Shown: positions 1 to 64,000 of the stretch, piece after piece
Layout of the letters: every line of letters starts with the position of its first letter
How positions within the stretch are numbered: the stretch's first letter is position 1
Assembly: GCA_035490535.1 (NCBI GenBank)
Contig: DATHCP010000003.1
Coordinates: 4,467-68,466 of the forward strand
Reading direction: 5' to 3'
Source: Actinomycetota bacterium
GTDB taxonomy: Bacteria > Actinomycetota > UBA4738 > HRBIN12
Length of the DNA: 64,000 bases
Made by a program: the position numbers and the translations under genes
The notes under the pieces: generated by a model
Seen by the model: only the letters and a program-made list of their open reading frames with translations
Told to the model about the DNA's origin: nothing
Database searches by the model: none

Positions 1-752
1 TCCCCCTCCTCGGGCGCCGCGGCCTCCGGCTGCGCCGCGGCGGCTCGAGCCGCTCGCGAAGATCGGAGCGGGCGCTCCCACTCCCCGCCGAACCGCGAGA
101 CCACCAGCGCCACCGCGCTGACCAGGTAGAGCTGCCCGAACAGCGCCTCCGAGACCGCCAGCATCTTCGGGAAATCCTGCGCGGCCGTGTAGTCGCCGTA
201 GCCCACGGTCGTGAGCGTGACGAAGCTGAAGTACGTGATCTCGAGGGAGTTGGCCTTCTGGGTCTGCACGAAGAACGGCGTCGGTTTGTCGATGTAGTCG
301 ATCGTCTTGTAGACGAACGTGAAGAACAGGCCGATCAGCAGGTAGAGACACAGCGCGCCGGCCACGACCTGAACGTCGACCACCTTCTCGTGCGAGAGGC
401 GTCGGAGGATCGCGATCGGAGCTGCGATCGCCATCATGGCCCCGACCGTCGTGGTGGCGAGCGTGGGCCAAGCGGTCGAGGAAGCGCCGCCGATGTAGAT
501 CGAGACGATCGCGGCGCCGACCGCGATGATCACGGCGATCCGCGCGACCCGAAGGACGATGCCCCGCTCGGACATCCGCAGGATGAACAGCAACGCCGCG
601 CCCTGGGCCATCAGGGCCAGAACCCGCGCCCAGCCGTGCTCGCCAGAGAACGCGAAGCCGAAGATCGAGACCACGATCAGGAGCAGCGCGACCCCGAACC
701 GCGCCGGGGCCAGGTGCTCGCTCTGCTCGAACTGTTTCCGCAGGCGGCTCAT
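1..752 (-). CDS. Potassium channel family protein (partial; C-terminal end lies beyond the window's left edge)
   Basis: Minus-strand ORF starting at the ATG at 752 and running off position 1 with no in-frame stop, which is why it is absent from the ORF track. Translation gives several TM helices and the pore sequence FSFVTLTTVGYGDY, the canonical TVGYGD K+ selectivity filter. The plus-strand ORFs 390..767 and 526..792 are its shadows. Confidence 0.8.
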   Translation of the reverse strand, partial: MSRLRKQFEQSEHLAPARFGVALLLIVVSIFGFAFSGEHGWARVLALMAQGAALLFILRMSERGIVLRVARIAVIIAVGAAIVSIYIGGASSTAWPTLATTTVGAMMAIAAPIAILRRLSHEKVVDVQVVAGALCLYLLIGLFFTFVYKTIDYIDKPTPFFVQTQKANSLEITYFSFVTLTTVGYGDYTAAQDFPKMLAVSEALFGQLYLVSAVALVVSRFGGEWERPLRSSRAARAAAAQPEAAAPEEG

Positions 753-801
753 CCCGCCGCAGGATAGGCCGACCGGCCCCCCACCTGGGTAGCCTGCCCG
801 C

Positions 802-1200
802 ATGGACGGCAACCGACGGCTCACGCTCACCGCGAACGACGACGGCACCGTGACGGCCACGAGCCGTACCGGCCACACGATCACGATCGACCACGAGGGC
901 GAACGCGGGCTCTCTCCGCTGGAGCTCCTCTTGGCGTCGCTCGGCAGCTGCAGCGCGGTCGATCTGGAGATCCTGATGCGCAAGCAGCGCGACCCGATCG
1001 TCCCGTTCGAGATCGAGGTCGTCGGCGAGAAGGAGGACGCGCGGATGCAGTGGCTGCGCGTGACCTACACGGTGCCCGCCGGCACCGACCCGACGAAGCT
1101 CGAGCGCGCCCGTTCCAAGACCGCGGACGATCTGTGCTCCGTCTCCCGGACCTTGGCCCGGGGCTGCCCCGTCGAACACGTCACGGAGCTCGCCGGCTGA
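802..1200 (+). CDS. OsmC/Ohr family peroxiredoxin-like protein
   Basis: 132 aa. The motif LELLLASLGSCSAVD, with the conserved Cys in an OsmC-like context, is typical of the OsmC/Ohr fold. Confidence 0.85.
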   Translation: MDGNRRLTLTANDDGTVTATSRTGHTITIDHEGERGLSPLELLLASLGSCSAVDLEILMRKQRDPIVPFEIEVVGEKEDARMQWLRVTYTVPAGTDPTKLERARSKTADDLCSVSRTLARGCPVEHVTELAG

Positions 1201-1244
1201 GCCGGGCTACGATGCCCTCGCCGCCGAGCTCCCAGGGAGGACCC

Positions 1245-1547
1245 ATGGCCACGGTCCACGCGTCGCTGAACCAACCACCGGACGAGGCGGAGGCCTCGAT
1301 CCGTCGTCAGGCCGCGAGGTTGGGCTACGCCCTCGCCGAGGGCCAGAGCGGCCCGGGGCTGTTCTCGTTCACCCGAGGGGTCTCGCTGTTCTCCTGGGGA
1401 TCGAAGCTCACCGTGAAGGTCGAGCCGGAATCGACCGGCTCCCAGCTGACCGTCACCACCGACGAGAAGTTCGCGATCTCCGATTGGGGACGCGGCAAGC
1501 GCGCGGCAGGCAGGCTCCTGGACGCGATCGGCGCCCAGGAGGAGTGA
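1245..1547 (+). CDS. Hypothetical small protein
   Basis: In-frame ATG at 1245 preceded by GGGAGG 6 nt upstream. The upstream part of track ORF 1050..1547 overlaps the OsmC gene in another frame. No recognisable domain. An alternative start exists at 1212. Confidence 0.5.
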   Translation: MATVHASLNQPPDEAEASIRRQAARLGYALAEGQSGPGLFSFTRGVSLFSWGSKLTVKVEPESTGSQLTVTTDEKFAISDWGRGKRAAGRLLDAIGAQEE

Positions 1548-1554
1548 GGTCGAG

Positions 1555-2253
1555 CTAGGTCAGCAGCGCGACGTAGGGGTGCAGATCGCCCTCGACGATC
1601 CGGTCGATCCGCCAGCCGGTCCCCTCGATCAGCTCCTCCATCTCCGAGGGCGACACCAGCAGGTAGTCGAACCACGGATCCACGAGGTTCCGGTAGCGGA
1701 CGCGCAGGCGGAGCTGCCCGGCCATCCGACCCCGGCGCCGGTTGCGCTCCTGGTACGCGAGGTGGGCAGGATCCTCGGTCGTGTGGGGATCGGTGCTGCT
1801 GGCCACGATCCGATCGGTGAGAGGACGCATCTCCTTCAGCAGCCGCCGGCCCTTCGCCCGCGAGGAGAACAAGCCGAAGTTGTTCCCGTAGAACACGATC
1901 GTTCCGAAGGGCCCGAGCGACGCGTCGACGTCCTCGAACCGCATCTGCCGCACGTCGCGGACGCCGCGACGGCGCGCGACCGCGACCGCGCCGGGAGACG
2001 GATCGATCGCGACCACCTCGTGCCCGCGTGCCTGAAGCTCGAGCGACACCCGTCCCGGACCACATCCGACATCGAGGACCCGGCCCCCGACCCAGCGGAG
2101 CGCACGCCGCTCCGCGGCCGGCCACCGCCGCACGGGCGCGAAGTAGGTCTCGCGGAGCGGCTCGATGAAGCCGTCGTCGCGCTCGATCACCTCGCCGTCG
2201 ACGTCGCGGCCGTCCAGCACGTCGAGCAGCATCGACCCGAACGCGTCCTGCAC
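1555..2253 (-). CDS. Class I SAM-dependent methyltransferase
   Basis: 232 aa. Motif I is VLDVGCGPGRVSLEL, a Gly-rich SAM-binding loop, with a Rossmann-like fold following. Confidence 0.8.
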   Translation of the reverse strand: MQDAFGSMLLDVLDGRDVDGEVIERDDGFIEPLRETYFAPVRRWPAAERRALRWVGGRVLDVGCGPGRVSLELQARGHEVVAIDPSPGAVAVARRRGVRDVRQMRFEDVDASLGPFGTIVFYGNNFGLFSSRAKGRRLLKEMRPLTDRIVASSTDPHTTEDPAHLAYQERNRRRGRMAGQLRLRVRYRNLVDPWFDYLLVSPSEMEELIEGTGWRIDRIVEGDLHPYVALLT

Positions 2254-2330
2254 CGCGTCACGCTACCGCCGACGGCAGCCCCGAGCGGCCGAGTGACGGC
2301 TACCCTGCTCGTCATGACCCGACCGAGCCC

Positions 2331-3215
2331 ATGACCTCCAGCCTGCTCCTGGACGTCTCGAGCCTGATGTACCGGTCGTACTTCGCGCTGCGCCAGCCGG
2401 GCTTCTACGCGAAGGACGGCCGGCCGGTGGCGGCCGTCTACGGCTACCTCGACATGGTCACGCGCCTGCAGACCACGCGGCACCCCGATGAGATCGTGCA
2501 CGTCTACGACCACGACTGGCGCCCGATCGCGCGCACCGAGATCTACCCCGGCTACAAGTCGAAGCGCCAGCCCGACCCGGATGACCTCCCGGCGCAGTTC
2601 GGCCTGCTGCGGACCGTGCTGGACGGCACCGGGATGCTGCAAGCGCAGACCGAGGGCTGGGAGGCGGAGGACGCGATCGGCGCGTTCGGCGTGGACGCCC
2701 GCGACGACGACCGGATCGAGATCGTCTCGGGCGACCGCGACCTGATCCAGCTGGTGCGCGACCCGGTCGTGAAGCTCCTGTTCACCGTGCGCGGCGTGAC
2801 CGAGCTGCTCGAGCTGGACGAGGCCGGCGTGCTGACGAAGTACGGGGTGCCGGCGTCGCGCTACGGGGAGTTCGCGATCCTGCGCGGCGATCCGTCCGAT
2901 GACCTTCCGGGGGTGAAGGGGATCGGTGAGAAGACCGCCCGCACCCTCGTGAACGCGTTCGACTCGATCGACGACATGCTGGCGGCCGCGGCGCGCGGGG
3001 ACCCCGCGATCACGCTCTCGAACCGGACGAAGCTGCTGGCCTCGCGCGACTACCTCGACGCGATGCGGAAGATCGTGCCGATCAACGCCGACGCGCCGCT
3101 GACGCTGTGGGCCGGGGACCGCGATGACGCGGCGCTCGGGGAGCTCGCCGACGAGCTCGGGCTGGGCGGTCCGGTGCAGCGGCTGCTGGCGGCTCTCGAC
3201 GCGCCGACGGCCTGA
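2331..3215 (+). CDS. 5'-3' exonuclease (FEN/Pol I N-terminal nuclease-like, stand-alone)
   Basis: 294 aa. YPGYKSKRQP and the helix-3-turn-helix motif LPGVKGIGEKTA are characteristic of 5' nuclease domains. The size fits stand-alone 5'-3' exonucleases of actinobacteria. Confidence 0.85.
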   Translation: MTSSLLLDVSSLMYRSYFALRQPGFYAKDGRPVAAVYGYLDMVTRLQTTRHPDEIVHVYDHDWRPIARTEIYPGYKSKRQPDPDDLPAQFGLLRTVLDGTGMLQAQTEGWEAEDAIGAFGVDARDDDRIEIVSGDRDLIQLVRDPVVKLLFTVRGVTELLELDEAGVLTKYGVPASRYGEFAILRGDPSDDLPGVKGIGEKTARTLVNAFDSIDDMLAAAARGDPAITLSNRTKLLASRDYLDAMRKIVPINADAPLTLWAGDRDDAALGELADELGLGGPVQRLLAALDAPTA

Positions 3216-3950
3216 TCAGCCCGTCGCGGCGTCGTGGACCTGCCAGGTGGTCGCCTCTGCGCCCTTCACGCTCTCCGTCGTGTCCAGCACGATCCCGACG
3301 CTGCCGTCCTCGCGCCACATGCACGCGGCGGCCGTCGTGTCGTTCCCGGAGACCGGCACGCAGCGGTAGTCGGTTCCGTCGTGGGTCTCCGCGACGTCGC
3401 CCGTCCGGTCCACGGTGGCGCCGCTCTTCTCGATCCCGCCGACGAAGTCGTCGAAGAGCTGATCGGTCGACTCGACCGACCGGCCCGAGACCAGCATCAC
3501 CAGGAAATCGGGCTGCGCGCCGTTCCCGTACGCGCCGGCGACGACGTCCAGGTCATCGCGTGCGCCGATGTCCTTCATGTCCTTCTCGAAGTCCTTCGCG
3601 GACTGCGTCGTGAGGCGCGGGCGGCCCGCCACCGAGTCGGGGAGGTGCGCTCCGCCGGCGAAGAAGACCGCGTGGACCGCGAAGGCGGCCACCGCCGCCA
3701 CGGCGACCCCGATCAGCGCCTTGACGATCGAGGAGCCGCCGCCACGCGAGGTGGTCGGGGGCACCGCGGTGGGCTGGAAGGCGGGCTCGGGCTGCGGCAT
3801 CCGGCCGAAGCCGGGGATCCCGGCCATCCCGGGTCGGCCCGGCGGCGGGGGCGGCGGCACGAACCGCGCGTAGCACTTCCAGCAGAAGTCCGCCTCAGGG
3901 CCGTTCTCGGCACCGCACGACGGACAGGCACGCTTCTCGTCGACCTGCAT
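3216..3950 (-). CDS. Zinc-ribbon, proline-rich membrane-anchored protein (hypothetical)
   Basis: Start moved to the ATG at 3950 (MQVDEKRACPSCGAENGPEADFCWKC), which has a GAGAGGAAGGG RBS. It has an N-terminal CxxC...CxxC zinc ribbon, a PPPPPPGRPG linker, one TM helix (ALIGVAVAAVAAFAV) and an extracytoplasmic C-terminal domain. Confidence 0.55.
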   Translation of the reverse strand: MQVDEKRACPSCGAENGPEADFCWKCYARFVPPPPPPGRPGMAGIPGFGRMPQPEPAFQPTAVPPTTSRGGGSSIVKALIGVAVAAVAAFAVHAVFFAGGAHLPDSVAGRPRLTTQSAKDFEKDMKDIGARDDLDVVAGAYGNGAQPDFLVMLVSGRSVESTDQLFDDFVGGIEKSGATVDRTGDVAETHDGTDYRCVPVSGNDTTAAACMWREDGSVGIVLDTTESVKGAEATTWQVHDAATG

Positions 3951-4008
3951 GGAGCCCTTCCTCTCTGGGGAAGGCATCGGCATCCCTGGGGGGACCCTGA
4001 GCGCCCGA

Positions 4009-5169
4009 TCAGAGCGCCGAGTAGGTGTCGAAGTCGGCCTCGACCTTGGGCACGACCCCGACCACGTACATCCCGTCCAGGCAGCCGGGGCACCAGGACG
4101 AGGCCGCGATCGCGTGGGCGGTGGCGATCGGGTCTGAACAGGCCTTCAGGCTGTCGATGATCGCCCCGTACCCGTAGACGTCCCAGCCGTGCTGGATCGT
4201 CTCCTTCGTAGCCTGCAGACCCTGTTGCAGCGACGTGTAGTTCTGGACGCCGACGCTGTTGAAGTCGGTCGACCCGTCCATCCCGTGCGTCGTCGCCAGC
4301 GGATTCCATGCGGCCTGCGTGAACTCCTGCACCTGCCACGACACGACCAGGACCTGGTTGTTGCGGCACGTCGGCGCCCCGAAGATCCGCAGGAACAGGT
4401 CGGCCCAGTCTCCGTAGGAGACGTGGGCGGAGCCCTGGAACGCCGAGGCCACCGCCGCGACGCTCTGACCCTGCAGCTCCTTCTGGAGCGTCGCGATCAG
4501 GTGGACCAGGCGCGAACGCGTCGCGTCCAACCGGTCCCACGCGGCTAGCTCGGCGGTGAGCGCCTGCGCCCGCTGCTGGCGGGCGGTGGCCAGCTCCCGG
4601 AGCATCGCGCGGCGCGCGGCCATCAGGGCGTCGACGCCGTGCGCGTGCCGCTCGAGCCGCGTCTGGGCGACGAGGAGCTCGGAGGCGATCTGCGACTGCG
4701 CGTCGGCCACGGCGTCCCCGAACGCGAGCCGGTCCTGGAGCTCGCCGATCGAGCCGGCGCCGAGGATCAGGTCGAGCGTCTGCGCACCCGGCACGCCGCC
4801 CGGGTTGTCCATGAACGACTCGACCGCCGCGTCGTGGAGCCGGATCTGGGTGTCCCGGTACGCGACCTGGACGGCCGCGATCCGGTCCTGGATCCGCATC
4901 CGCGCGTGCAGCAGGAGCCCCAGCTCGCGGTCGGCCCGCGCGTAGCGTGCCCCCGCCTCTGCCGCCTGGGCGCGCAGGCCGTCGAGCGTGGCGGCCTCGG
5001 AGCGGATCCGTTCGGTGAGCGCCTGGAGCTGCGCCTTCGCCTGGTCGAGCTGGGAGGACGACGACCCCAACGCGTACGGCGCGAACGCGCCTGCCAGCAG
5101 GAGCGCGAGCACGGCGGCCGTCGTCCGCGTCCGGGCGCGGCGGCGCCCGAAGGACCCATCCCCGGTCAT
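4009..5169 (-). CDS. Secreted coiled-coil protein with C-terminal Cys-containing globular domain (hypothetical)
   Basis: 386 aa. It has a signal peptide (AAVLALLLAGAFAPYALG) and a long Ala/Gln/Arg/Leu-rich coiled-coil region, followed by a C-terminal domain of about 140 aa with several Cys and Trp. No catalytic motif recognised. Confidence 0.55.
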   Translation of the reverse strand: MTGDGSFGRRRARTRTTAAVLALLLAGAFAPYALGSSSSQLDQAKAQLQALTERIRSEAATLDGLRAQAAEAGARYARADRELGLLLHARMRIQDRIAAVQVAYRDTQIRLHDAAVESFMDNPGGVPGAQTLDLILGAGSIGELQDRLAFGDAVADAQSQIASELLVAQTRLERHAHGVDALMAARRAMLRELATARQQRAQALTAELAAWDRLDATRSRLVHLIATLQKELQGQSVAAVASAFQGSAHVSYGDWADLFLRIFGAPTCRNNQVLVVSWQVQEFTQAAWNPLATTHGMDGSTDFNSVGVQNYTSLQQGLQATKETIQHGWDVYGYGAIIDSLKACSDPIATAHAIAASSWCPGCLDGMYVVGVVPKVEADFDTYSAL

Positions 5170-5260
5170 GTCCCCGGATATCGTCGTCGGGCGGGGTCGG
5201 GTTGAATCGTGGTGCGAGGCAAGGCTCCTGGCTCCGGATCCCCGCCCGTAGACTGGGCCG

Positions 5261-6148
5261 GTGCGTCCGCCGTGCCGGATCGGGATCCAGCTCCCCGAGG
5301 TCGAGCGCGCGGTGGGCTGGCCCGAGGTCGCGGCGATCGCGCGAGCGGCCGAGGAGACCGGCTTCGACTCGGTCTGGGTCGGGGATCACCACCTCTACCG
5401 CGACGACGGACGGCCCGAGCGGGGACCGTGGGAGGCGTGGTCGATCCTCGCGGCACTGGCCGCGGTGACCGACCGCGTCCGCCTCGGCCCGCTCGTGGCC
5501 TGCCTGAACTTCGTCGAGCCCGGCGTGCTCGCCCGGGTGGCCTCGACGGTGGACGCGATCGCGGACGGCCGCCTGGTGCTCGCCGTCGGCGCGGGCTGGA
5601 ACCGGGCCGAGTTCGACGCGTTCGGGATCGCGTTCGATCACCGGGCGGCGCGGTTCGAGGAGGCGTTCGAGATCGTGCGGCGGCTCCTGGCGGGTGAGCG
5701 GGTGACGTTCGCGGGCCGGTACCAGCGGGTGAAAGACGCGGTGGTGCTGCCGGCCCCGATGCGCCGCCCCCCACTGGTGATCGGCTCGAACGGACCACGG
5801 ATGCTTGCGGCGGCGCTCCCCCACGTTCAGGCGTGGAACACCTGGTTCGACGACTACGACAACCGGCCGGACGGGTTCGCGGAGCTGCGGGCGCGGATCG
5901 ACGCGGCCTGTGAGACCGCCGGGCGCGATCCGGCGACGCTGGAGCGGAGCGCGTGCCTGTTGGTCCGGGTGGACGAGCGCGCGGCGGCCGAGCGCCCGAC
6001 CGTCGGGTTCGACGCCGTCCGGCTCGGGGATGCAGCGGCGACGATCGGCGCGATGGCCGAGGCGGGCGCCGACGAGGTGATCGTGGTGGCCGATCCGATC
6101 ACCGAGACATCGGTGCGGAGCGTGGCCGCCGCGATCGAGCTGGGCTGA
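5261..6148 (+). CDS. LLM-class (luciferase-like) F420/flavin-dependent oxidoreductase
   Basis: 295 aa with a GTG start. FDSVWVGDHHL and LVLAVGAGW are typical of luciferase-like monooxygenase TIM barrels. Confidence 0.8.
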   Translation: MRPPCRIGIQLPEVERAVGWPEVAAIARAAEETGFDSVWVGDHHLYRDDGRPERGPWEAWSILAALAAVTDRVRLGPLVACLNFVEPGVLARVASTVDAIADGRLVLAVGAGWNRAEFDAFGIAFDHRAARFEEAFEIVRRLLAGERVTFAGRYQRVKDAVVLPAPMRRPPLVIGSNGPRMLAAALPHVQAWNTWFDDYDNRPDGFAELRARIDAACETAGRDPATLERSACLLVRVDERAAAERPTVGFDAVRLGDAAATIGAMAEAGADEVIVVADPITETSVRSVAAAIELG

Positions 6149-6151
6149 GGT

Positions 6152-6736
6152 TCAGCGCGCGAGACCGCGCGTGAACGCCGAGATCGCCAGGCCGAGCCCG
6201 GCGCCGCCGACCAGGTCCAGCGGCAGGTGCGCGCCCACGTACATCCGCCCGTAGCCGGTCGCGCCGACGCCGCCCAGGAGCAGGGGGCGCGCCCAGCCCG
6301 GAACCGAGCGCCACGACGTGACCGCGATCGTCGTCGCGACGGCCGTGTGGCCCGAGACCCACCCCAGATCGCCGGCGATCGGCTCGCGGATCCGGACATC
6401 GGGGAGGAGCTTCTCGGGCCGTGCTCGGCCGCCGAGCGGCTTGGCCTGCTTCGCGAGGAGCCAGGCGGCCGTGCCGCCGAGGCCCACGGCGGCGGCGAGG
6501 TGCCGCCGGCCGGCCAGGAGGGCCACCGCGGCGACCGCCGGCACCGTGCCGAAGGTGCCCATCTGCATCACGGCGCGGACCGGCGCGCGGATCGCGTCCG
6601 GAGCCTCGTTCGCCCACCGGAAGACCCGTTCCTCCTCGGGCGGAACCTCGCCGTCGACGACCAGCCGCCGGCTCCAGGCGAACAGCGCCACGCCCGCCGC
6701 GAACAGTGCGACGTCGGTGGCGCGGCCTCGGAACAT
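6152..6736 (-). CDS. PAP2 family phosphatase (membrane)
   Basis: 194 aa. It carries the three PAP2 motifs: KQAKPLGGRARP (KxxxxxxRP), SGHTA (PSGH) and YVGAHLPLDLVGG (SRxxxxxHxxxD-like). It is a multi-TM protein. Confidence 0.8.
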   Translation of the reverse strand: MFRGRATDVALFAAGVALFAWSRRLVVDGEVPPEEERVFRWANEAPDAIRAPVRAVMQMGTFGTVPAVAAVALLAGRRHLAAAVGLGGTAAWLLAKQAKPLGGRARPEKLLPDVRIREPIAGDLGWVSGHTAVATTIAVTSWRSVPGWARPLLLGGVGATGYGRMYVGAHLPLDLVGGAGLGLAISAFTRGLAR

Positions 6737-6770
6737 GGCGGCGAGGATACGTGCGGCCCCACGGCTCCGG

Positions 6771-6800
6771 TCAGATCCGGTCAGATCCGGTCAGATCCGG
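6771..6800. repeat. Perfect 10-bp tandem triplication (TCAGATCCGG x3) spanning the hutI stop codon
   Basis: Directly visible: ggtcagatccggtcagatccggtcagatccgg. The proximal copy encodes the last codons (DRI*) of the minus-strand hutI, and the other two copies lie just downstream. Confidence 0.7.
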
Positions 6801-7954
6801 TCGCCGCGTCGGATCACGGTGCGGATCAGCGGCGCACCCGGCCGGTACGCGAGGTGGACGTGCGAGGGAGCCTCGAGCACCAGCAGGTCGGCGAACCCGC
6901 CCGGCGTGACGCGCCCCACGTCGGTCCGCCGGAGCGCCGCGGCTCCCCCCGCCGTCGCCGACCAGACCGCCTCGGCCGGCGTCATCCGCATCGCCGTGAC
7001 CGCGAGCGCCACGACGAGCGGCACGTTCGTGGTGAACGACGTGCCGGGGTTGCAGTCGGTCGCGAGCGCGACCCGGACGCCGGCGTCCAGGAGCCCGCGG
7101 GCGTCGGGCCAGGGGTGGCGTGTCGACAGGTCGGCGACGGGAAGGAGGGTCGCGACGACGTCGGCGCCCGCCAGGGCGTCGACGTCGTCGGCGCTCAGGT
7201 ACGTCAGGTGGTCGGCGCTCGCGGCGCCGACCTCCGCGGCCAGGCGGGCGCCGGGGCCGTGCTCGAGCTGGTTCGCGTGCAGGCGCAGGCCCAGGCCGCG
7301 ATCGGCCGCCGCCAGGAGGATCCGCCGCGCCGCGTCCTCGTCGAAGGCGCCGCGGTCGCAGAACACGTCGCACCAGCGGGCGAGGGGCGCGCACGCGTCG
7401 AGCATCTCGCCCACCACGAGGTCCACGTAGGCGGCCGGATCGTCGGCGAGCTCCGGCGCCACGACGTGGGCGCCCAGGAACGTCACCTCGTCGGTGATCG
7501 TGCCCGCGACGCCGAGCAGGCGAGCCTCGTCGTCGACCGTCAGCCCGTAGCCCGACTTCACCTCCACGGTGGTCGTGCCGGTCCGGAGCGCCTCCTCCGC
7601 CAGGCGTCGGGCGTTGGCGCGGAGGTCCTCGTCGCTCGCGGCGCGGGTCGCGGCGACCGTCGTTCGGATCCCGCCGGCCGCGTACGTCTCGCCGCGCATC
7701 CGCGCGTCGAACTCGCCCGCGCGATCGCCGGCGAAGACCAGGTGCGTGTGGGCGTCCACGAAGCCGGGCAGGACCGCCGCGCCGGCGGCGTCGATCCGCG
7801 GGCCCGGAACCCCTTCGGGGGCCGCGTCCGTGGGGCCGATCCACACGACCCGCTCACCCTCGATCGCGACCGCGGCGTTCCGGAGCAGCCCGAGCGGCCC
7901 CTCGCCCAGCTCCGGATCGTTCGTGACGAGCTCGCCGACGCCCGCGACGAGCAC
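6791..7954 (-). CDS. hutI: Imidazolonepropionase
   Basis: 387 aa, amidohydrolase fold. [14 protein letters not shown] is the metal-binding HxH, and further matches are [17 protein letters not shown] and ATDCNPGTS. It lies 4 bp downstream of hutU. Confidence 0.9.
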
Positions 7955-7957
7955 GCC

Positions 7958-9643
7958 TCAGGCCTCGGCCATCGGCACGCGCACGCCGCGCTCGCGCGCG
8001 ACCTCCTCCGCGTGCTCGTACCCCGCGTCGACGTGGCGGAGCACGCCCATCGCCGGGTCGTTCGTCAGCACGCGCTCGGCCTTCTCCCCCGCCTCCTCCG
8101 TGCCGTCGACCACGACGACCTGCCCGGCGTGGATCGAGCGGCCGATCCCCACGCCGCCGCCGTGGTGGATGCTGACCCACGACGCGCCGCTCGCCGTGTT
8201 CACCAAGGCGTTCAGCAGCGGCCAGTCGGCGATCGCATCCGAGCCGTCGGCCATCGCCTCGGTCTCGCGGTACGGGCTCGCGACGCTCCCGCTGTCCAGG
8301 TGATCCCGTCCGATCACGATCGGCGCGGTCAGCTCGCCGCTGGCCACGAGCTCGTTGAACCGGACCCCGGCGACCGCGCGTTCGCCGTAGCCGAGCCAGC
8401 AGATCCGGGCCGGCAGCCCCTGGAACGCCACGCGTTCTCCGGCCATCGCGAGCCAGCGCTGCAGGCGCTCGTCGTCGGGGAACAGCGCAGCCACCGCGCG
8501 ATCGGTCGTCGCGATGTCCTCGGGATCGCCCGAGAGCGCCGCCCAGCGGAACGGGCCCTTGCCCTCGCAGAACATCGGGCGCACGAACGCCGGCACGAAC
8601 CCCGGATACGCGTAGGCCCGGTCGTGCGCGAGCCCGCCCTGCTCGGCGCCCCCGCGCAGGTTGTTGCCGTAGTCGAACGCGATCGCGCCGGCTTCCTGGA
8701 ACGCCACGATCGCATCCACGTGCGCGGCCATCGAGTCGAACGACCGGCGCTCGTAGCCGGCCGCGTCGGCGGCCCGCAGCGCGTCGGCCTCGGCGACCGA
8801 CAGCCCCGACGGCACGTAGCCCCCGAGCGGATCGTGGGCGCTGGTCTGGTCCGTGACGACGTCGGGGCGCCAGCCGCGCCGCACGAGCTCCGGCAGCACG
8901 TCGGCGCAGTTGCCGAGCAGTCCGATCGACACCGCCTCGCGCGCGTCGCGGGCATCCTCGGCCCACCGCAGGGCCTCGTCGAGGTCGGCGGTCTCGCGGT
9001 CGAGGTACCGCGTCTTGATCCGGCGCTCGATCCGCGAGGGATCCACCTCGACGCAGATCGCGACGCCGTCGTTCATCGTCACGGCCAGCGGCTGCGCGCC
9101 GCCCATCCCGCCGAGCCCGCCCGTCAGCGTGATCGTGCCGGCGAGCGTCCCGCCGAAGTGCTGCGAGGCACACTCGGCGAACGTCTCGAAGGTCCCCTGC
9201 AGGATCCCCTGCGTGCCGATGTAGATCCACGAGCCTGCGGTCATCTGCCCGTACATCGTCAGGCCGAGCGCCTCGAGGCGTCGGAACTCGTCCCACGTCG
9301 CCCACTCCGGCACCAGGTTCGAATTCGCGATCAGCACGCGCGGCGCCCATGGGTGGGTGCGCAGCACCCCGACCGGCTTGCCGGACTGGACCAGGAGGGT
9401 CTCATCGTCGCGGAGGCGCCGCAGCTCGCGCACGATCGCGTCGAAGGCCGCCCACGAACGGGCCGCGCGGCCGGTTCCGCCGTAGACCACGAGGTCGTCG
9501 GGACGCTCGGCGACGTCGGGGTCCAGGTTGTTCATCAGCATCCGCATCGCGGCTTCCTGCGGCCAGCCGAGGCAGGTCAGCTCGGAGCCGCGGGGCGCGC
9601 GGACCTCGCGGGCTCCGGCGGTCGTCGACGTCACGCGTCTCAC
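7958..9643 (-). CDS. hutU: Urocanate hydratase
   Basis: 561 aa. [42 protein letters not shown] and the NAD-binding region are characteristic of urocanase. Confidence 0.9.
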
Positions 9644-9677
9644 CTCCCCGGCGACCCGACCGGCCGCCGCGAGCAGC

Positions 9678-10109
9678 CTAGTCCGTGACCAGGTCCACGC
9701 GGACGCGGGTCAGCGAGACGCGGATCGGCTGGCGGTAGTCCTCGGCGAGCCGCGGCCACGCCAGATCCAGGCGGCGGGCCTCGTGGTCGTACTTGCCGAC
9801 GTACGCCGCCACCGCGTCCAGGCGAGGACCCTCGGGGAGTTCGGCGAGGCCCTCGAACGTGACGACATCGTCTCCGCCCTCGTCGGTGCGCAGGGCGATG
9901 GACACGCGCGGGTTCGCACGCAGGTTCCGAACCTTCGGCGCCCCAGGCATGCTCCAGATCCACAGCACCTCGCCCTCGGCCAGGAACCACACCGGCGAAG
10001 GCTGCGGCTGGCCCTCGACCGTCACGGTCGTGAGCCACAGCACGAGCTCCTCGTCGAGGCGCCGGATCGCGTGCGCGTGATGGGGATCCGAACGGTTCAG
10101 GACGGACAC
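9678..10109 (-). CDS. PPOX-class (pyridoxamine 5'-phosphate oxidase-like) F420/FMN-binding protein
   Basis: 143 aa. [19 protein letters not shown] matches the split-barrel PNPOx-like fold family common in actinobacteria. Confidence 0.75.
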
Positions 10110-10157
10110 GGCCGTAGTATCCCTGGCCGGCGGGGACGTTCGGACGGAGGAGGAACG

Positions 10158-10706
10158 ATGCCGGCTTCACGGGTGGACGTGCGCGCGATCCAGCGGCCGA
10201 TCCGCGAGGGCTTCGCGGCCGATCCGTCGACCGCGGTGCGACGGCTCCGCGTCACGGGCGGTACGGCGGACCTTGCCGACCCGCTGCACTGCGAGGTCGA
10301 ACCCGACTCCGTGCCGGGCTGGTCGATCCGCTCCGGCGCCCACCCGTCGGTCGGCGGCACGGGCGACGTGCCGTGCTCGGGCGATCTGCTCCTGGCGTCG
10401 CTCGCGGCGTGCCAGGAGACGACGCTGCGGATGGTGGCCGCGAACCAAGGGATCCCGATCGAGCACCTCGAGGTCATCGCCGAGGCCGACTGGGATCCGC
10501 GCGGCACGCTGGCGATGGGCCGGGAGTATCCGGTCGGCCTGCGGACGATCTCCGTGCGCACCACCGTCACGATCGCCGGCGACGAGGGCGGCGAGCGGGC
10601 CGCACGCCTGCTCCGCAGCGCGGAGCGCTACTGCGTGATCCTCGACACGCTCCGGACCGGGGTCGAGGTCGAGGCGTCCTTCGAGGTCCGTGCCGCCGGT
10701 GCTTGA
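10158..10706 (+). CDS. OsmC family protein (second paralog)
   Basis: Start at the ATG at 10158 with a GGAGGAGGAACG RBS. SGDLLLASLAACQETT is an OsmC-like motif. The upstream part of track ORF 9528..10706 is shadow sequence. Confidence 0.8.
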   Translation: MPASRVDVRAIQRPIREGFAADPSTAVRRLRVTGGTADLADPLHCEVEPDSVPGWSIRSGAHPSVGGTGDVPCSGDLLLASLAACQETTLRMVAANQGIPIEHLEVIAEADWDPRGTLAMGREYPVGLRTISVRTTVTIAGDEGGERAARLLRSAERYCVILDTLRTGVEVEASFEVRAAGA

Positions 10707-11163
10707 GGAGCCGGCCGGCGTCGCCGCCGCCCGTGCGGCCGGTCTGACGTTCGACGTCGTACGGACCGAGCGACCCTCCAGTGCGCAGGAGAGCGCCGAG
10801 CTGCAGGGCATCGCGCTCGACCGGCTGCTGCGCACGATCGTGATCCGCCGCGGCGCCGACGACTACGTGTTCGTGCTGGTGCCGGGCGGGCGGCAGATCG
10901 ACTGGCCGAAGCTCCGCGCGCACCTCGGCACCCGGCGGCTCTCGCTGCCCGAGGAGGCCGAGGCGAAGGCGGCGACCGGCTACGAACGCGGCGCGATCAC
11001 GCCGTTCGGCGCGAAACACGCCTGGCCCGTGATCGCCGACGCATCCGTCGCCGGCCAGGCCACGGTGGCGATCGGCGCGGGCGCTCGCGGCGTGAACCTC
11101 CACGTGGGATCCGCCGATCTGCTGCGCGCCCTTGACGCCGACGTCGTCGACGTGACCGCTTAG
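10690..11163 (+). CDS. YbaK/EbsC family aminoacyl-tRNA editing (deacylase) domain protein
   Basis: 157 aa with a GTG start. GAITPFG and VAIGAGARGVNLHV are conserved features of the YbaK/ProX deacylase fold. Confidence 0.75.
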   Translation: MPPVLEEPAGVAAARAAGLTFDVVRTERPSSAQESAELQGIALDRLLRTIVIRRGADDYVFVLVPGGRQIDWPKLRAHLGTRRLSLPEEAEAKAATGYERGAITPFGAKHAWPVIADASVAGQATVAIGAGARGVNLHVGSADLLRALDADVVDVTA

Positions 11164-12158
11164 GCGCGCTCGCGCACGATCCGCAGCAGCACCAGGATCG
11201 CGGCGCCGACCGCGAGGAGGATCGCCAGGAGCACGTAGCGCTGCGCGGAGCTGCTGATCTTGAGCTCCGAGGAGAGCTTCGAGCCGAGCGTCGTGTAGAC
11301 GCCGTTGAGCGAACCGAGGTTGCCGGTGGCGACGTTCGCGGGGGTTCCTCCGGTGGTCGAGGCGATCGATGCCAGCGCGTTCTTGCCTGCGTTGCCCTTG
11401 TCGTTCCCCACGATCGCGACCGTGTACACCGGGACGCCGAGCGTCTGCGCCTGCTTGGTGGCCGTGTCGGTGTCGACGGTCCCCCCTTGGTTCACCCCGT
11501 CGGACAGGAGGATCACCGCGGAGTCGACCGGTGCGTCGGCGAGCCACAGCCCCTGGATCTCCTGCAGGGCGCTCGCGAGTCCGTCGCCCATCACCGTGCC
11601 CGGCGGCGGGTCGCGGAACAGATCCTGGAGCGCCGCGTCGACCTGTGCGCGATCGGTCGACGGCGGCGCGAGCACGCTCGCTTTCGCGTCGAACGCGACG
11701 AGCCCGACGCGGAAGTTGGGCGGTACGGAGTCGACGAAGCTCCGGGCCGCGTCCTGCGCCGCCGCGAGCCGCGTGCCGGGCTTCGCGTTGCCCATCGACT
11801 GCGAGGTGTCGATCGCCAGCATCACGATCGGCCCGTTCTGGTTCTTCTCCACTCGGAACTTCGACACCGCCACCCCGATCGAGGCGACGGCGCCGATCAG
11901 GAGCACCACCGGGAGGACCCGGAGCCACCAGGGCGATCTCGCGAACGCCGACCGCTGGCCCGGCCGCTTCGGAGCCGGCGTGGACCGCATCGGCTCGGAT
12001 CGCGGCGCCTGCGCGCCGAGCCGCATGTCCCGTGGCGGCAGCTTCGCGGGCGGGCGCTTCGAAGGAGCCGGGCCCGGGGATCGACCACTCAAGCCCAGCA
12101 CGTAGACGACGGCGACGATGCCCACCAGGAGGGCGACCGTCACGAGGATCACGGTCAC
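11160..12158 (-). CDS. VWA (von Willebrand factor type A) domain-containing membrane protein
   Basis: 332 aa. It has N- and C-terminal TM helices. The MIDAS motif is LAIDTSQSM (DxSxS), and the downstream T and D residues fit a VWA fold. It resembles BatA/BatB-like proteins. Confidence 0.75.
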   Translation of the reverse strand: MTVILVTVALLVGIVAVVYVLGLSGRSPGPAPSKRPPAKLPPRDMRLGAQAPRSEPMRSTPAPKRPGQRSAFARSPWWLRVLPVVLLIGAVASIGVAVSKFRVEKNQNGPIVMLAIDTSQSMGNAKPGTRLAAAQDAARSFVDSVPPNFRVGLVAFDAKASVLAPPSTDRAQVDAALQDLFRDPPPGTVMGDGLASALQEIQGLWLADAPVDSAVILLSDGVNQGGTVDTDTATKQAQTLGVPVYTVAIVGNDKGNAGKNALASIASTTGGTPANVATGNLGSLNGVYTTLGSKLSSELKISSSAQRYVLLAILLAVGAAILVLLRIVRERA

Positions 12159-12205
12159 GGGGTAACGCTAGCCCGAGACAGGGCTCCGGAGAACGACCGG
12201 AAGCC

Positions 12206-12547
12206 TTACGGCCGAGGCCGGAGTTCGACCGTGCCGTCCGTCACGCGGGTCTCGAAGGCCGGAACCGGACGGGGCGCCGGGGCTCGGACGACCCCGCCGT
12301 CGGTCAGACGGAAGACGCTCCCGTGCGCCGGACACGTCACGGTCGCGAGCGAGTCGAGCACCTTGACCGCGCCCCGGTCCAGCGGCGCGCCCTGATGGGT
12401 GCACCGGTTGCCGATCGCGAAGATCCGGTCGCCGGCCCGATAGAGCAGGACCTGGGTGCCATCCACATCGGCGCGGGTCGCCCGGCGGTCCGGAAGGTCC
12501 GCGACCGGCATCACCGGCGTCCAGGCGTCGTCCGACATGGGCTGCAT
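12206..12547 (-). CDS. Rieske (2Fe-2S) domain protein
   Basis: Start at the ATG at 12547 (MQPMSDD). CTHQGAPL ... CPAHGSVF gives the CxH-(15-17)-CxxH Rieske ligand pattern. The upstream part of the track ORF is shadow. Confidence 0.75.
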   Translation of the reverse strand: MQPMSDDAWTPVMPVADLPDRRATRADVDGTQVLLYRAGDRIFAIGNRCTHQGAPLDRGAVKVLDSLATVTCPAHGSVFRLTDGGVVRAPAPRPVPAFETRVTDGTVELRPRP

Positions 12548-12569
12548 CGTACGTGGTGCCGGCGCACCC

Positions 12570-13340
12570 TCAGGCCGTCGCGCCGACGAACGCCAGGATC
12601 CGGCGCCACGCGTCGGCGCTCGCCTCGGCGTGCTCGACCGCGTGCCGGTCGAAGAACGAGTGCGGCGCCTCCGGATACACCACGATCTCCTCCTCGACCC
12701 CGGCGGCGACCAGCGCCTCGCGGAACGCCTCCACGGCCTCGGCCGGCACGGCCTGGTCGGCGCCGCCGAAGAGCCCGAGCACCGGGCACGCATACGAGGC
12801 CGCGCGCTCGACCGGCGCGGCCCGGTCGTCCTCGTCGGCCCGCTGGACGCGGCCGTAGAATCCGATCACGCCGTCCAGCCCTTGCCCGGCCGCGGCCTCG
12901 TTGAACGAAGCACGGCCCCCGAAGCAGAACCCGACCGTGTAGGTCCGCACGGCCGCGCCGCCATCCGGCGAGCGCACGTGCGCGATCGCCGCGGCCGCAT
13001 CGAGGGCGACCTGTTCCGGCGTGGTCCGCCGGACATGGGCCATCGCATCGAAGTCGTCGTCGCGCGCACCGGTCCCCGCGGTCCGGCCGAAGTAGTCGAA
13101 CGCGGTCGCGTGGACGCCCGCCTCGGCGAACCGCTCGGCCAGCTCGCGGTAGAAGGGATGCAGGCCGCGGACGTCCGGGAAGATCACGACGCCCGGCGCC
13201 TCGGCCACCGCGGCGCGCGCTCCGTAGGCCGCGAGCCGGGTGCCGTCGCCTGCCTCGAGCACGAGCTCGCCGGCGCCGGCGAGCCCGGCGCCGCCCGCGA
13301 TCGGAGGCAGTGGCGGGCGCGCCTCGGGTCCGTAGCACAT
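12570..13340 (-). CDS. Dienelactone hydrolase family protein
   Basis: Start at the ATG at 13340 (MCYGPEARPP). It has an alpha/beta hydrolase fold with the nucleophile elbow TVGFCFGG and the DLH-like C-terminal His region (PEAPHSF). Confidence 0.8.
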   Translation of the reverse strand: MCYGPEARPPLPPIAGGAGLAGAGELVLEAGDGTRLAAYGARAAVAEAPGVVIFPDVRGLHPFYRELAERFAEAGVHATAFDYFGRTAGTGARDDDFDAMAHVRRTTPEQVALDAAAAIAHVRSPDGGAAVRTYTVGFCFGGRASFNEAAAGQGLDGVIGFYGRVQRADEDDRAAPVERAASYACPVLGLFGGADQAVPAEAVEAFREALVAAGVEEEIVVYPEAPHSFFDRHAVEHAEASADAWRRILAFVGATA

Positions 13341-13398
13341 CGGTGGGCCTCCTCGAACGCTCGGGTCCGAGCGCATCGTACGGTCGCGGCTCGATAGG

Positions 13399-14493
13399 GT
13401 GCGGTCCGTGACCGTCCTGCACGTGTTCGCGGTGATCGCGGGAACCGTGCTGCTCCTCGTCGTGTCGTGGGAGACGTTCGAGACGCTGGTGCTTCCCCGC
13501 CGCGTGGACCGGCGGCTGCGGTTGACGCGTCTGTACTTCCGGAGCACATGGAAGGTCTGGTCGGCGATCGGGCGGGGCGGCTCCGGGCCTCGCCGCGAGA
13601 CCTACCTCAGCGTGTACGCGCCCTTGTCCCTCCTGTTCCTGTTCGCGGGTTGGGCGCTGGGGGTGATCCTGTCGTTCGCGCTGATCCAGTGGGGCCTGCA
13701 GCTCGCGACGGTCGGGCACCGCGCCGGTGGGTTCGGCACGTACCTGTACTTCAGCGCCACGACGTTCTGGACGCTCGGCCTGGGCGATGTGCAACCCCAG
13801 ACCTCGCCGGGCCGCGCGCTCACCGCGATCGAGGCGGGCCTCGGGTTCGCCTACCTGGCGCTCGCGATCTCGTACCTGCCGGTGATGTACCAGGCGTTCT
13901 CCCGCCGCGAGGCCACGATCTCGATGCTCGATCAGTGGGCGGGCTCGCCGCCGAGCGCCCTGGAGATCTACCGGCGCGCGAGCCAGTTCGACGACCTCGC
14001 CTCGGTGAACGGGCTGCTCGCCGACTGGGAGCGGTGGTCCTCGGAGCTGCTCGAGAGCCACCTGTCGTACCCGATCCTCGCGTGGTTCCGGTCGCAGCAC
14101 GACAACCAGTCCTGGCTCGCCGCGCTCACCACGATCCTCGACGCCTCGGCGCTCGCCCTCGCCGGGGTCGACGGCGTCTCCCCGTGGCAGGCGCGGCGGA
14201 CCTTCGCGATGGCCCGGCACGCGGCGGTCGACCTCGCACAGGTCCTGGCCAACCGCACCGAACCGACCGCCCACATGCGCCCGCAGGACCGCACGTCGGT
14301 GCGCGAAGCGCTGGAAGCGGCGGGCGTGACGCTGCACCCTCGGTTGGAGGAGCGCGTCGCACCGTTCCGCCAGATGTACGAGCCGTACGTCCACGCCCTC
14401 TCGCACCGGCTCCAGATGCCGCTTCCGCCGTTCGCCGGCGGCGTCGGCGGTCCGGACGACTGGGAGAGCTCCGGCTGGACGATCCCGGGCTGA
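13399..14493 (+). CDS. Ion-channel (2TM pore-loop, K+-channel-like) membrane protein with variant TLGLGD filter and large cytoplasmic C-terminal domain
   Basis: 364 aa. Two TM helices flank a pore-helix/filter-like segment YLYFSATTFWTLGLGDVQP, which resembles the Ion_trans_2 signature but has LGLGD instead of VGYGD. A soluble C-terminal region of about 200 aa follows. Confidence 0.5.
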   Translation: MRSVTVLHVFAVIAGTVLLLVVSWETFETLVLPRRVDRRLRLTRLYFRSTWKVWSAIGRGGSGPRRETYLSVYAPLSLLFLFAGWALGVILSFALIQWGLQLATVGHRAGGFGTYLYFSATTFWTLGLGDVQPQTSPGRALTAIEAGLGFAYLALAISYLPVMYQAFSRREATISMLDQWAGSPPSALEIYRRASQFDDLASVNGLLADWERWSSELLESHLSYPILAWFRSQHDNQSWLAALTTILDASALALAGVDGVSPWQARRTFAMARHAAVDLAQVLANRTEPTAHMRPQDRTSVREALEAAGVTLHPRLEERVAPFRQMYEPYVHALSHRLQMPLPPFAGGVGGPDDWESSGWTIPG

Positions 14494-14503
14494 GCCCGCC
14501 GGC

Positions 14504-15967
14504 TCAGTCGGGGCGCAGTCCGACCGCGCGGTCGAGCAGGTTCAGCTGGTCGGCGAGCCACGTCGCGGGCGTGTGGGCCAGCACCGTCCGCGAGAGCCCC
14601 CGGGCGCGCCGCGTGCGTTCATCCGAGCCCATCTCGAGCGCCTGGGCGATCGCGTCGGCGGTCTCGCGCACGTCGAACGGGTTCACGCCGATCGCATGCC
14701 TGCCGAGCCGGCCGAACGCGCCGGCGTTGCGGGACAGGACCAGCGCGCCGACCTTGCGGTTCACGAGCGGCCCCTCCATCGCGACGAGGTTCATCCCGTC
14801 GAACACCGGGTTCACGATCATCGCGTCGTAGACCCCGTAGGCCGCCACCGCGTACGGCAGGTCGTGCTGCAGGCGCACGACGATCGGCGCCCAGCCGTCG
14901 CGGCCGAGCTCGGTGTTGATCCGGTGCGCTTCGGCCAGGCATTCGTCGCCGTACTCGCGGTAGGCATCGAGCTCCTCGCGCGAGGGCGTGAGCAGCGCCA
15001 GGAACCGGACGCGGCCGTGCCACTGCGGATGCCGCCGCAGGAAAAGCTCGTAGGCGCGGAAGCCGCGCAGGATGTTCTTCGAGGGCTCGAGCCGGTCGAC
15101 GCGGAGCAGGAGCTTCTGGTCGCCGAGCGAGGCCTTGATCTCGGCGCGGATCGCGCGAACCTCGGGATCGGCCGACATCGCGCGCAGCGGCTCGGCGCTG
15201 ACCGAGACCGGGAACGCGCGCACGAGCGAGGTCCGGCCCTCGAGCGTCAGGCGCCAGCGTCGGAGGTCGGCCTTCGCCCCCTGCAGCGCCCGCGACGAGA
15301 GCAGGAAGTTCTCGGCCCAGGTCCGGGTCTGGAAGCCGATCACGTCGGCGCCGGCCACCCCGCGCACGAGCGCCTCCCGCATCCCGACCGGCAGCAGCCG
15401 CATGTAGGTCTGCCCGGGATGCGGCACGTGGGAGAAGTGCACGATCCGCGCGCGGGGCCGCAGATCACGCAGGTACCGCGGCACGAGCGACAGGTGGTAG
15501 TCCTGGATCAGGAACACCGCGTCGGACGGCGCGGTGTCCAGGACCTCGGCGAAGGCCCGGTTCGCCTTCTCATAGGCGCTCCACGCCTCGTCGGTCGACG
15601 CATCGAACACCGGCGCCCGCGCGATGTCCCACAGGAAATGGCTCGTGAACCACAGCACGCCGTTCGCGATCTCGTTGTAGTAGCCGTCGTACACGTCGGG
15701 ATCGAGCGGAACGAACCGCAGGCGCAGGCCGATCGACTCGTCGACCGCGGCCTCGTCGGGCACCACGCGATCGGCCTCGGACAGCGCCGCCGAGACCCAC
15801 AGGGCCTCGTCCCGGTAGAAGACGCCCGACAGGGTCGTGACCAGGCCGCCCGCGCCGCGCTGCGGCGCGAAGCCGCCCGCCCCGTCCGGCTCGAACGTGA
15901 CGGGCCCGCGGTTCGACGCGATCACCAGCGGCGATTCGATCGCTGGCGGGACGCCGGTCGTCGCCAT
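14504..15967 (-). CDS. otsA: Alpha,alpha-trehalose-phosphate synthase (GT20 family)
   Basis: Start at the ATG at 15967 (MATTGVPPAIESPLVIASNRGPV). The SNRxPV N-terminal motif, GGLVTTL and the C-terminal VNPVFDGMNLVAMEG...LVLSRNAGA...GVNPFD region are typical of GT20 OtsA. Confidence 0.8.
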   Translation of the reverse strand: MATTGVPPAIESPLVIASNRGPVTFEPDGAGGFAPQRGAGGLVTTLSGVFYRDEALWVSAALSEADRVVPDEAAVDESIGLRLRFVPLDPDVYDGYYNEIANGVLWFTSHFLWDIARAPVFDASTDEAWSAYEKANRAFAEVLDTAPSDAVFLIQDYHLSLVPRYLRDLRPRARIVHFSHVPHPGQTYMRLLPVGMREALVRGVAGADVIGFQTRTWAENFLLSSRALQGAKADLRRWRLTLEGRTSLVRAFPVSVSAEPLRAMSADPEVRAIRAEIKASLGDQKLLLRVDRLEPSKNILRGFRAYELFLRRHPQWHGRVRFLALLTPSREELDAYREYGDECLAEAHRINTELGRDGWAPIVVRLQHDLPYAVAAYGVYDAMIVNPVFDGMNLVAMEGPLVNRKVGALVLSRNAGAFGRLGRHAIGVNPFDVRETADAIAQALEMGSDERTRRARGLSRTVLAHTPATWLADQLNLLDRAVGLRPD

Positions 15968-16118
15968 CACCCCGGAGTCTAGGGATATGGCGCGCGAAGC
16001 AACCTGGCCCGTCTGGGGACTTGCCGGTTCGGCAGGCGGATGTTGCAATCGCCCCAACGCTTTGGCGCCGCGCCGCCGGATGGGCTGCGTGGAACCGGCT
16101 CAGGGATGGGGGATACAG

Positions 16119-16982
16119 ATGCTGCCTTCGGCGTTCGAGTACCACCGCCCGTCCACCCTCGAGGAAGCGCTCGCGCTGCTGGCCGAGCACGGGGAGGACG
16201 CGAAGGTCCTGGCCGGGGGCCAGAGCCTGATCCCGTTGATGAAGCTCCGCTTCGCCGCCCCCGAGCACCTGGTCGACGTGAACCGGATCGAGGGGCTCGA
16301 CGGGATCGAGGAGCGTGACGGGTCGCTGCGGATCGGGGCGTTGGTGCGCCACAACCACCTCGCCGCCTCCGACGTGATCGCGAAGTACCCGACGATCGCC
16401 GCGGCGGCCCCGCAGATCGCCGATCCGATCGTGCGGAACCTCGGCACGATCGGCGGCTCGCTGTCGCACGCCGACCCGGCCGGTGACCTCGGCTCCGTGA
16501 TGCTCGCGCTCGGCGCCAGCGTGATCCTGCGGAAGGCCGGCGGGGAGCGCGAGGTCCCGATCGGGGAGTTCCTGCTCGACACGTTCCAGACCTCGATCCA
16601 GCCCGACGAGATGCTGACCGAGATCCGCGTCCCAACCCCGTCGGCAGGCTCCGGCGGGACCTACCTGAAGATGGAGCGGAAGGTCGGCGACTTCGCCACG
16701 GTCGGCGCGGCGATCTTCGTGCAGATGGCCAACGGCACGATCGGATCGGCGGGCATCGGCCTCACGTCGGTCGGCCTGAAGAACCTGAAGGCCACGACGG
16801 CCGAGGCGGCCCTCGCCGGCGCCACGCCCGGGGACGACGCCTTCGCGGAGGCCGGCCGGCTCGCGGCCGAGGCCGCCGAACCGGTCACCGACGTCCGAGG
16901 CAGCGAGGCGTACAAGCGGCACGTCGTCGACGTCTACGTCCGGCGGGGACTCGCCCGCGCCGTCGAGATGGCTCGCGGCTGA
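16119..16982 (+). CDS. coxM: Carbon monoxide dehydrogenase medium (FAD-binding) subunit
   Basis: Start at the ATG at 16119. AGGQSLIPLMKLR and GTIGGSLSHADPAGD are FAD-binding molybdopterin dehydrogenase motifs. It is the first gene of an M-S-L gene order. Confidence 0.85.
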   Translation: MLPSAFEYHRPSTLEEALALLAEHGEDAKVLAGGQSLIPLMKLRFAAPEHLVDVNRIEGLDGIEERDGSLRIGALVRHNHLAASDVIAKYPTIAAAAPQIADPIVRNLGTIGGSLSHADPAGDLGSVMLALGASVILRKAGGEREVPIGEFLLDTFQTSIQPDEMLTEIRVPTPSAGSGGTYLKMERKVGDFATVGAAIFVQMANGTIGSAGIGLTSVGLKNLKATTAEAALAGATPGDDAFAEAGRLAAEAAEPVTDVRGSEAYKRHVVDVYVRRGLARAVEMARG

Positions 16983-17006
16983 GCCCCGAACAGGAGGATC
17001 GAACCG

Positions 17007-17489
<483 letters not shown>

Positions 17490-17518
17490 GCCCGCACCCG
17501 TAAAGGAGACGAACCGAC

Positions 17519-19873
<2,355 letters not shown>

Positions 19874-19901
19874 TCCGCGCGGAGGTGAGAGGCTTCCCCA
19901 C

Positions 19902-20873
19902 ATGAAGCCCGAGGTCCTGGGCCTGGCCGCCGAGCTGTCGGCACGCGGCGAGCCGTTCGTGCTCGCGACCGTCGTGTGGCGACGCGCGCCCTCGTCGGGC
20001 AAGGCCGGAGCCACGGCGCTGATCACCCAGGACCGCACGGTCCGCGGATGGCTCGGTGGCGCGTGCGCCGAGCCGACCGTGGTGCGGGAGGCGCTGAAGG
20101 CGCTCGATGACGGTGCGCCGCGGTTGCTGTTCCTGGGCACGCCGGAGGAGCTGGAGGTCCATGCGCGCGACGGCGTCGTGACGGTACCGATCGCATGCCA
20201 GAGCGAAGGCGCCTTGGAGGTGTACGTGGAACCCGTGATGCCCCAGCCGCAGGTGATCGCGATCGGACGGTCACCGGTCGCCGCGTCGCTCGCCGCCCTG
20301 GCCGCCGGCCTCGGTTGGCGGGCCGTCCGGATCGACGAAGACGCCGACGGACCCTCCGAGCGGGACGGCGTCCGGGTCCTGGCCGAGCTCGACCTCGCGG
20401 CCGCCGGCGCCGACGACCGGTCCTACGTCGTCGTGGCCACCCAGGGCCACTACGACGAGGAAGCGCTGACCCGGGCCCTCGAGACCCCGGCCGCCTACGT
20501 GGGGCTGGTCGCATCCATGAAGCGCGCGGCCTCGGTGCTCGGCTACCTGGCCGACCGGGGAACGTCCTCGGAGGCGCTCGCCCGGGTGCACGCGCCCGCG
20601 GGCCTCGACCTCGGCCACGTCTCCACCGAGGAGATCGCGGTCGCGATCCTCGCGGAGATCGTGCAGCTGCGTGCGGCCGGAACGCTCGCTCCGGCCGAAC
20701 CGGCCACACCGGCGCGGCACGAGGAGATCGATCCGGTCTGTGGGATGACCGTCGACGTCGCCGACGCGCGGTTCCGGACCGTCCACGAGGACCGGACGTA
20801 CTACTTCTGCTCGGCGGCCTGCCTGGAGACGTTCTCGGCGGATCCGGAGCGGTTCGTCACCGTCGCGGGGTGA
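19902..20873 (+). CDS. XdhC/CoxF-like molybdenum-cofactor insertion protein fused to a C-terminal YHS/TRASH metal-binding domain
   Basis: 323 aa. The N-terminal region (AELSARGEPFVLATVV) is XdhC_CoxI-like, and a Rossmann-like XdhC_C region (VIAIGRSPVAASLAALA) follows. The last ~45 aa, DPVCGMTVDV...YYFCSAACLETF, is a YHS-type CxxxxxxxxxxYxFCSxxC motif. Confidence 0.75.
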   Translation: MKPEVLGLAAELSARGEPFVLATVVWRRAPSSGKAGATALITQDRTVRGWLGGACAEPTVVREALKALDDGAPRLLFLGTPEELEVHARDGVVTVPIACQSEGALEVYVEPVMPQPQVIAIGRSPVAASLAALAAGLGWRAVRIDEDADGPSERDGVRVLAELDLAAAGADDRSYVVVATQGHYDEEALTRALETPAAYVGLVASMKRAASVLGYLADRGTSSEALARVHAPAGLDLGHVSTEEIAVAILAEIVQLRAAGTLAPAEPATPARHEEIDPVCGMTVDVADARFRTVHEDRTYYFCSAACLETFSADPERFVTVAG

Positions 20874-20884
20874 CAGCCCCGGGT

Positions 20885-21550
20885 TCAGCGCTCCGAATCG
20901 TCCGGCGACAGCCGGCCGATCAACGCCCACGCCGACGGAACGAGTGCGGCCGCGACGAACAGCTTGATCACGTCACCGACCACGAACGGATACAGCCCGA
21001 GCTCCAGGGCGGTCTGGAGGCTCTTGGGCTCCCCGGCGATCGTCGCGGGGAGCGCCTGGTAGAGCCAGGGCACGCCGATCGCGTAGATCACGATCGAGCC
21101 CAGGAGCATCGCCGAGATCGACGTGCGGATCGACCGATCCCACCCGTGCCGCGAGAGCCAGCCGACCAGCGCCGCCGCGAGCACGAAGCCCCACAGGTAG
21201 CCGCCGGTCACCGAGGCCAGGCGGAGTACCTCCGCGCCGGAGGCTCCCGCCGCGAAGAACGGCAGGCCCACGGCCCCCTCGAGCAGGTACAGACCGACCG
21301 ATGCGACGCCGAGCCCTGGACCGAGCGCCGCCCCGACGAGCAGCACGCCGAGGGTCTGGCCGGTGATCGGCACCGGGGTGAACGGGAGCGGAACCGACAG
21401 CTGCGCGAGCCCCGCGATCAGGAGCGAGCCGCCCACGACGCAGGCGACCTGGAACCATGCCCGGGCCGCCGAGCGTGACCGGGGCGGTGCCAACCGAAGC
21501 GCGAGCGTCGTCACCGAGCTGCCCCCTCCCGTTCCGTGGACCCGGAGCAT
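20885..21550 (-). CDS. bioY: Biotin transporter BioY (ECF S-component)
   Basis: LAQLSVPLPFTPVPITGQTLGVLLVGAALG is a hallmark BioY segment. The exact start is uncertain because the ORF's N-terminus is Arg-rich, so an internal GTG is possible. Confidence 0.8.
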   Translation of the reverse strand: MLRVHGTGGGSSVTTLALRLAPPRSRSAARAWFQVACVVGGSLLIAGLAQLSVPLPFTPVPITGQTLGVLLVGAALGPGLGVASVGLYLLEGAVGLPFFAAGASGAEVLRLASVTGGYLWGFVLAAALVGWLSRHGWDRSIRTSISAMLLGSIVIYAIGVPWLYQALPATIAGEPKSLQTALELGLYPFVVGDVIKLFVAAALVPSAWALIGRLSPDDSER

Positions 21551-21595
21551 AGGCGAGGGCGCAACGCCCCGCAGGGACGCGGCGGGTGCGCGGGG

Positions 21596-23032
21596 TCAGC
21601 CGACGGGCTCGAGCGCGGCCGCCGGGGTGATCGCGCCCGGCAGCTCCACGTGGAACGAAGCGCCGCCGCCGGCGCGGTCCTCGACCCAGGCGCGCCCGCC
21701 GTGCAACTGCGCGAAGTTCGCGACGATCGAGAGCCCGACGCCGACGCCCGGCGCGTAGCTCTTCACGTCGTCGCCATGGTCGAACGGCTCGAAGATCCGC
21801 GCCCGCAGCTCGGGCGGCACCCCCGCGCCGTCGTCCTCGACCACCAGCAGGACACCCTCGTCCTGCGGTTCGACGCGGACCCACAGGTTCGTGCCGGTCG
21901 AGTGCCGCTGCACGTTCACCAGCAGACTCTCGACGATGCGCTCCACCTTGGCCGCGTCGACGTCCACGACGAGCGGCGCCGCATCGACGTGGACGGTGCG
22001 GGTCTCTGCCACGCCCGTCTCCGCGATCGCCTGCCGGACCAGCTCGGCCACATCGGTGGGCGCCCGGCGGGGCTCGATGATCCCCTGCGCGAGCCGGTCG
22101 AGGTCGAGCAGGTCCGACACGAGCCGGTTCAGCTTGCGTGCGTTCGCCTCGAGCCGTTCGGTCAGGTCGCGGACGTCCTCCCGTGACAGGCCGAGATCGT
22201 CGGCGGTGCGCAGCGAGATCGCGCATCCGAGCACGGCCGACAGGGGGGTCCGCAGCTCGTGCGAGACCGCGGTCAGGAACTGGGTCTTCAGCTCGTCGGC
22301 CTGCCGCAGCCGGTCGGCGGCCTCGCGCTCGATCTGCGCCTGTTTGCGGAGCTGGCGCGACGCGCCCAGGACGATCGGCAGCAGCACCAGGTAGAGCACG
22401 CCGAGCCCGACGATCAGCAGGAGCTGGATCCGGTGGACGTCGCGGGCCACGGTCGACTCGGTGGGGCCGTAGGGGACGTACATCTCGAACACACCGGCCG
22501 GAGCCTGGCCCTTCCCGAACGTCAGGGGCGTGTACACCTCGAGGAGCTCGCCGTAGGCGTTGAGCAGCTTCTCCGTGCCGACGTCGACCTCCTCCCCGTC
22601 CTCATCCCCGCCGCCGGGCGCATCGGCATCGAGCAGCTCCGAGTGGGTCTCGCCGGCGAGCGACTCGGCGAGGCTGTCGGACGGTCCGTCGGGCGAGCTG
22701 CGCCCGATCAGGCTGTGGTCGTCGGAGTACACGATCGTCGCGTCGCGGTTCCAGATCTTGATCCGGGCGAGCTGGCCGCCCTGCGCTCCGGCGAGCGCCC
22801 GGTCGAGCTCGGCGATCTGGCGATCGCTCAGTCCCGAGGTCAGCTCGCCCGCGGAGAGCTGCGGCTGGATCCCGAGCGTGGCGACCAGCTTCGTCGACTC
22901 CACCGCGTTCGCGAGGGCCCGCTGGCGCACCTGGGACTCCAGGCCGCGCTGGAGCACCACCCCGAGCACCAGGATCGGCAGGGCGGCGGCGATCGCCACC
23001 TTCTGCAGCAGGCTGAGCCTCGAGGACATCAC
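21596..23032 (-). CDS. Sensor histidine kinase
   Basis: 478 aa. It has a TM helix, an extracytoplasmic domain and a second TM helix. The HisKA H-box is ELKTQFLTAVSHELRTPLSAVLG, and the HATPase_c region contains the G-boxes DDGAGVPPE and GVGVGLSIV. No response-regulator gene is adjacent. Confidence 0.85.
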   Translation of the reverse strand: MMSSRLSLLQKVAIAAALPILVLGVVLQRGLESQVRQRALANAVESTKLVATLGIQPQLSAGELTSGLSDRQIAELDRALAGAQGGQLARIKIWNRDATIVYSDDHSLIGRSSPDGPSDSLAESLAGETHSELLDADAPGGGDEDGEEVDVGTEKLLNAYGELLEVYTPLTFGKGQAPAGVFEMYVPYGPTESTVARDVHRIQLLLIVGLGVLYLVLLPIVLGASRQLRKQAQIEREAADRLRQADELKTQFLTAVSHELRTPLSAVLGCAISLRTADDLGLSREDVRDLTERLEANARKLNRLVSDLLDLDRLAQGIIEPRRAPTDVAELVRQAIAETGVAETRTVHVDAAPLVVDVDAAKVERIVESLLVNVQRHSTGTNLWVRVEPQDEGVLLVVEDDGAGVPPELRARIFEPFDHGDDVKSYAPGVGVGLSIVANFAQLHGGRAWVEDRAGGGASFHVELPGAITPAAALEPVG

Positions 23033-23121
23033 GAGCTCCCGGTCGGGGTTCCCTTCCGGGATATCGAGCTCCCGAACGCGCCGCTTGAGGGGCTCGGAGG
23101 CCTCCTGGCGCGGAAGGCTTC

Positions 23122-23916
23122 TCAGCCGGCGAGGCGCTCCACCAACGCGAGCTCGTCCGGCTCGAAGCGCCGCCCGTCGCCGGCATCCGCGTTCGCGCGG
23201 ACGTGCTCGGGGTCGCCGCTACCGGGGATCGCGACCGAGATCCGCGGATCGGCGACGCACCAGCGCAGCAGCGCCTCGGGCCACGACGCGACCCCGAGCG
23301 GCGCGAGGTCGACGGCGGAGGGTGCCCTGCGGAGCAGGTCCCCATCGCCGAAGGGGCGCATCGCGATCACACCCAGACCCAGCTCCGCGGCCAGCGGCAG
23401 GATCTCCCGCTCCGCGTCGCGCTCACGGGGGTTCCACGGGACCTGAACCATCCCGATCCGTCCGGAGCGCATCGCCCGCGCCAGTTCGTCGAACGCGGTG
23501 GCCGCGTAGTGCGTCGCGCCGAGCACCCCGATCCGGCCGGCGTCCCGTTCGGCCTCCATCCAGTCGAGCTGCGCCCGCCAGGCCGTGAGGTTATGGACCT
23601 GCAGCACGTCGACGCGATCGCCGAAGTACCGGAGCTGCGCGGCGAACTGGCGCCGCCCCTCCTCCTCCGAGCCCGACCAGATCTTCGTGGCCACGATCGC
23701 CTCCGGCCGGCGAGACCCGAGCGCGCGGCCCAGCACCTGCTCGGCGCGCCCGTACATCGGCGAGGAGTCGATCAGGTTCGCCCCGGTTCCGAGGGCCGCG
23801 GTCACGACGGCCCGCGCGCGCGGCTCGTCTCCCGGCACGACGTCCAGGGCGTTCCAGGTGCCGAGGCCGACCACCGGCACCTCGAGGCCGGTGGATCCGA
23901 ACGCACGTCGCTCCAT
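23122..23916 (-). CDS. Aldo/keto reductase
   Basis: Start at the ATG at 23916 (MERRAFGSTGLEVPVVGLGTW). The GLGTW motif, LIDSSPMYG and a C-terminal IPGS region indicate an AKR TIM barrel. Confidence 0.8.
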   Translation of the reverse strand: MERRAFGSTGLEVPVVGLGTWNALDVVPGDEPRARAVVTAALGTGANLIDSSPMYGRAEQVLGRALGSRRPEAIVATKIWSGSEEEGRRQFAAQLRYFGDRVDVLQVHNLTAWRAQLDWMEAERDAGRIGVLGATHYAATAFDELARAMRSGRIGMVQVPWNPRERDAEREILPLAAELGLGVIAMRPFGDGDLLRRAPSAVDLAPLGVASWPEALLRWCVADPRISVAIPGSGDPEHVRANADAGDGRRFEPDELALVERLAG

Positions 23917-23974
23917 CGGGTCGCAACGTACCCGCGTTCGACGGCCCGCGCGGGACCTCGCTAGCATCGGCGCG

Positions 23975-24433
23975 ATGTCGGCCGAGACCGGAGCGCTCGT
24001 GCGTCGCTTCTACGACGAGGTCTGGAACGGCGGCGACGTCGAGGTCGCGCGGGACCTCTTCGCGGAGGACTACGTCCGCCACGACCTGCGGCCGACGACG
24101 GCGGGCGCCGGCGGGGCTGGCATGGCCGCGATCGCGCGAGCCTTCCGCGCCGCGTTCCCGGATCTGCGGATGACGGTCGACGTGCTGATCGCCGAGGACG
24201 ACCTGGTCGCCGCCCGCTGGACCTCGACCGGAACCTTCACCGGCCCGTGGGGCGATGTCGAGCCCACGGGGCGACGTGCGACGTTCAGCGGCGTCAACAT
24301 CTTCCGGATCCGGAACGGGCGGATCGTCGAGCTCTGGAACCATCGCGACGACCTCGGCCTGATGGAGCAGGTGGGCGCGCCGGTGTTCGCGGGGAGCCCC
24401 CGCGATCCGGACGGACCGACCGCGGACGCCTGA
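23975..24433 (+). CDS. Ester cyclase / SnoaL-like (NTF2-fold) protein
   Basis: Start at the ATG at 23975. VRRFYDEVWNGGD and a later YVRHD are the canonical N-terminal motifs of SnoaL-like polyketide-cyclase-family proteins. Confidence 0.7.
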   Translation: MSAETGALVRRFYDEVWNGGDVEVARDLFAEDYVRHDLRPTTAGAGGAGMAAIARAFRAAFPDLRMTVDVLIAEDDLVAARWTSTGTFTGPWGDVEPTGRRATFSGVNIFRIRNGRIVELWNHRDDLGLMEQVGAPVFAGSPRDPDGPTADA

Positions 24434-24436
24434 GCC

Positions 24437-25174
24437 GTGCCTCCGCAGACGCTGCTCCTGCCCGGCATCCTCACGCCGGCCGAGGACCGCTACCGGCCGC
24501 TGATCGCCGCGCTCGGCCGCGACGCGGAGGCGATCCCGAAGGAGCTCGAGGTGTACGCACCGGGCCGTTCGGCGAGCTACGGGATCCGCGACGAGCTGGA
24601 CGGGATCGATCGCGCGGCCGACGCGGCCGGCTTCGAGACGTTCCATCTGGTCGGGCACTCGGCCGGCGGAGCGATCGCGCTCGCCTACGTGGCCGCTCGG
24701 CCGGGGCGGGTCCGCACGCTCGCGCTCGACGAACCCGCGACGGACTTCTCCCCCGAGGCGCAGGAAGCCGTCGCCGCCGACGCGCGGGCGAGCGCCAAGG
24801 GCGGCCCGGGGGCCTTCGCCGCCCGGCTGGTCCGGCCGGGCGTGCGCGTTCCGGAGCCGGCCGCGGCGCCGCCGGTGGACCGCGTGGTGGGTGCGGCCAC
24901 CTTCTCCCGCGCGCTGCTGCGGCACCGGATCGATCCCCGGGCCTTCCCCCGCTTCCCGGGTCCGGTGCTCTTCACGATGGGCACCGACAGCGACTTCCGC
25001 TGGGAGCGGATGGCCGAGCGCCTCCAGGACTCCTTCGGAACCTTTACGGTGCATCGCGATGCCGGACGGAACCACCTCGAGCCCGGGTTCGTGGCCGACC
25101 CGGGCGCGGCCGCCTCGCGGCTCCTCGCCCTCTGGCGGTCGAGCCGGGGCGATCCCTGGCCGGCCAGTCCCTGA
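24437..25174 (+). CDS. Alpha/beta hydrolase
   Basis: 245 aa with a GTG start. The nucleophile elbow is HLVGHSAGGAIAL (GxSxG). Confidence 0.75.
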   Translation: MPPQTLLLPGILTPAEDRYRPLIAALGRDAEAIPKELEVYAPGRSASYGIRDELDGIDRAADAAGFETFHLVGHSAGGAIALAYVAARPGRVRTLALDEPATDFSPEAQEAVAADARASAKGGPGAFAARLVRPGVRVPEPAAAPPVDRVVGAATFSRALLRHRIDPRAFPRFPGPVLFTMGTDSDFRWERMAERLQDSFGTFTVHRDAGRNHLEPGFVADPGAAASRLLALWRSSRGDPWPASP

Positions 25175-25256
25175 GGCCGGTCCGGCTACGTACAACGTGG
25201 AAAGGCGCCGCGCGGGCATGCGGTCCGCTGGCGCGCGGGAAGAGAGGGGGTTCTAC

Positions 25257-26861
25257 GTGAGGCGAACGCTTCGCGTCGGCGCGGCGGTGGCGGTGCTTGC
25301 CGTCATGGTCGCGGCGTGCAAATCGAACTCGTCCACGGCGGGTGGATCGGGCGCGCCGAACAGCTCCGCCACGATCGTCCACGGGACGACCGACTCGATC
25401 GTCTCGCTGGACCCGGCCGGTCAGTACGACCTCGGGTCGCAGCAGATCAGCGGGGAGATCTACGACAACCTGCTGGTGATCCCGGCCGGCGGGAACACGC
25501 CGGAGGCCTCGGCCGCGCAGTCGTGCGCCTACTCGGACCCGAAGACCTACACGTGCACGCTGAAGCCGGGACTGAAGTTCAGCGACGGCTCGCCGCTCAC
25601 GTCCGAGGACGTCGCGTTCTCCTTCAAGCGCAACCTCGAGATCAACGACCCGAACGGCGCGTGCAGCCTGCTCAACGCGATCAACAAGCCGGGGGCGGAC
25701 GGCTGCAAGTGGAACCCCGCGTCGATCGACACCCCGGACGACGCGACGATCACGTTCCACCTCAACGCGCCCGACGCGACCTGGCCGATGATCCTGACAT
25801 CGTCGGCCGCCTATATCGTGCCGTCGGATGTCTTCCCCGAGACCAAGCTCCAGCCCGACGACAAGGTGATCGGCTCGGGCCACTACACGCTGACGAAGTA
25901 CACGCCCGGCCAGCAGGTCGTGCTGGCGCCGAACCCCAACTGGTGGGGCGATCCGCCGGCGAACGGGGGCGTGATCGTCCAGTACTTCGACAAGTCCTCG
26001 GCGCTGAAGCTGGCGCTCGAGCAGGGCGACGTCGACGTGGGCTGGCGGACGTTCACCCCGACGGACGTCGAGGGGATGAAGGGCGAGTCGCAGCTCCAGG
26101 TCCTCACGGGGCCGGGCTCCGAGATCCGGTACCTGGTCTTCAACGAGAGCTTCCCGGCGGGCAAGGAGCTGGCGGTGCGGCAAGCGGTCGCGATGACGGT
26201 CGACCGTCAGGCGATCGTGCACAACGTGTACAACGACACGGTCGCGCCGCTGTGGTCGATGGTTCCGTCGGCCCTCCCGGGCCACATCGATGCCTTCAAG
26301 GACGCCTACGGGGATAGCCCGGACGTGGCCGGCGCGAAGAAGGCCCTGCAGGACGCGGGGATCTCCACGCCGGTGCCGCTCGAGATCTGGTGGACGCCCA
26401 CGCACTACGGCGACTCGTCGGCCGACGAGTACGCCGAGATCAAGCGGTCCCTCGAGTCGAGCGGGCTGTTCACGGTGACCCTGAAGTCCACCGAGTGGGA
26501 CACCTACATCAACGCCGCGGTGACGGACCAGTACCCGAACTACCAGCTGGGCTGGTTCCCGGACTATCCGGACCCGGACAACTACGTCTTCACGTTCTAC
26601 TCGAGCGCGTCGTTCCTGAACGACCACTACAAGAACGCGAAGGTGGACCAGCTCCTGGCCGACGAGCGCGCCTCGACCGACCAGGCGCAACGCGTGAAGG
26701 ACTTCCAGGAGATCCAGAAGATCGGAGCCCAGGACGTTCCGATCGTCCCGATCTGGGAGGGACGTCAGCTGGCGGTCACCACGCAAGGGATCACCGGCGT
26801 GCAGGACACCCTGGACGTCGCCTACCTCCTGCGGTACTGGATGATCGGCAAGAGCTCCTAG
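25257..26861 (+). CDS. ABC transporter substrate-binding lipoprotein, family 5 (peptide/nickel/opine type)
   Basis: GTG start at 25257 with a GAGAGGGGG RBS. The lipoprotein signal is MRRTLRVGAAVAVLAVMVAAC, a lipobox. The size, of about 534 aa, and motifs (YTLTKYTPGQQVVL, PNPNWWG) fit DppA/OppA-like SBP family 5. It is the first gene of a five-gene importer. Confidence 0.85.
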   Translation: MRRTLRVGAAVAVLAVMVAACKSNSSTAGGSGAPNSSATIVHGTTDSIVSLDPAGQYDLGSQQISGEIYDNLLVIPAGGNTPEASAAQSCAYSDPKTYTCTLKPGLKFSDGSPLTSEDVAFSFKRNLEINDPNGACSLLNAINKPGADGCKWNPASIDTPDDATITFHLNAPDATWPMILTSSAAYIVPSDVFPETKLQPDDKVIGSGHYTLTKYTPGQQVVLAPNPNWWGDPPANGGVIVQYFDKSSALKLALEQGDVDVGWRTFTPTDVEGMKGESQLQVLTGPGSEIRYLVFNESFPAGKELAVRQAVAMTVDRQAIVHNVYNDTVAPLWSMVPSALPGHIDAFKDAYGDSPDVAGAKKALQDAGISTPVPLEIWWTPTHYGDSSADEYAEIKRSLESSGLFTVTLKSTEWDTYINAAVTDQYPNYQLGWFPDYPDPDNYVFTFYSSASFLNDHYKNAKVDQLLADERASTDQAQRVKDFQEIQKIGAQDVPIVPIWEGRQLAVTTQGITGVQDTLDVAYLLRYWMIGKSS

Positions 26862-26871
26862 TTCGCGGTTC

Positions 26872-26904
26872 CGTCCGGACCCGGCCTTCGGCCGGGTCCG
26901 GACG
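26872..26904. promoter_or_regulatory. Intercistronic GC-rich stem-loop (14-15 bp perfect stem, 3-nt loop) between the SBP and permease genes
   Basis: CGTCCGGACCCGGCC-ttc-GGCCGGGTCCGGACG lies 11 nt after the SBP stop. There is no downstream U-tract. Such hairpins typically stabilise the upstream SBP transcript or attenuate read-through into the permease genes. Confidence 0.5.
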
Positions 26905-26930
26905 ACGCCTCGCCGTAGCATGGCCCTTCG

Positions 26931-27956
26931 ATGAAGCGATCCTCATCGCTGCGCGGCTACGTCATCACGCGGACGCTGCTCGCGATCCCGATGCTGCTGA
27001 TCCTGCTGACGGTGGTCTTCCTCTTGATGCGCGTGGCGCCGGGGGATCCGATCAGCGCGGCGCTCGGTGGGAAACTCCCCGCCGCGGAGCTCGCGCGCCG
27101 TAAGCACGACGCGGGCTACGATCGGCCGCTCGCCGTCCAGTACGTCGAGTACCTGAAGGACGTTGCGACCCTGAACTTCGGCACCACGATCCTGGACAAC
27201 CGGCCGGTGACCCAGGTGATCGCGCAGAACGGGGCCGCCACGCTCGAGTTGACCTTCTTCGCGATGATCGTCGCGATGGTGGCCGGCGTCGGGATCGGCC
27301 TGCTCGCAGGGGCGTACCGAGATACGGCGATCGACCTGGGCGGCCGGCTGTTCGGGATCGTGCTCTACGCGGCGCCCGTGTTCTTCCTGGGATTCCTCGC
27401 CCAGCTGACGTTCGGCAAGTGGCTCGACTGGTTACCGACCTCCGGCCAGACGAGCCCCGTCGTCGGCGCGACGCTCCAGACGCACACGAACATCCTGGTG
27501 ATCGACGCGATCATCGACCGCAACTGGTCCGCGCTCCAAGACGTCCTGCGCCACCTGATCATGCCGTCCGTCGTGCTCGGGCTGGTGATCGGAGGGATCT
27601 TCATCCGGCTCGTCCGCGTCAACCTGCTCCAGACGATGAAGGGTGACTACGTCGAGGCGGCCAGGGCCCGCGGGGTGAAGGAGCCACGCGTCGTCTACAA
27701 GCACGCGTTCAAGAACGCCCTCGTGCCGGTGATCACGATCATGGGTCTGACGTTCGCCCTCCTGCTGGGCGGCGCCGTGCTGACGGAGGAGACGTTCAAC
27801 TGGCCGGGCATCGGCGCGGAGCTGGTGCGCTACCTCGACAACCGGGACTACATCGCCGTGCAGGGGATCGTCGTCGTCACCGGGATCATCGTGGTGATCG
27901 TGAGCCTGGCGATCGACATCCTCAACGCCTGGGTCGATCCGAGGATCCGGTACTGA
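26931..27956 (+). CDS. ABC transporter permease (DppB/OppB-like)
   Basis: 341 aa with six TM helices. The N-terminal segment is YVITRTLLAIPMLLILLTVVFLLMRVAPGDP, and the EAA-like loop is VEAARARGVKE. Confidence 0.85.
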   Translation: MKRSSSLRGYVITRTLLAIPMLLILLTVVFLLMRVAPGDPISAALGGKLPAAELARRKHDAGYDRPLAVQYVEYLKDVATLNFGTTILDNRPVTQVIAQNGAATLELTFFAMIVAMVAGVGIGLLAGAYRDTAIDLGGRLFGIVLYAAPVFFLGFLAQLTFGKWLDWLPTSGQTSPVVGATLQTHTNILVIDAIIDRNWSALQDVLRHLIMPSVVLGLVIGGIFIRLVRVNLLQTMKGDYVEAARARGVKEPRVVYKHAFKNALVPVITIMGLTFALLLGGAVLTEETFNWPGIGAELVRYLDNRDYIAVQGIVVVTGIIVVIVSLAIDILNAWVDPRIRY

Positions 27957-29002
27957 TGGCCTCGCAGCTCGAGACGCCGCCGGTGCCGTCCTCTCCTCAG
28001 GAGCTCGACGACCTCGCGCCGATGCAGCGCCGCCGGCTCGGCGCGCTCCGGCGGATGTGGGCGCCGATGCACGACGCCAAGGGCATGCCCAAGGCCATCG
28101 TGTGGGTCGGGATCGGGATCACGGTCGCCTTCATCCTGATGGCGATCTTCGCCACGCAGATCGCTCCGTACGCGTTCGACCAGTACAAGACGGCCGAGGG
28201 CGTGCGCTTCATCAAGCAACAGGCTCCGTCTGCGCAGCATCTGTTCGGCACGAACGTGATGTCGACCGACGTGCTCTCGCGCGTGATCTTCGGGTCGCGG
28301 ACCGCGATCGAGGTCGTCCTGCTGTCGCTGTTCGTCTCGATGGGGATCGGTTTGCCGCTCGGGCTGATCTCGGGCTACCACGGCGGCAAGCTCGACCGGA
28401 CGCTCCTCGTGTTCATGGACGCGATGCTCGCGTTCCCGTCATTGCTGTTCGCGATCGTGATCGCGTTCCTGCTGTCCAAGACGTTCGGACATGGGGTCGT
28501 CACGGCGGCGCTCGCGATCTCGATCGTCTACGTCCCGCAGTACTTCCGCGTCGTGCGCAACCACGTGATCAGCATCCGCGAGGAGTCCTACGTCGAGGCC
28601 GCCCGGGCGATGGGCGCGAGGCCATGGACGATCATGCGCCGCTACGTCCTGCAGAACGTGATCCAGAACGTTCCGATCATCGCGACGCTGAACGCGGCCG
28701 ACGCGATCCTCACGCTCGCGGCGCTCGGGTTCCTGGGCTACGGGATCCAGCCGACCGAAGCCGCGGAATGGGGGTACGACATCCAGCGCGCGATCTCCGA
28801 CGCCGGCGCGGGGATCTGGTGGACCGGCCTGTTCCCCGGGCTCGCGATCGTGCTGCTGGTGACCGGGCTGACGCTGGTCGGCGAAGGGCTCAACGACGTG
28901 CTGAACCCGGTGATCCGCAAGCGCCCGATCGAACCCGTCGAGCTCCCGCCCCGGGAGGGTGCGGAGGCGGAGCCGGAGCCCGGGGACGAGGACCAGACGT
29001 GA
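27956..29002 (+). CDS. ABC transporter permease (DppC/OppC-like)
   Basis: 348 aa. The EAA loop is [23 protein letters not shown]. Its start overlaps the previous gene's stop (ATGA-type coupling). Confidence 0.85.
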
Positions 29003-30024
29003 ACCCGCCGGTCCTGTCCGTCCGCGACCTGCGCGTGTGGTACGGCACGGCACGTGGAGCCGTCCGCGCGGTCGACGGCGTCTCGTTCGACCTCACGCCG
29101 GGCGAGACCCTCGGCCTGGTCGGCGAGTCCGGCTGCGGGAAGTCCACGCTCGGCCGCGGGCTGATGGGGCTGCTGCCCGAGGGCACCGCGATCGACGGGG
29201 AGATCCATTACGAGGACCGCGACCTGCTGGCGTTGCCGCCGAAACAGCAACGCAGCGTCCGGGGGCCCGACATCGCGATGATCTTCCAGGAGCCGATGAC
29301 GCGCCTCGACCCGTTGATGCGGATCGACGATCACTTCGCCGAGACGCTGAAGACGCACGAGCCCGACCTGTCGGCGCAGGAGATCCGCACGCGGTCGCTG
29401 GAGGCGCTCGGCGGCATGGGGATCCCGCCCACCCGGTTCCGCCAGTACCCGCACGAGTTCTCCGGCGGCATGCGCCAGCGGATCATGATCGCGCTGGCGC
29501 TGGTGCTCCGTCCGCGCGTCGTGATCGCCGACGAGCCGACCACCGCCCTCGACGTGCTGGTCGAGGCCCAGATCCTGGGGATCCTCGCCGACCTGCGGCG
29601 GAACTTCGACACCGCGTTGCTGCTGATCACGCACAACCTGGGCATCGTGGCCGAGGCCTGCGACCGGGTCGCGGTGATGTACGCCGGCCGGATCGTCGAG
29701 GAGGGGAGCTCGCGCGACGTGTTCCGCGAGCCGCAGCACCCCTACACGCAGGCGCTCCTCGGCTCGATCATCTCGCTGTCCACGACCGAGCTGCGCTCGA
29801 TCCCCGGCGCCCCGCCCGACCTGAGCATGCCGCCGCCCGGCTGCCGGTTCCACCCGCGCTGCGACCAGGCGATGGTGGTCTGCGCCGATCGCGAGCCGAT
29901 CGAGGAGCGTCCGCTGCCGGGTCGCCGCGTCAGCTGCTGGCGCTACGGGCCCGACGAGGAGATCCCGCCGGGCGGCACCGAGCCGCTCGTCCGAGAGGAG
30001 ATCGCGGTTGCGGACGAAGCGTGA
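28999..30024 (+). CDS. ABC transporter ATP-binding protein (DppD/OppD-like)
   Basis: GTG start at 28999 overlapping the permease stop (GTGA). Walker A is GESGCGKST, the ABC signature is FSGGMRQR, Walker B is [12 protein letters not shown], and there is a C-terminal oligopeptide-type extension. Confidence 0.85.
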
Positions 30025-31300
30025 GGAGGACACGCCGCTGCTCGACGTCCGCGACCTGACGACCCACTTCTCGCTGCGTGGATCGTTCGGCGGGCGGCTG
30101 ATCGGGCGCGACGCCGGCTCGGTGAAGGCCGTCGACGGCGTCTCCTTCCAGCTGCACCACGGCGAGGTCCTCGGCCTCGTCGGAGAATCGGGCAGCGGCA
30201 AGACGACGCTCGGCCGGACGATCCTGCGCCTCGCCGACGCCACGGGCGGCTCGATCCGCCTGGACGGCGAAGAGATCGCCCACCTGTCCGAGTCGGCGTT
30301 CCGACCCTACCGGCGCCGGATGCAGATCGTGTTCCAGGATCCGCACGCCTCGCTGAACCCGGCGATGGACCTGCTGACCGCGGTCGGCCACCCGCTCGTG
30401 ATCCACGGCCTCGTGAAGGACAAGGCCGCGCTGCGGGTCGCGGTCGGCGACGCGCTCGAACGCGTCGGCCTCGCGCCGGTCGAGCGGTTCTTCGACAAGT
30501 ACCCGAGCGACCTCTCCGGCGGACAGAAGCAGCGCGCGGTGCTGGCCAGGGCGATCATCCTCGGGCCCGAGCTGCTCGTGGCCGACGAGCCGGTCTCGAT
30601 GCTCGACATGAGCGTGCGCGCGAAGATCCTCGAGCTGATGCTGAAGCTGAAAGACGAGCTCGACCTGACGTACCTCTACATCACCCACGACCTGGCCACC
30701 GCGAAGTTCTTCTGCGACCGGATCGCGATCATGTACCTCGGCCGGATCGTCGAGATCGGCCCGACGGCCTCGATCTTCGCCGATCCGAAGCACCCGTACA
30801 CCGTGTCCCTGCTGCGGGCGATCCCCGATCCCGATCCGGACCGCACCGTCCCGCGCGACCTGCCGCGCGGCGAGGTTCCCGATGCCGTCCAGCCCCCGCT
30901 CGGCTGTTCGTTCCATCCGCGATGCCCGCGGGCGTTCGGCCGCTGCGGATGGGAGAGCCGCGATCTGGCCGATCTGTTCGAGCGCCGGTGGACCGCGATG
31001 GCCGAGGCCGACTACGAGCACGAACGCGCGACGGTCGGCGACCTCGCCCGGATCGAGGCGGCGACGACGGCCGCGACCGTGCCGGCGGGGCGGGGCCGGA
31101 CCGGGGAGGACGTCCTCGAGCTGCTCGCCACGATCCGCGACGCGGACGCCGCGGAACCGTTCTGGTCGGGCGTGCGGGAGATGACCGCGAACGGCGATCA
31201 CGTCGACGTGACGTTCACCGACGGGGAGGATCCGTCGCTGCGGGCAGCCGGCGACGTCGAGGTGGCGTGCCACCTCTACGAGGGGGCCACCTCCGCCTAG
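30008..31300 (+). CDS. ABC transporter ATP-binding protein (DppF/OppF-like) with long C-terminal extension
   Basis: 430 aa. Walker A is GESGSGKTT, the signature is LSGGQKQR and Walker B is LLVADEPVSMLD. Confidence 0.85.
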   Translation: MRTKREEDTPLLDVRDLTTHFSLRGSFGGRLIGRDAGSVKAVDGVSFQLHHGEVLGLVGESGSGKTTLGRTILRLADATGGSIRLDGEEIAHLSESAFRPYRRRMQIVFQDPHASLNPAMDLLTAVGHPLVIHGLVKDKAALRVAVGDALERVGLAPVERFFDKYPSDLSGGQKQRAVLARAIILGPELLVADEPVSMLDMSVRAKILELMLKLKDELDLTYLYITHDLATAKFFCDRIAIMYLGRIVEIGPTASIFADPKHPYTVSLLRAIPDPDPDRTVPRDLPRGEVPDAVQPPLGCSFHPRCPRAFGRCGWESRDLADLFERRWTAMAEADYEHERATVGDLARIEAATTAATVPAGRGRTGEDVLELLATIRDADAAEPFWSGVREMTANGDHVDVTFTDGEDPSLRAAGDVEVACHLYEGATSA

Positions 31301-31833
31301 ATACCCTCGATCGCGGCAACCAGCTCGCGGCAGAAATCCGGGATGTCGGCAACGACGCGGCCCCACACGAGGTTGCCGTCGCGCAGGGCGGGCGCGTCGA
31401 CCCAGATCGCGCCCGCGTTCACCAGGTCGTCCTTGATCCCGAGGCTCCCGGTCGCACGCGATCCCCGCACGATGCCGGCCGAGATCCCGACCAGGCCCGC
31501 ATGGCAGATCATGCCGACGATCTTGCCGGCCTCGTGGGCGCCTCGGACGATCGCCAGGACATCCTCGTGCCGCCGGAGCTTGTCCGGAGCCCAGCCGCCG
31601 GGCACCACGACCGCGTCGAGCGTCTCGACCGCGACGTCGGCCGTGCCGACGTCGCTCGATGCCAGCAGCCCGTTCTTGCCGCGGACCTCCCGGCCGGCGG
31701 CGGTGCCGACGATCAGGACCTCGGCGCCCTCCTCCCGCAGACGCATCACGGTGACCCAGAACTCGAGGTCCTCGAACCCCTCGTCGAGGAAGACCGCAAC
31801 CCGGCGCCCCTCCAGCCGGCCGTCGGCGTTCAT
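31297..31833 (-). CDS. DJ-1/PfpI family (type 1 glutamine amidotransferase-like) protein
   Basis: Start at the ATG at 31833, overlapping the bcp stop as ATGA. The nucleophile elbow is VGMICHAGLV, preceded by VVVPGGWAP. Confidence 0.75.
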   Translation of the reverse strand: MNADGRLEGRRVAVFLDEGFEDLEFWVTVMRLREEGAEVLIVGTAAGREVRGKNGLLASSDVGTADVAVETLDAVVVPGGWAPDKLRRHEDVLAIVRGAHEAGKIVGMICHAGLVGISAGIVRGSRATGSLGIKDDLVNAGAIWVDAPALRDGNLVWGRVVADIPDFCRELVAAIEGI

Positions 31834-32300
31834 ACCGCCTGCAGCGCCTCCAAGGCGTTCGGCACCGTCGCCTCCGGCGTCACGCGGTACCAGGCTCGCG
31901 CGATCCGCCCCTCCTCGTTCACCAGGAACGACGAGCGGATGATGTCGGTCACGACCTCGCCGGTCGATCGCGTGCGCTCGCCCCACGTCCCGTAAGCGTC
32001 GGCGACCGCGTGGTCCTCGTCGGCGAGCAGCGGGAACCCGAGGTGGTACTTCTCGTCGAACGCGAGCTGCTTCGGCGGCGGGTCGGGCGAGATCCCCACG
32101 ACGTCGGCCCCGATGGAGGTGAACTCCTGCCGGTGGTCGCGGAGCGAGCACGACTGCGTCGTGCAGCCGGGGGTGTCGGCCTCGGGATAGAAGTAGATCA
32201 GCAGCTTGCGCCCGGCGAAGTCCTCCAACCGGACCGTCTCGCCATGCTGGTCCAGCAGCGAGAACGACGGGGCGGCATCGCCGGGTTCGAGGGTCGTCAC
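31830..32300 (-). CDS. bcp: Peroxiredoxin (Bcp-type thiol peroxidase)
   Basis: GTG start at 32300 with a CCTCGGGGG RBS. GDAAPSFSLLDQHG...YFYPEADTPGCTTQ contains the peroxidatic Cys in the TPGCT context. Confidence 0.8.
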   Translation of the reverse strand: MTTLEPGDAAPSFSLLDQHGETVRLEDFAGRKLLIYFYPEADTPGCTTQSCSLRDHRQEFTSIGADVVGISPDPPPKQLAFDEKYHLGFPLLADEDHAVADAYGTWGERTRSTGEVVTDIIRSSFLVNEEGRIARAWYRVTPEATVPNALEALQAV

Positions 32301-32351
32301 CCCCCGAGGGTAGCGCGTTAGGCTTCGAGCGCCCGAGGCGCGGAGGCCCGG

Positions 32352-35300
32352 ATGGTCTGCGGGAACTGCGGAACCGACAACGGCGAAGGCCGGAAGTTCT
32401 GCATGGAGTGCGGGGCGCCGTTGGCGCTCGGCTGCCCCGTCTGCGGCAGCCAGAATCCGCCCAGGAGCAAGTTCTGCGGCGAGTGTGGCTCGCCGATCGC
32501 CTCCGCGGAGGACGCGCCGGCGACCGCAGCCGCGGCGCGCCCGGCCGCCGAGCGCCGGCTCGTGACGGTTTTGTTCGCCGACCTCGTCGGCTCCACGCGC
32601 ATGGCCGAGGGCCGCGACCCGGAGGAGGTGCGCGACCTCCTCACCCGGTACTTCGACACCGCCCGCGACGTGATCGAACGCTACGGCGGCCTGGTCGAGA
32701 AGTTCATCGGCGACGCGGTGATGGCGGTCTGGGGCACCCCGACCGCGCACGAGGACGACGCGGAGCGCGCGGTGCGCGCGGCGCTCGAGCTGCTGGACGG
32801 CGTGGAGGCGCTCGGCGAGATGGTCGGCGTGGACCTGCGGGCCCGCGCCGGGGTCCTGACCGGCGAGGCCGCCACGATGATCGGCGCGGTCGACCAGGGG
32901 ATCGTGGCCGGCGACCTGGTCAACACCGCATCCCGCCTGCAGTCCGCGGCCGAGCCCGGCACCGTCCTGGTCGGCGACGCGACGTTCCAAGCGGCCGGGA
33001 AGGCGATCACGTTCGAACGGATCGGCGACCTCGCGCTGAAGGGGAAGGAAGCGCCGGTCCCCGCGTGGCGTGCGCTCCGGATCGTCGGCGAACGCGGCGG
33101 GGTCAACCGGACCGAAGCGATCGAGCCGCCGTTCGTCGGCCGCACGGAGGAGCTCCGGTTGATCAAGGAGCTGTTGCGTGTCACCGGCACGGAGCGGAAG
33201 GCGAGGCTCGTCTCGGTCGTCGGGATCGGCGGGATCGGCAAGTCACGCCTCGCGTGGGAGTTCGAGAAGTACGCCGACGGGCTCGTGGAGGAGCTGTACT
33301 GGCACCGCGGCCGCTGCCCCGCCTATGGCGACGGCGTCACGTTCTGGGCGCTCGGCGAGATGGTGCGCATGCGTGCCCGGATCGCCGAGACCGACGACCC
33401 GGCCGCCGCCTCACGCGCGCTGGCCACCTCGGTGGCCGACCTGATCGCCGATCCCGAGGAGCGCCGCTGGATCGAGCCGCGCCTCGCGCACCTCCTCGGC
33501 CTCGAGCCCGCGCCGCCGGGCGATCGCGCCGAGCTGTTCGCCGCGTGGCGCACGTTCTTCGAGCGCATCGCCGAGCGCGGCACCACGGTGCTGGTCTTCG
33601 AGGATCTCCAGTGGGCCGACGCCGGGATGCTCGACTTCATCGAGTCGATGATCGAGTGGTCCCGGAACCTGCCGATCCTGATCGTGACGCTCGCCCGGCC
33701 CGAGCTGGCCGAACGCCGGCCCACGTGGGGCGCCGGCTCGCGCAGCCTCACCGCCTTGCACCTGGAGCCCTTGCCGGACGCAGCGATGACCCAGCTGGTC
33801 ACCGGCTTCGTCCGCGACCTTCCCGCCGAGAGCGTCGAACGGATCGTCACGCGCGCCGAGGGCGTCCCGATGTACGCGGTCGAGACCGTTCGGATGCTGG
33901 CCGACCGCGGCGTCCTGCACGCGGCCGAGGGAGCGTACGAGCCGGTGGGTGAGGTGGGTGAGCTCGACATCCCGCCCACCCTGCACGCGCTGATCGCCGC
34001 GCGCCTCGACGGGCTGGCGCCGGAGGATCGCGGCCTGCTCCAGGACGCGAGCGTGCTCGGGAAGAGCTTCACGCTCGACGGGCTCGCCGCGATCGCGGGG
34101 CTCGCGGCTCCGGAGCTGGAGCCGAGGCTCCGGGAGCTGACGCGGAAGGAGTTCCTGGAGTTGGACGCCGACCCACGCTCGCCCGAGCGTGGGATGTACA
34201 CGTTCACCCAGTCGATGATCCGCGAGGTCGCCTACGCGACGCTCGCGCGCGCCGACCGGCGCGCCCGCCACCTCGCCGCGGCCCATCACCTCGAGTCCCT
34301 CGGGGACGAGGAGCTGGCGGCGGTGGTCGCGACGCACTACGTCGAGGCCTACCGGGAATCGCCGGCGGGGCCGGAGGCCGACGCTCTGGCCGCCCGCGCC
34401 CGCGACTGGCTCTCGCAGGCCGCCGAACGTGCGACGTCCCTGGGCTCGCCCGAGCAGGCCCTCGCGTACGCGGAGATCGCGCTCGACGTCACTCCGGCGG
34501 GCACCGAGCGGGCAGCGATCCTCGAGGTCGCCGGCCGCGCGGCGGTGCACGCGGCCGAGTTCCCTCGCGCCGTTGCGTTCCTCGAGGAGGCGATCGCCAT
34601 CCTCGGCGGGATCGGGGACCTCGAGTCGGTCGCGCGTGTGACGGCCCGCCTGTGGCGCGCGCTCGCACCCCAGAACCGCCGGATCGAAGGCGCCGAGCGG
34701 ATGGAGGCCGCGCTGGCCGACCTCGGGGATGAGGGCCACGAGGAGGTCCGCGCCAAGGTCTACGCGTCGCTTGCCAGCGCGTACGTGATCACCGACGCCG
34801 CCGAGGTCGCGATCGGATGGGCGGAGCGCGCCCTGGAACTCGCCGAGCGGAACCACCTCACCGAGACGTTGGTCGAGGCGCTCGGCGCGAAGTCGCTCGG
34901 GCTGTTCAACCTGGGCCGGCATCGCGAGGCGACGATCCTGGCGCGCGGGACGCTGCAACTCGCAGAGGAGATCGGGAGCATCCGGATCGCGGGCGAGGCG
35001 TTCATGGGGATCGCGGTCTACGGCTCCGAGGACGACCCGATCGGCTCGCTCCACGCCTTCGAGGAAGCGGCCGACATGGCGCGGCGTGCCGGTGACCGTC
35101 CGCTCGAACTGGTGACGCTTCCGAACCTCGCCGAGTCCGCGATCGAGCTCGGGCACTGGCCCGAGGCGGAGGACGCGATCGCGCGCCTCGACGGCAGGGA
35201 GCTCACCCCGATGACCAGGGACAGCGTCGTGTGTTGCGAGGCGTCGCTGCTCGCGCATCGCGGCGAACCGGATCGGGCGCTCACGCGCCTGGAGAGCGTG

Positions 35301-35843
35301 CGGGTCGAGGTCGAGGCGACCGAGATGGTGCCGCTCCGCGCGTGGTTCTTGCGCGTGCGCTCGGCCGTGCTGCTCCTGCACGGCGATCTGGACGCGGCGT
35401 ACGACGAGGCGATGGGCGCCGTGGCGCTCGATCCTGCCGGGATGAATACGCCGCTCGCAACGCGAGAGGCGTCCCGTGCCGCCGTGTGGGCGCGCGACGC
35501 CGAGCGCGTGCGCCGGGCGATCGCCGCGGTGGGCGTGCTGGGCGGCCGTTGGATCGACGCGGTGCGCCTGACGGCGACCGCCGGCCTCGCCGCGATCGAG
35601 GGGCGGCGGATCGACGCGGTGGCCGGCTACGGACGCGCGATCGACGCGTGGCGCGACCTGAACTGTTCGTTCGACCTGGCCTGCTGCGCGATCGACATGG
35701 CGGCGGTGCTCCCCGGAGAGCCGCTGACGGAGGAGACGCTCGCGGACGCGACCGCCTACCTTCGCGATATCGGCGCCGTCGCGCTCTTGGAGCGGCTGGC
35801 GGCGTTCACCCGCGAGGGCGAGGCCGCATCGACGACGGCCTGA
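32352..35843 (+). CDS. Double-zinc-ribbon / class III adenylate-guanylate cyclase / AAA-ATPase / TPR-like multidomain (STAND-type) protein
   Basis: 1163 aa. The N-terminal region is CGNCG...CMECG...CPVCG...CGECG (double Zn ribbon). The cyclase domain shows VLFADLVGST, FIGDAVMAVWG and LVNTASRLQ, so the metal Asp residues and the Asn/Arg are present. The P-loop is VVGIGGIGKSRL, and a long helical-repeat C-terminus follows. There is no HTH. Confidence 0.85.
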   Translation: MVCGNCGTDNGEGRKFCMECGAPLALGCPVCGSQNPPRSKFCGECGSPIASAEDAPATAAAARPAAERRLVTVLFADLVGSTRMAEGRDPEEVRDLLTRYFDTARDVIERYGGLVEKFIGDAVMAVWGTPTAHEDDAERAVRAALELLDGVEALGEMVGVDLRARAGVLTGEAATMIGAVDQGIVAGDLVNTASRLQSAAEPGTVLVGDATFQAAGKAITFERIGDLALKGKEAPVPAWRALRIVGERGGVNRTEAIEPPFVGRTEELRLIKELLRVTGTERKARLVSVVGIGGIGKSRLAWEFEKYADGLVEELYWHRGRCPAYGDGVTFWALGEMVRMRARIAETDDPAAASRALATSVADLIADPEERRWIEPRLAHLLGLEPAPPGDRAELFAAWRTFFERIAERGTTVLVFEDLQWADAGMLDFIESMIEWSRNLPILIVTLARPELAERRPTWGAGSRSLTALHLEPLPDAAMTQLVTGFVRDLPAESVERIVTRAEGVPMYAVETVRMLADRGVLHAAEGAYEPVGEVGELDIPPTLHALIAARLDGLAPEDRGLLQDASVLGKSFTLDGLAAIAGLAAPELEPRLRELTRKEFLELDADPRSPERGMYTFTQSMIREVAYATLARADRRARHLAAAHHLESLGDEELAAVVATHYVEAYRESPAGPEADALAARARDWLSQAAERATSLGSPEQALAYAEIALDVTPAGTERAAILEVAGRAAVHAAEFPRAVAFLEEAIAILGGIGDLESVARVTARLWRALAPQNRRIEGAERMEAALADLGDEGHEEVRAKVYASLASAYVITDAAEVAIGWAERALELAERNHLTETLVEALGAKSLGLFNLGRHREATILARGTLQLAEEIGSIRIAGEAFMGIAVYGSEDDPIGSLHAFEEAADMARRAGDRPLELVTLPNLAESAIELGHWPEAEDAIARLDGRELTPMTRDSVVCCEASLLAHRGEPDRALTRLESVRVEVEATEMVPLRAWFLRVRSAVLLLHGDLDAAYDEAMGAVALDPAGMNTPLATREASRAAVWARDAERVRRAIAAVGVLGGRWIDAVRLTATAGLAAIEGRRIDAVAGYGRAIDAWRDLNCSFDLACCAIDMAAVLPGEPLTEETLADATAYLRDIGAVALLERLAAFTREGEAASTTA

Positions 35844-35846
35844 GCG

Positions 35847-36467
35847 TCAGAACGTGATGCTCCTCGCGATCACCGTGTCGACCTGGTCCGGCTGGTCCGT
35901 GAACGACACGGACATCCGGCAGTCGAAGACCTTGTTCACGCCGCGGATCAGGTTCCACAGCTCGAACGTGATCGCCTGCCTCGCGTGCGCGGCCAGGCGC
36001 ACGTTCCACGCCCAGGTCGCGTACGGCTCCTTGGTGATCACGTTGTAGTGGTGCCACTCCGACACCTTCCAGGTGCCGATCAGCACCTCACGGATCCGCC
36101 ACCGGTTCCGCATGTTCAGCGGCACCCCGCAGCCCTGCACATGCAAGGTCTGGTCCTGGTCGCTGTCGTTCTGCAGCATCACCCAGAAGCGGATGTCGGT
36201 CCCTTCATCCATCAAGCCCGTCGCGGTCTGATGGGAGCCACTCGTGTTGTAGACGTTGTTGCCCTTGTACGGCGTCGGGAGGTACGGCTTCTTGTTGAAG
36301 GCGCAGCCGTGGTCGAAGCCGCACAGGCGCACCCACGCGTCCGCCCGTGCCTGCACCGGAGGCAGGGCGGCGGCACGCGCCGCCGAGCGCGCCCCCGCCG
36401 CGGGCGAGAACGCCGCGATCGAGGTCACCACCATCAGGAACACCACCAGCGGGAGGGAACGCTTCAT
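35847..36467 (-). CDS. Secreted Cys-containing hypothetical protein in a low-GC (about 58%) gene
   Basis: 206 aa. It has a signal peptide (MKRSLPLVVFLMVVTSIAAFSPAAGA), five Cys residues and many Trp/Asn/Gln residues. The base composition is clearly AT-richer than the flanking DNA. No known domain recognised. Confidence 0.5.
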   Translation of the reverse strand: MKRSLPLVVFLMVVTSIAAFSPAAGARSAARAAALPPVQARADAWVRLCGFDHGCAFNKKPYLPTPYKGNNVYNTSGSHQTATGLMDEGTDIRFWVMLQNDSDQDQTLHVQGCGVPLNMRNRWRIREVLIGTWKVSEWHHYNVITKEPYATWAWNVRLAAHARQAITFELWNLIRGVNKVFDCRMSVSFTDQPDQVDTVIARSITF

Positions 36468-36505
36468 CGTCGGGCCACCTTCGGGGGTCGGGGGTGTGTT
36501 CGGCC

Positions 36506-37075
36506 TTAGGTATCGGTCGGGATCGGGGCGTGCCTGAATCCGCGCTCGTCCCGGGTGAGCTCGTACCGTACCGCGGATCGGCCCCCGCCCCGCGGGATCC
36601 GCTCCACGAGCCGGAGCCCGACCTTCTCCGCCACGCGGATCGATGCGGCGTTCGCGGCGCTCGCGTAGATCCGCACGACCTCGGCCGCGAGCGCGTCGAA
36701 GCCGTACTCCGTCAGCGCCGCAACGGCTTCGGTCGCGTAGCCGAGGCCCTGGAACGCCGGGGAGATCGTGTAGCCGAGCTTCAGCACCTCGGGCTCCGCC
36801 TCGCCGACGCTCAACCCCACGTCTCCGATCAGTTCCTCGTCCTCGCGGCGGATCGCGGACAGCTGCACCCAGCCGCCCGGCTCCCCCGGAGCCCGGCCGG
36901 CCATCTCCTCGATCTCGGCCCGGACGCCCTCGACGTCGGTCCGGTCCCAGCCCTGGTGGCGGTGGACGACGGGATCGCTGCGGTACGCGGAGATCGTCGG
37001 CGCGTCCTCGGGCAGGGAGCGCCGCAGGACGAGCCGCTCGGTTCCGAGCGCGGCGAAACCCGTGTCCACGCGCAT
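36506..37075 (-). CDS. GNAT family N-acetyltransferase
   Basis: Start at the ATG at 37075 (MRVDTGFAALGTERLVLR). LVLRR and the acetyl-CoA site QGLGYATEAV (Q/RxxGxG/A) indicate a RimJ/RimL-like GNAT. Confidence 0.75.
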   Translation of the reverse strand: MRVDTGFAALGTERLVLRRSLPEDAPTISAYRSDPVVHRHQGWDRTDVEGVRAEIEEMAGRAPGEPGGWVQLSAIRREDEELIGDVGLSVGEAEPEVLKLGYTISPAFQGLGYATEAVAALTEYGFDALAAEVVRIYASAANAASIRVAEKVGLRLVERIPRGGGRSAVRYELTRDERGFRHAPIPTDT

Positions 37076-37129
37076 CCCCGAAGGGTACCCGGGCCGACGG
37101 CCCGGCCCGGATCCGGGGTAGCCTCGCGC

Positions 37130-37972
37130 ATGCCGTCGCACCGCCTGGCCGTCGTCGGGCACATCGAGTGGATCCGGTTCGCGCGCGTGCCGGCCGTGCC
37201 GGAGGCCGGCGGGATCGTGCACGCGAGCGAGACCTGGGAGGGCGCCGGCGGCGGGGGCGGCGTCGCCGCGGTGCAGCTCGCCAAGCTCGCCGGCTCGAGC
37301 TTGTTCCTGTCGGCGCTCGGCGACGACCGGACGGCCGACGAGGCCCGCGCCGACCTCGCGACCAAGAGCGTCGAGCTCCACGCGGCGACGCGGCCGGAGC
37401 CGACCCGGACCGCGCTCACGATGATCGACGACCGCCACGAGCGGACGATCGTGACGCTCGGCGACCGGCTGCATCCGCTCGAGGACGATCCCCTGCCGTG
37501 GGATCGACTGGCCGAGGTCGACGGCGTGCTCTTCACGGCCGGCGACGCCGGCGTGGTTCGCCGCGCACGCCGTGCCCGCGTGCTGGTCGCGACGAGCCGG
37601 GCCCTCGACGTGCTGGCCGAGGCCGACGTGCCGATCGATGCGATCGTCGGCAGCGCTGTCGACCCCGCCGAACGCTACGACCGCGGCGACCTGCCGATCG
37701 AGCCGGGCGTCGTCGTGCGCACCGAGGGCTCGAGCGGCGGCACCTGGGAGACCACGGACGGGCGGACCGGGCGCTACGCGCCGGTACCGCCGCCCGGACC
37801 GATCGTCGACACGTACGGCGCCGGCGACAGCTTCGAGGCGGGGCTGACCTACGGGCTGGCGATCGGTTTGGACGTCGCGGACGCGGTCGTGCTCGCGACC
37901 CGCTGCGGCGCGTACGCGGTCAGCGGGCGCGGCCCCACCGGCGGCCAGCTCCGCGCGGCCGACCTCGACTGA
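37130..37972 (+). CDS. PfkB family carbohydrate/nucleoside kinase (ribokinase-like)
   Basis: Start at the ATG at 37130. The N-terminal region is AVVGHIEW, a Gly-rich stretch GAGGGGG is present, and the C-terminal PfkB signature is DTYGAGDSF (DTxGAGD). Confidence 0.8.
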   Translation: MPSHRLAVVGHIEWIRFARVPAVPEAGGIVHASETWEGAGGGGGVAAVQLAKLAGSSLFLSALGDDRTADEARADLATKSVELHAATRPEPTRTALTMIDDRHERTIVTLGDRLHPLEDDPLPWDRLAEVDGVLFTAGDAGVVRRARRARVLVATSRALDVLAEADVPIDAIVGSAVDPAERYDRGDLPIEPGVVVRTEGSSGGTWETTDGRTGRYAPVPPPGPIVDTYGAGDSFEAGLTYGLAIGLDVADAVVLATRCGAYAVSGRGPTGGQLRAADLD

Positions 37973-38064
37973 AGGCAGGACCCCCTGCCTGCCGATGTCA
38001 CGTTCGTATGGTGAGATCGCCGCGTCCCTCGCACCCTTCCACGAGCCGGTGGTACAAGGGGTTC

Positions 38065-39132
38065 GTGGGATCACGCTTGCGGATCTCGGTCCTCAGCGTC
38101 GTCGTGGCCGTGGCGCTCGTGCTCGGCCTGATCGGCGTCACGCGCGGCCGCGCGGACGCGACGCCTGCGCTCCAGCCCGTGGGAGCGCAGGAGTTGCTCG
38201 CCTCGGCGATCAACGCGTCCGCGCGGCCGTTCACGATCTCCGGCTCGGTGACCAGCACGGTCGACGTGGGACTGCCGTCCCTCCCGGCCGGGCTCGGCGG
38301 CGGCGCCACCGGCCCTGCCGCGATGCTGCTCGGCACCCAGGACTACCGCGTGTGGCGCTCGCCCGACGGCGTCCGCCTGGCGCATCTGACCGACCTGGGC
38401 GAGCAGGTCGCGGTGGCCAACGCGACCGACGCCTGGTTCTGGGATTCGAACGCCATGCGCGCCGTGCACCTGGCGGCGCCCACGGCGTCCTCCGGCGGCG
38501 ACCACCCCGCCTGGTTCGCGCCGATCCTCGGCGGCACCGGCGCGACCGGCGCGCCGAAGCTCGATCCCTCCACGCTCGCGAGCGTCGCGTTGCTGGGTCT
38601 GGCGCCGTACGCGGACGTCTCCGTGGGCACCACCGCCGTCGTCGCCGGCCGCCCCGTCTACGACCTGATCCTCACGCCGACCGCACCGGACACGCTGATC
38701 GGCCGGATCACGGTGTCGATCGACGCCGCGAACCGACTGCCCCTCCAGCTCGCGATCACCCCGAAGGGTGCCGACGCCCCGGCGGTACGGATCGGGTTCA
38801 CGTCGGTTTCGTTCGATCCGATCGACCCGTCGATGTTCGACTTCGTGCCGCCGCCCGGCGCGACGGTCGTGGAGCCTTCGCCGTCGAGCCACGCCGGACG
38901 GACGGAAGGACACCTGGACGGCCATCCGCAGACGGTCGTGTTCGGCTCAGGGTTCGGCACGCGGATCGCCGTCAAGCTCACGCGGCCGCTCCCGGCCGAG
39001 GCCGGCGCCCTGCTTCCGTTCGGTGGTCCGCTGTTCTCCGTGATGACCACCCGCGCCGGGGGCGCGACGTGGCTCCTGGCGGGACCGGTCGGGCTGGACA
39101 CGCTGCGCGAGGACGCCACGAAGCTCCCGTGA
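38065..39132 (+). CDS. Secreted LolA/RseB-like (DUF-type) protein preceding an ABC ATPase
   Basis: GTG start at 38065 after AAGGGG, giving the signal peptide GSRLRISVLSVVVAVALVLGLIGVTRGRADA. An alternative ATG exists at 38008. The protein is about 350 aa, beta-rich and Ala/Thr/Gly-rich. The domain assignment is tentative. Its stop overlaps the ATPase start (GTGA). Confidence 0.5.
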   Translation: MGSRLRISVLSVVVAVALVLGLIGVTRGRADATPALQPVGAQELLASAINASARPFTISGSVTSTVDVGLPSLPAGLGGGATGPAAMLLGTQDYRVWRSPDGVRLAHLTDLGEQVAVANATDAWFWDSNAMRAVHLAAPTASSGGDHPAWFAPILGGTGATGAPKLDPSTLASVALLGLAPYADVSVGTTAVVAGRPVYDLILTPTAPDTLIGRITVSIDAANRLPLQLAITPKGADAPAVRIGFTSVSFDPIDPSMFDFVPPPGATVVEPSPSSHAGRTEGHLDGHPQTVVFGSGFGTRIAVKLTRPLPAEAGALLPFGGPLFSVMTTRAGGATWLLAGPVGLDTLREDATKLP

Positions 39133-40076
39133 CCGCCGCGATCGTCGCGCGCGGCCTCTCGAAGCGCTACGGCGAACTCGCCGCGGTCGACCACCTGGAC
39201 CTCACGGTCGAGCCCGGGCAGCTCTTCGGCTTCCTGGGCCCCAACGGCGCCGGCAAGACCACCACGATCCGGATGGCGCTCGGGCTGATCCTGCCGACCG
39301 AGGGCGAGGTCGACCTGCTGGGCGAGCGGGTCGGGCCGGCGCATGCCCCGCTCGAACGCGTGGGCGCGCTCGTCGAAGAGCCCGCCTTCTGGAAGTACCT
39401 GAGCGGCCGGAAGAACCTGGAGTACTTCGCGCGAGCGGGCGCGGGCACCGATCGCGCCGGTTCGCGCGCGCGTCTGGAGCGCGTCGATCACGTGCTCGCG
39501 ACGGTCGGGCTGCTCGAGGCGGCCGACAAGAGGGTGAAGGCCTACAGCCAGGGGATGCGGCAGCGCCTCGGGATCGCCCTGGCCCTGCTCGGCGAGCCCG
39601 AGCTGCTGGTCCTGGACGAGCCCACGAACGGCCTCGATCCGAGCGGGATGCGCGAGATCCGGCTGCTGCTGCGCGCGCTTGCCGACCAGGGCACGACGAT
39701 CTTCGTCTCGAGCCACCTGCTGGCCGAGGTCGAGGCGATGTGCGACCGCGTCGGCGTGATGGCGCACGGCCGCCTGGTGGCCGAGGGCTCACCGGGCTCG
39801 CTGGGCGGCGGCGCCGACCGGGTGCGCATCGAGGTCGACGACGCCGCGGCGGCCCTTCGCGTCGGCGCCGGTCTGAACGGTGTGCAGCTGGAGGGGATCG
39901 GCGCGGGTCCCGGTTCCGGCACGATCACCGCGACGTTCGCCGACGGAATCGGCCCGGCCGACCTGAACGCGGCGTTCGTCCGGGCCGGGATCCGCGTCCA
40001 CGCGTTGATCCCCGTGCGCGAGAGCCTCGAGGACGTGTTCCTGCACCTCGTGGAGGGCGAAGATGTACCGCGTTGA
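39129..40076 (+). CDS. ABC transporter ATP-binding protein (ABC-2/exporter type)
   Basis: Walker A is GPNGAGKTT, the signature is YSQGMRQRL and Walker B is LLVLDEPTNGLD. Confidence 0.85.
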   Translation: MTAAIVARGLSKRYGELAAVDHLDLTVEPGQLFGFLGPNGAGKTTTIRMALGLILPTEGEVDLLGERVGPAHAPLERVGALVEEPAFWKYLSGRKNLEYFARAGAGTDRAGSRARLERVDHVLATVGLLEAADKRVKAYSQGMRQRLGIALALLGEPELLVLDEPTNGLDPSGMREIRLLLRALADQGTTIFVSSHLLAEVEAMCDRVGVMAHGRLVAEGSPGSLGGGADRVRIEVDDAAAALRVGAGLNGVQLEGIGAGPGSGTITATFADGIGPADLNAAFVRAGIRVHALIPVRESLEDVFLHLVEGEDVPR

Positions 40077-40869
40077 GCTCGCGAAGGCGCTCCATCGCTG
40101 GCGCACCTGGCTGCTCGCCGCGGCGATCGCCGGGATCCCGTTCGTGATCGTGCTGGCGATCAAGGCGAACCCCCCCACGCCGCAAGACTCACAGGACGCG
40201 CCACCGTTCCTGCTCCAGGTCTCGACCAGCGGGATGTACGCGGCGCTGACCGGCCTCGCCGTGGTCCAGCCCTTCTTCCTGCCGCTCGCGACCGGGTTGT
40301 TCGCCGGCGACGCGATCGCCGGCGAGTCCCAGGCCGGGACGCTGCGGTACCTCCTCCTCCGTCCGGTCCGACGCACGCGGCTGGTCGTGGCGAAGTACAC
40401 GTCGGCGATGACGCTCCTCGGCTTCCTCGTCGTGGCCACGATCGCGAGTGGCCTGATCTGGGGCGCGATCGTGTTCGGGCTGCATCCGATGCCGACGCTC
40501 TCGGGCACGACGCTGTCGGTGCTCGAGGGGCTCGGGCGGATCGCCGCTTCCGGTGCCTACATGGTCCTGGCGATGTCGGGCATCGCGTGCATCGGCGTGT
40601 GCATCTCCACCCGCACCGACTCCGGCCCGGGCGCCGCGGTCGCCACGATCGTGATCGCGATCGCCAGTCAGATCATGGGGCAGATCCCGAGCCTGCACGC
40701 GGTCCACCCGTACCTGCCCACGAACGGCTGGCTCGCGTTCATCGGCTTCTTCCGCTTCCCGGTCGACTGGAGCGGGATGCGCGAAGGCCTGCTGGTCAGC
40801 GCGGCGTACTCCACGGTCTTCCTGAGCCTCGCGATCTCGGGGTTCCGTCGCCGCGATGTCACGTCCTAG
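40063..40869 (+). CDS. ABC-2 family transporter permease
   Basis: 268 aa with six predicted TM helices. Its start overlaps the ATPase stop by 14 nt. Confidence 0.7.
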   Translation: MYRVELAKALHRWRTWLLAAAIAGIPFVIVLAIKANPPTPQDSQDAPPFLLQVSTSGMYAALTGLAVVQPFFLPLATGLFAGDAIAGESQAGTLRYLLLRPVRRTRLVVAKYTSAMTLLGFLVVATIASGLIWGAIVFGLHPMPTLSGTTLSVLEGLGRIAASGAYMVLAMSGIACIGVCISTRTDSGPGAAVATIVIAIASQIMGQIPSLHAVHPYLPTNGWLAFIGFFRFPVDWSGMREGLLVSAAYSTVFLSLAISGFRRRDVTS

Positions 40870-40930
40870 CCGGGAGCGCTGCATCGCAGCTCGGCTTGTA
40901 CGGTTGCGCCCGGAGGCATAGCCTCCGGTC

Positions 40931-41500
40931 ATGGTCGCGACCGTCGAGCAGCGAACCATCGCCGGCTCGCACCGCCGGCGAGGGAGGGTGCTGCTCGCGG
41001 TCGCGGCCATCGTGCTCGCCGCCGCGTTCGTCGGCGCCGAGATCTTCCTGACCACGACGTATCAACCGTTGAACGCGCCGGCCGGCGGTCATACCGACAC
41101 GACCTATCGACAGGGAGCGCCGTTCTCGTACGCGTTCACCGTGTGGAACACCGGGCGCGTTCCGGTGACGATCACCGGCGTCGACCAGGGACCAACCCGG
41201 TTCTTCAGCCTGTACCGCGTCGACCAGATGCTGGTCTCTCCCCCGAACTCCTTCGGGTCGATCACGGGACCGGCCCCCGACTTCACACCGTTCCAGGGGT
41301 TCACGCTGCAACCCGGCGAGGCTCGAAGCATCCTGATCCGGGCCACCTTCCACGGATGCCGCCACTACGCGCACGACACCGCGATCACGGTCGAACAGCA
41401 ACGCCTGACCTTCCGGACGTTCGGCGCCTCGCGCACGGTGTGGTTCCCGATCCCTCATTTCACGATCCGTTCGCCGAACGTCTGTCCGGGAAGAGCATGA
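40931..41500 (+). CDS. Membrane-anchored hypothetical protein, paralog A (N-terminal TM helix plus beta-rich extracytoplasmic domain ending CPGR)
   Basis: 189 aa with one TM helix (LLAVAAIVLAAAFVGAEIF). It shares conserved blocks with the next gene: VTITGxDxGP, FTLQPGEARSILI, ATFxxC and a C-terminal PxxCPGR. Confidence 0.55.
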   Translation: MVATVEQRTIAGSHRRRGRVLLAVAAIVLAAAFVGAEIFLTTTYQPLNAPAGGHTDTTYRQGAPFSYAFTVWNTGRVPVTITGVDQGPTRFFSLYRVDQMLVSPPNSFGSITGPAPDFTPFQGFTLQPGEARSILIRATFHGCRHYAHDTAITVEQQRLTFRTFGASRTVWFPIPHFTIRSPNVCPGRA

Positions 41501-42075
41501 ACGGCGATGCGGTGATGGGAGCGGCGGGACCGCGTCCCGGATGGCGCCGCCGCGCGGCGATCGGCGCCCTGTTGATCTTCGGACTGCCGACGCTCCTCAT
41601 CGGAGGACTGATCCTCGGTGTGCACGGACTCTCCCGGTACCAACCGCTCACCACCGGCTCGCTCGGAGTGGGACGCCCGCGGTACCGCGAGGGCGAGCGG
41701 TTCGACTTCGCCTACACGCTGCAGAACACGGGGCGATGGAGCGTGACGATCACCGGCCTCGACCTGCCGAGCCCCAGCTTGCTGCGCACCACCGGGATCT
41801 TCGTCTCGAAACCGGGCGCGAGCCTGAACGACGCCGGCGATACCTCGCCGAGGTTCTACGAGCCGTTCCAGAAGTTCACGCTCGCTCCCCACGAAGTGCG
41901 CGGGATCCTGATCCACAACACCTTCGCCAACTGCAACCTCTTCCACTCGAAGGATGTCGCCGCGGTGGGCTCGGTGGCGGAGTCGGTCGACTTCCAGGTG
42001 TTCGGGTACCACGGTCACCAGTGGGTGCCCGTGCGGTTCGCGATCCCGATGCCGAAGGAGTGTCCTGGCCGCTGA
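41497..42075 (+). CDS. Membrane-anchored hypothetical protein, paralog B
   Basis: Start at the ATG at 41497, overlapping the paralog A stop (ATGA). It has one TM helix (AIGALLIFGLPTLLIGGLILGV) and the same conserved blocks: SVTITGLDLPSP, FTLAPHEVRGILI, NTFANC and PKECPGR. Confidence 0.55.
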   Translation: MNGDAVMGAAGPRPGWRRRAAIGALLIFGLPTLLIGGLILGVHGLSRYQPLTTGSLGVGRPRYREGERFDFAYTLQNTGRWSVTITGLDLPSPSLLRTTGIFVSKPGASLNDAGDTSPRFYEPFQKFTLAPHEVRGILIHNTFANCNLFHSKDVAAVGSVAESVDFQVFGYHGHQWVPVRFAIPMPKECPGR

Positions 42076-42127
42076 CCGGGAGGTGACGAGGCGCCCTCCC
42101 GGAGGAGGGCGCCTCGCCGGTGGAGCC

Positions 42128-42445
42128 TCACATCACGTCGAGGACCTCGTGCACCGAGATGCCGCCGCCGCCCTGCAGGACCGGGCAGTCCTTGGCCAGC
42201 GTCGTCGCCTCGTCCAGCGAGCCGGCCTCCAGGATCGAGTAGCCGGTCACCGCCGCCGCGCCGCCATCGCGCACCGCGCCGTCGTTCGCGATCGTCTTGG
42301 CCTGACCCGAGGTCGGGTTGCCGCCGTCGACCACGGCCGAGCCGAGCGTGTGGAACCACCCGTCCCAGGCCTTCATCGCCGCGGCCTGCTCGGCCTCGGT
42401 CTCGGGCATGCTGCCACCGGTGTAGAGCAGCAGGTACTTCGCCAT
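42128..42445 (-). CDS. YciI-like (dimeric alpha/beta barrel) protein
   Basis: Start at the ATG at 42445 with a GAGGGAGGAAGG RBS. The N-terminal MAKYLLLYTGG and the size, of about 105 aa, fit the YCII-related family. Confidence 0.6.
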   Translation of the reverse strand: MAKYLLLYTGGSMPETEAEQAAAMKAWDGWFHTLGSAVVDGGNPTSGQAKTIANDGAVRDGGAAAVTGYSILEAGSLDEATTLAKDCPVLQGGGGISVHEVLDVM

Positions 42446-42549
42446 GCCTTCCTCCCTCGCTCGGGGTCCGCGTTCGGGACCGTCGACCCAACGACGAACG
42501 CGGACCGCCGGGTTCGACAACCGGGGCCGGAACGCGATAGCTATCTGCT

Positions 42550-43077
42550 ATGCCCCCCGAGCGGCAGGAAGCCCTCGCCACGATCCGCGACGGCGACGCG
42601 CGGCTCGCCGCGCTGTTCGCGCGCCTCGACGAGGAGGCGTTCGTGCGGCGCGGGACGATCGGCGATGGCGACTGGTCGGCGAAGGACCTGATGGGCCACA
42701 TCGCGTTGTGGGAGGAGATCGCGCTCGCCTGCATCGACCCGTGGCTCCGCGGCGAGGACCCGGAGCTCGAGGAGCGATTCACCCAGGGCAACGCGGATGC
42801 GATCAACGCCTGGAACGAGCGGCGTAAGCTCGAGTGGCCCCTCGCCCGGGTTCGGGACGAAGCCGCCAGGACCCACACCGAACTCGTCGAGCGGATCGAG
42901 GCGATGACCGACGAGGAGTGGTCGGCGCCGAAACGGTTCGAAGACGAACGGTCGGCGCCCGACCTGGCGACCCAGCTGGGCGGGATCCTCAGCGCCGACC
43001 GGCCGTTCAACCACGCCGACGCGCACCTGCCCGACCTCGAGGCCTACGTCACCTCGCTCGGCGATCCGCCGCGGTAG
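42550..43077 (+). CDS. ClbS/DfsB-like (DinB-superfamily four-helix bundle) protein
   Basis: 175 aa. It has an N-terminal helical region, WSAKDLMGHIALWEE and a C-terminal His, as in the DUF1706/ClbS family. The assignment is moderate. Confidence 0.5.
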   Translation: MPPERQEALATIRDGDARLAALFARLDEEAFVRRGTIGDGDWSAKDLMGHIALWEEIALACIDPWLRGEDPELEERFTQGNADAINAWNERRKLEWPLARVRDEAARTHTELVERIEAMTDEEWSAPKRFEDERSAPDLATQLGGILSADRPFNHADAHLPDLEAYVTSLGDPPR

Positions 43078-44503
43078 GCCGCGGCGGCAGCAGGAGCGGA
43101 GGCCGCGGCGGCTGCGTGAAGTCGAAGTCGGCGATCAGGTCACCCAGCCCGGGCGTTTCCTCCGCCACGAACGGCCGGCTGTCCGGGCGGCCGTCGGTCG
43201 TCGGGTCGAGGCGCTGCCCGTTCAGGAAGTCGTCCTCGATGAACCTCAGGTACGAGTCGGTCGACAGCTCCTGGTGGTCGATGTACCCGGTCCTCGCGTA
43301 CGGGCTGATCACGAGTCCCGGCACACGCAGGCCGAACCCCTGCGGGTTCGCGTTCGGCGGCGGCACGTGGTCGTAGAAGCCACCCCAGTCGTCCCACGAG
43401 AGGAAGATCGCGGTGCTGTCCCACTCCGGGCCGCGCATCGCGGCGTCGACGATCTTCGTGACCCACGCCTGCCCGTTCGCGATCGACGCGGGCGGGTGCT
43501 CGCTGTCGCGGCCGTTGGGGACGATCCACGTCACGTTCGGCAGCGTCCCCTGCCGCGCGTCGCGGAAGTACGCGCGGGCGACCTGGACGTTGCGGAGCTG
43601 GTGATCCTGGTGCACCGTTCGGAACTTCGGCAGCGGGTTCCAGATGTCCGGGGTGTCCACCGTTTGCCCGCGATAGGGGCAGAACATCGCCTGGTCGCCG
43701 CAATCGGGCTGGCTGCCGCGCTGGACGAAGTACCGCCAGCTGATGTGATGCGTGAACAGCAGGTAGCTGAGGTCGGTCCACGCGAACGGGGGCTGTCCGT
43801 CCTGGTTCGGGATCTGTCCGTGGTGATCGTCCCGCTGGTCGAGCTGCGTGTGACAGCTCATCGGATCGCTCGGGTTCTCGCAGCTCGCGCTCCAGCCGGA
43901 CACCATGTCCAGGTGCGCGGGCTCGCTCCAGGAGCGGACCCCTTCGAACATGTGGTCCTGCAGCACGAAGTGCTTCGCGTAGGCCCAGTAGTTCGGGATC
44001 TCCGCGGCGGTGTGGTAGCCGATCGAATCCGGCACGCGGGCGTGCGAGTGCGTGCCCGTGCACTGCGGGGCGGTCCGGCGTGTGGTGCAGTAGGCGAGCC
44101 GGCCCCGGAGCGCCATCCGCACGAACCCGTCCATCCGACCGTGATCGACGTCCAGGCGAGCGGCCGCGTCCGAGTGCGGCCCGCCGTCGTCGATCAGGCT
44201 CCGGTCGTGGAACGGGTGGACGCAGTGGCCGACGAGCGCATCCGGGATGCAGGCCGTCGGAACCCCATCCTTCATCGGGATCCCGTCGGCGCCCGGGAAC
44301 GTCGCGAAGTAGTTGTCGAACGACCGGTTCTCCTGCATCACCACGATCACGTGGCGGATCAGATGGATCCCGGAGGCGTCCCCGAGCTGCGCCTCGACCG
44401 ATCCGACGAGGCCTGCGGGAGGGATCGAGGTCCTCGACGAGCAGGAGACGGTGAGTGCGCCGATCAGCACCGCGGCCGAGGCCGCGAGCCCCGCGCGACG
44501 CAT
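43049..44503 (-). CDS. Phosphoesterase family protein (phospholipase C / acid phosphatase AcpA-like), secreted or lipoprotein
   Basis: Start at the ATG at 44503 (MRRAGLAASAAVLIGALTVSCSS), a signal or lipoprotein peptide. VIVVMQENRSFDNYFATFPG is the phosphoesterase (PLC/AcpA) N-terminal signature. The protein is about 485 aa. Confidence 0.8.
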   Translation of the reverse strand: MRRAGLAASAAVLIGALTVSCSSRTSIPPAGLVGSVEAQLGDASGIHLIRHVIVVMQENRSFDNYFATFPGADGIPMKDGVPTACIPDALVGHCVHPFHDRSLIDDGGPHSDAAARLDVDHGRMDGFVRMALRGRLAYCTTRRTAPQCTGTHSHARVPDSIGYHTAAEIPNYWAYAKHFVLQDHMFEGVRSWSEPAHLDMVSGWSASCENPSDPMSCHTQLDQRDDHHGQIPNQDGQPPFAWTDLSYLLFTHHISWRYFVQRGSQPDCGDQAMFCPYRGQTVDTPDIWNPLPKFRTVHQDHQLRNVQVARAYFRDARQGTLPNVTWIVPNGRDSEHPPASIANGQAWVTKIVDAAMRGPEWDSTAIFLSWDDWGGFYDHVPPPNANPQGFGLRVPGLVISPYARTGYIDHQELSTDSYLRFIEDDFLNGQRLDPTTDGRPDSRPFVAEETPGLGDLIADFDFTQPPRPPLLLPPRPTAADRRAR

Positions 44504-44549
44504 CCTGGTCGACGCCACGCGGGGGATGCGTCGCGCGGGGTGGAGCGGT

Positions 44550-45101
44550 TCAGCGGTGGATCGGCTTGTCCGTGCGGACCGGGCCGTTGAACGGAACCCC
44601 GAACCCCACACCCTCCAGCACGTAGTGCACGGTGGCGCCCCCGTCGGCGGTCACGGACACGTTGAAGCCCGAGGCAACGTAGATCGACCCGTTCAGCGCC
44701 GCCTCCAGGTGACCGGTCGCCGAGCCGCCGTCGACCGTGCCCTGCCAGATGATCGAGCCGGCTCCGAGCGTGATCCCCTTGCGGACCGTAAGCGTGGCGG
44801 CCACACCGTTCGTCACCGGCACGTCGAGGCTGATCCCCGACAGCTCGCCCTTCCCGCTCTTCGTGCCGCTCCCGGTGGCGCTCAGGATCACGGTGTTGCC
44901 CGCATCCTGCGTATACACGAGCGAGCCGCTCGCGTCGGTCCAGAGGCTGCCCGCGGTCACGCGCGCCTTCTGCGCGGTCTTCGGATCCTTCACCGTGACG
45001 AGGTTCGACGCCGCTTGCGCGAGCGGTGGCCCGACCAGGTACCCGACGATCGCCGCCGCCAGCACCAGCCCCGACACGCGGACCCACTTCCCTGCCTGCA
45101 T
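44550..45101 (-). CDS. Secreted Gly/Ser/Thr-rich hypothetical protein
   Basis: 183 aa with a GAGAGAGGGG RBS. It has a signal peptide (LVLAAAIVGYLVGPPLAQAAS), a beta-rich low-complexity composition and no Cys. Confidence 0.5.
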   Translation of the reverse strand: MQAGKWVRVSGLVLAAAIVGYLVGPPLAQAASNLVTVKDPKTAQKARVTAGSLWTDASGSLVYTQDAGNTVILSATGSGTKSGKGELSGISLDVPVTNGVAATLTVRKGITLGAGSIIWQGTVDGGSATGHLEAALNGSIYVASGFNVSVTADGGATVHYVLEGVGFGVPFNGPVRTDKPIHR

Positions 45102-45190
45102 CGCTCCGCCCCTCTCTCGGTGGACGTCCGGATGCGAACGAGTGTCGGTCTCGTTCCGCCCCGACGCAACGACGCGGGGGCGTGCGGGTC

Positions 45191-46156
45191 CTACTCGAGG
45201 CCGTAGAGGCGGCGGGCCGCCGGCGTCATCCGTGCGAGCTCGGACGCCGGGATCGCCGGGGGTCGGTGCTCGGGCTCCGCGTCTCCACGCCGGAAGAACT
45301 TGCGCCGCCCGACCATCGCGGGGGGCTCCGGCTTCGGGGGTCGGGGGACCGACGGGTGCCGAAGTCCCTCGGTGACCTCGGCCGCGGGATGCGCCTCCGG
45401 AACCGTTGGACCTCGCCGCAGCCCGTCACCAACCCCATCACGTCGTTGACGTTCCTGAACTGCATCCCTCAGAACGTCGGGCTTTCGAACTTCTCGAACT
45501 TCTCGAACTTCTCGAACTTCGTGTTGCTGAACTTCCTGAACTTCCTGTGTTCCAACTTCGCGTACCTGGGGGGTTGGAGGTTGCTTCGCAACTTCCTCCG
45601 ACACCAACCTCCTCTCGACCTTCGCGAGCGCGCCCAGCAAGCGCGTCCGCAGGTCGGACGTCCGTCGGTCAGCTTCCTTGACCATCTCGTCCGTCGAGGC
45701 GTCGGCGCGGGAACGTCGGCCCACATCCGACAGATCGATGTCCAGCCGGAAGGGGTACCGGGCGGCCGGCGCCGGAGCGTCCCGCCACGCGGGACCGGGC
45801 GCATCCGCCAGCGGATCCTCCCGGTAGCGGCCGACGAATTCCAGCTTGCCGGGCTCCGCACCGATCACGCGGTCCTCGACCGAGGCGTCCACCAAGCCGG
45901 TCAGCAGCATCGGGCGGCGGATCCTGGGACCGGTACGGCCCTGGGAGCGCTCGGCCGCCTCGGCGCGGAGCTGCCGCTGCTCCTCATCGTCCCGCCGCCG
46001 GAACTCGGCCGCGAAACGCTCTGCGCCCCAACGAGAAGCCCGCATCCGGGCGTAGGTGAGGAGGGCAGCTTCGATGCCGTCGTCGTCCTCGGGCACGTCG
46101 GTGTCGTCGCCCCACGTGCGGAGGTCTTCCAGCCAGAACGCCCCCTCTGCCGCCAT
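45191..46156 (-). CDS. Hypothetical protein containing an in-frame EVR/QEV tandem-repeat segment
   Basis: Start tentatively at the ATG at 46156 (MAAEGAFWLEDL), so that it does not overlap the upstream cyclase gene. It has an acidic N-terminus, and its C-terminal part contains QEVQEVQQHEVREVREVREVR, encoded by the 9-bp repeats. No domain recognised. Confidence 0.4.
   Translation of the reverse strand: MAAEGAFWLEDLRTWGDDTDVPEDDDGIEAALLTYARMRASRWGAERFAAEFRRRDDEEQRQLRAEAAERSQGRTGPRIRRPMLLTGLVDASVEDRVIGAEPGKLEFVGRYREDPLADAPGPAWRDAPAPAARYPFRLDIDLSDVGRRSRADASTDEMVKEADRRTSDLRTRLLGALAKVERRLVSEEVAKQPPTPQVREVGTQEVQEVQQHEVREVREVREVRKPDVLRDAVQERQRRDGVGDGLRRGPTVPEAHPAAEVTEGLRHPSVPRPPKPEPPAMVGRRKFFRRGDAEPEHRPPAIPASELARMTPAARRLYGLE
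45486..45545. repeat. 9-bp tandem repeat (CGAACTTCT x3 plus one variant copy, then TGAACTTCC x2) in a local low-GC (about 45-58%) patch
   Basis: Directly visible: cgaacttctcgaacttctcgaacttctcgaacttcg...tgaacttcctgaacttcc. The repeat is in frame on the minus strand (EVR/QEV units). Local GC is far below the roughly 70% window average. Confidence 0.8.
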
Positions 46157-46190
46157 CCCGATGGGTATCGGCACGCGAGCGGGGGGACCT

Positions 46191-49100
46191 TCAGCCGGAG
46201 AGCCGATCCACCTCCGCGACCAGCGGATCCGCCCCGAGACCCGCGAAGACCTCCCGGGCGCGCGCCCGCCGGTGCGCCGCCTCGGCCCTGCCGAGGCGGC
46301 CCAGGCACCGGGCGGCGCCCAGCAGGGCACCGCCGGTGGCCGGCACGTGCCCGTAGTCGGCCCATCCCTCGGCCGCCTCGTCGAACAGGGCCGCGGCGCC
46401 CTCGTCGTCGCCGTCCGCCTCGGCGAGGGCGGCCCGCGCCGTTGCGACCGAGAGCAGGTGGCGGCGGGTGAACGTCCTCGCCCGCTCGAGGAGTCGCCGC
46501 GCGGCGTCCACGTCGCCGGCGGCGATACACAACCGCACGAGGTCGGCGATCGAGCCTTCGAGGTACCAATCGAGACGGATCTCCGTCATCGCCTCGAGCT
46601 CGGCGACGATCGCGAGCGCGTCCTGCGGCCTGCCGTCGCGCAGCGCGACGAGACCGGCCGTCACGAACGCCGGCACGACCACCTGGGCGTCGCGGAGTTC
46701 GCGACCGACCACGACCAGGTCCTCGGCGGCCGCACGCGCCTCGTCGAGGCGGCCCCGCCACAACAGGACCTGCGTGCGCCAGGGTGTGGTGAGCCCCGCG
46801 GCGTACCGCCCACCGACCTCGTCGGCGTGGCGGAGCACGTCGTCCGCGATCCGCAGCAGCTCATCCCACTCCCCCGCGTCGAACAGCGGGCCGAGGCTGG
46901 TGGTCCAGCAGCCGACGAGCATCTCGCTGAGCGCCCGGTGCTCCGCGAGTGCGGCGCCGGCCGCCGTCGCCTCGAGCGCCGGCGCGGGCCCCTCGGCGGC
47001 CCACAGCACCTCGGCGAGGATCAGCAGCACGCGCGCGTTCTCGCGGGACAGCCCGAGCCGCTCGGTCAGCTCTCGCGCTTCTCGGAGGTCGTCCAGCCCG
47101 CCGAGGTCGCCCAGGTAGCACCGGGACATGCCCCGGTAGGACAGCGCGCGCGGCCGGCTCGCCTCGGCGCCGAGCTTCCCGACGAGCTCCAGCGCGCGCT
47201 CGGAGACCTCGATCGCCTCCTCGAAGTGCCCGGTCAGCAGGTGGTCCGAGGCGATCGACGCGTAACAGTCGGCGAGCTCCGGGCCGGGCGGCTCGGCCTC
47301 GAGGTCGGCCACCGCCTGCGCGAGCAGCTCCCGCGAGCCGGCGGTGTCGCCTTGTTCCCAGCGGACGGTCGCCAGCCAGTTCTCCGCGGCGCCCGCGACC
47401 AGCCGGTCGCCGTTCGCGCGTGCGGCGGCGATCACCTCCTCGTAGGCGGCGCGCGCCTCCGGATAGCGGCCTCGATAGAACGACGCCTCCGCCTGCGCCG
47501 CGAGGATCGCCGCGCGCTCAGGCGCCTCCGCCGGCAGCGTCGCCAACGCGCGGCCGAACGAGGCGTACGCGCTGTCGACGTCCAGGCTCATCTGGCGCTC
47601 GCCGGCCATCACCCAGTACCGCCGTGTGGCGTCCTCGAGGTCGCCGACATCGGTGCGGCCGGCCGAGCGCAACAGCTCCAGGGCGCGGTCGTGATGGAAC
47701 GCGAGGACCTCGGCTTTGTCCGAGACGCGCTCGCCGGCGATCCCCTCGATCCATGCCGCCGCCGCGACGTGCTTCGCCGCCCTGGGCTCGCGCGGGATCT
47801 GGCCGTACGCGACGTCGCGGATCAGGGCGTGCGAGAACGCGTACTCGTGCTGATCCCGGATCGAGGACTCGCGCGAGCGCCGGACCAGCTCGCTCCGCAC
47901 GAGCTCGTGCAGGCGGGCCTCGACATCGGCCGGATCGGCGCCGCCGATCGCGGCCAGCGCGCCGGACCAGAAGACCTTCCCGACCACCGAGGCGTCCTGC
48001 AGCAGGAACTTCTGCTCCACCGGCAGCGTGTCCAGGCGCGCCGCGATCAGGGCCTGCAGGCTCTCCGGCGGCGTGATCTCCGGATCGCCCCCGCCGGCCG
48101 GTCCCACGAACATCCGGGCGAGCTCCTCGGCGAACAACGGGTTGCCGCCGGCGCGTTCGATCAAGGCGCCGCCGACCGCCGAGACCGTCTCTGCCGGCAG
48201 CAGCGAGGCAACGAGGCTCCGCGTGTCGGTCTCGCTGAGCGGCGCCAGCGACACCGTGCTCGCGTTGCGCGTGCCGCCGCCCCAGTTCGGCACGCGATCG
48301 AACAACTCCGGCCGCGCCGAGCACAGGATCAGCATCGGCCCGACGCTCCATTCGACGAGGTACTCCACGAACGCGAGCAGCGCGTCGTCGGCCCAGTGCA
48401 GGTCCTCGAGCACGACGACGAGCGGCCAGTGCGCCGCGACCGCCTCCAGGAACCGGCGCCAGGCGCTGAACGCCTCGGTGCGATCGGCCCCCTCGGACTG
48501 CGGCTCGTCCAGTCCGATCAGCGGCGCGAGGCGTCCCCGGACCCAGCCGCGCTCGCCCGGATCGTCCACGACCGCCTCGACCGTGGCGGTCAGCTTCGCG
48601 CGGGCCTCGGCGGCGTCGTCCGATTCGAGGATGCCGGCCTGCGCCTTCACGACCTGCCCCAGCGCCCAGAACGTCACGCCCTCGCCGTAGGACAGGCTCC
48701 GCCCCTGCCGCCAGGCGATCACCTCGGGAAGGTCGTCGAGGTAGGTGAAGAACTCGCGGATCACCCGGCTCTTGCCCACGCCGGGCTCGCCCATCAGGGT
48801 CACCAGCTGCACCGAGGGCTCGCGAACCGCGCGGGCGAACGTCCGCTTCAGCAGCTCGAGCTCGTCCTCGCGGTCGACCATCGGGGTCGAGCTCCGATCG
48901 AGCATCTCCGCGCCGAAGCGGCTCCGCGCCGATCGCGCGACCCAGATGTGCAGCGGCTTCGCCTTGCCCTTGACCTCGACGGGTTCGACCTCGTCGAAGT
49001 CGAAGGCCTCGGCCGTCAAGCCGTGCGCGCGCTCGCCCACGATCACGCCGCCGACGGGCGCGACCGTCTGCAGCCTGGAGGCGGTGCTCACCACGTCCCC

Positions 49101-49484
49101 GACCGCGATCCCCTGCTTCGTCCGATCGGCGCCGACGGCCACCACGGCCTCGCCGGTCTCCACCCCGATCCGGACCTGGAGGTTCAGCTCGGGCTGCGAC
49201 TCGTTCAGGACCTCGATCGCCGGGGGGATCCGCAGCGCGCTCAGCAGCGCGCGCTGCGCGTCGTCCTCGTGGGCGACCGGCGCGCCGTAGACCGCCATCA
49301 CCGCGTCGCCGATGTACTTCTCCACGACGCCGCCGAACCGCTCGATCTCGCGCGAGACGGTGGCGTGGTAGGTGGCCAGCGCGTCGCGGACGTCCTCGGG
49401 GTCGGCCAGGTCGAACGTCGCGGTGAAGCCCACGAGGTCGCAGAACAGGATCGTGACGACCTTGCGTTCGACGCTGCTGCCCAC
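46191..49484 (-). CDS. Class III nucleotidyl cyclase-like / AAA-ATPase / TPR-like multidomain (STAND-type) protein, paralog 2 (no Zn ribbon)
   Basis: 1097 aa. The cyclase-like domain shows ILFCDLVGFT, YIGDAVMAVYG and VVSTASRLQ, so Ser replaces the usually conserved Asn. The P-loop is MGEPGVGKSRVI, and helical repeats follow. It has the same architecture as 32352..35843. Confidence 0.85.
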   Translation of the reverse strand: MGSSVERKVVTILFCDLVGFTATFDLADPEDVRDALATYHATVSREIERFGGVVEKYIGDAVMAVYGAPVAHEDDAQRALLSALRIPPAIEVLNESQPELNLQVRIGVETGEAVVAVGADRTKQGIAVGDVVSTASRLQTVAPVGGVIVGERAHGLTAEAFDFDEVEPVEVKGKAKPLHIWVARSARSRFGAEMLDRSSTPMVDREDELELLKRTFARAVREPSVQLVTLMGEPGVGKSRVIREFFTYLDDLPEVIAWRQGRSLSYGEGVTFWALGQVVKAQAGILESDDAAEARAKLTATVEAVVDDPGERGWVRGRLAPLIGLDEPQSEGADRTEAFSAWRRFLEAVAAHWPLVVVLEDLHWADDALLAFVEYLVEWSVGPMLILCSARPELFDRVPNWGGGTRNASTVSLAPLSETDTRSLVASLLPAETVSAVGGALIERAGGNPLFAEELARMFVGPAGGGDPEITPPESLQALIAARLDTLPVEQKFLLQDASVVGKVFWSGALAAIGGADPADVEARLHELVRSELVRRSRESSIRDQHEYAFSHALIRDVAYGQIPREPRAAKHVAAAAWIEGIAGERVSDKAEVLAFHHDRALELLRSAGRTDVGDLEDATRRYWVMAGERQMSLDVDSAYASFGRALATLPAEAPERAAILAAQAEASFYRGRYPEARAAYEEVIAAARANGDRLVAGAAENWLATVRWEQGDTAGSRELLAQAVADLEAEPPGPELADCYASIASDHLLTGHFEEAIEVSERALELVGKLGAEASRPRALSYRGMSRCYLGDLGGLDDLREARELTERLGLSRENARVLLILAEVLWAAEGPAPALEATAAGAALAEHRALSEMLVGCWTTSLGPLFDAGEWDELLRIADDVLRHADEVGGRYAAGLTTPWRTQVLLWRGRLDEARAAAEDLVVVGRELRDAQVVVPAFVTAGLVALRDGRPQDALAIVAELEAMTEIRLDWYLEGSIADLVRLCIAAGDVDAARRLLERARTFTRRHLLSVATARAALAEADGDDEGAAALFDEAAEGWADYGHVPATGGALLGAARCLGRLGRAEAAHRRARAREVFAGLGADPLVAEVDRLSG

Positions 49485-49535
49485 GGCCGCAGTGTATGGC
49501 GGCCGGACCAGCGGATTCAGCGGCCGGCCGGCGGG

Positions 49536-50483
49536 CTAGGCCGGCTCGGCCACCCAGCGCATCGGGTCGCCGGCCCCGAGGTCCTCCACCCCGGCGTCGA
49601 TCAGCGCGCCGGCCACGAGCGTGCGCCGGTGCGCGGCGAACGTCAGGACGTGCGCGATCATGCCGCCGTAGGTGAAGACCTCCGGGTCCTCGCAGATCGC
49701 GTCCACGAAGGTCTCGTCCAGGCGCCCCTCGTCCCCGACCGTCCGGACCCGCTCGAGGAAGGCGGATCCTTCCCGGTCGAGGCGTGCCCGCATCGATGCG
49801 ATCGACTCATGCTGCTCGACGTCCCAGTCGTACGGTCGGCCGTCGATCGCCGCGTTCCACATCGCCATCTGCCCGACCAGCCGCGACAGGAGCGACCGCA
49901 ACGTCGGATCGTCGTCGACCCCTTCGACCGAGATCCGGATCGGCTCGTCGAGCTGCGCGTCGCTCAGCGTGCCGGCACGCGTGATCATCTCGCCGACGAG
50001 CCAGACGTGGTGCTCCACCATGCGGTTCAGCAGGTCCATCGGACCCTCCTTCGTTCGTGCGGGCAGCCGCAGGCTGCCCGGCGGATGGAAGTGCACGCCG
50101 CTCGGCGCGTCCAACTGGAACCGGCGGGGCTCGCGTCGCCACGCGGCGGGCGCGGCGCCGTAGGAACGGGCGAAGGCCCGCGTGAACGCCTCGTTCGAGC
50201 CGTAGCCGGCCTCGATCGCGACGTCCAGGACGGAGCGATCCGTCGTCACCAGCCGGTAGGCGGCCCGCTCCAGGAGCACCCGCCGGCGGAACGCGCCCGG
50301 CGGCTCACCGGCCGTCGCCGCCACCACGCGATCGAGGTGGTACCGCGAGAGGTGGACGCGGGCGGCAAGGTCGGCTCCGGAGGCCTCGTGATCGTCCAGG
50401 GCCGAGGACAGGACCTCGACGAAGGAGCGGAAGGTGTCGGTCGCGGTGCTCACGTCCCCATCCTCGTCGAGTCGCCCGTTCAC
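49536..50483 (-). CDS. AraC-family transcriptional regulator fused to a DinB/YfiT-like C-terminal domain
   Basis: 315 aa. The N-terminal HTH_AraC region is LSRYHLDRVV...LDVAIEAGYGSNEAFTRAFARSYGAAP. The C-terminal region of about 170 aa has a four-helix-bundle-like His-containing segment (VEHHVWLVGEM...). It is divergent from the putative RiPP operon. Confidence 0.75.
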   Translation of the reverse strand: MNGRLDEDGDVSTATDTFRSFVEVLSSALDDHEASGADLAARVHLSRYHLDRVVAATAGEPPGAFRRRVLLERAAYRLVTTDRSVLDVAIEAGYGSNEAFTRAFARSYGAAPAAWRREPRRFQLDAPSGVHFHPPGSLRLPARTKEGPMDLLNRMVEHHVWLVGEMITRAGTLSDAQLDEPIRISVEGVDDDPTLRSLLSRLVGQMAMWNAAIDGRPYDWDVEQHESIASMRARLDREGSAFLERVRTVGDEGRLDETFVDAICEDPEVFTYGGMIAHVLTFAAHRRTLVAGALIDAGVEDLGAGDPMRWVAEPA

Positions 50484-50524
50484 GGCTTGATCGGCGTTGC
50501 GCTTCCCGCGGAACCGACCTCCGA

Positions 50525-50553
50525 TTGACCCCCCGGGCAGCGCCGACTAGCGT
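50525..50553 (+). promoter_or_regulatory. Candidate sigma70/SigA-type promoter (TTGACC-17 nt-TAGCGT) for the precursor-methyltransferase operon
   Basis: TTGACC at 50525-50530 and a TANNNT-type -10 (TAGCGT) at 50548-50553 lie about 30 nt upstream of the ATG at 50583, which carries a GGGAGGGGAG RBS. This is sequence inspection only. Confidence 0.35.
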
Positions 50554-50582
50554 TCCCTCCGAGCGCAGCGGGAGGGGAGCCC

Positions 50583-50873
50583 ATGTCGAAGGCAGATGAC
50601 GACGAGGTCTCACTCGTCGACTTCGTGAACGACCTTGCCGACGATCCGGAGCTGGAAGCGCTCTTCGATCTCGAGCCCATCGCGGTGATGATGGAGCGCG
50701 GCCTGAGCGTCGATCAGCAGGCGCTGCTGATGGGCGGCACCGCCGGCGAGATCCGCGACGAGCTGAACCGCGAGCTCGAGAGCAGCGACGCGACCGGCGC
50801 GGTCGCGTTCGTGATCAAGATGCTGAAGCCGGTCGTCATCAAGATGAAGCCGGCGCCGGGTGGCGACCACTGA
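50583..50873 (+). CDS. Candidate RiPP precursor peptide (acidic helical leader plus hydrophobic core with duplicated VIKM(L)KP motif); putative split-borosin substrate
   Basis: 96 aa with a strong RBS. The leader is MSKADDDEVSLVDFVNDLADDPELEALFDLEPIAVMMERGLSVDQQALLMGGTAGEIRDELNRELESSDATG, and the core is AVAFVIKMLKPVVIKMKPAPGGDH. Its stop overlaps the start of the downstream TP-methylase-fold gene. Confidence 0.55.
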   Translation: MSKADDDEVSLVDFVNDLADDPELEALFDLEPIAVMMERGLSVDQQALLMGGTAGEIRDELNRELESSDATGAVAFVIKMLKPVVIKMKPAPGGDH

Positions 50874-51618
50874 GCGGCCCGTCACCGGCTCCCTGACGAT
50901 CGTCGGCTCCGGGATCCGGCCGGGGCTGCACACCACGAGCGAGGCGCGGGCCAGGATCGTGCGCGCCGACAAGGTCCTCTACCTGCTCGCCGAGCCCGCT
51001 CCCACCACGTGGATCGAGAAGCTCAACCCCTCGGCCGAGTCGCTGACGCATCTGTACGAGTCCGACCGCACGCACGACGAGGTCTACGAGGCGCTCGTGG
51101 AGGCGATGCTCGTTCCGGTCCGTGCGGGACTCGACGTCTGCATGGTGACGTACGGCAACCCCGCGGTGTTCGACGAGTCCTCGCACGAGGCGGTCCGGCG
51201 GGCGCGCGCCGAGGGCTATCCGGCGAAGATCCTTCCGGGGGTCTCGGCGCTCGACTGCCTGTTCGTCGACCTCGGCGTCGACCCCGGCCGCCACGGGCTG
51301 CAGACCTACGAGGGGTCCGACTTCGCGCTCGGGGACTTCACGCCGAACGTGCGCGTGCCGCTGGTCCTGTGGCAGATCAGCGTGATCGGGAACACCCGCA
51401 CCGGCGGCTCCGTGAACGTCGACGGGCTGCGCGTCCTCGCCGATCGGCTGGCCGAGCACTACGGCGCCGACCACGAGGTGACGATCTACGAGGCCACCCC
51501 GTTCCCGGTCGGCCGCCCGCTGATCGAACGCTGTGCCGTGCGCGCGCTGCCCGAGGCGGGCGTGACCGGGCTCTCCACCCTCTACGTGCCGCCGCTCGTG
51601 GTTCGGGCGGCCGGCTGA
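50860..51618 (+). CDS. Tetrapyrrole-methylase-fold SAM-dependent methyltransferase, OphMA/SonM-like (putative peptide backbone alpha-N-methyltransferase)
   Basis: 252 aa with a GTG start 14 nt inside the precursor ORF. The motifs SLTIVGSGI, GLDVCMVTYGNPAVF, ILPGVSALDCLFVDLGVDP, GLQTYEGSDF, LVLWQISVIGN, EHYGADHEVTIYEA and GLSTLYVPPL align, by my recollection, with the borosin N-methyltransferase catalytic domain (OphMA: GLDVVGVFYGHPGVF, LPGVSAEDCLFADLCIDP, CLTYEASDF, LVLFQVGCVGI, EYGAEHPVVHY, VSTFYIPP). Membership of the TP_methylase fold is secure. The borosin sub-assignment is inference. Confidence 0.65.
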   Translation: MATTERPVTGSLTIVGSGIRPGLHTTSEARARIVRADKVLYLLAEPAPTTWIEKLNPSAESLTHLYESDRTHDEVYEALVEAMLVPVRAGLDVCMVTYGNPAVFDESSHEAVRRARAEGYPAKILPGVSALDCLFVDLGVDPGRHGLQTYEGSDFALGDFTPNVRVPLVLWQISVIGNTRTGGSVNVDGLRVLADRLAEHYGADHEVTIYEATPFPVGRPLIERCAVRALPEAGVTGLSTLYVPPLVVRAAG

Positions 51619-51742
51619 GCGAGGCGGCGGCTGCGGCGCACCACCGGGCTTCGCGCGGCTGGGCGGCAGCGGCCTCTCGGGAGATGCCTGGCGCTCCTAT
51701 ACTCGCGGCCTGAGCCAGCCGGCGTCCCGAGGAGGACTCGTC

Positions 51743-52012
51743 ATGCCCCAGATCATCGTCACCGCGGCGGTCAACGACGTCGAGGAGTGGTTGAAGTTCA
51801 AGGCCGAGATGGTTCCCGCGATGTCGTCGGTCGCGTCGGACGGGGCCAGTTACGTCGCGGCGGATGGCAGCAACCAGGTCGCCAGCACGTGGGACGTTCC
51901 CGACATGGAAGCCTTCCAGGCAGCCCAGGGCTCCTTCTCTGCGGAGCTGGCCGAGATGGCGGAGCGAGCAGGCATGATCCGCTCGACCATGGTGGTGTAC
52001 GTCAAGAAGTAG
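51743..52012 (+). CDS. Small hypothetical protein (89 aa), possibly independently transcribed
   Basis: It has an excellent RBS (GAGGAGGACTCGTC ATG), a TATACT -10-like hexamer at 51698-51703 and a soluble acidic protein sequence (MPQIIVTAAVNDVEEWLKFKAE...). No domain recognised. Confidence 0.5.
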   Translation: MPQIIVTAAVNDVEEWLKFKAEMVPAMSSVASDGASYVAADGSNQVASTWDVPDMEAFQAAQGSFSAELAEMAERAGMIRSTMVVYVKK

Positions 52013-52069
52013 CCCTCCGTCTCTGCTCGGGACCGCGCGACGATCGGTGCGTGAGACGAGCTGCACCGC

Positions 52070-52425
52070 GGGGAGTAGCTCTGGGTCGAGGAGCGGATCA
52101 CCGAGCTGCTGGACTCCGACGACCGCCGCTCGCTCTTCGCGCAGGCGTGTGCGTCCGGAACCAGTCGAAGTTCTACGACCGTTTCGACGCGGTGGTCCTG
52201 CTCAGCGCGCCTGTGGACGTGATCCTCGACCGGGTCGCGCGCAGAACGACGAACGACTACGGCGGGTCGCCGGTGGAGCGAGCGATGATCGTCGATGACC
52301 TCGCCACGTTCGAACCGCTGCTCCGGCAGGGGTGCACGCACGAGCTGGACGCGAGCCGGCCGTTGGATGAGCTCGTCGCCGACCTGATCGAGATCGCATC
52401 CGATGACGACGGCACCCGCGTGTAG
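52070..52425 (+). pseudogene. Frameshifted remnant of an NMP-kinase/AAA-type P-loop kinase (lacks the P-loop N-terminus)
   Basis: Two adjacent frames read LWVEERITELLDSDDRRSLFAQA and then CVRNQSKFYDRFDAVVLLSAPVDVILDRVARRTTNDYGGSPVERAMIVDDL...ELVADLIEIA. This is kinase-like C-terminal sequence with no Walker A, and the preceding part of track ORF 51787..52425 is shadow over the 89-aa gene. Confidence 0.4.
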
Positions 52426-52455
52426 GCTCGCTCGACCCCAGGACGGGAGGACGTC

Positions 52456-53130
52456 GTGAAGCTGCTCCTCACCTCCGCCGGCATCAAGAACCCGAGCATC
52501 CAGGACGCGCTGGTCGGCCTCCTGAGCAAACCGATCGCCGAGTCCGACGCCCTTTGCATCCCCACCGCGGGATACGGGCATCCGATGGGAACCCCGGCCG
52601 GCGCATGGCGGTTCATCACCGGCAACGCCGGCACCCCCATGTGTGAGCTGGGGTGGAGGTCGGTCGGGGTGCTGGAGCTGACGGCCCTGCCCAGCATCGG
52701 GGAGGAGCGTTGGATCCCTTGGGTCCGCGATGCCGACGTCCTGCTGGCGAACGGCGGCGACGCCCTCTACCTCGCTCACTGGATGCGGGAGTCCGGGCTG
52801 GCCGATCTCCTGCCGTCCCTCGACGGGACGGTATGGGCGGGATTGAACGCCGGGAGCATGGTGATGACGCCCCGTATCGGAGTGGACTTCATGGGGTGGG
52901 AGCCGCCCGGCGGCCTCGACGAGGCGCTCGGGTTCGTCGACTTCTCGATCTTCCCCCATGTGGACCATCCGGATCTTCCCGAGAACACGATGGCTGCAGC
53001 CGAGCGATGGGCGGCGGGCATCCCCGGGCCCGCATACGCGATCGACGACGACACCGCGATCGCGGTGACCGAGGGCTCCGTCGAGGTCGTCTCCGAGGGC
53101 CAGTGGAAGCGGTTCACTCCGACCGGATAG
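52456..53130 (+). CDS. Peptidase E / S51 family (type 1 glutamine amidotransferase-like) dipeptidase
   Basis: GTG start with a GGGAGGACG RBS. MKLLLTSAG, VLLANGGDALYL, AGLNAGSMVMTP (the nucleophile Ser region) and FSIFPHVDH (His) parallel E. coli PepE (LLLLSNS, IIIVGGGNTFQL, GWSAGANLACP, INPHF). Confidence 0.75.
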   Translation: MKLLLTSAGIKNPSIQDALVGLLSKPIAESDALCIPTAGYGHPMGTPAGAWRFITGNAGTPMCELGWRSVGVLELTALPSIGEERWIPWVRDADVLLANGGDALYLAHWMRESGLADLLPSLDGTVWAGLNAGSMVMTPRIGVDFMGWEPPGGLDEALGFVDFSIFPHVDHPDLPENTMAAAERWAAGIPGPAYAIDDDTAIAVTEGSVEVVSEGQWKRFTPTG

Positions 53131-53139
53131 CGTGAGCCG

Positions 53140-53790
53140 GTGGAACGGTCGGAGCGGTCCTTCTGGGCCACGTGGCACGACGACTACGACGACCCGGGCT
53201 CGGACCTCTCCCAACGTCTGATCGCCGTCCAGCGCCGACTCTCCGACGCGATCGACGCGCGGGCTGGCGAGGTCCGCGTCATCAGCGCCTGCGCGGGGCA
53301 GGCACACGACGTCCTCGGCGTGCTCGAGGGCCACCCGCGTGCGTCGGAGGTGCACGCCTGGCTCGTCGAGTCCGACGATCACAACGCCGGGGTCGCGCGT
53401 CGTCGAGCCGAAGCCGCGGGCCTGACGCAGGTTCGCGTGCTCCACGCGGACGCCGGGATCACCGGCACCTACCGGGACGCGGTGCCCGCCGACGTCCTGC
53501 TGCTCTGCGGGATCTTCGGCAACGTCACCGACGAGGACCTCCGTCGGCTCGTGACGAACGCCTCGAGGCTGTGTGCACCGCACGCGACGGTGTTGTGGAC
53601 GCGGCATCGGCGTGAGCCCGATCGGTCGGAGGACGTCCGAGCGTGGTTCGACGAGGCGGGCTACGAGGAGATCGCGTTCGATTCGCCCGGACCGGACCGG
53701 TTCGCCCTGGGGACGGTCCGCCTGACGGCGCCGCCCTTGCCGTACACACCCGATCTCCGGCTCTTCGCGTTCAGGGTGTGGGAGGGGTGA
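53140..53790 (+). CDS. Putative class I SAM-dependent methyltransferase
   Basis: 216 aa, 10 nt after the S51 gene. VISACAGQAHDVLGVLE, VLHADAGI and DVLLLCGIFGNVTDEDL resemble a Rossmann-like MTase core. The assignment is moderate. Confidence 0.5.
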   Translation: MERSERSFWATWHDDYDDPGSDLSQRLIAVQRRLSDAIDARAGEVRVISACAGQAHDVLGVLEGHPRASEVHAWLVESDDHNAGVARRRAEAAGLTQVRVLHADAGITGTYRDAVPADVLLLCGIFGNVTDEDLRRLVTNASRLCAPHATVLWTRHRREPDRSEDVRAWFDEAGYEEIAFDSPGPDRFALGTVRLTAPPLPYTPDLRLFAFRVWEG

Positions 53791-53824
53791 ACCCCAAGAC
53801 CCCGGGGCACGCTAACGTTCGGCG

Positions 53825-54238
53825 GTGCGCAACGTCCGGCAACGCCTCTTGATCGGGCGGATCCTGGCGGTAGTGGGCTTCGTGATCGTCACGCTCGGAA
53901 GCGCGATCCCGCTGGTCGCATACGACGCCGGGGGCTTCCCGAGCCAAGGGGTGCAGGTGGAACGGGTCGCGACGGTTCCTCCTATCGGGATCCTTGTCGT
54001 GATCTTCATCGCGGGCGTGCTCCTCGCGGTGGCCAAGGGCAAGCGCTCCGTGTGGCCCATCGTCATCGGGATCGGCATGTGGCCGGTCATCGATTTGGAA
54101 GCCAGGAAACCCAGCCTCGTCCCGACGCCGGGGGCTGGAAGGCTCATCGTGCCCATCGGCATCCTCGTCGCTGCTGTGGGACTCCTGTTGCTTCCGTCCC
54201 CAGACCGCGGAGTCACTGCCTCGAACCTCGGCTCGTGA
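53825..54238 (+). CDS. Hypothetical membrane protein
   Basis: 137 aa with a GTG start and four predicted TM segments (ILAVVGFVIVTLGSAIPLVAY, IGILVVIFIAGVLLAV, WPIVIGIGMWPVI, LIVPIGILVAAVGLLLL). Confidence 0.4.
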   Translation: MRNVRQRLLIGRILAVVGFVIVTLGSAIPLVAYDAGGFPSQGVQVERVATVPPIGILVVIFIAGVLLAVAKGKRSVWPIVIGIGMWPVIDLEARKPSLVPTPGAGRLIVPIGILVAAVGLLLLPSPDRGVTASNLGS

Positions 54239-54306
54239 TCGCGCGGGTCGGGCGCCACTCAAAGACCTCCCTCCTCGCATCGTCGGGGGCGTGAGACGAT
54301 CGGGTT

Positions 54307-54747
54307 GTGATCCGGAAACGCTGGGACTCCGACGATCGCGGGCGCGGCGTGGCTTCGGGAGATGCCTTCGCCGAACCCGTAGCGGAGTTCGGCGAGCTGA
54401 TGGCCCAACCCGGTTGGATCGCGGAGGAGCCCGAAGCACATCTCCTGCCACACCTCGTGGCCGCATGTGCCGAACCCGACTCGACCCTCGAACTGACCTC
54501 CACGGAGACCGTGGACGACATCTTCGTCGTGGAGCTCACCGCCAAGGAGTCAGCGCGCTCGACGGGTGAACTCCGGCGCGCCGCCGTCGGCCTCCTCGCG
54601 GCGTTCGCCGAGGAGGCCACCTTCATCCGGCAGCGCCAGGACGGCGATGTCCTCGAGTTCGACGTGGCCACCGGAACAGCTCCTGCAGAGGCCAGGTTCG
54701 CGCCGCACGGGCATCTCGTGCGTCTCCGGATCCGTCCTCGGGTCTGA
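54307..54747 (+). CDS. Hypothetical protein
   Basis: 146 aa with a GTG start and acidic, soluble-looking composition. No motif recognised. It could be a shadow ORF. Confidence 0.35.
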   Translation: MIRKRWDSDDRGRGVASGDAFAEPVAEFGELMAQPGWIAEEPEAHLLPHLVAACAEPDSTLELTSTETVDDIFVVELTAKESARSTGELRRAAVGLLAAFAEEATFIRQRQDGDVLEFDVATGTAPAEARFAPHGHLVRLRIRPRV

Positions 54748-54767
54748 ACGCGCTCCGAGCGGCACGC

Positions 54768-55109
54768 TCAAGGAACGATGCAGAAGATGTTGACCGTGAC
54801 GTGCTCGCCCGACCGAACCGTCACGGTTCGAGGCCGCCCGCACGGATCCTTCCCCCCGTTGATGTGCGGGCTGCTGGCGGTGAGCGTGTAGGTGCCCGGC
54901 GAGACGGCGACGGAGAAGCTGCCGTCGGAGCCCGCAGGAACGGACCCTCTGCCCGAGATGTGGATCGTGCCCGGGAGCGGGGTCGGGAGTCCGGGCGCCG
55001 GTCCGCCCTCCCGGTAGTAGTGGCCGGAGATCGTGGTCGTCGACCGGTGACACGCGGGAGCGAACAGAGCCAGCGTCAGAACGAAGCACGCGCAGAGTAC
55101 GGTCCGCAT
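54768..55109 (-). CDS. Secreted/lipoprotein-like beta-sandwich (carboxypeptidase-regulatory-like) hypothetical protein
   Basis: Start at the ATG at 55109 (MRTVLCACFVLTLALFAPACHRS), a signal with a possible lipobox. The beta-rich region is SGRGSVPAGSDGSFSVAVSPGTYTLTAS. Confidence 0.45.
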   Translation of the reverse strand: MRTVLCACFVLTLALFAPACHRSTTTISGHYYREGGPAPGLPTPLPGTIHISGRGSVPAGSDGSFSVAVSPGTYTLTASSPHINGGKDPCGRPRTVTVRSGEHVTVNIFCIVP

Positions 55110-55141
55110 GTCCCGAAGGTCATGCCTCCAACCCGGGAACG

Positions 55142-55624
55142 GTGACAGGTCCCACGCCGCGAGGCAACGAACGGCCTGCTGTCCGGCGGCGGTTGCTCGC
55201 GGACCGCACATCGGCCTACGGTATCCCTGTGGCCATCGAGCCAAAGACCGAGATCGGGGAACGGGTCACATCACGCGCGTTCGTGATCGGGCTCATCGTC
55301 ATCACACTCGTTGCTGGTCTCGTCGGCTACGCGATCGGGTCCGGACACGCGAAGACGCAGGAGCGCCACGGTACGGCCTACGTCGGCAACCGGATGGCGA
55401 GCATCAGGTCGGGGAACCGCTACTACGGCGTCGAGGCGAGCGTCCCCTGGTTCGACCGATCGGGGACCTTCCACGACGACGGATGGCCGAGCTGCCTCGG
55501 CGAGGCGGGCGGCGAGGTCCCCGTCACCTTCGGCCTGGCCCCCGTGTCGCCGCCGAACGCGGGCCTGACCTTCGGGGCCGTCACGTTCATCGATTGTCGA
55601 CCGGGCCAGCAGCGAGGCATGTGA
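55142..55624 (+). CDS. Hypothetical membrane protein
   Basis: It has one TM helix (AFVIGLIVITLVAGLVGYAIG) and then a soluble domain. The start is uncertain, with an internal GTG near 55229 possible. GC is locally reduced. Confidence 0.35.
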   Translation: MTGPTPRGNERPAVRRRLLADRTSAYGIPVAIEPKTEIGERVTSRAFVIGLIVITLVAGLVGYAIGSGHAKTQERHGTAYVGNRMASIRSGNRYYGVEASVPWFDRSGTFHDDGWPSCLGEAGGEVPVTFGLAPVSPPNAGLTFGAVTFIDCRPGQQRGM

Positions 55625-55631
55625 GCCGGCC

Positions 55632-55664
55632 GCACGGGGTGAGGTCGTCGACCCCACCCCGTGC
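55632..55664. terminator. Candidate bidirectional hairpin between convergent genes
   Basis: GCACGGGGTG-aggtcgtcgacc-CACCCCGTGC has a 10-bp perfect stem and an internal palindromic loop (GTCGAC). It lies between the stops at 55624 (+) and 55680 (-). U-tracts are weak, as is usual in high-GC genomes. Confidence 0.35.
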
Positions 55665-55679
55665 TTCCGGCCTTCACGG

Positions 55680-55832
55680 TCAGTAGCCGAAGCCGCCGCC
55701 CGCGCCTGCTCCGCCTCCACCGTGGTGCATGAACACCAGGTAGATCGCGAAGTACACGACCGCGCCGACCGCCAGGTAGATCCCGAGCCAGCGCTTCCAC
55801 CGCCGGCCGTAGCCGGATGCCTTCTGTGCCAT
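55680..55832 (-). CDS. Small membrane protein (50 aa), not in ORF track
   Basis: Translation is MAQKASGYGRRWKRWLGIYLAVGAVVYFAIYLVFMHHGGGGAGAGGGFGY. The ATG at 55832 follows CAGGGAGG about 6 nt upstream. It has a single TM helix and a Gly-rich tail. Confidence 0.45.
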   Translation of the reverse strand: MAQKASGYGRRWKRWLGIYLAVGAVVYFAIYLVFMHHGGGGAGAGGGFGY

Positions 55833-55943
55833 CGTTCGCCTCCCTGTTCGCGGAACTTCGCTCGTGGGGTACTACCGGCGGACGAGGCGAACGGATCACT
55901 CGCGCGCCTGTGGATCGGCTGAGAGTTCAGGAACCGGACGGGC

Positions 55944-56369
55944 CTAGTCCTCGTCGGGACGGCGCAGCTGCTTCGTCCGCGAGCGCCGCTTCTTGTCGGC
56001 CAGCCGGCGTTCGTTCGCGGCCCGGCTCGGCCTCGTTGCCTTCCGCGACGGGGGTGGCGGCGCGATCGCGCGGGCCAGCGTCTCCGCGAGCCGGTCGCGG
56101 GCCGCCTCGCGGTTCTGCAGCTGCGAGCGGCGTGAGGAGGCGACGATCGTCAGCACGCCGTCGTGGAGGCGCCGGCTCAGACGTTCCAGCGCGCGGGCGC
56201 GCTGCACGGGTCCGAGCGAGGGCGACCGCGCGACGTCGAAGCTCAGCTCCACGCGCGAGTCGGCCGTGTTCACACCCTGGCCGCCCGGGCCGGACGCGTG
56301 GCTGAACCGCCACCGGAGCTCACGCTCCGGGATCAGGACCGAACGCGACACCCGCAGCGGACCTGCCAC
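55944..56369 (-). CDS. arfB: Alternative ribosome-rescue factor / peptidyl-tRNA hydrolase ArfB
   Basis: GTG start chosen at 56369 (VAGPLRVSRSVLIPERELRWRFSHASGPGGQGVNT). It has a GGQ motif, and a basic C-terminal tail (RRLADKKRRSRTKQLRR) typical of ArfB. The longer track ORF would overlap the divergent gene at 56452. Confidence 0.8.
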   Translation of the reverse strand: MAGPLRVSRSVLIPERELRWRFSHASGPGGQGVNTADSRVELSFDVARSPSLGPVQRARALERLSRRLHDGVLTIVASSRRSQLQNREAARDRLAETLARAIAPPPPSRKATRPSRAANERRLADKKRRSRTKQLRRPDED

Positions 56370-56451
56370 GACCGCAGTATGCCCGTCGGTCGCGACGAAC
56401 CAGGGACGAACGACCCCAACCGTGGCGGGGGGCACCCGGAACGATGGCGCC

Positions 56452-56856
56452 ATGACCGGAACGCGCACCGTGGGGCTGATCGCGATCAAGGCCGTGCATT
56501 CGGTCCTGTTCTTCGCGATCGGTGGCTGCTTGGTGTACTTCTTGATCGCCGGGTTCGCGCGGCGTTCGGATCGACGCGCGGCGCTCGCCGGCGCCGTGGT
56601 CGCCGGGGAGGCAGCGATCTACGCCGTGAACGGGATGCGCTGCCCCCTCACGGATCTGGCCGAGGACCTCGGCGCCGAGGATGGCTCGGTCGCCGACATC
56701 TACCTGCCCGGGCCACTGCGGCGGAACCTGCCGGTCATCACCGGTCCGATGTTCGCGCTCGCCCTCGCGCTGCACGCGCGCAACCTCGTGCGGGCCGGTC
56801 CATGGCCTACGATGGACCGACCCGACCGAAGGAGCCCGCGATGCGATGGATCGTGA
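56452..56856 (+). CDS. Hypothetical membrane protein
   Basis: Start at the ATG at 56452. It has three TM helices (LIAIKAVHSVLFFAIGGCLVYFLIAGF, ALAGAVVAGEAAIYAV, ITGPMFALALALHA). Confidence 0.45.
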   Translation: MTGTRTVGLIAIKAVHSVLFFAIGGCLVYFLIAGFARRSDRRAALAGAVVAGEAAIYAVNGMRCPLTDLAEDLGAEDGSVADIYLPGPLRRNLPVITGPMFALALALHARNLVRAGPWPTMDRPDRRSPRCDGS

Positions 56857-57212
56857 CCCTGGCCGTGACGGGCCTGTTGCTCGCCGCGCCGATGGAGGCC
56901 TCGGCGAGCCACCGTCCGAACACGTACTGCAGCGTCACCGGCGACATCTGTCAGAGCACCGCGCGGGTCCACGGCGTGCGGATGCTCCGGGTCTCGCTGG
57001 CCGCGAAGTTCTTCTCCCGATACACGCTGTGCGTGACGGCGCCGGACAGGACCACGACCTGTCGGAACTTCAAGATCCACTCCACCGGCATCACCTTCGG
57101 CTCCTCGATCGTGTGGAAGAACCATTTCCCGCGGAAGGGACCGGGTGCCTACACCGTGGTGTGGAAGAGCGGCGGCGCGCGCGTCGGTCACGTCCTGGGC
57201 TTCCACCAGTAG
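56841..57212 (+). CDS. Secreted Cys-containing hypothetical protein
   Basis: Start at the ATG at 56841 with a GAAGGAGC RBS. It has a signal peptide (MRWIVTLAVTGLLLAAPMEASA) and four Cys residues. It is about 123 aa. Confidence 0.5.
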   Translation: MRWIVTLAVTGLLLAAPMEASASHRPNTYCSVTGDICQSTARVHGVRMLRVSLAAKFFSRYTLCVTAPDRTTTCRNFKIHSTGITFGSSIVWKNHFPRKGPGAYTVVWKSGGARVGHVLGFHQ

Positions 57213-57213
57213 C

Positions 57214-57585
57214 TCAGAGCTGCGCGAGCAGCTCGATCGGGAACGGCGGCTGCGCGAGCGGCCGAACCGCGAGCCGGAACAGCAGCAGCGGGTTGTCGTC
57301 GCCGGCGGAGCGGTTCAGGTGCAGCTCGTCGCATCCGGTGCAACGGTGGATCAGCACCCATTCGCCGTCGCCGCGGACCGCGATCGCGATCGGCTCCATC
57401 AGCGACCCGCAGATCGCGGCGCGGTCGCCGGGATCGTCGTCGACGTGCCGGCTCCACAAGCAGTTCGGGCAGTGGTTGCGATGCGCCGAACCGACGGCGT
57501 CGGTGGAGACGTCCAGACGGCAATGGCCGCAACGGAACGAACGGAGCCGCTCGTCGCGGGGATGGCCGCGTCGGTCGCGTGCCAT
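57214..57585 (-). CDS. RNHCP domain-containing protein (Zn-ribbon-like)
   Basis: 123 aa. It contains the literal RNHCPNC motif plus flanking Cys pairs (CGHC...CPNC...CGSL...CTGC). Confidence 0.7.
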   Translation of the reverse strand: MARDRRGHPRDERLRSFRCGHCRLDVSTDAVGSAHRNHCPNCLWSRHVDDDPGDRAAICGSLMEPIAIAVRGDGEWVLIHRCTGCDELHLNRSAGDDNPLLLFRLAVRPLAQPPFPIELLAQL

Positions 57586-57800
57586 GGGTGGACCTCCGGG
57601 TAGATGGTGGACACAGGGCGCCGTGGCCCGGAGGTTCGGATCGCCCTAGCGGGCGTGCGAACGGGTGCCGAGGCACGACGGAACGACCACCGTCACAGCG
57701 ATCATCAAGCCACCGCCTCCCGTTCTGGCCGCGCGTGTCCGCGGCGGATGCGACCGTACCAACCGAGAGCCCGGCGCGCAACGGTGTGTACGGTGAACCG

Positions 57801-58691
57801 ATGGGAGCCCGGTCGCCCGAACGCGTCGAGGTCTCGCGGCCCGACAAGCTGCTGTGGCCCGCGCTCGGCATCACGAAGCGCCGCTACGTCGATTACCTGG
57901 AGGCGGTCGCGCCCCGCATGGTGCCGTGGCTGCGCGGCCGGCCGCTCACGGTGGTGCGCGGCCCCGACGGCGTCGACGGTGAGCGGTACTTCCAGAAGGC
58001 CGCCTCGAAGCACACGCCGCCCTGGATCCGCACGGTGCGGATCCCGGCGCCCAGCGCGAAGCGCGACGTCGACTACGTGGTCTGCGACTCGGCGGCGGCG
58101 CTCGCCTGGCTCGGCAACCAGGCCGCCCTCGAGTTCCACCCCGCGCCGGTGCGCGCCGACCGGCTCGATCGCCTCGATCTGCTGACCGTGGACCTCGATC
58201 CACCCGAGGGTGCGTTCGAAGCCGCCGCCGAGGTCGCGCTGGAGGTGCTCGAGGTGTTCGGGGAGCTCGGCATGGAGGCCGGCGTGAAGACGACGGGCGG
58301 CAAGGGCCTGCACGTCGTGGCGCCGATCGAGCGGCGGCTGTCGCAGCCGGAGCTCCGCGCAGCCGCGTCGGCGCTCGCGCGGATCGTCGAGGGCCGGATG
58401 CCCGGGAAGATCACGGAGGAGTTCCGTAAGGCCGACCGCGGCGGGCGCGTGCTCCTCGACCCCTCGCGCAACGGCGCGGGCGCGACGATCGTAGCCCCGT
58501 ACTCGCCGCGCGAACGTCCGGAGGGCACCGTCTCCTTCCCGCTCACGCCCGAGCAGCTCGGCTCGGTCCGGCCGGCGGACTTCACGATCGCGACGGCGCC
58601 GGGGCTGCTCGACGGCCCGGGGCCGCGCCGCTGGGACGCGCTCGTCTCGGCGCGGTCCCGCGTACCGAGGGAGCTCCTGACCCGGAAGTAG
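57801..58691 (+). CDS. Stand-alone LigD-type NHEJ polymerase/primase domain protein (PolDom)
   Basis: Start at the ATG at 57801. RPDKLLWPALGITKRRYVDYLEAVAPRMVPWLRGRPL, ERYFQK, DLDP (catalytic Asp residues) and TTGGKGLHVV are archaeo-eukaryotic-primase-type LigD Pol motifs. Confidence 0.8.
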   Translation: MGARSPERVEVSRPDKLLWPALGITKRRYVDYLEAVAPRMVPWLRGRPLTVVRGPDGVDGERYFQKAASKHTPPWIRTVRIPAPSAKRDVDYVVCDSAAALAWLGNQAALEFHPAPVRADRLDRLDLLTVDLDPPEGAFEAAAEVALEVLEVFGELGMEAGVKTTGGKGLHVVAPIERRLSQPELRAAASALARIVEGRMPGKITEEFRKADRGGRVLLDPSRNGAGATIVAPYSPRERPEGTVSFPLTPEQLGSVRPADFTIATAPGLLDGPGPRRWDALVSARSRVPRELLTRK

Positions 58692-58692
58692 G

Positions 58693-59341
58693 TCAGGATC
58701 CGTCGGCCGGATCGGCCGGCGGCGTGTCGACCGGCGCCGCGACCGGCGGGGGCGCCTCGGCAGGCGCCGGCGCCTTCTTCCGCCCGGGGAACTGGTCGAC
58801 CTCGGTCTCGTCCCAGACCGTGCTGTTCTTGCCGATCGACTCGACGTTGAACTGGTACTCGAACACCAAGGTGCCGCCGTAGCCGGCGCCGAACAGCACG
58901 AGGGCGGCGGCGATCACCGACAGGCCGGTCACGACCCCGGAGGACTTCCCGTCGTGCAAGGACCCGAGCCGGATCACGAGGTCGGCGATCACGAGCACGG
59001 TGACCGTGAGCATCACGGTCATGTGCCAGTTCGCCGTACGCCAGACCTGGGTGTGCTGGGCCGTGCCGAGGGTTCCGCCCTTCCGGCGGGGCAGCCCCTT
59101 CCACCAGTCCCAGAACCCCGTGAGGATCGTGCCGAGCGACACCACGAACCCGACGACCAGGACCAGGGTCGCGGCGATGAAGAAGTCGTGCGCCACCGCG
59201 GCATCGTTGCGTCCGCCGATCACCGAGACCAGGTCGAACAGGGCCGCGAGCGCGTAGCACACGACCGGAAAGTCGGTCAGCGGCGGATGGGTCGGCTTGC
59301 CCGACCACCCCCGGATGCCGAAGAACCTCCGGCCCTTCATG
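58693..59341 (-). CDS. DUF2231-like integral membrane protein
   Basis: Start at the ATG at 59341 (MKGRRFF). It has four TM helices and a C-terminal Pro/Ala-rich tail. The assignment is by general resemblance only. Confidence 0.5.
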
Positions 59342-59536
59342 GTCCAGGTCGGACGGATCGAGAAGTACCTCGGCACGACGCTCTCCCTCCCTCGCACGGC
59401 TCCTGCCCCGAAGCCTTACCCGTCGGCGGGCGCGTGGCAACCGAGCCGGGCCGCCGGAGGGCTCAACCCTTGCCCTCGCCGCGACGAACACCCTCGCAGG
59501 TGTCGGTTCGCGAACGGGCGGGAGACTGGTAGGGAG

Positions 59537-60985
59537 ATGTTCCAGCTGCGGCACCCTTCCCCGGTCGCGGTCGACGCCGGCATCCCGCCGGACGCGCCGC
59601 GGCGTTCCCCCCACCGCTCCCTCCCTCGCACGCTCGGTCACGTCCTGGTCGTCGCCGCGACGTTCCTGGTGATCGCCGCCTCTTCGATCGCCTTCGGCCT
59701 GCGGGTGACGCCGCTGCGCTCGGTCTCGGCGCTGGGTCAGACCGTGGCGGTCGGGGTGACCACTCCCTCGTTCAGCCTCTCCGGCCCCGGCGAGGTCGAC
59801 CTGTTCGGCCAGCCCCTTCCCACGAAGGTCCGCTTCCTCGGCCCGGTCCGGCCGCGGCTCGTCCTGACGAACATCACGATCAACCAGCAGGTCGCCGGCC
59901 TGTTCGCGCCGGGCAGCGGCGACGGCGCTGCGGCGCGGCTCGGCGACCTGCTCGCCGGCGCATGGCGCCGCTACTTCGTGTCCGAGATCGCGTTCGTGGC
60001 GCTCGGGGCGTTGCTGCTCCTCGGGGCCGTCGCGGGCTGGCGACGGCACGCGTGGACCTGGCGGCGGACCGTCGCGACGATCGCCGGGGGGCTGGTGCTG
60101 GTGGAGGCGCTCAACGTCGGCGTGATCATGCTGACCGCCTACACGGCGCCAGGACGCTTCCACGACGTGCACTCCCTGGGCGAGCTGGTCGGGCAGAGCG
60201 AGCAGGGGCCGATCGCCGCCGCGCCCGGTCCCGCGCTGCCCGGGGTGCAGGCCGTGGTCCTCGGGGATTCGACGGCCGCGGGCCTCGGCGAACCGCCGGT
60301 CCCGGGCGCCACGCCGGTCGACCAGGCGTGCGGGCGGAGCGTGGATGCCTACGCCGAGCACCTGGCCGACGTGAACCGCTGGCGCGTCGAGAACCTCGCA
60401 TGCAGCGGCGCGACGATCCAGGCCGGCGTGCTGGGGCCGCAGGACGTCGACGGGAAGCTGCTGTCGGCGCAACTCGCGGTGGCCAAGCGCGCCGTCGCCG
60501 CCTCGACGATCATCGTGAGCGTCGGCGCCAACGATCTCCAGTGGGGCCCGATGATCCGGCTCTGCGCGATCTCGGACCGCTGCGACGACCGAGCGTCCAC
60601 CGTGTTCTTCCAGCGATCGCTCGCGTTGTTCACGCGCGACTACTACGAGCTGCTCCGGCAGCTGGCCGCGCTGCCCCGCGACCCCCAGGTGCTGATCAAC
60701 CTCTACTACTCGCCGTTCGACACGAGCGCCGACTGCCTGCCCGGCCTCACCCCCGCGAAGATCGGGGTGCTGCTCGCCCGGCTCGATGCGCTGAACGCGG
60801 TCCTCGCGCAGGGCGCCGCGACCTTCGGGTACCTCGCGACCCAGCCCGACTTCAGCGGGCATGGTGCCTGCGGGCCGCAGTCCTACGTCCAGGGCATGGA
60901 CGACCCCGCGCCGTTCCATCCGAACGCCCGCGGCCAGCTCGTGATCGCGCTCGCGGACGAGCGCGCCCTGCTGGGCGCGCCGTAG
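59537..60985 (+). CDS. SGNH/GDSL hydrolase family protein with N-terminal membrane region
   Basis: Start at the ATG at 59537 with an AGGGAG RBS. Block I is VVLGDSTAAGLG (GDS), and further matches are ACSGATI, GANDL and a C-terminal HPNARGQ (the catalytic His region). Confidence 0.7.
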   Translation: MFQLRHPSPVAVDAGIPPDAPRRSPHRSLPRTLGHVLVVAATFLVIAASSIAFGLRVTPLRSVSALGQTVAVGVTTPSFSLSGPGEVDLFGQPLPTKVRFLGPVRPRLVLTNITINQQVAGLFAPGSGDGAAARLGDLLAGAWRRYFVSEIAFVALGALLLLGAVAGWRRHAWTWRRTVATIAGGLVLVEALNVGVIMLTAYTAPGRFHDVHSLGELVGQSEQGPIAAAPGPALPGVQAVVLGDSTAAGLGEPPVPGATPVDQACGRSVDAYAEHLADVNRWRVENLACSGATIQAGVLGPQDVDGKLLSAQLAVAKRAVAASTIIVSVGANDLQWGPMIRLCAISDRCDDRASTVFFQRSLALFTRDYYELLRQLAALPRDPQVLINLYYSPFDTSADCLPGLTPAKIGVLLARLDALNAVLAQGAATFGYLATQPDFSGHGACGPQSYVQGMDDPAPFHPNARGQLVIALADERALLGAP

Positions 60986-61047
60986 CCCGGTTGACCCGCG
61001 CGCGCCGGGCGCGCGATGCTGCGGGCACGCGAACAGGGAGGGGTCCC

Positions 61048-61440
61048 ATGCGAGCTCGAGCGGTGCTGTCCATCGTCGCCGTCGCGGCGGTCTGCGGTGC
61101 GATGCTGCTGTCCGGGATCGCGGCCGGCGTCACGAAGGCCGCGACCACCGTCACGATCAAGGCCCAGAACGGCGACTTCTCCGGCACGATCAGCTCGCCG
61201 CGGCCGAAGCGCTGCGCGAACAACCGGACGGTGAAGGTCTACCACCAGAAGGGGAAGGACCAGAACCTCAAGGTGGACACGGTGATCGGCAGCGACATCT
61301 CGTCGTTGAACGGCGACCACTACGAGTGGTCGACCGGGAACTCGGGCGCGCCGAACGGCAAGTACTACGCGCGCGCGGTCGCGACGGCGAACTGCAAGGC
61401 CGACTCGAGCCCCACCGTCAAGAACGTCAGGAACCCGTAG
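61048..61440 (+). CDS. Small secreted hypothetical protein
   Basis: Start at the ATG at 61048 with a CAGGGAGGGG RBS. It has a signal peptide (MRARAVLSIVAVAAVCGAMLLSGIAAG) and a beta-rich mature region with two Cys. Confidence 0.5.
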   Translation: MRARAVLSIVAVAAVCGAMLLSGIAAGVTKAATTVTIKAQNGDFSGTISSPRPKRCANNRTVKVYHQKGKDQNLKVDTVIGSDISSLNGDHYEWSTGNSGAPNGKYYARAVATANCKADSSPTVKNVRNP

Positions 61441-64000
61441 CGGGGGTCGGCTCGCCCAGGCGCGTCAGCCGCTCCCGGACGTGCCCCGCCTGGAGCGTGT
61501 TCCCTTTCGCCTCGAAGAGCGCTAACGCCTCGCGGGCCGCCTCGACCGCCTCCTCGGTCCGGCCGGCGAGCTCGAGGACCTCGGCGAGCGCGACCCGGGC
61601 ATCCGCTCGGTCGGAGGGGAAGTCCGTCTCGTCCACGATCGCGATCCCGCGTCGCGCGGTTGCTTCGGCTTCGTCGAAGGCGCCTCGGCGTGCGGCGACC
61701 ATCCCCTGAACGCCGAGCCCGATCACCAGCTCCGCGATGCCGTAGCTCTCACGCTTGATCGCCTCCGACGCAGCCCGGTCGGCCTCGTCGTAACGACCGA
61801 GCGCGTACAGCGCCTGGGCACGGAAGGCGGACACGATCCCGACGGCGTCCGAGCCCATCTCCTGGAGTCGTCCGACGGCCTCCCCGAGGATCCGATCCGC
61901 CTCGGCCGCGTTCCCGGACAGGAGTTCGAGCAATCCGATCTGCTGCGATCCGTGGGCGAGCGGGAGGTCCCGGCCGAGTTCACGCAGCCGGCGATCGCTC
62001 TCCTCGATCCGCGCCCGGGCGCCGGCGAGGTCGCCGCGCATCATCAGGACGGTTCCCATCGACGCGGAGATGTCGCGCTCCGCGACCGGGATCCCTCGCG
62101 CCTCCTTCGCGAGCGCCCCGAGGGCGCGGATCGCCTCGTCGGTGTGCATCGGCCCCCACGGCCCGACGGACGAGAGCCAACCGAGCTCCTCGCCGTACAT
62201 GAAGCGGTCCCCGGCGTCGCGGAACAGGTCCGCCGCCCGACGCCACCGCGGCTCCGCCTCGGCCGCACGGCTCGCGCTCCAGGCGATGTCCCCCAGGACC
62301 GTCCAGGCGAACGCCTCACCGAGGATGTCGCCCGCATCCGTGAGGATCGGGAGGCACTCCTCGACGTCGCGCTGGACCTGATCCCGGTCGGGCCGTCCCC
62401 ACGACCGGATCAGCGCCCGGAGGACGCGGGCACGGGCGACGATCGCCTCGGCTCCCTCGGCGCGGGCGATATCGACGGCTCTGGTCGCCGCGGCTTCTCC
62501 TCGCTCCAGCTCGCCCCGCTCGGCGTACGCCATCGCGAGATCCGTGAGCACCGGAACCAGCGCCGGATCCGCGGGCCCCATCAACGAGATCGCCCGGGTC
62601 ATCAACGTCACGGCGGCCGGCATGTCGCCCCGGTCGTAGGCTGCCTTGCCGGCGGCGCGCAGCGACGCCGCAGCGCGTTCGGCGAGCGCGGCCACGCGAC
62701 CCGGATCCGTGCCGAGCTCCTCGAGGTAGCGACAGGCTCGTTCGAGGTGGTACCCGATCAGCTCCTGCTGCTGCGGCGCACGCTCCGCCAGCCAGCCCGC
62801 GAACCGCTCGTGCATCTCGGCCCGTGACGTCTTGGTCAGGCCGTCGTAGGCGGCATCGCGGATCAGCAGGTGACGGAACGCCAGGGCCTCGGCACCGATC
62901 AGGTCCGATCGCTCGGGGCGCACGAACTGCTTGCGCACGAGCGAGTTCACGCGGCTCGCGATCTCCGGATCATCGGAGAGGGCGCGGAGCGCGTCCGGAT
63001 AGAAGACCTGCCCGATCACGCTCGCGGCCAGGAGCGTGTCGCGGTCTCCGGTGTCGAGTCGGTCGATCCGCGCGGCCAGCAGCGCCGAGGTCGTCGGCGG
63101 GATCGCGAGCTCGCCCAGGTCTCCGACGGCGCTCCAGACGTCGTCGATCACCGCGAGCCGTCCCTCGTCGATCAGCATCGCGAGCATCTCCTCGGCGAAC
63201 AACGGGTGTCCTTCGGCCGCGCTCGCCACGCGGGTCCGGACGTCGTCGGAGACGGACTGGACGGCGAGGAGGTTCGCCACGAGCTCGGCGCATTCCTCGT
63301 CGGACAGCGGTTCGAGGGAGATCGAGGTCGCGTTCAGCTTGCCGCCGCCCCAGGCCGGGCGGACCTCGAGCAGCTCGGGCCGGGCCATGCAGGCGAGCAG
63401 GACCGGCGCGTCGACCGACCAGTCAGCCACGTGCTCGATCAACGCGAGCATCGTCGGCTCGGCCCACTGGACGTCGTCGATCAGGAACACCAGCGGCCGC
63501 TCGCTGGCGATCGACTCCAGCAGGCGACGGATCGCCCACAGCGTCTCCTCGGGGCTGACCTCCTCGCCCTCGATGCCGAGGACCTGCGCGACCTGTGCCG
63601 CGATCCGGTCGCGGTTCGCGTCGTCGTGCACGAGCGCGGCGATCCGATCGTGGACCTCGGCCGGCGTCTCGCCGCCGGCCAGCCCGGCGGCCTGCCGGAC
63701 CGCCTCGACGACCGGCAGGAAGGTGATCCCGTCACCGTATGGAAGGCACCGGCCGCGGAGCACGGTCGCCCGGTCGCCCAGCGCGACCACGAACGCCTCG
63801 AGCAGGCGCGACTTCCCGACGCCACCGACGCCGAGAACCGTGAAGAGCTGGCACGCATGGTCGGAGACCGTGCGATCGAACGCGTCGAGCAACAGCGACA
63901 GCTCGCGTTCGCGTCCGACCATCGGGGCGTCGAGCCGCCGCGCGAAGCCCGCGGCGGCCGGATCCACCTTCGAGACCCGATAGGCGACGAGCGGCTCGTC
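61427..64000 (-). CDS. Cyclase-associated AAA-ATPase / TPR-like (STAND-type) protein, paralog 3 (partial; N-terminus beyond the right edge)
   Basis: The reading frame continues upstream of the apparent GTG at 63967 (DEPLVAYRVSKVDP...). MVGRERELSLL plus the P-loop VLGVGGVGKSRLL and helical repeats match the post-cyclase region of the two other paralogs. A cyclase-like domain presumably lies outside the window. Confidence 0.8.
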   Translation of the reverse strand, partial: DEPLVAYRVSKVDPAAAGFARRLDAPMVGRERELSLLLDAFDRTVSDHACQLFTVLGVGGVGKSRLLEAFVVALGDRATVLRGRCLPYGDGITFLPVVEAVRQAAGLAGGETPAEVHDRIAALVHDDANRDRIAAQVAQVLGIEGEEVSPEETLWAIRRLLESIASERPLVFLIDDVQWAEPTMLALIEHVADWSVDAPVLLACMARPELLEVRPAWGGGKLNATSISLEPLSDEECAELVANLLAVQSVSDDVRTRVASAAEGHPLFAEEMLAMLIDEGRLAVIDDVWSAVGDLGELAIPPTTSALLAARIDRLDTGDRDTLLAASVIGQVFYPDALRALSDDPEIASRVNSLVRKQFVRPERSDLIGAEALAFRHLLIRDAAYDGLTKTSRAEMHERFAGWLAERAPQQQELIGYHLERACRYLEELGTDPGRVAALAERAAASLRAAGKAAYDRGDMPAAVTLMTRAISLMGPADPALVPVLTDLAMAYAERGELERGEAAATRAVDIARAEGAEAIVARARVLRALIRSWGRPDRDQVQRDVEECLPILTDAGDILGEAFAWTVLGDIAWSASRAAEAEPRWRRAADLFRDAGDRFMYGEELGWLSSVGPWGPMHTDEAIRALGALAKEARGIPVAERDISASMGTVLMMRGDLAGARARIEESDRRLRELGRDLPLAHGSQQIGLLELLSGNAAEADRILGEAVGRLQEMGSDAVGIVSAFRAQALYALGRYDEADRAASEAIKRESYGIAELVIGLGVQGMVAARRGAFDEAEATARRGIAIVDETDFPSDRADARVALAEVLELAGRTEEAVEAAREALALFEAKGNTLQAGHVRERLTRLGEPTPATGS

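Follow-up and report, generated by a model that had tools for sequence, protein, structure and literature searches.

The three long cyclase-ATPase-TPR genes in the 64-kb stretch of DNA analysed here (64,000 nucleotides, hereafter the window), which we call G1, G2 and G3, are separately transcribed and belong to a single, very large family of signalling enzymes that act as cytoplasmic one-component systems. In this family an N-terminal class III cyclase, in most cases behind one or two zinc ribbons, is followed by a STAND module like those of MalT and PH0952 and by a lineage-specific TPR-like sensor, and there is no DNA-binding domain. Sequence comparison indicates that the three are ancient paralogs and not the product of a local expansion, and their surroundings are ordinary chromosome with housekeeping neighbours and native composition. 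Taken together, the results are probably best explained if these ancient paralogs are STAND-cyclases in which the sensor gates an oligomerisation-activated synthesis of cyclic nucleotides for regulation. The coordinates of the three genes and their parts are collected in Table 1.

Table 1. Genes G1, G2 and G3 and their parts, in window coordinates.
Feature	Coordinates	Strand	Basis
G1, complete 1163-aa gene: double zinc ribbon, class III cyclase, STAND NTPase (NOD), TPR-like sensor	32352..35843	+	ORF, translation, Pfam
G1 double zinc ribbon, residues 3-46, four CxxC motifs	32358..32489	+	Pfam DZR, Zn_Ribbon_1
G1 class III nucleotidyl cyclase domain, residues 70-233	32559..33050	+	
G1 NOD (NBD-HD-WHD); AAA_16 at residues 260-444	33114..34271	+	
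G1 Walker A GIGGIGKS (residues 291-298) and Walker B ED (417-418)	within NOD 33114..34271	+	
G1 all-helical TPR-like C-terminal sensor, residues 641-1163, without HTH	34272..35840	+	
G2, complete 1097-aa gene, without zinc ribbon	46191..49484	-	ORF, translation, Pfam
G2 class III cyclase	48942..49463	-	
G2 AAA_16 NTPase	48351..48875	-	
G2 TPR/MalT-like sensor	46194..47687	-	
G3, last (3') 857 codons of a 1060-aa gene, cut at the window end	61427..64000	-	frame open to edge
G3 AAA_16 NTPase	63422..63922	-	Pfam, E 1.3e-21
G3 TPR sensor	61430..62743	-	Pfam TPR_12, E 1.3e-14

A preliminary description of this DNA had reported three long open reading frames that combine a cyclase, a P-loop NTPase and helical repeats, had placed them among the STAND proteins and had found them free of an HTH. 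Each of these points holds. The frames are present at those positions with a coding-type GC3 of 0.90-0.95, all three carry the P-loop as GxGKSR, and the Pfam scans of G1, G2 and G3 returned no HTH family. The proteins have the fold of class III cyclases and a NOD composed of NBD, HD and WHD, followed by a repeat sensor. In G1, Pfam recognises Guanylate_cyc (E 1.8e-21), AAA_16 (E 3.7e-20) and TPR_12, and the zinc ribbon is matched by DZR (E 1.9e-9) and, with two stretches, by Zn_Ribbon_1 (E 7.9e-12); its four CxxC motifs are kept in all 41 members of the G1 lineage. The AlphaFold model of G1 (pLDDT 90.9, pTM 0.79), in which TPR-like helices run to the C-terminus, matches canonical cyclases and the STAND proteins MalT and PH0952. 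For G2 the matches are Guanylate_cyc (E 4.1e-23), AAA_16 (E 1.8e-19), TPR_12 (E 1.3e-17) and TPR_MalT. Only 17 open codons lie upstream of its GTG start, and therefore there is no room for a zinc ribbon. Database proteins identical to G1 (P0001) and G2 (P0241) exist, and at least 120 orthologues of G1 have equal length and architecture.

For G3 the earlier account needs amendment. It had given all three genes the same architecture and the cyclase motifs FADLVGST, IGDAVMAV and TASRLQ; the architecture stands for G1 and G2, and the motifs for G1 and nearly so for G2, but the window edge falls at residue 204 of the 1060-aa G3, leaving about 12 C-terminal residues of the cyclase inside and none of the motifs. 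The G3 cyclase is known through P0121 (1060 aa), which is 100% identical to G3 across the 857 window residues and carries a single zinc ribbon (PF13240) and a PF00211 cyclase, based on the precomputed PF00211 annotation and on sequence motifs. From this identical protein we infer that the cyclase and the single zinc ribbon of G3 lie beyond coordinate 64000. A metagenome scan with P0121 found no relative above 58% identity. The zinc ribbon had been described as a peculiarity of G1, where it is indeed double, but full-length G3 has one too and family members are commonly ribboned. A candidate for a fourth giant, a 948-aa frame at 58073..60919 on the minus strand, was discarded, as it has no Pfam match and better-scoring genes occupy other frames there.

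The family to which these genes belong is enormous: it comprises 19,108 clusters at 50% identity (E<=1e-30), and a scan of species-representative genomes gave at least 600 matches. Some members in the library of 50%-identity clusters have N-terminal extensions of 250-330 aa, which none of G1-G3 has. Orthologues of the three genes come from soil MAGs of Actinomycetota, Chloroflexota and Dormibacterota, at identities of 53-79% for G1, 49-67% for G2 and 43-66% for G3, compared with 34-41% among G1, G2 and G3 themselves, whose DNA is alike (65-71%) in short patches only. A neighbour-joining tree of the cyclase and NOD regions separates three lineages, each with 50/50 bootstraps and each including orthologues from other phyla. 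Sensors are 39-47% identical within a lineage vs about 20% between lineages, and the cyclases of different lineages share 43-48%.

These data bear on the local expansion that the preliminary description had seen here, in the sense of recent tandem-like duplication and divergence within the 32-kb region that would have made a functionally linked cluster. Three family members do lie inside 64 kb, and head-to-tail arrays of three or four members occur at Gaiellaceae MAG loci (L023, L068 and L069). The low mutual identity, the separate clades and the closer orthologues in other genomes and phyla nevertheless mark the three as ancient paralogs, and the tree, which the description had itself proposed as a check, comes out essentially as it had named for a refutation, that is, with copies no more related to each other than to paralogs elsewhere. 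By phylogeny, then, a local expansion is already contradicted. The copies also differ in strand and in N-terminal architecture, and 10-12 kb of unrelated genes lie between one and the next. In other MAGs, the G2 and G3 orthologues have no second member within 10 kb, and the further paralogs that occur close to G1 orthologues (L002, L003) are other genes in other places. Synteny, another proposed check, is not kept beyond the nearest relative. In a genome scan of up to 80 loci with 10-kb flanks, 1.12 Mb of flanking sequence contained 12 extra members, of which 10 belong to tandem arrays, and from such flanks of homologous loci the chance of two extra copies in 60 kb is roughly estimated at P ~0.01-0.14. 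The presence of G1-G3 within 32 kb probably reflects the high copy number of the family and not duplication or a shared operon, and a recent local origin has, in our assessment, next to no probability.

The neighbourhood itself is unremarkable. Each giant had been said to be flanked by secreted or cell-envelope genes; some neighbours do carry a signal peptide or TM segment, but cytoplasmic proteins are encoded there as well (DJ-1, AhpC, GNAT, PfkB, AraC, TP_methylase, peptidase S51 and LigD PrimPol), and the claim is only trivially true. Rfam and tRNA scans found no RNA genes in the 64-kb window, and no cNMP-binding gene was found there. Among 161 related loci, a raw count gives 13 with a cNMP-binding gene near the family member. 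At L002 a CRP-like gene begins 5 nt after the G1 orthologue, and at L130 and L124 the family gene is directly followed by a kinase with cNMP_binding, HisKA and HATPase_c domains (Pfam); the same arrangement is seen at L126, L127 and L132, as judged by position and similarity. Another CRP-like gene is present at L096, and small cNMP_binding proteins at L083 and L049.

The catalytic and nucleotide-binding residues were assessed in alignment columns from 117 family members, with the numbering of G1. The PF00211 scores of G1 (77 bits) and G2 (82.3 bits) compare with a cut-off of 21.9. Of the metal-binding residues, D77 is present in 115/117 and D121 in 117/117, and no member differs where the residue is aligned. 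The base-contacting Lys of the cyclase (117/117) and the transition-state Arg (motif GDxVNxAxRL) are invariant across these members. The transition-state Asn is found in 112/117, including G1 and G3; in G2 the motif reads GDVVSTASRL, with Ser at this position as in 4 of the 37 G2-lineage members, and on account of this replacement G2 may be a weak enzyme. The second specificity position, seven residues before the Asn, is Asp in class IIIa/c cyclases and Thr in class IIIb. In all 117 members it is M, I, L or V (I in G1 and in G2, M in G3). According to the specificity rule (drawn in part from PMC1262709), Lys with Asp/Thr selects ATP and Glu with Cys/Gly selects GTP, and the family matches neither canonical pair. 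As for the NTPase, AAA_16 is matched in all three proteins (Pfam, E 1e-19 to 1e-21); G294, G296, K297 and D418 are invariant, while position 298 is S/T and position 417 is E/D. A PDB search found no sequence-level relative of the NOD and gave fold-level matches only.

In the mechanism that we propose, the resting protein would be held monomeric by its sensor together with the closed, ADP-bound NOD. Class III cyclases have an obligate dimeric active site, and because this site forms only across the dimer interface, the cyclase of the monomer would be off. Binding of a lineage-specific ligand or partner protein to the TPR sensor would then lead to ADP/ATP exchange, opening of the NOD and multimerisation, along the lines of the STAND switch, in which an inducer on the sensor turns an ADP-closed monomer into an ATP-open multimer (PMC6468293). 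Multimerisation would in turn let the cyclase domains pair as catalytic dimers and produce a cyclic nucleotide. The product would most likely be cAMP, given that the base-contacting Lys never varies, although specificity is uncertain because of the hydrophobic residue at the second specificity position. The signal would be read by separate cNMP-binding regulators, for example transcription factors of the CRP-like kind or histidine kinases that bind cNMPs, and each of the three copies would feed a different input into one common second-messenger pool or into similar pools.

Other readings of the same proteins have to be weighed against this mechanism. The cyclase-like domain might serve as a nucleotide-binding or dimerisation module, the proteins then being ATP-sensing scaffolds or adaptors that make no second messenger. 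Such a role would fit the absence of the canonical Asp/Thr specificity residue from all 117 members and the change of Asn to Ser in G2, and there are parallels in the solved structure 6yii, an ATP-binding protein that resembles class III cyclases and bears the annotation of a transcriptional regulator (PDB title), and in the inactive cNMP cyclase domains of other multidomain conflict systems (PMC7159879). But of the six canonical catalytic residues, five stay invariant or almost so in three lineages with such diverged cyclases, as expected of an active enzyme, cNMP receptors are encoded beside family genes in relatives, and class IIIb cyclases, which lack the Asp, are active; we therefore consider a role free of catalysis unlikely. 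A quite different partner set is suggested for G2 by a 96-aa ORF and a TP_methylase gene that adjoin it divergently, with which it might regulate a small-peptide (RiPP-like) locus in the manner of the TOMM kinase/cyclase fusions. TIGR03903 is the best NCBIfam match of G1-G3 (E 1e-51 to 1e-60), and the pair of small ORF and TP_methylase is kept beside the G2 orthologue in L083. This synteny is, however, seen in one relative only; the TIGR03903 match, at 175-206 bits, stays far below the cut-off of 705.75 and covers only the shared cyclase-NOD core without a kinase domain, and the window has no cyclodehydratase, dehydrogenase or other RiPP enzyme, all of which makes a RiPP-like locus very unlikely.

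A role in defence, at which the preliminary description had hinted, would make G1-G3 immune sensors of the NLR/Avs kind, in which the TPR region sees a phage protein, the STAND module oligomerises and a cNMP alarm activates a killing effector encoded elsewhere; each would join a sensor and a Pycsar-like cyclase in one polypeptide. PADLOC PycC models do match the cyclases of G1 (E 5.5e-19) and G2 (E 3.1e-16), the fold resembles that of Avs3 (8dgc, E 7e-10) and of plant and animal NLRs, several paralogs have strongly diverged sensors, and STAND clades repeatedly switch between defence and non-defence roles according to PMC13581612. The PycC match is, however, no stronger than the generic Pfam cyclase match (66 vs 77 bits), and the NTPase and sensor regions, including those of G3, match no PADLOC model, so that a Pycsar identity was rejected and the hits read as a shared, generic cyclase fold. 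No defence, phage or mobile-element genes were found in the 64 kb, no cNMP-binding TIR or TM effector adjoins the genes, and PADLOC gave only a weak mad2 match among 10 unannotated neighbours. In relatives, the cNMP-binding genes beside family members encode CRP-type regulators and histidine kinases and not killer effectors, and for every lineage full-length orthologues of uniform size occur in several phyla, unlike the patchy distribution that is usual for defence genes. An immune function of this kind is, in our view, improbable. It would likewise be a long shot to regard the HTH-less zinc-ribbon-cyclase-STAND-TPR proteins in general as widespread intracellular pattern or ligand receptors of soil Actinomycetota and Chloroflexota, in which oligomerisation of the STAND module itself assembles the cyclase site and the pair of Lys and a hydrophobic residue gives a non-canonical product other than plain cAMP, which serves, possibly, an immunity-like surveillance and not housekeeping regulation. 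Sensor-gated cyclic nucleotide synthesis for regulation remains the most likely function.

G1-G3 are new members of a very common and already catalogued signalling family of soil bacteria. The cyclase-ATPase-TPR architecture has been known from mycobacteria since 2004, the label 'class 3 adenylate cyclase/TPR repeat protein' is already in use in public annotation, and the window is no better an entry point to the family than thousands of other loci. What has been gained for this DNA are corrections: the cluster is neither a local expansion nor a defence island, and the G3 cyclase lies outside the window. The wider point concerns a family of some 19,000 clusters at 50% identity that is kept across several soil phyla, and the idea that a STAND switch would govern an enzyme with no active site outside the dimer. 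The invariant hydrophobic character of the specificity position leaves the choice of product wider than cAMP. Activation by induced proximity or an unusual nucleotide would, if true, be of interest to both the second-messenger and the NLR fields.

Among known systems, the TOMM kinase/cyclase fusion modelled by TIGR03903 shares the cyclase-NOD core with G1-G3 (profile positions ~280-900 of 1267; 205.7, 200.6 and 174.5 bits, with a cut-off of 705.75), but G1-G3 do not have its N-terminal kinase, and their matches begin at profile position ~280. Avs3 is similar in its architecture of STAND module and TPR sensor; unlike in Pycsar and Avs systems, the genes studied here have no adjoining cNMP-activated effector and no defence neighbourhood, and their cyclase is closer to purine cyclases. 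AfsR, the SARP-NOD-TPR regulator of Streptomyces, is like G1-G3 a STAND protein of Actinomycetota with NOD and TPR, and its TPR region is reached by profile search (8k60, E 1.6e-11), but its effector is an N-terminal SARP DNA-binding domain and it has no cyclase.

The 'LAL'-type cyclases Rv0386, Rv1358 and Rv2488c of Mycobacterium tuberculosis, also an actinomycetotal set, share with G1-G3 the N-to-C order of cyclase, P-loop STAND/MalT-like ATPase and TPR. The substrate-specifying residues are non-canonical in both groups, being Lys and a hydrophobic residue in G1-G3 and reportedly Gln/Asn in Rv0386 (Castro et al. 2005). The Rv0386-type proteins have the order class III cyclase, ATPase, TPR and LuxR HTH (bioRxiv 10.1101/2024.03.06.583649; PMC2447327). 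Unlike them, G1-G3 do not have a C-terminal LuxR/GerE HTH, so that their output can be the cyclase only, and N-terminal zinc ribbons are present in G1 (two) and G3 (one). MalT of E. coli and PH0952 of P. horikoshii are STAND transcription factors with TPR/SUPR sensors. The likeness to MalT extends to the TPR_MalT match in G2, and its inducer-driven ADP/ATP switch and multimerisation (PMC6468293) were adopted as the model for G1-G3, in which the effector is, in contrast to both proteins, an N-terminal cyclase enzyme instead of a DNA-binding domain.

G1, G2 and G3 encode ancient paralogs, members of a very abundant family that combines zinc ribbons, a class III cyclase, a MalT-like STAND NTPase and TPR repeats without a DNA-binding domain. 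The window DNA is about 72% GC, with a coding-frame GC3 of about 0.92, and the composition of the three genes is native. The preliminary description had assigned all three the same cyclase/NTPase/repeat architecture. Pfam bears this out for G1 and G2, whereas no cyclase domain is found in the 857 residues of G3 inside the window. The ORF listing gives 61427..63967 (-) as a closed 846-aa ORF with a GTG start, but the frame is in fact open to 64000 and the gene is therefore truncated by the window, not complete. The remainder is known from the database protein P0121 (1060 aa), which is 100% identical to G3 across all 857 residues, starting at P0121 residue 204. N-terminal to this point, P0121 has a single zinc ribbon (CGNCG...CPACG) and the cyclase domain (ILFTDMVGST, EKFIGDAVLAV and GDPVNVAARLE). 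The double ribbon singled out earlier in G1 is thus present, but a ribbon is not unique to that gene. G2 has none by Pfam, and just 17 open codons lie 5' of its start. The absence of an HTH domain was borne out by Pfam for G1, G2 and G3. A 948-aa ATG ORF considered as a fourth giant has no Pfam match and is antisense to better-scoring DUF2231 and GDSL lipase genes, and is therefore a spurious high-GC ORF.

Coordinates of the family genes, their domains and other features in the window and at loci of relatives (L numbers)
Feature	Position	Strand	Details
G1	32352..35843	+	1163 aa
G1 double zinc ribbon	residues 3-46		Pfam DZR E 1.9e-9; Zn_Ribbon_1 E 7.9e-12, two stretches
G1 class III cyclase	residues 70-233		Pfam Guanylate_cyc E 1.8e-21
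G1 P-loop NTPase	residues 260-444		Pfam AAA_16 E 3.7e-20
G1 repeats			Pfam TPR_12
G2	46191..49484	-	1097 aa, GTG start
G2 domains			Pfam Guanylate_cyc E 4.1e-23; AAA_16 E 1.8e-19; TPR_12 E 1.3e-17; TPR_MalT E 5.8e-11
G3	61427..64000	-	frame open to window edge; 857 residues inside window
G3 window part			Pfam AAA_16 E 1.3e-21 and TPR repeats
948-aa ORF	58073..60919	-	rejected
AraC-family HTH regulator	49536..50483	-	ends 51 nt upstream of G2 start
96-aa ORF/TP_methylase-family pair	50583..51618	+	divergent from G2; ORF without Pfam match, 14-nt overlap with methylase gene start
Same pair, L083	8975..9937		beside G2 orthologue; 75-aa ORF, 53% identity
216-aa ORF	53140..53790	+	no Pfam match; mad2 E 6.4e-8, profile 271-431 of 492
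RF-1-domain (ArfB-like), RNHCP-domain and stand-alone LigD primase-polymerase genes	55944..58691		close together
Ion_trans_2 (K+-channel-like) gene	3..752	-	upstream third of window
Ion_trans_2 (K+-channel-like) gene	13408..14493	+	upstream third of window
OsmC-like genes	802..1200; 10173..10706		upstream third of window
CRP-like gene, L002	13495..14253		cNMP_binding and HTH_Crp_2; begins 5 nt past G1 orthologue
cNMP_binding protein, L083	8593..8982		129 aa; 1 kb from G2 orthologue
Histidine kinase, L130	13475..14896		cNMP_binding-HisKA-HATPase_c (Pfam)
Histidine kinase, L124	5082..6503		cNMP_binding-HisKA-HATPase_c (Pfam)
L141 gene	7397..9262		cNMP_binding-HATPase_c-CoA_binding (Pfam)
CRP-like protein, L096	6421..7074		Pfam
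Tandem array, L023	9086..19583
Tandem array, L068	2..12853
Tandem array, L069	10001..20087
Tandem array, L081	10001..16449

BLASTP identity is 41% between G1 and G2 (782 aa), 36% between G1 and G3 and 34% between G2 and G3, and DNA likeness is confined to patches of 65-71%. Each protein is closer to orthologues elsewhere: among the matches listed, full-length proteins of the same architecture from metagenomes and MAGs show 53-79% identity to G1, 49-67% to G2 and 43-66% to G3. We built a neighbour-joining tree (50 bootstraps) on 562 cyclase and NOD (NBD-HD-WHD nucleotide-binding module) columns of A1, an alignment of the three with 114 homologues (117 sequences), and the G1, G2 and G3 lineages came out as separate splits, each at 50/50. 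Identity within versus between lineages is 64-73% versus 43-48% for the cyclase, 61-69% versus 35-41% for the NOD and 39-47% versus 20-22% for the C-terminal sensor. A scan of species-representative genomes gave at least 600 matches, the best 80 loci being soil MAGs of Actinomycetota (Actinomycetes, Gaiellales, Solirubrobacterales, Acidimicrobiia), Chloroflexota (Limnocylindria, Chloroflexia), Dormibacterota and Methylomirabilota; OY969099.1 comes nearest among these, at 68% to G1. A search with G2 against 1.84 billion 50%-identity cluster representatives gave 19,108 hits at E<=1e-30 (70,777 at E<=1e-10), and the top 150 align full length. Low mutual identity, separate lineages with their own orthologues and the huge family together argue against the local expansion proposed in the preliminary description, and we consider a recent origin of the three genes by such expansion highly improbable. 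In essence they are no closer to one another than to other paralogs, which the preliminary description had itself named as grounds for refutation.

Copy density bears on whether three copies in 64 kb exceed chance. Across 1.12 Mb of sequence flanking 81 homologous loci, 12 further family genes occur, one per about 93 kb; depending on the density chosen, at least two extra copies in 60 kb have a Poisson probability of about 0.14 or about 0.01. Ten of the 12 stand in head-to-tail tandem arrays, so the family does genuinely expand in tandem at other loci, though not in the window. Arrays of 2-4 genes at ~3.5 kb spacing are hosted by Gaiellaceae, Gaiellales and Actinomycetes MAGs, with 3-4 genes in the Gaiellaceae loci L023, L068 and L069. 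The paralog arrangement of the window is not conserved: in both of the nearest relatives a further and different paralog lies less than 10 kb from the G1 orthologue, and no further family member was found at the G2 and G3 orthologue loci.

Judged by their sequences, the family members conserve the catalytic and nucleotide-binding residues. In A1, the base-contacting Lys (EKFIGD) and Arg (ASRL) are invariant (117/117), as are Walker A and Walker B; both metal-binding Asp are kept wherever there is a residue at those columns, and the transition-state Asn is present in 112/117, with Ser in the window G2 (GDVVSTASRL). All 117 sequences have M, I, L or V at the second specificity position, which precedes the Asn by 7 residues; class IIIa/c enzymes have Asp there, class IIIb enzymes Thr and guanylyl cyclases Cys/Gly (in part after PMC1262709). 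Four CxxC motifs occur in 41/41 members of the G1 lineage; in the G3 lineage 33/39 members carry two, and in the G2 lineage 19/37 carry two and 17/37 lack the motif. Only three features are mildly unusual, namely a hydrophobic residue at the specificity position, zinc ribbons at the N-terminus and the lack of an output domain besides the cyclase, and all three are family-wide, not particular to the window. The AlphaFold2 model of G1 computed from A1 (pLDDT 90.9, pTM 0.79; linkers 52-63 and 246-253 disordered) best matched the STAND protein PH0952 (6mfv, E 5.9e-15, 787 columns) in a Foldseek search of the PDB, followed by class III cyclases (TM 0.8-0.92 on target) and then Avs3. Sequence search detected no PDB relative of the NOD.

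Since the active sites of class III cyclases form only across a dimer, the cyclase would be governed by the STAND switch through induced proximity. Upon binding of an inducer to the sensor, the switch would go from an ADP-closed monomer to an ATP-open multimer (PMC6468293). Each of the three lineage-specific sensors would answer a different input. The invariant base-contacting Lys points to cAMP as the probable product, an assignment tempered by the hydrophobic second specificity residue. That the cyclase-like domain is instead a non-catalytic nucleotide binder has a precedent in 6yii, and inactive cyclase domains are known (PMC7159879); set beside the conserved catalytic residues, this appears unlikely. 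For a cyclase that would signal through its product, the loci of relatives offer candidate receivers. Genes for cNMP-binding proteins lie near family members in 13/161 loci, a raw count from two queries only (the L002 and L083 proteins, neither with a counterpart in the window). The histidine kinase of L130 and L124 is encoded directly 3' of a cyclase-AAA_16-TPR gene, an arrangement shared by L126, L127 and L132 by position and similarity, and L122 has an MFS and cNMP_binding protein (Pfam). These neighbours are regulatory receivers and not Pycsar TIR or TM effectors, and the window has none of them.

The genomic context is ordinary chromosomal. A rough call gave 69 window genes, and Pfam, run on nearly all of them, found neither an integrase nor a transposase, and no phage or known defence genes. 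Present are histidine utilisation genes, a xanthine-dehydrogenase-like cluster, trehalose-6-P synthase, GNAT, PfkB kinase, ABC-2 transporter, DinB, lipoprotein phosphoesterase, TP_methylase, peptidase S51, RF-1-domain protein, RNHCP, LigD PrimPol, DUF2231 and GDSL lipase, and immediately upstream of G1 lie genes for an Opp-type ABC transporter, DJ-1/PfpI and AhpC. Some neighbouring genes have signal peptides. The G1 neighbourhood is common to L002 alone (the closest relative, with the 79% G1 orthologue), and no partner gene is conserved across the remaining loci. The AraC regulator may be co-transcribed with G2; its gene is absent from L083. RF-1 and PrimPol genes are linked in L063 too (66% identity each), and near the window's LigD gene neither a Ku nor a ligase domain was detected.

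An immune role of NLR/Avs type with a cNMP alarm would fit the Avs3 match and the earlier hint at defence, and is quite unlikely: Pfam found neither known defence genes nor phage genes in the window, and PADLOC, applied to ten unannotated neighbours, gave a weak partial mad2 match as its sole result. That match, in the 216-aa ORF, probably just reflects a methyltransferase-like fold; its vicinity holds no further MADS components. The N-terminus of the 96-aa ORF beside G2 may resemble a Nif11/NHLP-type leader; a RiPP-linked role for G2 is very unlikely. The earlier observation as a whole is partly confirmed and its interpretation partly supported, the architecture standing and the local expansion and defence link falling away.

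The defining features of Pycsar and Avs are not seen in the window proteins, which also score below the threshold of TIGR03903 and are without its kinase. In the portions of the literature covered here, the closest described architecture is that of M. tuberculosis Rv0386/Rv1358/Rv2488c, cyclase-ATPase-TPR-LuxR HTH (PMC2447327; bioRxiv 10.1101/2024.03.06.583649). The LuxR HTH defines the Rv0386-type LAL regulators; the window proteins have no HTH and are therefore not members of that group, but they probably share the switch with it. Such proteins are already labelled 'class 3 adenylate cyclase/tetratricopeptide (TPR) repeat protein' in public annotation, and the window adds further members of this known architecture class.

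Follow-up and report, generated by a model that had tools for sequence, protein, structure and literature searches.

A conserved gene triad for a LolA/RseB-fold protein and an ABC-2 exporter, followed by a variable array of membrane-anchored paralogs, in Actinomycetota

We analysed a stretch of 64,000 nucleotides from an Actinomycetota bacterium (the window), in which five genes follow one another between positions 38065 and 42075. The first three encode a LolA/RseB-fold protein, the ATPase of an ABC transporter and a permease of the ABC-2 family; they form an operon which is conserved in Actinomycetota and whose genes are translationally coupled. The last two encode membrane-anchored paralogs which, to judge from the gene content of related loci, are neither obligatory nor dedicated subunits of the exporter. 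Hence we consider it fairly probable that the locus has two layers, namely a conserved LolA-like/ABC-2 exporter triad and a variable array of accessory paralogs.

Results

All five genes are on the plus strand. The gene g1 (38065-39132, GTG start, 355 aa) overlaps g2 (39129-40076, GTG start, 315 aa) by 4 nt in the sequence GTGA at 39129, g2 overlaps g3 (40063-40869, 268 aa) by 14 nt at 40063, and g4 (40931-41500, 189 aa, paralog A) is joined to g5 (41497-42075, 192 aa, paralog B) by the sequence ATGA at 41497. A spacer of 61 nt (40870-40930, plus strand), the sole intergenic gap among the five genes, lies between the conserved triad g1-g2-g3 and the paralog array. The open reading frames and the junction sequences confirm the co-directional layout, the coordinates and the overlaps given in a preliminary description of this DNA, and the NCBI gene calls VK646_00655, VK646_00670 and VK646_00675 have lengths identical to those of g1, g4 and g5. 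An alternative in-frame ATG for g1 is found at 38008. The window has 70% GC and many long spurious open reading frames in all frames; its flanking genes encode a cyclase/AAA_16 regulator and GNAT, PfkB, YCII, DinB_2 and phosphoesterase proteins.

The protein g1 is secreted or N-terminally anchored: it begins with a hydrophobic segment followed by RADA|T and has no lipobox cysteine. Taken as a single sequence, it stays below the Pfam and NCBIfam cut-offs. The profile of its family (46 homologs) matches E. coli LolA in the PDB (2zpc, E 8.9e-5), and the homologs themselves match PF03888 (MucB_RseB) in 14 cases out of 46 and PF09865 in 8 out of 46, PF17131 being matched as well. When the AF2 model of g1 (pLDDT 83.6) is compared with the PDB by Foldseek, the best matches are RseB (3m4w/2p4b, E 3e-11, about 340 columns), then MucB and LolA (E 7e-10 for the latter). 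This means that the two-domain protein g1 belongs, by profile as well as by structure, to the LolA-like superfamily (LolA, RseB-MucB and DUF2092), whose fold is an unclosed beta-barrel, and the LolA/RseB-like character proposed for it is borne out. A link between DUF2092 and LolA, in which a hydrophobic cavity is conserved, has been described before (PMC4520260).

The protein g2 is a DrrA/NosF/ABCA-like ABC ATPase with a C-terminal domain of regulatory type. Its translation contains the Walker A motif GPNGAGKTT, the signature YSQGM, the Walker B motif LLVLDEP and the H-loop SSH; it matches PF00005 above the gathering score (1.8e-28, 100 bits), and its nearest solved relatives are the NBDs of the ABCA lipid exporters and NosF (7o0y, E 6.6e-51). 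The protein g3 is an ABC-2 family permease with about six TM segments and short external loops, which matches PF12679 (2.5e-15, 56.9 bits) and PF12730 (4.4e-14), that is ABC2_membrane_2/4, both above gathering; its sole solved relative is NosY (7o0y, E 1.7e-4), over a match of only about 80 residues. With a motif-complete ATPase gene and an adjacent gene for a six-TM permease of the ABC-2 family, the pair has what defines an ABC-2 (type V) exporter, and the assignments made for g2 and g3 from the sequence alone were right. The scores of g2 against two models of resistance exporters are far below the curated cut-offs (TIGR01188 drrA, 5.6e-62 and 209.7 bits for a cut-off of 312; TIGR03740 lantibiotic protection, 197.3 bits for a cut-off of 309.8), which does not place it among the DrrAB or LanFEG exporters.

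We surveyed the triad in the loci L001 and L002, in the permease-anchored series L008-L024 (15 loci out of 17) and in a Nonomuraea locus, L036; the two exceptions are L017, which is cut upstream, and L024, which has no strong g2 match. The order g1-g2-g3 and the overlaps of 4 nt and 14 nt are kept in every informative locus, that is in the genomes of 16 Actinomycetota species, as far as their contigs reach, and in the cultured Nonomuraea, up to which the 14-nt overlap between g2 and g3 persists. The identity of g3 is 60-86% across 17 Actinomycetota species genomes. The genes around the triad differ between loci; in Nonomuraea it is transcribed away from an adjacent two-component system of the OmpR type. 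We found no experimental work in the literature on a triad of a LolA/RseB-fold protein and an ABC-2 transporter.

The genes g4 and g5 encode true paralogs, as had been proposed: the proteins are 40% identical over 151 residues (BLASTP, E 2e-25), far beyond chance, and the DNA direct repeats in g4-g5 are spaced 575-578 nt. Among the motifs that had been listed as shared, FTLxPxExRxILI, F..C and PxxCPGR are indeed present in both proteins; TITGxDxP is exact only in g5, the corresponding sequence of g4 being TITGVDQGP, and g4 does not end in CPGR but in CPGRA. A confident AF2 model (pLDDT 91.7) has one TM helix near the N-terminus, at residues 15-43, and a beta-rich domain after it, which confirms the proposed layout. 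In both proteins, which are of type II, a short Arg-rich cytoplasmic tail and the TM helix are found together with a 'YQPL' motif; the ectodomain is Ig-like and is probably stapled by a disulfide between two conserved cysteines (C143 and C185 in g4).

Word-based searches with g4 and g5 return almost no homologs. An exhaustive profile search yields 559 relatives (E<=1e-10 for 123), so that this Actinomycetota family comprises about 560 cluster representatives. It is uncurated, and none of 45 members could be assigned to a known family. The full domain is matched by 122 of the 126 small members, and 101 of these 122 have exactly two cysteines in the C-terminal part; P46, N73, G75 and C143 are invariant and C185 nearly so. 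Multi-repeat proteins match the family only over a stretch of about 25 residues, 'NxG..VT'. The fold is a beta-sandwich; we compared it with the Ig-like/E-set models DUF4352, DUF11/TIGR01451 and DUF1573-like, and in sequence no match reaches the threshold (DUF4352 chain 8q30, E 0.06; DUF1573/DUF7507, E 0.1-0.2). As the g4/g5 family is this large and has a confident fold, but no model in Pfam or NCBIfam, it is a candidate for curation as a new one.

The paralogs are present downstream of the permease in only one of the 16 informative species-level relatives, a lineage which has three copies; the other 15, and Nonomuraea, have the triad alone. Matches of the family HMM 3' of the permease (166 bits for g5) are confined to the window and L008, with L004-L006 belonging to the same lineage as L008. 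We compared L008 with L009. Outside the paralog array the two loci are collinear with 95% DNA identity, their g1-g3 proteins are 93-98% identical (73-88% when compared to the window) and their permeases 98.5%. The 1.8 kb of L008 which carries the three paralogs corresponds to about 155 nt in L009, and the same YCII/DinB/phosphoesterase block then follows in both. Hence L009 has an intact triad and intact downstream genes, and the array is cleanly absent from the locus. The copy number is 0, 2 or 3 in close relatives, and the orthology between arrays is loose: the best ortholog of g5 is the second of the three copies in L004/L008, with 54% identity. This is also the identity of the best paralog pair between the window and L004, versus 86% for the adjacent permease, and by this measure the paralogs evolve much faster than the triad.

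We also sampled seven further members of the family of about 560. They occur in six unrelated contexts, five of them informative (a PadR-HAAS fusion, Rex/hemA, moaA, glyoxalase and dps) and the sixth an uninformative contig of 1.3 kb. None of the five informative neighbourhoods contains an ABC-2 or a LolA-like gene. The preliminary description had taken the paralogs for dedicated partners of the exporter and had named, as a check, the linkage of their family with ABC-2 transporters. That linkage is not what we find, and the idea of dedicated partners does not survive the single positive relative among 16, the clean difference between L008 and L009 and these five contexts. A family devoid of ABC neighbours, which had been named as evidence against the claim, is largely what we observe; yet in two lineages whose DNA identity is no more than about 80% the array stays beside the permease behind a homologous g3-g4 spacer without terminator. 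Adjacency across about 20% DNA divergence exceeds pure chance and could reflect a functional link specific to these lineages.

In the 61-nt spacer, we found no promoter-like or terminator-like site. A local hairpin at 40910-40928 does not reach significance (z -0.9), nor does L004 preserve it. The spacer is homologous to that of L008, where the alignment with the window reaches position 5900. A GC-rich hairpin of 13 bp, to which no strand is attached, lies at 42087-42116 between the convergent g5 and YCII-like genes. It has an MFE of -39.8 kcal/mol (z -3.1), and one of 200 shuffles folds equally well. It has no T-run and is for this reason unlisted by the consensus terminator scan; it is the probable end of the transcription unit. 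From these sequence features, the paralog array is possibly co-transcribed with the triad.

Discussion

Several known systems resemble parts of this locus. In the LolCDE-LolA system, which releases lipoproteins in diderms, an ABC transporter works with a soluble LolA-fold acceptor of a hydrophobic moiety; its structures 7arm and 6f3z are among the Foldseek matches of g1. Likewise, g1 is encoded together with an ABC transporter, and its N-terminal domain resembles LolA (E ~1e-9). However, LolCE are permeases of type VII (FtsX/MacB-type) whose periplasmic domains are large, and g3 is a small permease of the ABC-2 family (PF12679). In addition, the second domain of g1 is RseB-like, the MAG belongs to Actinomycetota, and LolB is absent from the 64 kb of it covered here. 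As g3 is of the ABC2_membrane_2/4 type and no FtsX-type gene is found in the flanks, the triad does not encode a transporter of the Lol pathway. RseB and MucB are periplasmic partners of the anti-sigma factors RseA and MucA. Over its full length g1 matches no structure better than these two, which share its two domains, but the identity is only 11-17%, g1 is translationally coupled to an ABC ATPase, and the nearby genes include no sigma-E, RseA or MucA-like gene.

The NosDFY(L) system is an ABC-2 transporter which acts via an operon-encoded extracytoplasmic partner and is not a simple pump. This copper delivery system (7o0y) is the closest solved relative of both g2 and g3. Its partners, however, are NosD, a beta-helix protein, and NosL, a lipoprotein, encoded together with nosZ in nos clusters; NosD, NosL and nosZ are absent from the flanks in the window, and the likeness is confined to the ABC components. 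LprG-Rv1410c/P55 and LppX are actinobacterial examples of LolA-like cavity proteins encoded beside a transporter for envelope lipids and acting with it; unlike g1 with its missing lipobox cysteine, they belong to the LppX/LprAFG lipoprotein family, and the transporters are of the MFS/RND type.

In the two-layer reading, g2 and g3 would form an ABC-2 exporter (type V, NosFY/ABCA-like), presumably (g2)2(g3)2, with g1 as its extracytoplasmic partner. The permease g3 has almost no external loops. We imagine that its ATP-driven movements would shuttle an envelope molecule, hydrophobic or amphipathic, between the membrane and g1, which would hold it in its hydrophobic cavity. Such a hand-off would be conceptually similar to that of LolCDE-LolA, in a different class of transporters. 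The cargo is probably a hydrophobic envelope molecule, for which a lipid, a glycolipid or a lipopeptide may be proposed. The genes g4-g5 would then be a tandem array of variable copy number, drawn from an uncurated Actinomycetota family, which probably rides on read-through transcription from the triad and whose products probably act as surface-exposed binding modules. A role in binding or sensing is suggested by one member of the family, P0119, which is fused to a HAAS domain and sits after a PadR gene; PadR-HAAS has been proposed to be a membrane signalling dyad with fused domains as sensors (PMC11237479).

A rather unlikely alternative is that the triad is not a carrier at all: g1 would be a regulator or sensor similar to RseB or GerS, the pump would serve detoxification or resistance to antimicrobial peptides in the manner of DrrAB or LanFEG, and the paralogs would be unrelated, with their own promoter. 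RseB itself is a regulator, and g1 resembles RseB/MucB best over both domains. The folds of LolA type can act as allosteric regulators, and in monoderms they can be non-carriers, as is GerS, which activates the CwlD amidase (bioRxiv 10.1101/2025.01.13.632879). The top scores of g2, though below the cut-offs, are for the drrA and lantibiotic-protection models, and the two-component neighbour in Nonomuraea is typical of stress or resistance modules. On the other hand, these scores fall far short of the curated thresholds, no sigma or anti-sigma gene adjoins the triad in the window or in the flanks of the relatives examined, no two-component system adjoins it in the window or in the MAG loci, and g1 is tightly coupled in translation to the ATPase, which favours a stoichiometric partner over a free regulator.

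Another view, a single five-gene machine in which the Ig-like pair are dedicated exporter subunits at least in this lineage, presenting the substrate or coupling the permease to the LolA-like protein, seems to us unlikely. It would account for the common strand, the gap of 61 nt, the strong hairpin found after g5 and not before, and the spacer and adjacency kept in the window and in L004-L006/L008; moreover, additional extracytoplasmic partners are plausible for a permease without external domains. It is hardly compatible with the solitary triads of 15 relatives out of 16 and of Nonomuraea, with the nearly identical permease of L009 which lacks the array, with the changing copy number and loose orthology, or with the family members found elsewhere without ABC neighbours. 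Finally, it is barely conceivable that g4 and g5 are high-GC annotation artefacts or decaying functionless duplicates. Spurious open reading frames abound in the window and word-based searches are almost empty, but the profile relatives, the conserved architecture, positions and cysteines, the confident AF2 model and the intact copies seen in several independent metagenomes refute this.

LanFEG are ABC-2 exporters accompanied by small membrane-anchored extracellular immunity proteins, LanI. This combination recalls the present one (g2 reaches 197 bits for a cut-off of 310); here, however, there is one permease gene instead of two and no lantibiotic gene, and fold searches show no similarity between the g4/g5 family and LanI/SpaI. 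One may nevertheless conceive, although we think it very unlikely, that g4 and g5 are interchangeable specificity or immunity modules of the exporter. The membrane-anchored Ig-like proteins would capture extracellular hydrophobic ligands (antimicrobial lipopeptides, foreign lipids) and either pass them on to the pump or act as their sensors, in analogy to LanI with LanFEG; conflict would tune the number of copies and their sequences, and elsewhere the same ectodomain would serve a PadR-HAAS signalling pair as a sensor.

Returning to the two-layer reading, the locus does not overturn current understanding, and with a variable paralog pair missing from near-identical relatives it is uncharacterised but fairly ordinary. 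Actinomycetota hosts are generally regarded as monoderm. As they have no outer membrane to which lipoproteins would be sorted, the cargo of the triad is a question for envelope biology. The triad spans uncultured Actinomycetota up to Nonomuraea, a host which is cultured though not routinely engineered, and the polymorphism of 0, 2 or 3 copies is a natural experiment on the link between the paralog family and the exporter.

Gene structure of the locus

The five genes of the + strand, g1 (38065-39132, 355 aa), g2 (39129-40076, 315 aa), g3 (40063-40869, 268 aa), g4 (40931-41500, 189 aa) and g5 (41497-42075, 192 aa), lie in a window of about 70% GC; g1, g4 and g5 are VK646_00655, VK646_00670 and VK646_00675 in the NCBI annotation. 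They are co-directional, with overlaps of 4 nt, 14 nt and 4 nt exactly as the preliminary description stated, and the only intergenic gap among them is the 61 nt from g3 to g4. The paralogy of g4 and g5, which had been read from shared motifs, is confirmed (40% identity, E 2e-25), and their region contains direct DNA repeats spaced by 575-578 nt. An in-frame ATG located 57 nt 5' of the GTG of g1 (window 38008-38064) is an alternative start which would place 19 more residues (MVRSPRPSHPSTSRWYKGF) before the hydrophobic segment; NCBI uses 38065.

We found neither a sigma-70-like promoter nor a canonical terminator across the region. A hairpin in the g3-g4 spacer was considered as a terminator or riboregulator and rejected, being neither significant nor conserved, while a 13-bp GC hairpin directly 3' of g5 is significant (z -3.1). 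As no canonical terminator was found and the significant hairpin comes only after g5, co-transcription of the five genes in this genome is plausible, if unproven.

The proteins of the triad

The product of g2 is a standard ABC ATPase (PF00005, 1.8e-28). Its closest curated models are of the DrrA type, with scores under their cut-offs, and its closest solved structures are the nucleotide-binding domains of ABCA lipid exporters and NosF. The g3 product is an ABC-2 permease, matching PF12679 and PF12730 above gathering, and NosY is its only solved relative. Taken as a single sequence, g1 stays below threshold against the DUF2092 and LolA models. It has more than 100 homologs, named 'LolA family' or 'outer membrane lipoprotein-sorting protein' in their sources; among 46 of them, Pfam recognizes MucB_RseB in 14 and DUF2092 in 8, and the 46-sequence profile matches E. 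coli LolA (8.9e-5). The AF2 model of g1 (pLDDT 83.6) has full-length RseB/MucB as its best match (E 3e-11, about 340 columns), followed by LolA. The profile, the Pfam matches of the homologs and the fold matches all bear out the 'LolA/RseB-like' assignment; more precisely, the architecture of g1 is two-domain and RseB-type; its N-terminal segment is a signal or an anchor, and there is no lipobox.

The g4/g5 family

Word-indexed homology searches with g4 and g5 returned essentially the proteins themselves. An exhaustive profile search retrieved 559 cluster representatives at E<=1e-3, of which 123 reach E<=1e-10, and a narrower family alignment used as locus query retrieved only two short metagenome contigs. 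The members, mostly 170-230 aa long, combine an Arg-rich tail in the cytoplasm with a single TM helix, a 'YQPL'-type motif and a beta-sandwich which carries an 'N-x-G...VT-I/V-T-G' strand, the motif 'PF.PF.L.PGE.R' and two conserved Cys. All recovered loci have a GC content of 65-73%, and the family is covered by neither a Pfam nor an NCBIfam model. We rejected a match of g4 to 'midcut-by-XrtH' (E 8e-5; 22.8 bits, the cut-off being 45), which lies mainly in the TM region and occurs in only 2 of 45 members. The close subfamily has in common a cytoplasmic peptide, conserved at the N-terminus and preceding the Arg cluster and the TM helix: 'MSAPTIERPPAPP' (in g4 MVATVEQRTIAG) is found at window 40931-40990, at 1463-1520 and 2047-2100 of the metagenome contig L004, and at the N-termini of the members P0108, P0110 and P0002. 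This peptide is limited to near relatives, occurring in 4 of the 122 wider members.

Conservation of the triad and of the array

Retrieval anchored on the permease gave 17 loci from species-representative genomes, and two more were added via g1. The 17 come from Actinomycetota MAGs, except one labelled Blastocatellia, with permease identities of 60-86%. At every informative locus g1, g2 and g3 keep the identical order and overlaps. Beyond the three genes, the neighbours conserved with them (ddl, pckA and thiL-type genes) are explained by ordinary chromosomal synteny alone.

The triad reaches beyond these relatives. A tblastn search with g1 against a plasmid collection, which contains no homolog of g4 or g5, matched an 11.85-Mb replicon of Nonomuraea gerenzanensis (NZ_LT559118.1), where genes for a DUF2092 protein, which passes the Pfam threshold, for an ABC ATPase and for an ABC-2 permease succeed each other, the last two overlapping by 14 nt as in the window. 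At this locus (L036, 3581-9771) the triad lies divergent from a two-component system, composed of an OmpR-type response regulator and a histidine kinase, and convergent with a DUF1775/YcnI-like, copper-associated gene; no paralog is present there. Hence, we concluded that the triad is a widespread actinobacterial unit. Our literature searches found no study of a LolA/RseB-like and ABC-2 triad.

Among the relatives, the family HMM detects no paralogs 3' of the permease except in L008 and in L004-L006, metagenome contigs of the same lineage with three tandem copies. The triad proteins of L008 are 93-98% identical to those of L009 (CAWFNS01) and L001, which have no copy, whereas either group is 73-88% identical to the window. 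Outside the array, the DNA of the two MAGs L008 and L009 is collinear at 95%; 1.8 kb with three paralogs in L008 (5823-7641) corresponds to about 155 nt in L009 (5823-5977). Past this position both share a YCII-like gene in convergent orientation; in L008 the stop of this gene follows the array. The L008 contig stops inside that gene; in L009, and in the window after g5, DinB_2 and phosphoesterase genes come next. This exchange between collinear loci makes the array a clean case of presence/absence polymorphism, with 0, 2 or 3 copies beside an exporter operon that is intact. The 155-nt spacer of L009 is unrelated in sequence and has a hairpin of its own (GAAGGGCTGGG...CCCAGCCCTTC). Orthology between arrays is loose, the best pair of paralogs being 54% identical against 86% for the adjoining permease; judged from these identities, the paralogs evolve much faster than the triad.

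Other genomic contexts of the family

Elsewhere, the sampled family members occur in single copy. P0122 (L028, L029) adjoins Rex and hemA, P0132 (L030, L031) is flanked by a glyoxalase gene on one side and Liv-type permeases on the other, a P0110-like member (L034) lies immediately 3' of dps, and P0118 (L025) is on an uninformative 1.3-kb contig. P0124 (L026 810-2644) and P0130 (L032 1364-3781; also L033), which are not close relatives, adjoin moaA and MoCF genes; both are divergent from moaA (radical SAM/Mob_synth_C), and in L032 a MoCF_biosynth/XdhC gene comes next. This may be a conserved molybdenum-cofactor linkage or just synteny. P0119 (297 aa, L027 4655-5894) is a HAAS-TM-sandwich fusion with an N-terminal HAAS domain (PF22564), immediately 3' of a PadR gene which it overlaps. 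For HAAS and PadR together, a role as a membrane signalling dyad with fused domains as sensors has been put forward (PMC11237479). This suggests that the Ig-like ectodomain of P0119 is the extracellular sensor of such a pair, and that the family sandwich is a ligand-binding or protein-binding ectodomain.

No ABC-2 or LolA-like gene neighbours any of these members, L025 being too short to inform. Together with the confinement of downstream paralogs to a single lineage among the relatives, this speaks against g4 and g5 as the dedicated partners of the exporter; the preliminary description holds for the gene arrangement, the overlaps, the paralogy and the LolA-like g1, but not for that role.

Functional interpretation

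On the best-supported reading, g1-g3 encode a conserved ABC-2 exporter whose extracytoplasmic partner has the LolA/RseB fold, and the array behind them, accessory and variable, encodes Ig-like proteins anchored in the membrane. ABC exporters that have an accessory protein outside the cytoplasm are of a known kind; the g4/g5 family is uncurated. A hydrophobic cargo would be transferred between the g3 permease and g1, because g1 has a fold of the type known for its hydrophobic cavity (PMC4520260), the translational coupling is tight and g3 is nearly devoid of external loops. The chief reservation is that proteins of LolA fold can be regulators as well, as are RseB and GerS (bioRxiv 10.1101/2025.01.13.632879).

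A copper-chaperone role was also considered. Fold or sequence matches include PCuAC/ECuC, the cupredoxin domains of PmoB/AmoB, and NosFY; the similarity to NosFY and the DUF1775/YcnI gene adjoining the Nonomuraea triad make copper a weak lead. It is no more than that, since the family conserves no His or Met, only its two Cys, and the fold matches are generic. Anti-phage defence was rejected: PADLOC yields only generic ABC-ATPase cross-matches.

Other features of the window

Upstream, on the + strand (32352-35843), is the gene of a 1163-aa regulator with double zinc ribbon, adenylate/guanylate cyclase, AAA_16 and TPR domains. L001 shares this gene in syntenic position, with a cNMP-binding Crp-type regulator coming after it. 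Two predicted secreted proteins with N-terminal signal-like segments, of 206 aa (35847-36467, - strand) and 183 aa (44550-45101, - strand), flank the g1-g5 region, one on each side, and match no Pfam family. Between the gene of the latter and the next ORFs, a perfect 9-nt tandem repeat (TCGAACTTC, four copies; 45485-45547) extends imperfectly to about seven copies and, depending on the frame, would be translated as (EVR)n or (NFS)n.

Follow-up and report, generated by a model that had tools for sequence, protein, structure and literature searches.

The short tandem repeat described here is probably a young array of in-frame duplications inside an unstructured spacer, which joins two conserved modules of a small cytoplasmic protein. 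The protein has 321 amino acids and is encoded in a stretch of Actinomycetota DNA 64,000 nucleotides long, the whole of which we call the window; all positions refer to it unless another locus is named. The repeat is an ordinary kind of feature. The protein family that carries it is small and was previously undescribed.

How would such an array arise in a GC-rich gene? We propose that a GAAGTTNNN seed was amplified in the lineage of the window, most likely by replication slippage or unequal recombination. The surrounding spacer would tolerate almost any length or sequence and so would evolve by the gain, loss and decay of short units. Part of the AT-richness of the array would follow from its residues, Glu, Val, Gln and Arg/Lys, which have AT-rich first and second codon positions. 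The more important cause would be the codon choice of the seed, whose rare AT-ending codons (GAA, GTT and CGA) would have been copied along and not yet replaced by GC-ending ones. Each unit gained or lost would alter the length of the spacer by three residues; the gene would not be switched on or off. The array itself would be close to neutral, and the part played by the spacer would be architectural, as a tether of the two modules.

Results

Judged by its conservation, the reading frame that holds the repeat is a real gene (Table 1). A collection of 5.8 billion proteins contains 19 homologues of its product, and a profile search of 1.84 billion representatives gave about 51 clusters at 50% identity. 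We located 32 related loci, 24 in species-representative genomes and eight in metagenomes. All family loci belong to uncultured Actinomycetota, mostly soil MAGs. Outside the spacer, GC content at third codon positions (GC3) is 0.85-0.95, as in real genes of the source genome. The start codon is fixed by a conserved motif upstream together with the conserved N-terminus. A sequence-only reading of this DNA had named conservation of the frame beforehand as a test, which the frame passes; it had also placed the frame between a gene for a protein with a signal peptide and a cyclase-AAA-TPR (STAND) gene, and this is where it lies.

Table 1. Positions in the window of the gene, its parts and its neighbours
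Feature	Position	Strand	Basis
Gene for 321-aa orphan protein; ATG at 46156, stop at 45191-45193	45191..46156	-	ORF, translation, homologues
Conserved N-terminal module, codons 1-140: long helix containing ALLxYxxxxAxRWGAERFAAEFRRRDEEE, followed by LVDASVEDRVIGAEPG and PFRLDI	45737..46156	-	Alignments, AlphaFold
Hypervariable spacer, codons 141-265	45362..45736	-	Alignments, pLDDT
Conserved C-terminal module, codons 266-321: RHPxVPRPP, basic patch, IxxxELARMTPAARRLYGLE	45194..45361	-	Alignments, AlphaFold
Rare-codon, AT-rich patch, codons 196-240	45437..45571	-	GC3, codon counts
Four perfect 9-bp copies, coding strand GAAGTTCGA (Glu-Val-Arg), codons 213-224	45485..45520	-	Tandem Repeats Finder, position check
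Degenerate 9-bp array, about seven units GAAGTTNNN on coding strand, including (QEV)x2 at 45530-45547	45487..45547	-	Tandem Repeats Finder
Candidate sigma-28/WhiG-like -10 element, GCCGATAC, 8 nt before ATG	46165..46172	-	35-locus comparison, published consensus
Possible -35 element, TGAA, 17-nt spacer; overlaps TGA stop of STAND cyclase gene	46190..46193	-	Inference
Phosphoesterase-family gene	43049-44611	-	
Gene for 183-aa protein, signal-peptide-like N-terminus	44550-45101	-	
Gene for 1097-aa adenylate/guanylate cyclase-AAA-TPR (STAND) protein	46191-49484	-	
AraC/DinB regulator gene	49536-50483	-	

All of the neighbouring genes lie on the minus strand, and the wider window, syntenic with relatives, is an unremarkable stretch of chromosome. 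An all-against-all comparison of the flanking ORFs of 24 loci found no constant neighbour of the kind expected of an operon partner. It recovered general synteny only (an RF-1 domain protein, a GDSL lipase and a phosphoesterase), and apparent 'paralogues' among these ORFs proved to be antisense artefacts. The STAND neighbour could be taken as a hint that the protein is a component of anti-phage defence. We reject this candidate: the protein matches no PADLOC model, the match of the neighbour is limited to the generic cyclase domain of PycC, and the neighbour is missing from two related loci (L001, at 7900-8000, and L004, at 5900-6000). What these two loci keep of the cyclase gene is its last ~100 nt (...VDAVRG-stop), a remnant that carries the promoter-like element discussed below.

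Several features of the loci deserve a record of their own. Within 32 kb, the window has three large NTPase-TPR genes of the STAND type, at 32352-35843 (plus strand), 46191-49484 (minus) and 61427-63967 (minus); two have N-terminal class III cyclase domains, one of these with a double zinc ribbon as well. Several public gene calls for relatives (L002, L003 7887-8000; P0006-P0011) begin at an internal Met (MKASRWG...) and thereby lose 38 conserved residues. They begin late because the real start is a GTG without a ribosome-binding site. In one MAG (DATIWE01) the family gene is split over two short-read contigs, L005 and L006, which overlap within the conserved N-terminal module and not at the repeat, and several long-read MAG copies (L004, L010, L024, L026 and L027) have frameshifts. 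TTA (bldA-type) codons are absent from the window gene and from four relatives.

What does the protein look like? The sequence-only reading saw no recognisable domain. This is right as far as curated libraries go: neither the window protein nor its relatives have a match in Pfam, NCBIfam, PADLOC, the PDB sequence profiles or Foldseek-PDB, and at E <= 0.1 Pfam offers no family for the window protein or seven relatives. It overlooks modules that are clearly conserved. Alignments give the same order of elements across the family: ALLAYxxxxAxRWGAERFAAEFxRRDEEE, LVDASVEDxVIG, a variable spacer, RHPHVPRPPAPEP, a basic patch and ISxxExARMSPxARRLYGL. We ran the structure prediction that the earlier reading had suggested, on the window protein and on a relative of 182 amino acids, and AlphaFold returned isolated helices with no globular fold. 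The long N-terminal helix is confident in both models (pLDDT 83-96; 83-93 over residues 25-73 of the window protein), as are two short C-terminal helices (pLDDT 88-90). The rest of both models has low confidence, with pTM values of 0.23 and 0.28. On these models, the protein is best described as recognition helices strung along a disordered chain and not as a globular fold. It has no signal peptide and no hydrophobic or membrane segment, and we take it to be cytoplasmic for this reason.

The C-terminal module also occurs behind unrelated, membrane-anchored and weakly PH-like N-termini in three proteins (P0062, P0068 and P0069), which share RHPHVPRPPAPEPEP, the basic patch and SPGARRL. This distribution suggests that it may be an independent, portable docking module. 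One of the three, P0068, has a repeat-rich spacer of its own, built of AAGIDxxxL units.

Between the modules, the spacer is hypervariable: across the family it ranges from 15 to 173 amino acids. Sister species have N- and C-terminal modules that are 93-98% identical without a single gap (94-98% for the N-terminal module), and spacers that are 50-86% identical with 16-36 gap columns. The window protein shares 62-79% identity with its relatives in the modules and about 30% in the spacer, where 26-49 alignment columns are gaps. The units of repetition differ too. At the corresponding site, spacers of sister species contain a tandem unit of 48 bp (16 amino acids, KLVEQLQEPEV...) in 3.4-5.7 copies; the window spacer has one decayed copy of this unit (RLVSEEVAKQPP), followed by the GAAGTTNNN array. 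Since the modules are conserved while the spacers vary and their units differ, we conclude that the birth, loss and decay of short repeats drive the evolution of the spacer. It has the properties of an intrinsically disordered variable linker, namely low order and no fold (pLDDT below 50, the pTM values, Foldseek) and a length and sequence unconstrained relative to the flanking modules. Each 48-bp unit of the sister species (L001 8507-8671, L002 8372-8641 and L003 8372-8658) contains a 7-bp inverted repeat, GAAGTTG-N6-CAACTTC, which encodes Lys-Leu-Val-Glu-Gln-Leu with rare Leu and Gln codons; the window array has no inverted partner of this kind.

Within the spacer, Tandem Repeats Finder identifies two arrays of period 9: a perfect one at 45485-45520 with the unit TCGAACTTC (4.0 copies, 100% matches, score 72) and a wider, degenerate one at 45487-45547 (7.1 copies, 80% matches). 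The minus-strand translation of the region contains TQEVQEVQQHEVREVREVREVRK, and codon arithmetic puts the four Glu-Val-Arg units exactly over the perfect array. The repeats had been described in another phase, and they are indeed present as such: three perfect copies of CGAACTTCT begin at 45486, 45495 and 45504, two copies of TGAACTTCC at 45528 and 45537, and (EVR)x4 and (QEV)x2 are read in frame on the minus strand. By our own calculation, the chance that 27 successive bases match the base nine positions back is roughly 0.3^27, so the array is not a product of chance. A perfect four-copy array within a degenerate seven-copy array supports an origin by slipped-strand synthesis or duplication, of which it would be the signature.

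One alternative is that the locus is a contingency or VNTR locus, at which copy number changes often between strains and selection makes use of the variation. Perfect tandem units are a substrate for slippage, and the spacers of related lineages do differ by repeat-unit indels; to this extent the earlier slipped-strand reading holds. The contingency role is not supported. The 9-bp unit is present in only four copies; it lies in frame within the coding region and changes neither the reading frame nor the spacing of a promoter. Being in frame, a change in copy number adds or removes Glu-Val-Arg and no more, and on/off switching is not possible. A role in phase or antigenic variation is further made unlikely by the lack of a signal peptide or membrane segment. 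A genome-collection scan, a metagenome scan and an exact-sequence look-up found no same-species sequence of the window. For sister species, we could compare members of 90%-identity clusters, whose lengths are 311/311, 317/317/279 and 295/333 amino acids. The lengths of 279 and 295 are explained by a difference in start codon (a later one for 279), and members of the same cluster differ by point substitutions only. One orthologue is identical in two metagenome samples. The variation in length that we observe is variation between species and not between strains. We consider a contingency locus quite unlikely; the repeat shows no sign of being a genetic switch.

The array lies within a patch whose base composition stands out. 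The 200 bp at 45423-45622 have the lowest GC content in the window, 54% against a mean of 71.5%. The sequence-only reading had put local GC at about 45%, a value that fits the 63-bp core at 45485-45547 (46%); over the wider interval to which it was attached, 45420-45620, GC is 54.7%. The patch has a GC3 of 0.29, compared with 0.84 in the remainder of the gene (Fisher p = 2e-13). Collapsing the identical copies raises it to 0.36 (p = 2e-8), and four neighbouring genes have a GC3 of 0.93. All eight Glu codons of the patch are GAA (10% in the neighbouring genes) and nine of its 10 Val codons are GTT (2.8%); CGA, CGT and CAA are over-used as well. The low GC content thus stems partly from amino-acid composition and mostly from the choice of third positions.

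Is the patch foreign DNA, or an artefact of assembly? Its local GC content, far under the genome mean, is what would raise the suspicion. The reading frame is intact, however, with conserved modules on both sides, and no flanking inverted or direct repeats of the mobile-element type are present. Moreover, the patch occupies a position homologous to that of the relatives' spacers and shares part of their sequence, QEVQEVQQ in the window corresponding to QEPEVQELQ. An insertion or artefact is hardly credible on these grounds.

Age offers a better account of the codons. Older parts of the window spacer are rich in Arg, Ala and Gly and have a GC3 of 0.65-0.85. Because these parts are already GC-rich and the anomaly is concentrated in codons 196-240, we read the patch as the youngest sequence of the spacer. 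Youth may not be the whole story. Even with the identical copies collapsed, the patch keeps its low GC3 of 0.36. All five members of the clade have a lower GC3 in the spacer (0.54-0.66) than in the flanks (0.83-0.88; 0.83-0.85 for the four sister genes), and GAA, CAA, TTG and CTT are enriched in the spacers of the four sister genes examined. In a genome with a GC3 of about 0.93, a low spacer GC3 throughout a clade whose spacers are 50-86% identical is not obviously expected from youth alone, and its persistence leaves room for selection on codons or on DNA composition.

The patch itself might then be selected, as a translational pause between the modules, as the DNA site of an AT-preferring protein or as a means of avoiding structure in the mRNA. 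In favour of selection are the low GC3 and the rare codons (GTT besides the four above) in all five spacers despite their fast turnover, and the composition of the 200-bp patch, which is lower in GC than every intergenic region of the window. Yet distant members of the family have Pro/Ala-rich, GC-normal spacers or, at 15 amino acids, almost none, which means that the property is not needed for the function of the family, and most of the window spacer is GC-rich already. A scan for promoters and terminators was negative for sigma-70-like sites within the patch and close to it, and Rfam gave zero matches over 44000-47000. Nor do the folding calculations help: a hairpin or cruciform at the repeat is rejected, as the repeat DNA folds like its shuffles (z = 0.05), and the RNA folds modestly better than shuffles (z = -2.5) owing to a hairpin outside the repeat. 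On balance we regard a selected patch as unlikely.

We also considered a DNA motif independent of frame. GAAGTT occurs eight times in frame 0 of the window gene and one to five times in frame 2 (Lys-Leu) of relatives, where its reverse complement is present too. We rejected such a motif: the Glu-Val units of the window align in frame with GAA-GTG (Pro-Glu-Val) of the relatives. The recurrence of GAAGTT across frames is coincidence or common descent, and no frameshift or DNA-level motif is needed.

A third possibility is that the repeat encodes structure, a charged single alpha-helix or a coiled-coil 'ruler' that sets the distance between the modules. AlphaFold does draw helices over residues 207-221 and 227-240, and residues 152-191 just before them form a confident helix. 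With 47% charged residues and a net charge of about zero, the patch is a well-mixed polyampholyte, and each Arg of (EVR)n has a Glu four residues later. The helix over the repeat is of low confidence, however, with pLDDT below 50 over residues 197-225 (and again over 241-267). The homologous spacers have regular prolines, a different composition and lengths down to 15 amino acids, and the period-3 pattern differs from the classic E4K4 or ER-K pattern. The features of a single alpha-helix (ER/K) domain are thus lacking, and a helical ruler seems very unlikely to us.

Upstream of the family genes, a short element has resisted change. In each of the 35 loci that extend to the 5' end, GCCGATA is present without change; the next base may be C, A, T or G (the element is mostly GCCGATAC). 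Its distance from the start codon, GTG or ATG, is 7 nt in 33 of the 35 loci; the exceptions are L009, with 6 nt, and the window, with 8 nt. The sequence around it is not conserved between clades, and an in-frame stop between motif and start codon in L020 indicates that it is not coding. In the 383 kb examined, GCCGATA occurs elsewhere only 18 times on both strands together. Other occurrences in the window, at 17548 and 35768, are both inside coding sequence, and the window is not enriched in the motif. Two related MAGs (L007, at 2800, and L008, at 7054) have a second GCCGATAC, which lies about 400 nt downstream of the family gene, is followed by a GTG 6 nt later and precedes only a short ORF. 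Just upstream of the element in the window, an imperfect 20-bp tandem repeat (2.2 copies, 80% matches) at 46201-46245 occupies the last codons of the STAND cyclase gene.

The consensus GCCGATAA is that of the -10 element of sigma-28 family factors, actinobacterial WhiG among them (PMC8325347, PMC12784957, PMC12871210), and lies at positions -15 to -8 in a solved complex (PMC12784957). All 35 loci agree with it, including the central CGA. The partner -35 element is T(A/C)AA at 16 nt, for which an exact match is required (PMC12871210). Here the family falls short, matching at three of four positions: the candidates are TGAA at 17 nt in the clades of the window and of L014, and G/A/C-CAA at 16 nt in other clades. 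We infer that the family genes may be transcribed from sigma-28/WhiG-type promoters. The start site predicted from the element would fall on the start codon, which would leave their mRNAs leaderless. Conservation of GCCGATA is also indirect evidence that the window gene may be expressed.

Discussion

Disordered linkers of variable length that connect a conserved core to a conserved terminal peptide are familiar from the C-terminal linker of FtsZ and the Glu-Pro/Lys-Pro repeat spacer of TonB. The window protein resembles them in combining conserved modules with a low-complexity spacer whose length and sequence vary between species through the gain and loss of short repeats. It is unrelated to them in sequence and fold, and the unusual codon bias of its spacer sets it apart. 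With the coding VNTRs of bacterial genes the array shares in-frame tandem units able to arise and change by slippage. Contingency loci are different: usually they are extended tracts of units of 1-7 nt, which shift the reading frame or promoter spacing, or they lie in genes for surface proteins, whereas here four copies of 9 bp lie in the gene of a cytoplasmic protein, and we saw no polymorphism among near-identical relatives.

A more adventurous comparison is with FlgM. This anti-sigma-28 factor is intrinsically disordered, and sigma-28 promoters drive its own transcription. The window protein is likewise small and largely disordered, with short conserved helical motifs and, upstream of its gene, a sigma-28-type -10 sequence. 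It has no match to the Pfam FlgM family, and membership is rejected; the resemblance is one of architecture and promoter only. We can imagine a lineage-restricted family with leaderless mRNAs made from a sigma-28/WhiG-type promoter. Its product would be disordered and bind partners as FlgM does, perhaps as a hitherto unrecognised regulator or client of the sigma factor, and selection would maintain its spacer of rare, AT-ending codons. As a whole this combination is improbable. The anti-WhiG factor RsiG carries the c-di-GMP-binding motif E(X)3S(X)2R(X)3Q(X)3D (PMC8325347). We rejected this identity as well, because a regular-expression search of 95 family proteins found neither the motif nor a relaxed form of it.

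The promoter-like element can be compared with the sigma-28/WhiG promoters of Actinomycetota (PMC8325347, PMC12871210). It shares GCCGATA(A/C) with its central CGA, the 16-17 nt to xxAA, and a position consistent with transcription beginning 8 nt beyond the motif. It departs from them in matching the -35 element T(A/C)AA at only three of four positions, and the likeness is one of sequence. If the element is indeed a strictly conserved, leaderless promoter of the sigma-28/WhiG-like type, it would add a target to a regulon that is being mapped across the phylum.

The repeat by itself has little importance. It is one more short tandem duplication shaping a disordered spacer, useful mainly as a possible marker for strain typing. 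Of modest interest are its surroundings, an orphan family of Actinomycetota with a conserved promoter-like element and a rare-codon spacer found throughout a clade. As an island of rare, AT-ending codons in a genome with a GC3 of about 0.93, this spacer could serve as a modest natural experiment that sets young sequence against selected pauses.

Perfect arrays of a similar score are scarce, with only one other in the 64 kb. It is TCCGGTCAGA, repeated 3.7 times at 6766-6802, and its period of 10 bp is not a multiple of three. This array lies between the stop of one minus-strand gene (at about 6791) and the ATG of the next at 6736, where a change in copy number would shift the upstream spacing by one helical turn.

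Follow-up and report, generated by a model that had tools for sequence, protein, structure and literature searches.

The 64,000-nucleotide stretch of DNA analysed here (hereafter the window; GC content 71.5%) carries, on its forward strand, a gene for a 96-aa peptide that runs into the gene for a 252-aa methyltransferase. The initial annotation described the former as an ORF with a strong ribosome-binding site, an acidic N-terminal region and a stop codon lying 14 nt inside the GTG start codon of the latter, and our reading agreed in every respect: the ATG ORF is preceded by the Shine-Dalgarno-like GGGAGGGGAG, residues 1-72 contain 20 Asp and Glu residues against four Lys and Arg (pI 4.05), and the two ORFs overlap by 14 nt (Table 1). 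The GC contents at the first, second and third codon positions were 0.71, 0.34 and 0.90 for the small ORF and 0.72, 0.49 and 0.95 for the methyltransferase ORF, and both look like real genes rather than artefacts of GC-rich DNA. A consensus scan of positions 50300-52100 detected no promoter-like or terminator-like site, and Rfam and tRNA scans of the entire window found no match.

Table 1. Positions (in window coordinates) of the two overlapping genes, their predicted parts and the genes upstream.
Feature	Position	Strand	Basis or remark
Class III nucleotidyl cyclase-AAA/STAND ATPase-TPR protein, 1097 aa	46191..49484	-	Pfam
AraC-family HTH protein, between the companion gene and the precursor gene	49536..50483	-	Pfam HTH_18, 6e-20
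Shine-Dalgarno-like GGGAGGGGAG	50570..50579	+	Direct reading; GGAGG ends 7 nt before the ATG at 50583
Precursor peptide gene, SonA-like	50583..50873	+	ATG ORF, 96 aa, stop codon included
Borosin binding domain (BBD), leader/recognition domain, residues 11-67	50613..50783	+	Five helices predicted (AF2)
Predicted core region, residues 73-96, AVAFVIKMLKPVVIKMKPAPGGDH	50799..50870	+	Hydrophobic, basic, disordered in the model
Tandem 8-codon duplication within the core, FVIKMLKP/VVIKMKP	50806..50846	+	Direct repeat D1
Overlap of precursor stop and methyltransferase start, 14 nt	50860..50873	+	ORF coordinates; putative translational coupling
Borosin-type peptide alpha-N-methyltransferase gene	50860..51618	+	GTG start, 252 aa, stop codon included; no fused BBD
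Active-site loop and helix start: Y66 (= SonM Y58), R70, H72 (= SonM R67), Y76 (= SonM Y71)	51055..51087	+	HMMER alignment to SonM; family alignments
Y98 (= SonM Y93, SAM-gating tyrosine)	51151..51153	+	Alignment; Tyr in 119/120 close homologs

The only Pfam family detected in the 252-aa protein was TP_methylase (7e-19). A phmmer search against PDB retrieved SonM (E = 8e-49, residues 10-246), dbOphMA/OphMA (about 1e-45) and MroMA (2.6e-37), the fungal enzymes being aligned over residues 5-250. The next match was a uroporphyrin methylase at E = 0.024, which puts the borosin enzymes about 46 orders of magnitude ahead of the CobA type, and the NCBIfam precorrin models scored 14-19 bits against curated cut-offs of 163-391. 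The predicted structure (AF2, pLDDT 81) was in agreement: the best 50 PDB matches in Foldseek were all borosin methyltransferases, and SonM was superimposed with a TM-score of 0.89 and an rmsd of 2.0 Å over 242 columns (40% identity). The five OphMA-like motifs quoted in the initial annotation all occur verbatim in the translation, and its placement of the enzyme with SonM and OphMA rather than with CobA or RsmI holds on these E-values. The class III SAM methyltransferase fold is also that of tetrapyrrole methylases (CobA/CysG, CbiF/CobM and others; PF00590), but their sequence similarity to the enzyme is marginal (E of 0.02 or worse) and they have neither a peptide substrate nor a BBD partner.

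The 96-aa protein matched no Pfam family, gave a single sub-threshold match in NCBIfam (IniB_NTERM, E = 0.006) and, as a single sequence, retrieved chance matches only from PDB by phmmer; its relationship to SonA is visible with profiles, not with single-sequence searches. The profile of the precursor family (31 members) recovered all seven distinct SonA sequences in PDB (E = 8e-13 to 2e-12), and the next match was the LigA-like domain of a gallate dioxygenase (E = 5e-6). In the AF2 model, helices were predicted at residues 11-20, 22-30, 32-39, 43-51 and 54-67, with pLDDT values of 84-89 across residues 11-60. The best 30 PDB matches of this model in Foldseek were SonA chains and LigA (1bou_A), and SonA was superimposed with an rmsd of 1.5-1.8 Å over 47-51 columns (TM up to 0.83). 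Profile and predicted fold thus both support the presence of a SonA-type BBD in the small protein. A small helical bundle of this kind is also seen in LigA and in the LigA-like domain (PF07746) of extradiol and gallate dioxygenases, but the domain found here appears to be a free-standing leader that precedes a peptide core and has a methyltransferase as its partner, instead of capping a dioxygenase active site.

The C-terminal residues behind this domain have a different character. The segment AVAFVIKMLKPVVIKMKPAPGGDH contains four Lys and one Asp (pI 10.0), was modelled with pLDDT values of 43-52 and without secondary structure, and in alignments coincides with the C-terminal core that varies across the precursor family. 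Homologs of the small ORF, P0002-P0005 among them, agree in the leader and diverge in the tail, and the pN/pS ratio was 0.4-0.5 in the leader versus about 0.8 in the core. Cores in the surrounding clade are short and basic. In the core of the present precursor we also observed a tandem repeat, absent from the initial description of the locus, in which positions 50806-50822 and 50830-50846 (17 nt, spacing 24 nt) are 88% identical; in the alignment, the duplication corresponds to a 6-residue insertion against other family members.

Homologous gene pairs, for which the initial annotation had suggested a neighbourhood search, were abundant. A scan of genome contigs with the single enzyme sequence yielded three loci only, whereas scanning metagenomes with an alignment gave many more; the surrounding clade comprises no fewer than 120 clusters at an identity of 60% or higher, and the family as a whole some 1,200 representatives. 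A related precursor (P0300) is also encoded by a cultured organism, Baekduia alba DSM 104299. Among the 57 related metagenome/MAG loci with at least 260 nt of upstream sequence, an ORF of the BBD-core type lies directly before the methyltransferase gene without exception (57/57), and nine related loci carry two precursors in tandem. The tight spacing is conserved as well: the two genes overlap by 11 nt in L002 and by 4 nt in L003 and L005, and are separated by a 5-nt gap in L004.

The divergent gene for the cyclase/AAA/TPR protein (Guanylate_cyc 4e-23 and AAA_16 2e-19, besides TPR_12 and TPR_MalT, in Pfam) usually accompanies the pair in related loci: homologs are found divergently upstream of the precursor gene in L002-L005 and cluster across 51 loci. 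We consider this protein to be a conserved companion and a probable regulator of the pair. In contrast, the AraC-family protein, whose C-terminus gave a weak DinB_2 match below the cut-off (0.0012), has no counterpart in the other loci and falls outside the conserved module. We failed to find any conserved protease, transporter/exporter or further tailoring gene beside the pair across the related loci, an S51 peptidase gene (52456..53130) lying downstream in this window only. This gene, an 89-aa ORF (51743..52012) and a methyltransferase-like ORF (53140..53790) were considered as downstream parts of the cassette and left out of it, because none of them recurs in other loci.

The combination of a stand-alone, full-length SonM/OphMA homolog, to which neither a BBD nor a core nor any further domain is fused, with an adjacent but separate precursor, in which a five-helix BBD leader is followed by a variable, hydrophobic-rich C-terminal core, is that of a Type IV (split) borosin RiPP cassette, and we regard the locus, in an uncultured soil Actinomycetota genome, as very probably being one. 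The proposal of the initial annotation, a split-borosin precursor paired with a SonM/OphMA-like alpha-N-methyltransferase, is thereby borne out by the homology and the model of the enzyme, by the SonA-type BBD and by the conservation of the pair across loci.

Most likely, the enzyme methylates the backbone of the peptide encoded by the overlapping gene. The 96-aa product would serve as the precursor, the acidic five-helix BBD of which docks on the separate, SAM-dependent methyltransferase, itself probably a homodimer by analogy with SonM. Upon docking, the flexible, basic and hydrophobic core would enter the active-site cleft, where the backbone amide nitrogens of its hydrophobic residues (Val, Ile, Phe, Met and Leu) could be methylated sequentially, with AVAFVIKMLKPVVIKM as the predicted stretch of methylation. 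Proline nitrogens are not methylatable. The 14-nt overlap of stop and start may couple the translation of precursor and methyltransferase, and the divergent cyclase/AAA/TPR protein would be the likely regulator. A protease whose gene lies elsewhere would be required to set free the short, methylated, cationic product. Peptides with an N-methylated backbone resist proteases and can cross membranes, and no ribosomal route to this modification other than the borosin enzymes is known to us.

Among characterised systems, the closest parallel is the Type IV split borosin SonM/SonA (PDB 7LTC/7LTE and related entries), whose product in Shewanella oneidensis MR-1 is shewanellamide A. In both loci the methyltransferase (about 250-260 aa) is encoded on its own, with no BBD attached, next to a precursor of about 70-100 aa in which a five-helix BBD at the N-terminus is followed by a core at the C-terminus. 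They differ in that the core described here is basic and duplicated rather than YLVISHGNGD-like, in that the companion gene encodes a class III cyclase/AAA/TPR protein here versus GGDEF proteins at SonM/SonA, and in the host, here a high-GC Actinomycetota MAG. The fungal fused borosins of Types I and II (OphMA, dbOphMA and MroMA) possess a homologous catalytic domain (E about 1e-45, TM 0.88-0.89, about 40% identity) and cores of a similarly hydrophobic, beta-branched character, but they combine the enzyme, the clasp/BBD and the core in one polypeptide of about 400 aa, whereas two genes are involved here. By description only, the pair can also be likened to SspM and its precursor in Streptomyces sp. 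NRRL S-118, an actinobacterial Type IV split pair in which a short precursor adjoins a methyltransferase of 263 aa (PMC8429565; bioRxiv 10.1101/2024.01.09.574750).

The active site of the methyltransferase agreed in part with the expectation, contained in the initial annotation, that the borosin-specific Tyr and Arg residues would be conserved. The three tyrosines are present (Y66, Y76 and Y98, equivalent to OphMA Y63, Y76 and Y98), and the 'bottom lock' Trp and the neighbouring Gln of SonM (W166 and Q167) have their counterparts in W171 and Q172, within LVLWQISVIG. The equivalents of SonM Y58, Y71, W166 and Q167 were invariant in 120 close homologs. The arginine, on the other hand, is missing: the position of SonM R67 and OphMA R72, four residues before the second Tyr, is occupied by His72, the residue at which a helix starts in the model. 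Arg occupies this column in 138 of 150 representatives of the family, but in only 20 of the 120 members of the close clade; the remaining 100 have other residues, which are His, Phe, Tyr or Gln in 98. The loop between the equivalents of Tyr58 and Tyr71 is, in addition, three residues shorter than in SonM, and the column of Glu173, the 'top lock' partner of SonM, is variable in the clade. In SonM, the R67A mutant was inactive and the activity of R67K was about 100-fold down (PMC8429565), and the residue has been described as essential elsewhere as well (PMC11751858). As the position that is essential in SonM is occupied by His72 and Arg is rare there in the clade, homology does not guarantee that the enzyme is catalytically competent. 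R70, two residues upstream of His72, is retained as Arg in 110 of the 120 close homologs and is a candidate residue for compensation. We also considered substrate-assisted catalysis, in which Lys or Arg of the core would replace the enzyme Arg, and looked for the corresponding complementarity, which was not found; the idea was dropped, because enzymes that keep the Arg (L010, L011, L070 and a more distant group) are accompanied by basic cores as well, and the correlation between the state of residue 67 and the type of core is confounded by phylogeny. A literature search for borosin enzymes naturally lacking the SonM R67-type Arg returned none.

The same substitution raises the question of whether the pair performs another chemistry, i.e., methylation of side chains (Lys, Asp or Glu) or of a terminus of the precursor rather than of its backbone. 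We consider this unlikely, albeit the R67 position is variable in the clade, the cores contain conserved Lys/Arg, and SurM1, a borosin-type enzyme of Streptomyces, has been reported to methylate Asp/Glu of its precursor (bioRxiv 10.1101/2021.12.24.474128). Apart from R67, the active-site residues that contact the peptide backbone in SonM are all invariant in the 120 close homologs or, for Y93, Tyr in 119 of them, the fold is nearly identical to that of SonM, and the Arg-keeping clade members L010, L011 and L070 possess the same kind of core.

It is very unlikely that the small protein is instead a LigA-like accessory or regulatory subunit of a methyltransferase with another substrate, the two perhaps forming a signalling circuit together with the cyclase/AAA/TPR protein. 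In favour of this reading, LigA capping domains are structural relatives of the BBD (PMC8429565), the pair has no conserved protease or exporter, and its sole conserved neighbour is a signalling-type protein. Nevertheless, the tail resembles a RiPP core in being hypervariable, located at the extreme C-terminus and rich in beta-branched hydrophobic residues, it is sometimes duplicated, precursor copies occur in tandem, and these traits agree with the characterised SonA, which itself gives rise to a natural product with the proteases assayed separately (PMC10549244). Finally, an ordinary tetrapyrrole (CobA/CysG/precorrin), RsmI-type or diphthine methylase next to a chance ORF can be dismissed: although Pfam and NCBIfam name only generic TP_methylase, YabN and precorrin models and spurious ORFs are many in GC-rich DNA, this reading is refuted by the phmmer and Foldseek results for the enzyme, with E-values around 1e-48 for borosin enzymes and NCBIfam scores far below the cut-offs, and by the coding-type GC3, conserved homologs, family profile, SonA-type fold and presence in 57/57 loci of the small ORF.

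A split borosin cassette, as we take the locus to be, belongs to a system type that is already described and leaves the general picture of borosin biosynthesis unchanged. The novelty claimed in the initial annotation was overrated: Type IV borosins, composed of a separate methyltransferase and a BBD-fused precursor, were described in 2021, are the commonest borosin type, more than 2,600 methyltransferases being predicted, and include a Streptomyces pair that was selected for validation (PMC8429565; bioRxiv 10.1101/2021.12.24.474128; 10.1101/2024.01.09.574750). What the locus adds is an actinobacterial member whose core is unusual in being cationic and internally duplicated, and enzyme engineering thereby gains a wider substrate space. 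It is attractive, if rather speculative, to suppose that the clade represents a large, almost entirely uncultured subfamily of split borosins in soil Actinomycetota with a rewired active site, in which Arg has given way to His, Phe, Tyr or Gln and its role has moved (the upstream Arg and the core Lys/Arg being the candidate replacements), and which makes very short, cationic, backbone-methylated peptides under a dedicated cyclase/STAND/TPR sensor. If this is the case, the subfamily would constitute a mechanistically distinct variant of borosins and a new peptide chemotype. As the Arg is replaced in most of its members, with all other active-site residues and a cognate precursor retained, the clade is a natural experiment on whether the "essential" Arg67 of SonM is truly indispensable.

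The window, part of a metagenome-assembled Actinomycetota genome, has a GC content of 71.5%; many overlapping ORFs are present on both of its strands, as is normal at such GC content. The GC contents by codon position of the precursor (0.71/0.34/0.90) and methyltransferase (0.72/0.49/0.95) ORFs, both on the plus strand, show the pattern of real genes. The initial annotation had described a 96-aa ORF with a ribosome-binding site, an acidic leader and a 14-nt overlap with a GTG start, all of which we confirmed from the sequence. Residues 1-72 of the precursor contain 20 acidic and four basic residues (pI 4.05), and the last 24 residues, AVAFVIKMLKPVVIKMKPAPGGDH, contain four Lys (pI 10.0). A scan around the pair found no consensus promoter or terminator, and neither a tRNA/tmRNA gene nor an Rfam family at the gathering threshold was found in the 64-kb window (1-64000).

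Features of the gene pair and its surroundings (L001 and L002 are related loci)
Feature	Position	Strand	Description
Cyclase/AAA/TPR companion	46191..49484	-	~1,100 aa; class III nucleotidyl cyclase, AAA_16 and TPR domains
AraC-type HTH gene	49536..50483	-	between companion and precursor; weak DinB_2-like C-terminal match
Ribosome-binding site GGGAGGGGAG	50570-50579	+	3 nt between its end and precursor ATG
Precursor ORF	50583..50873	+	96 aa, ATG start
8-codon tandem repeat in precursor tail	50806-50822 and 50830-50846	+	88% identical; encodes FVIKMLKP, VVIKMKP
Methyltransferase ORF	50860..51618	+	252 aa, GTG start
ORF without family match	51743-52012	+	89 aa
S51-family peptidase	52456-53130	+	
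ORF with weak methyltransferase-domain match	53140-53790	+	Methyltransf_25, E 0.0013, under cut-off
RF-1-domain protein	55944-56489	-	also downstream in L001 and L002
LigD primase-polymerase-domain protein	57579-58691	+	also downstream in L001 and L002

Pfam placed the 252-aa enzyme in the generic TP_methylase family alone (7e-19), and its scores were far under the cut-offs of the NCBIfam YabN and precorrin methylase models. When all PDB sequences were searched, the enzyme matched SonM of the Shewanella oneidensis split borosin SonM/SonA (E 8e-49, residues 10-246), the fungal fused borosins dbOphMA and OphMA (about 1e-45) and MroMA (2.6e-37), while the best tetrapyrrole methylase gave 0.024; the enzyme is thus OphMA/SonM-like rather than CobA/RsmI-like, as had been proposed. 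The enzyme carries no additional domain. The top 50 structural matches of its AF2 model (pLDDT 81; 35 homologs as input) in PDB were exclusively borosin methyltransferases, and the model superposed on SonM with TM 0.89 and rmsd 2.0 A over 242 columns at 40% identity. At E <=1e-10 the family comprises 1,244 representatives (50% clustering), and the query enzyme shares >=60% identity with at least 120 clusters.

As a single sequence, the 96-aa protein showed no Pfam family and no meaningful PDB match. Its four close homologs share a nearly invariant leader and have divergent tails, and a five-sequence profile ranked SonA chains first (E about 0.01). A 31-member profile built from family members of related loci matched all seven distinct SonA sequences over the borosin binding domain (BBD; E 8e-13 to 2e-12); the next match, the LigA-like domain of gallate dioxygenase (E 5e-6), agrees with the published relationship between BBD and LigA. 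AF2 (57 sequences) predicted five helices (residues 11-20, 22-30, 32-39, 43-51 and 54-67), with pLDDT 84-89 over residues 11-60, followed by a disordered tail. The first 30 PDB matches of this model in Foldseek were SonA chains and LigA (rmsd 1.5-1.8 A over 47-51 columns, TM up to 0.83); the small size of the domain accounts for their weak E-values.

We compared three MAG and 80 metagenome loci, in which precursors were detected with a seven-sequence HMM. Among methyltransferases >=54% identical to the query, a homologous same-strand precursor ORF ends at the methyltransferase start in all 57 loci with >=260 nt of upstream sequence, so the 96-aa ORF is conserved in relatives; the loci lacking it are all distant (<=50% identity) and of other architectures. 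The junctions are usually a 4-14 nt stop/start overlap or a gap of a few nucleotides. Together with the SonA-type profile and fold, this pairing supports the split-borosin arrangement put forward in the initial annotation. Nine loci (L014, L016-L021, L033 and L037) carry tandem double precursors before one methyltransferase, and these differ in core (e.g., VVFRVKMG and IIIMVKMR). The close clade has short cores with a basic motif at the C-terminal end (AYVIRMG and VYVIKIKMK are further examples), whereas those of more distant relatives are long and beta-branched (e.g., AAFRVIVTIIVTVTF); the core in the window follows the family motif but carries six extra residues inserted by the tandem duplication. 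The leader had an uncorrected pN/pS of 0.4-0.5 and the core one of about 0.8, which is the usual RiPP pattern.

In the nearest relatives of the window precursor (L001:5890-6011 and L006:915-1030), the Ile codon of the core motif FVIK has lost one nucleotide, which causes a frameshift; these precursors end ...AVAFVSRRRSSSR and ...AVALVARRRSSSR, and the former frame still reads KKAILIKMTPAPGGG and KKAIVITMTPAPGGG, respectively. Over this stretch the two loci differ at two nucleotides; both differences are silent in the shifted frame but change the amino acid in the former one, and these two sites hint at a new core that arose through frameshift and may now be selected. A related BBD precursor of 78 aa (P0300; core AAIRIRVIVTILVDF) occurs in the cultured actinomycetotal Baekduia alba DSM 104299, and could give an experimental handle on the family.

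Four residues are key in SonM, namely Y58, R67, Y71 and Y93; R67A had no discernible activity, R67K was ~100-fold less active, and R67 also shuts the "top lock" (PMC8429565). R67 was again named essential in PMC11751858. Of the borosin active-site Tyr and Arg residues, the tyrosines are present in the query enzyme (Y66, Y76 and Y98), but His72 occupies the R67 column, and this Arg is the sole borosin catalytic feature that the enzyme lacks. Equivalents of SonM Y58, Y71, W166 and Q167 are invariant in the 120 close homologs, and that of Y93 is Tyr in 119. The loop reads Y-x-x-x-R-x-H-x-x-V-Y in the query clade and Y-x-P-G-[KR]-x-R-x-x-T-Y in many family representatives; as the latter have the same shorter loop yet keep the Arg, the alignment of His72 with R67 is unambiguous. 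The helix of the enzyme model begins exactly at residue 72, which places His72 at i-4 relative to Y76, as R67 is to Y71. The column is Arg in 138 of 150 family representatives, and H (32), F (29), Y (22), R (20) or Q (15) in the 120 close homologs. Two residues upstream, an Arg (R70 in the query) is conserved in 110 of these 120, and is a candidate substitute for R67. Altered chemistry due to the loss of the conserved Arg is a weaker explanation of the pair.

The sole other conserved gene near the pair encodes the cyclase/AAA/TPR companion, found in 51 loci and in each case transcribed divergently; a Pfam search of this protein gave no DNA-binding domain. Published borosin clusters, in contrast, are known for GGDEF proteins. 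The AraC-type gene has no counterpart at the same position in L002-L005, and could represent either a local insertion or an additional regulator. Downstream genes vary by locus (histidine kinase, amine oxidase, alcohol dehydrogenase or hydrolase-cyclase), no conserved protease or exporter was found near the pair across the compared loci, and none of the three ORFs between 51743 and 53790 recurs beside the pair elsewhere. As the RF-1 and LigD genes are common to the window, L001 and L002, the wider region is syntenic and the stretch just past the methyltransferase has been exchanged. A distant group (L071-L084; e.g., L071:3033-3992) has a different borosin architecture: a 320-aa fusion of an N-terminal LigA/BBD domain and a methyltransferase-like domain that is degenerate (T and H in place of SonM Y71 and Y93, and no R67) is encoded directly upstream of a canonical methyltransferase, with a third methyltransferase ~2 kb upstream in several loci.

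Homology, fold and conserved gene pairing are best explained by a Type IV split borosin cassette. In such a cassette, the BBD leader would dock on the methyltransferase, the flexible core would then enter the active site, and its backbone amides would be methylated iteratively with SAM; the methylated sites, as well as maturation and regulation, are what we infer. That the BBD protein is an accessory and not the substrate is a weaker reading of the same pairing. The reading as a standard tetrapyrrole methylase behind an ORF that arose by chance is refuted by the PDB matches and fold of the enzyme, by the SonA-type profile and fold of the small protein, and by the presence of its ORF in 57 of 57 loci.

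The pair in the window fits an already-known kind, the Type IV split borosin. The description of split borosins dates from 2021, when SonM/SonA and a pair from Streptomyces sp. NRRL S-118 were picked as the first two systems for validation (PMC8429565). Type IV borosins outnumber the other types (746 of 947 sequences in one survey), a later survey counted 2,699 methyltransferases with 3,064 precursors, and shewanellamide A, a linear 16-mer, was the first bacterial borosin product. The earlier suggestion of new chemistry space therefore overstated a modest novelty. In the open-access literature we found no description of the clade's Arg loss, its short basic cores or the cyclase/AAA/TPR companion, and an active-site deviation common to a large uncultured clade is potentially interesting.
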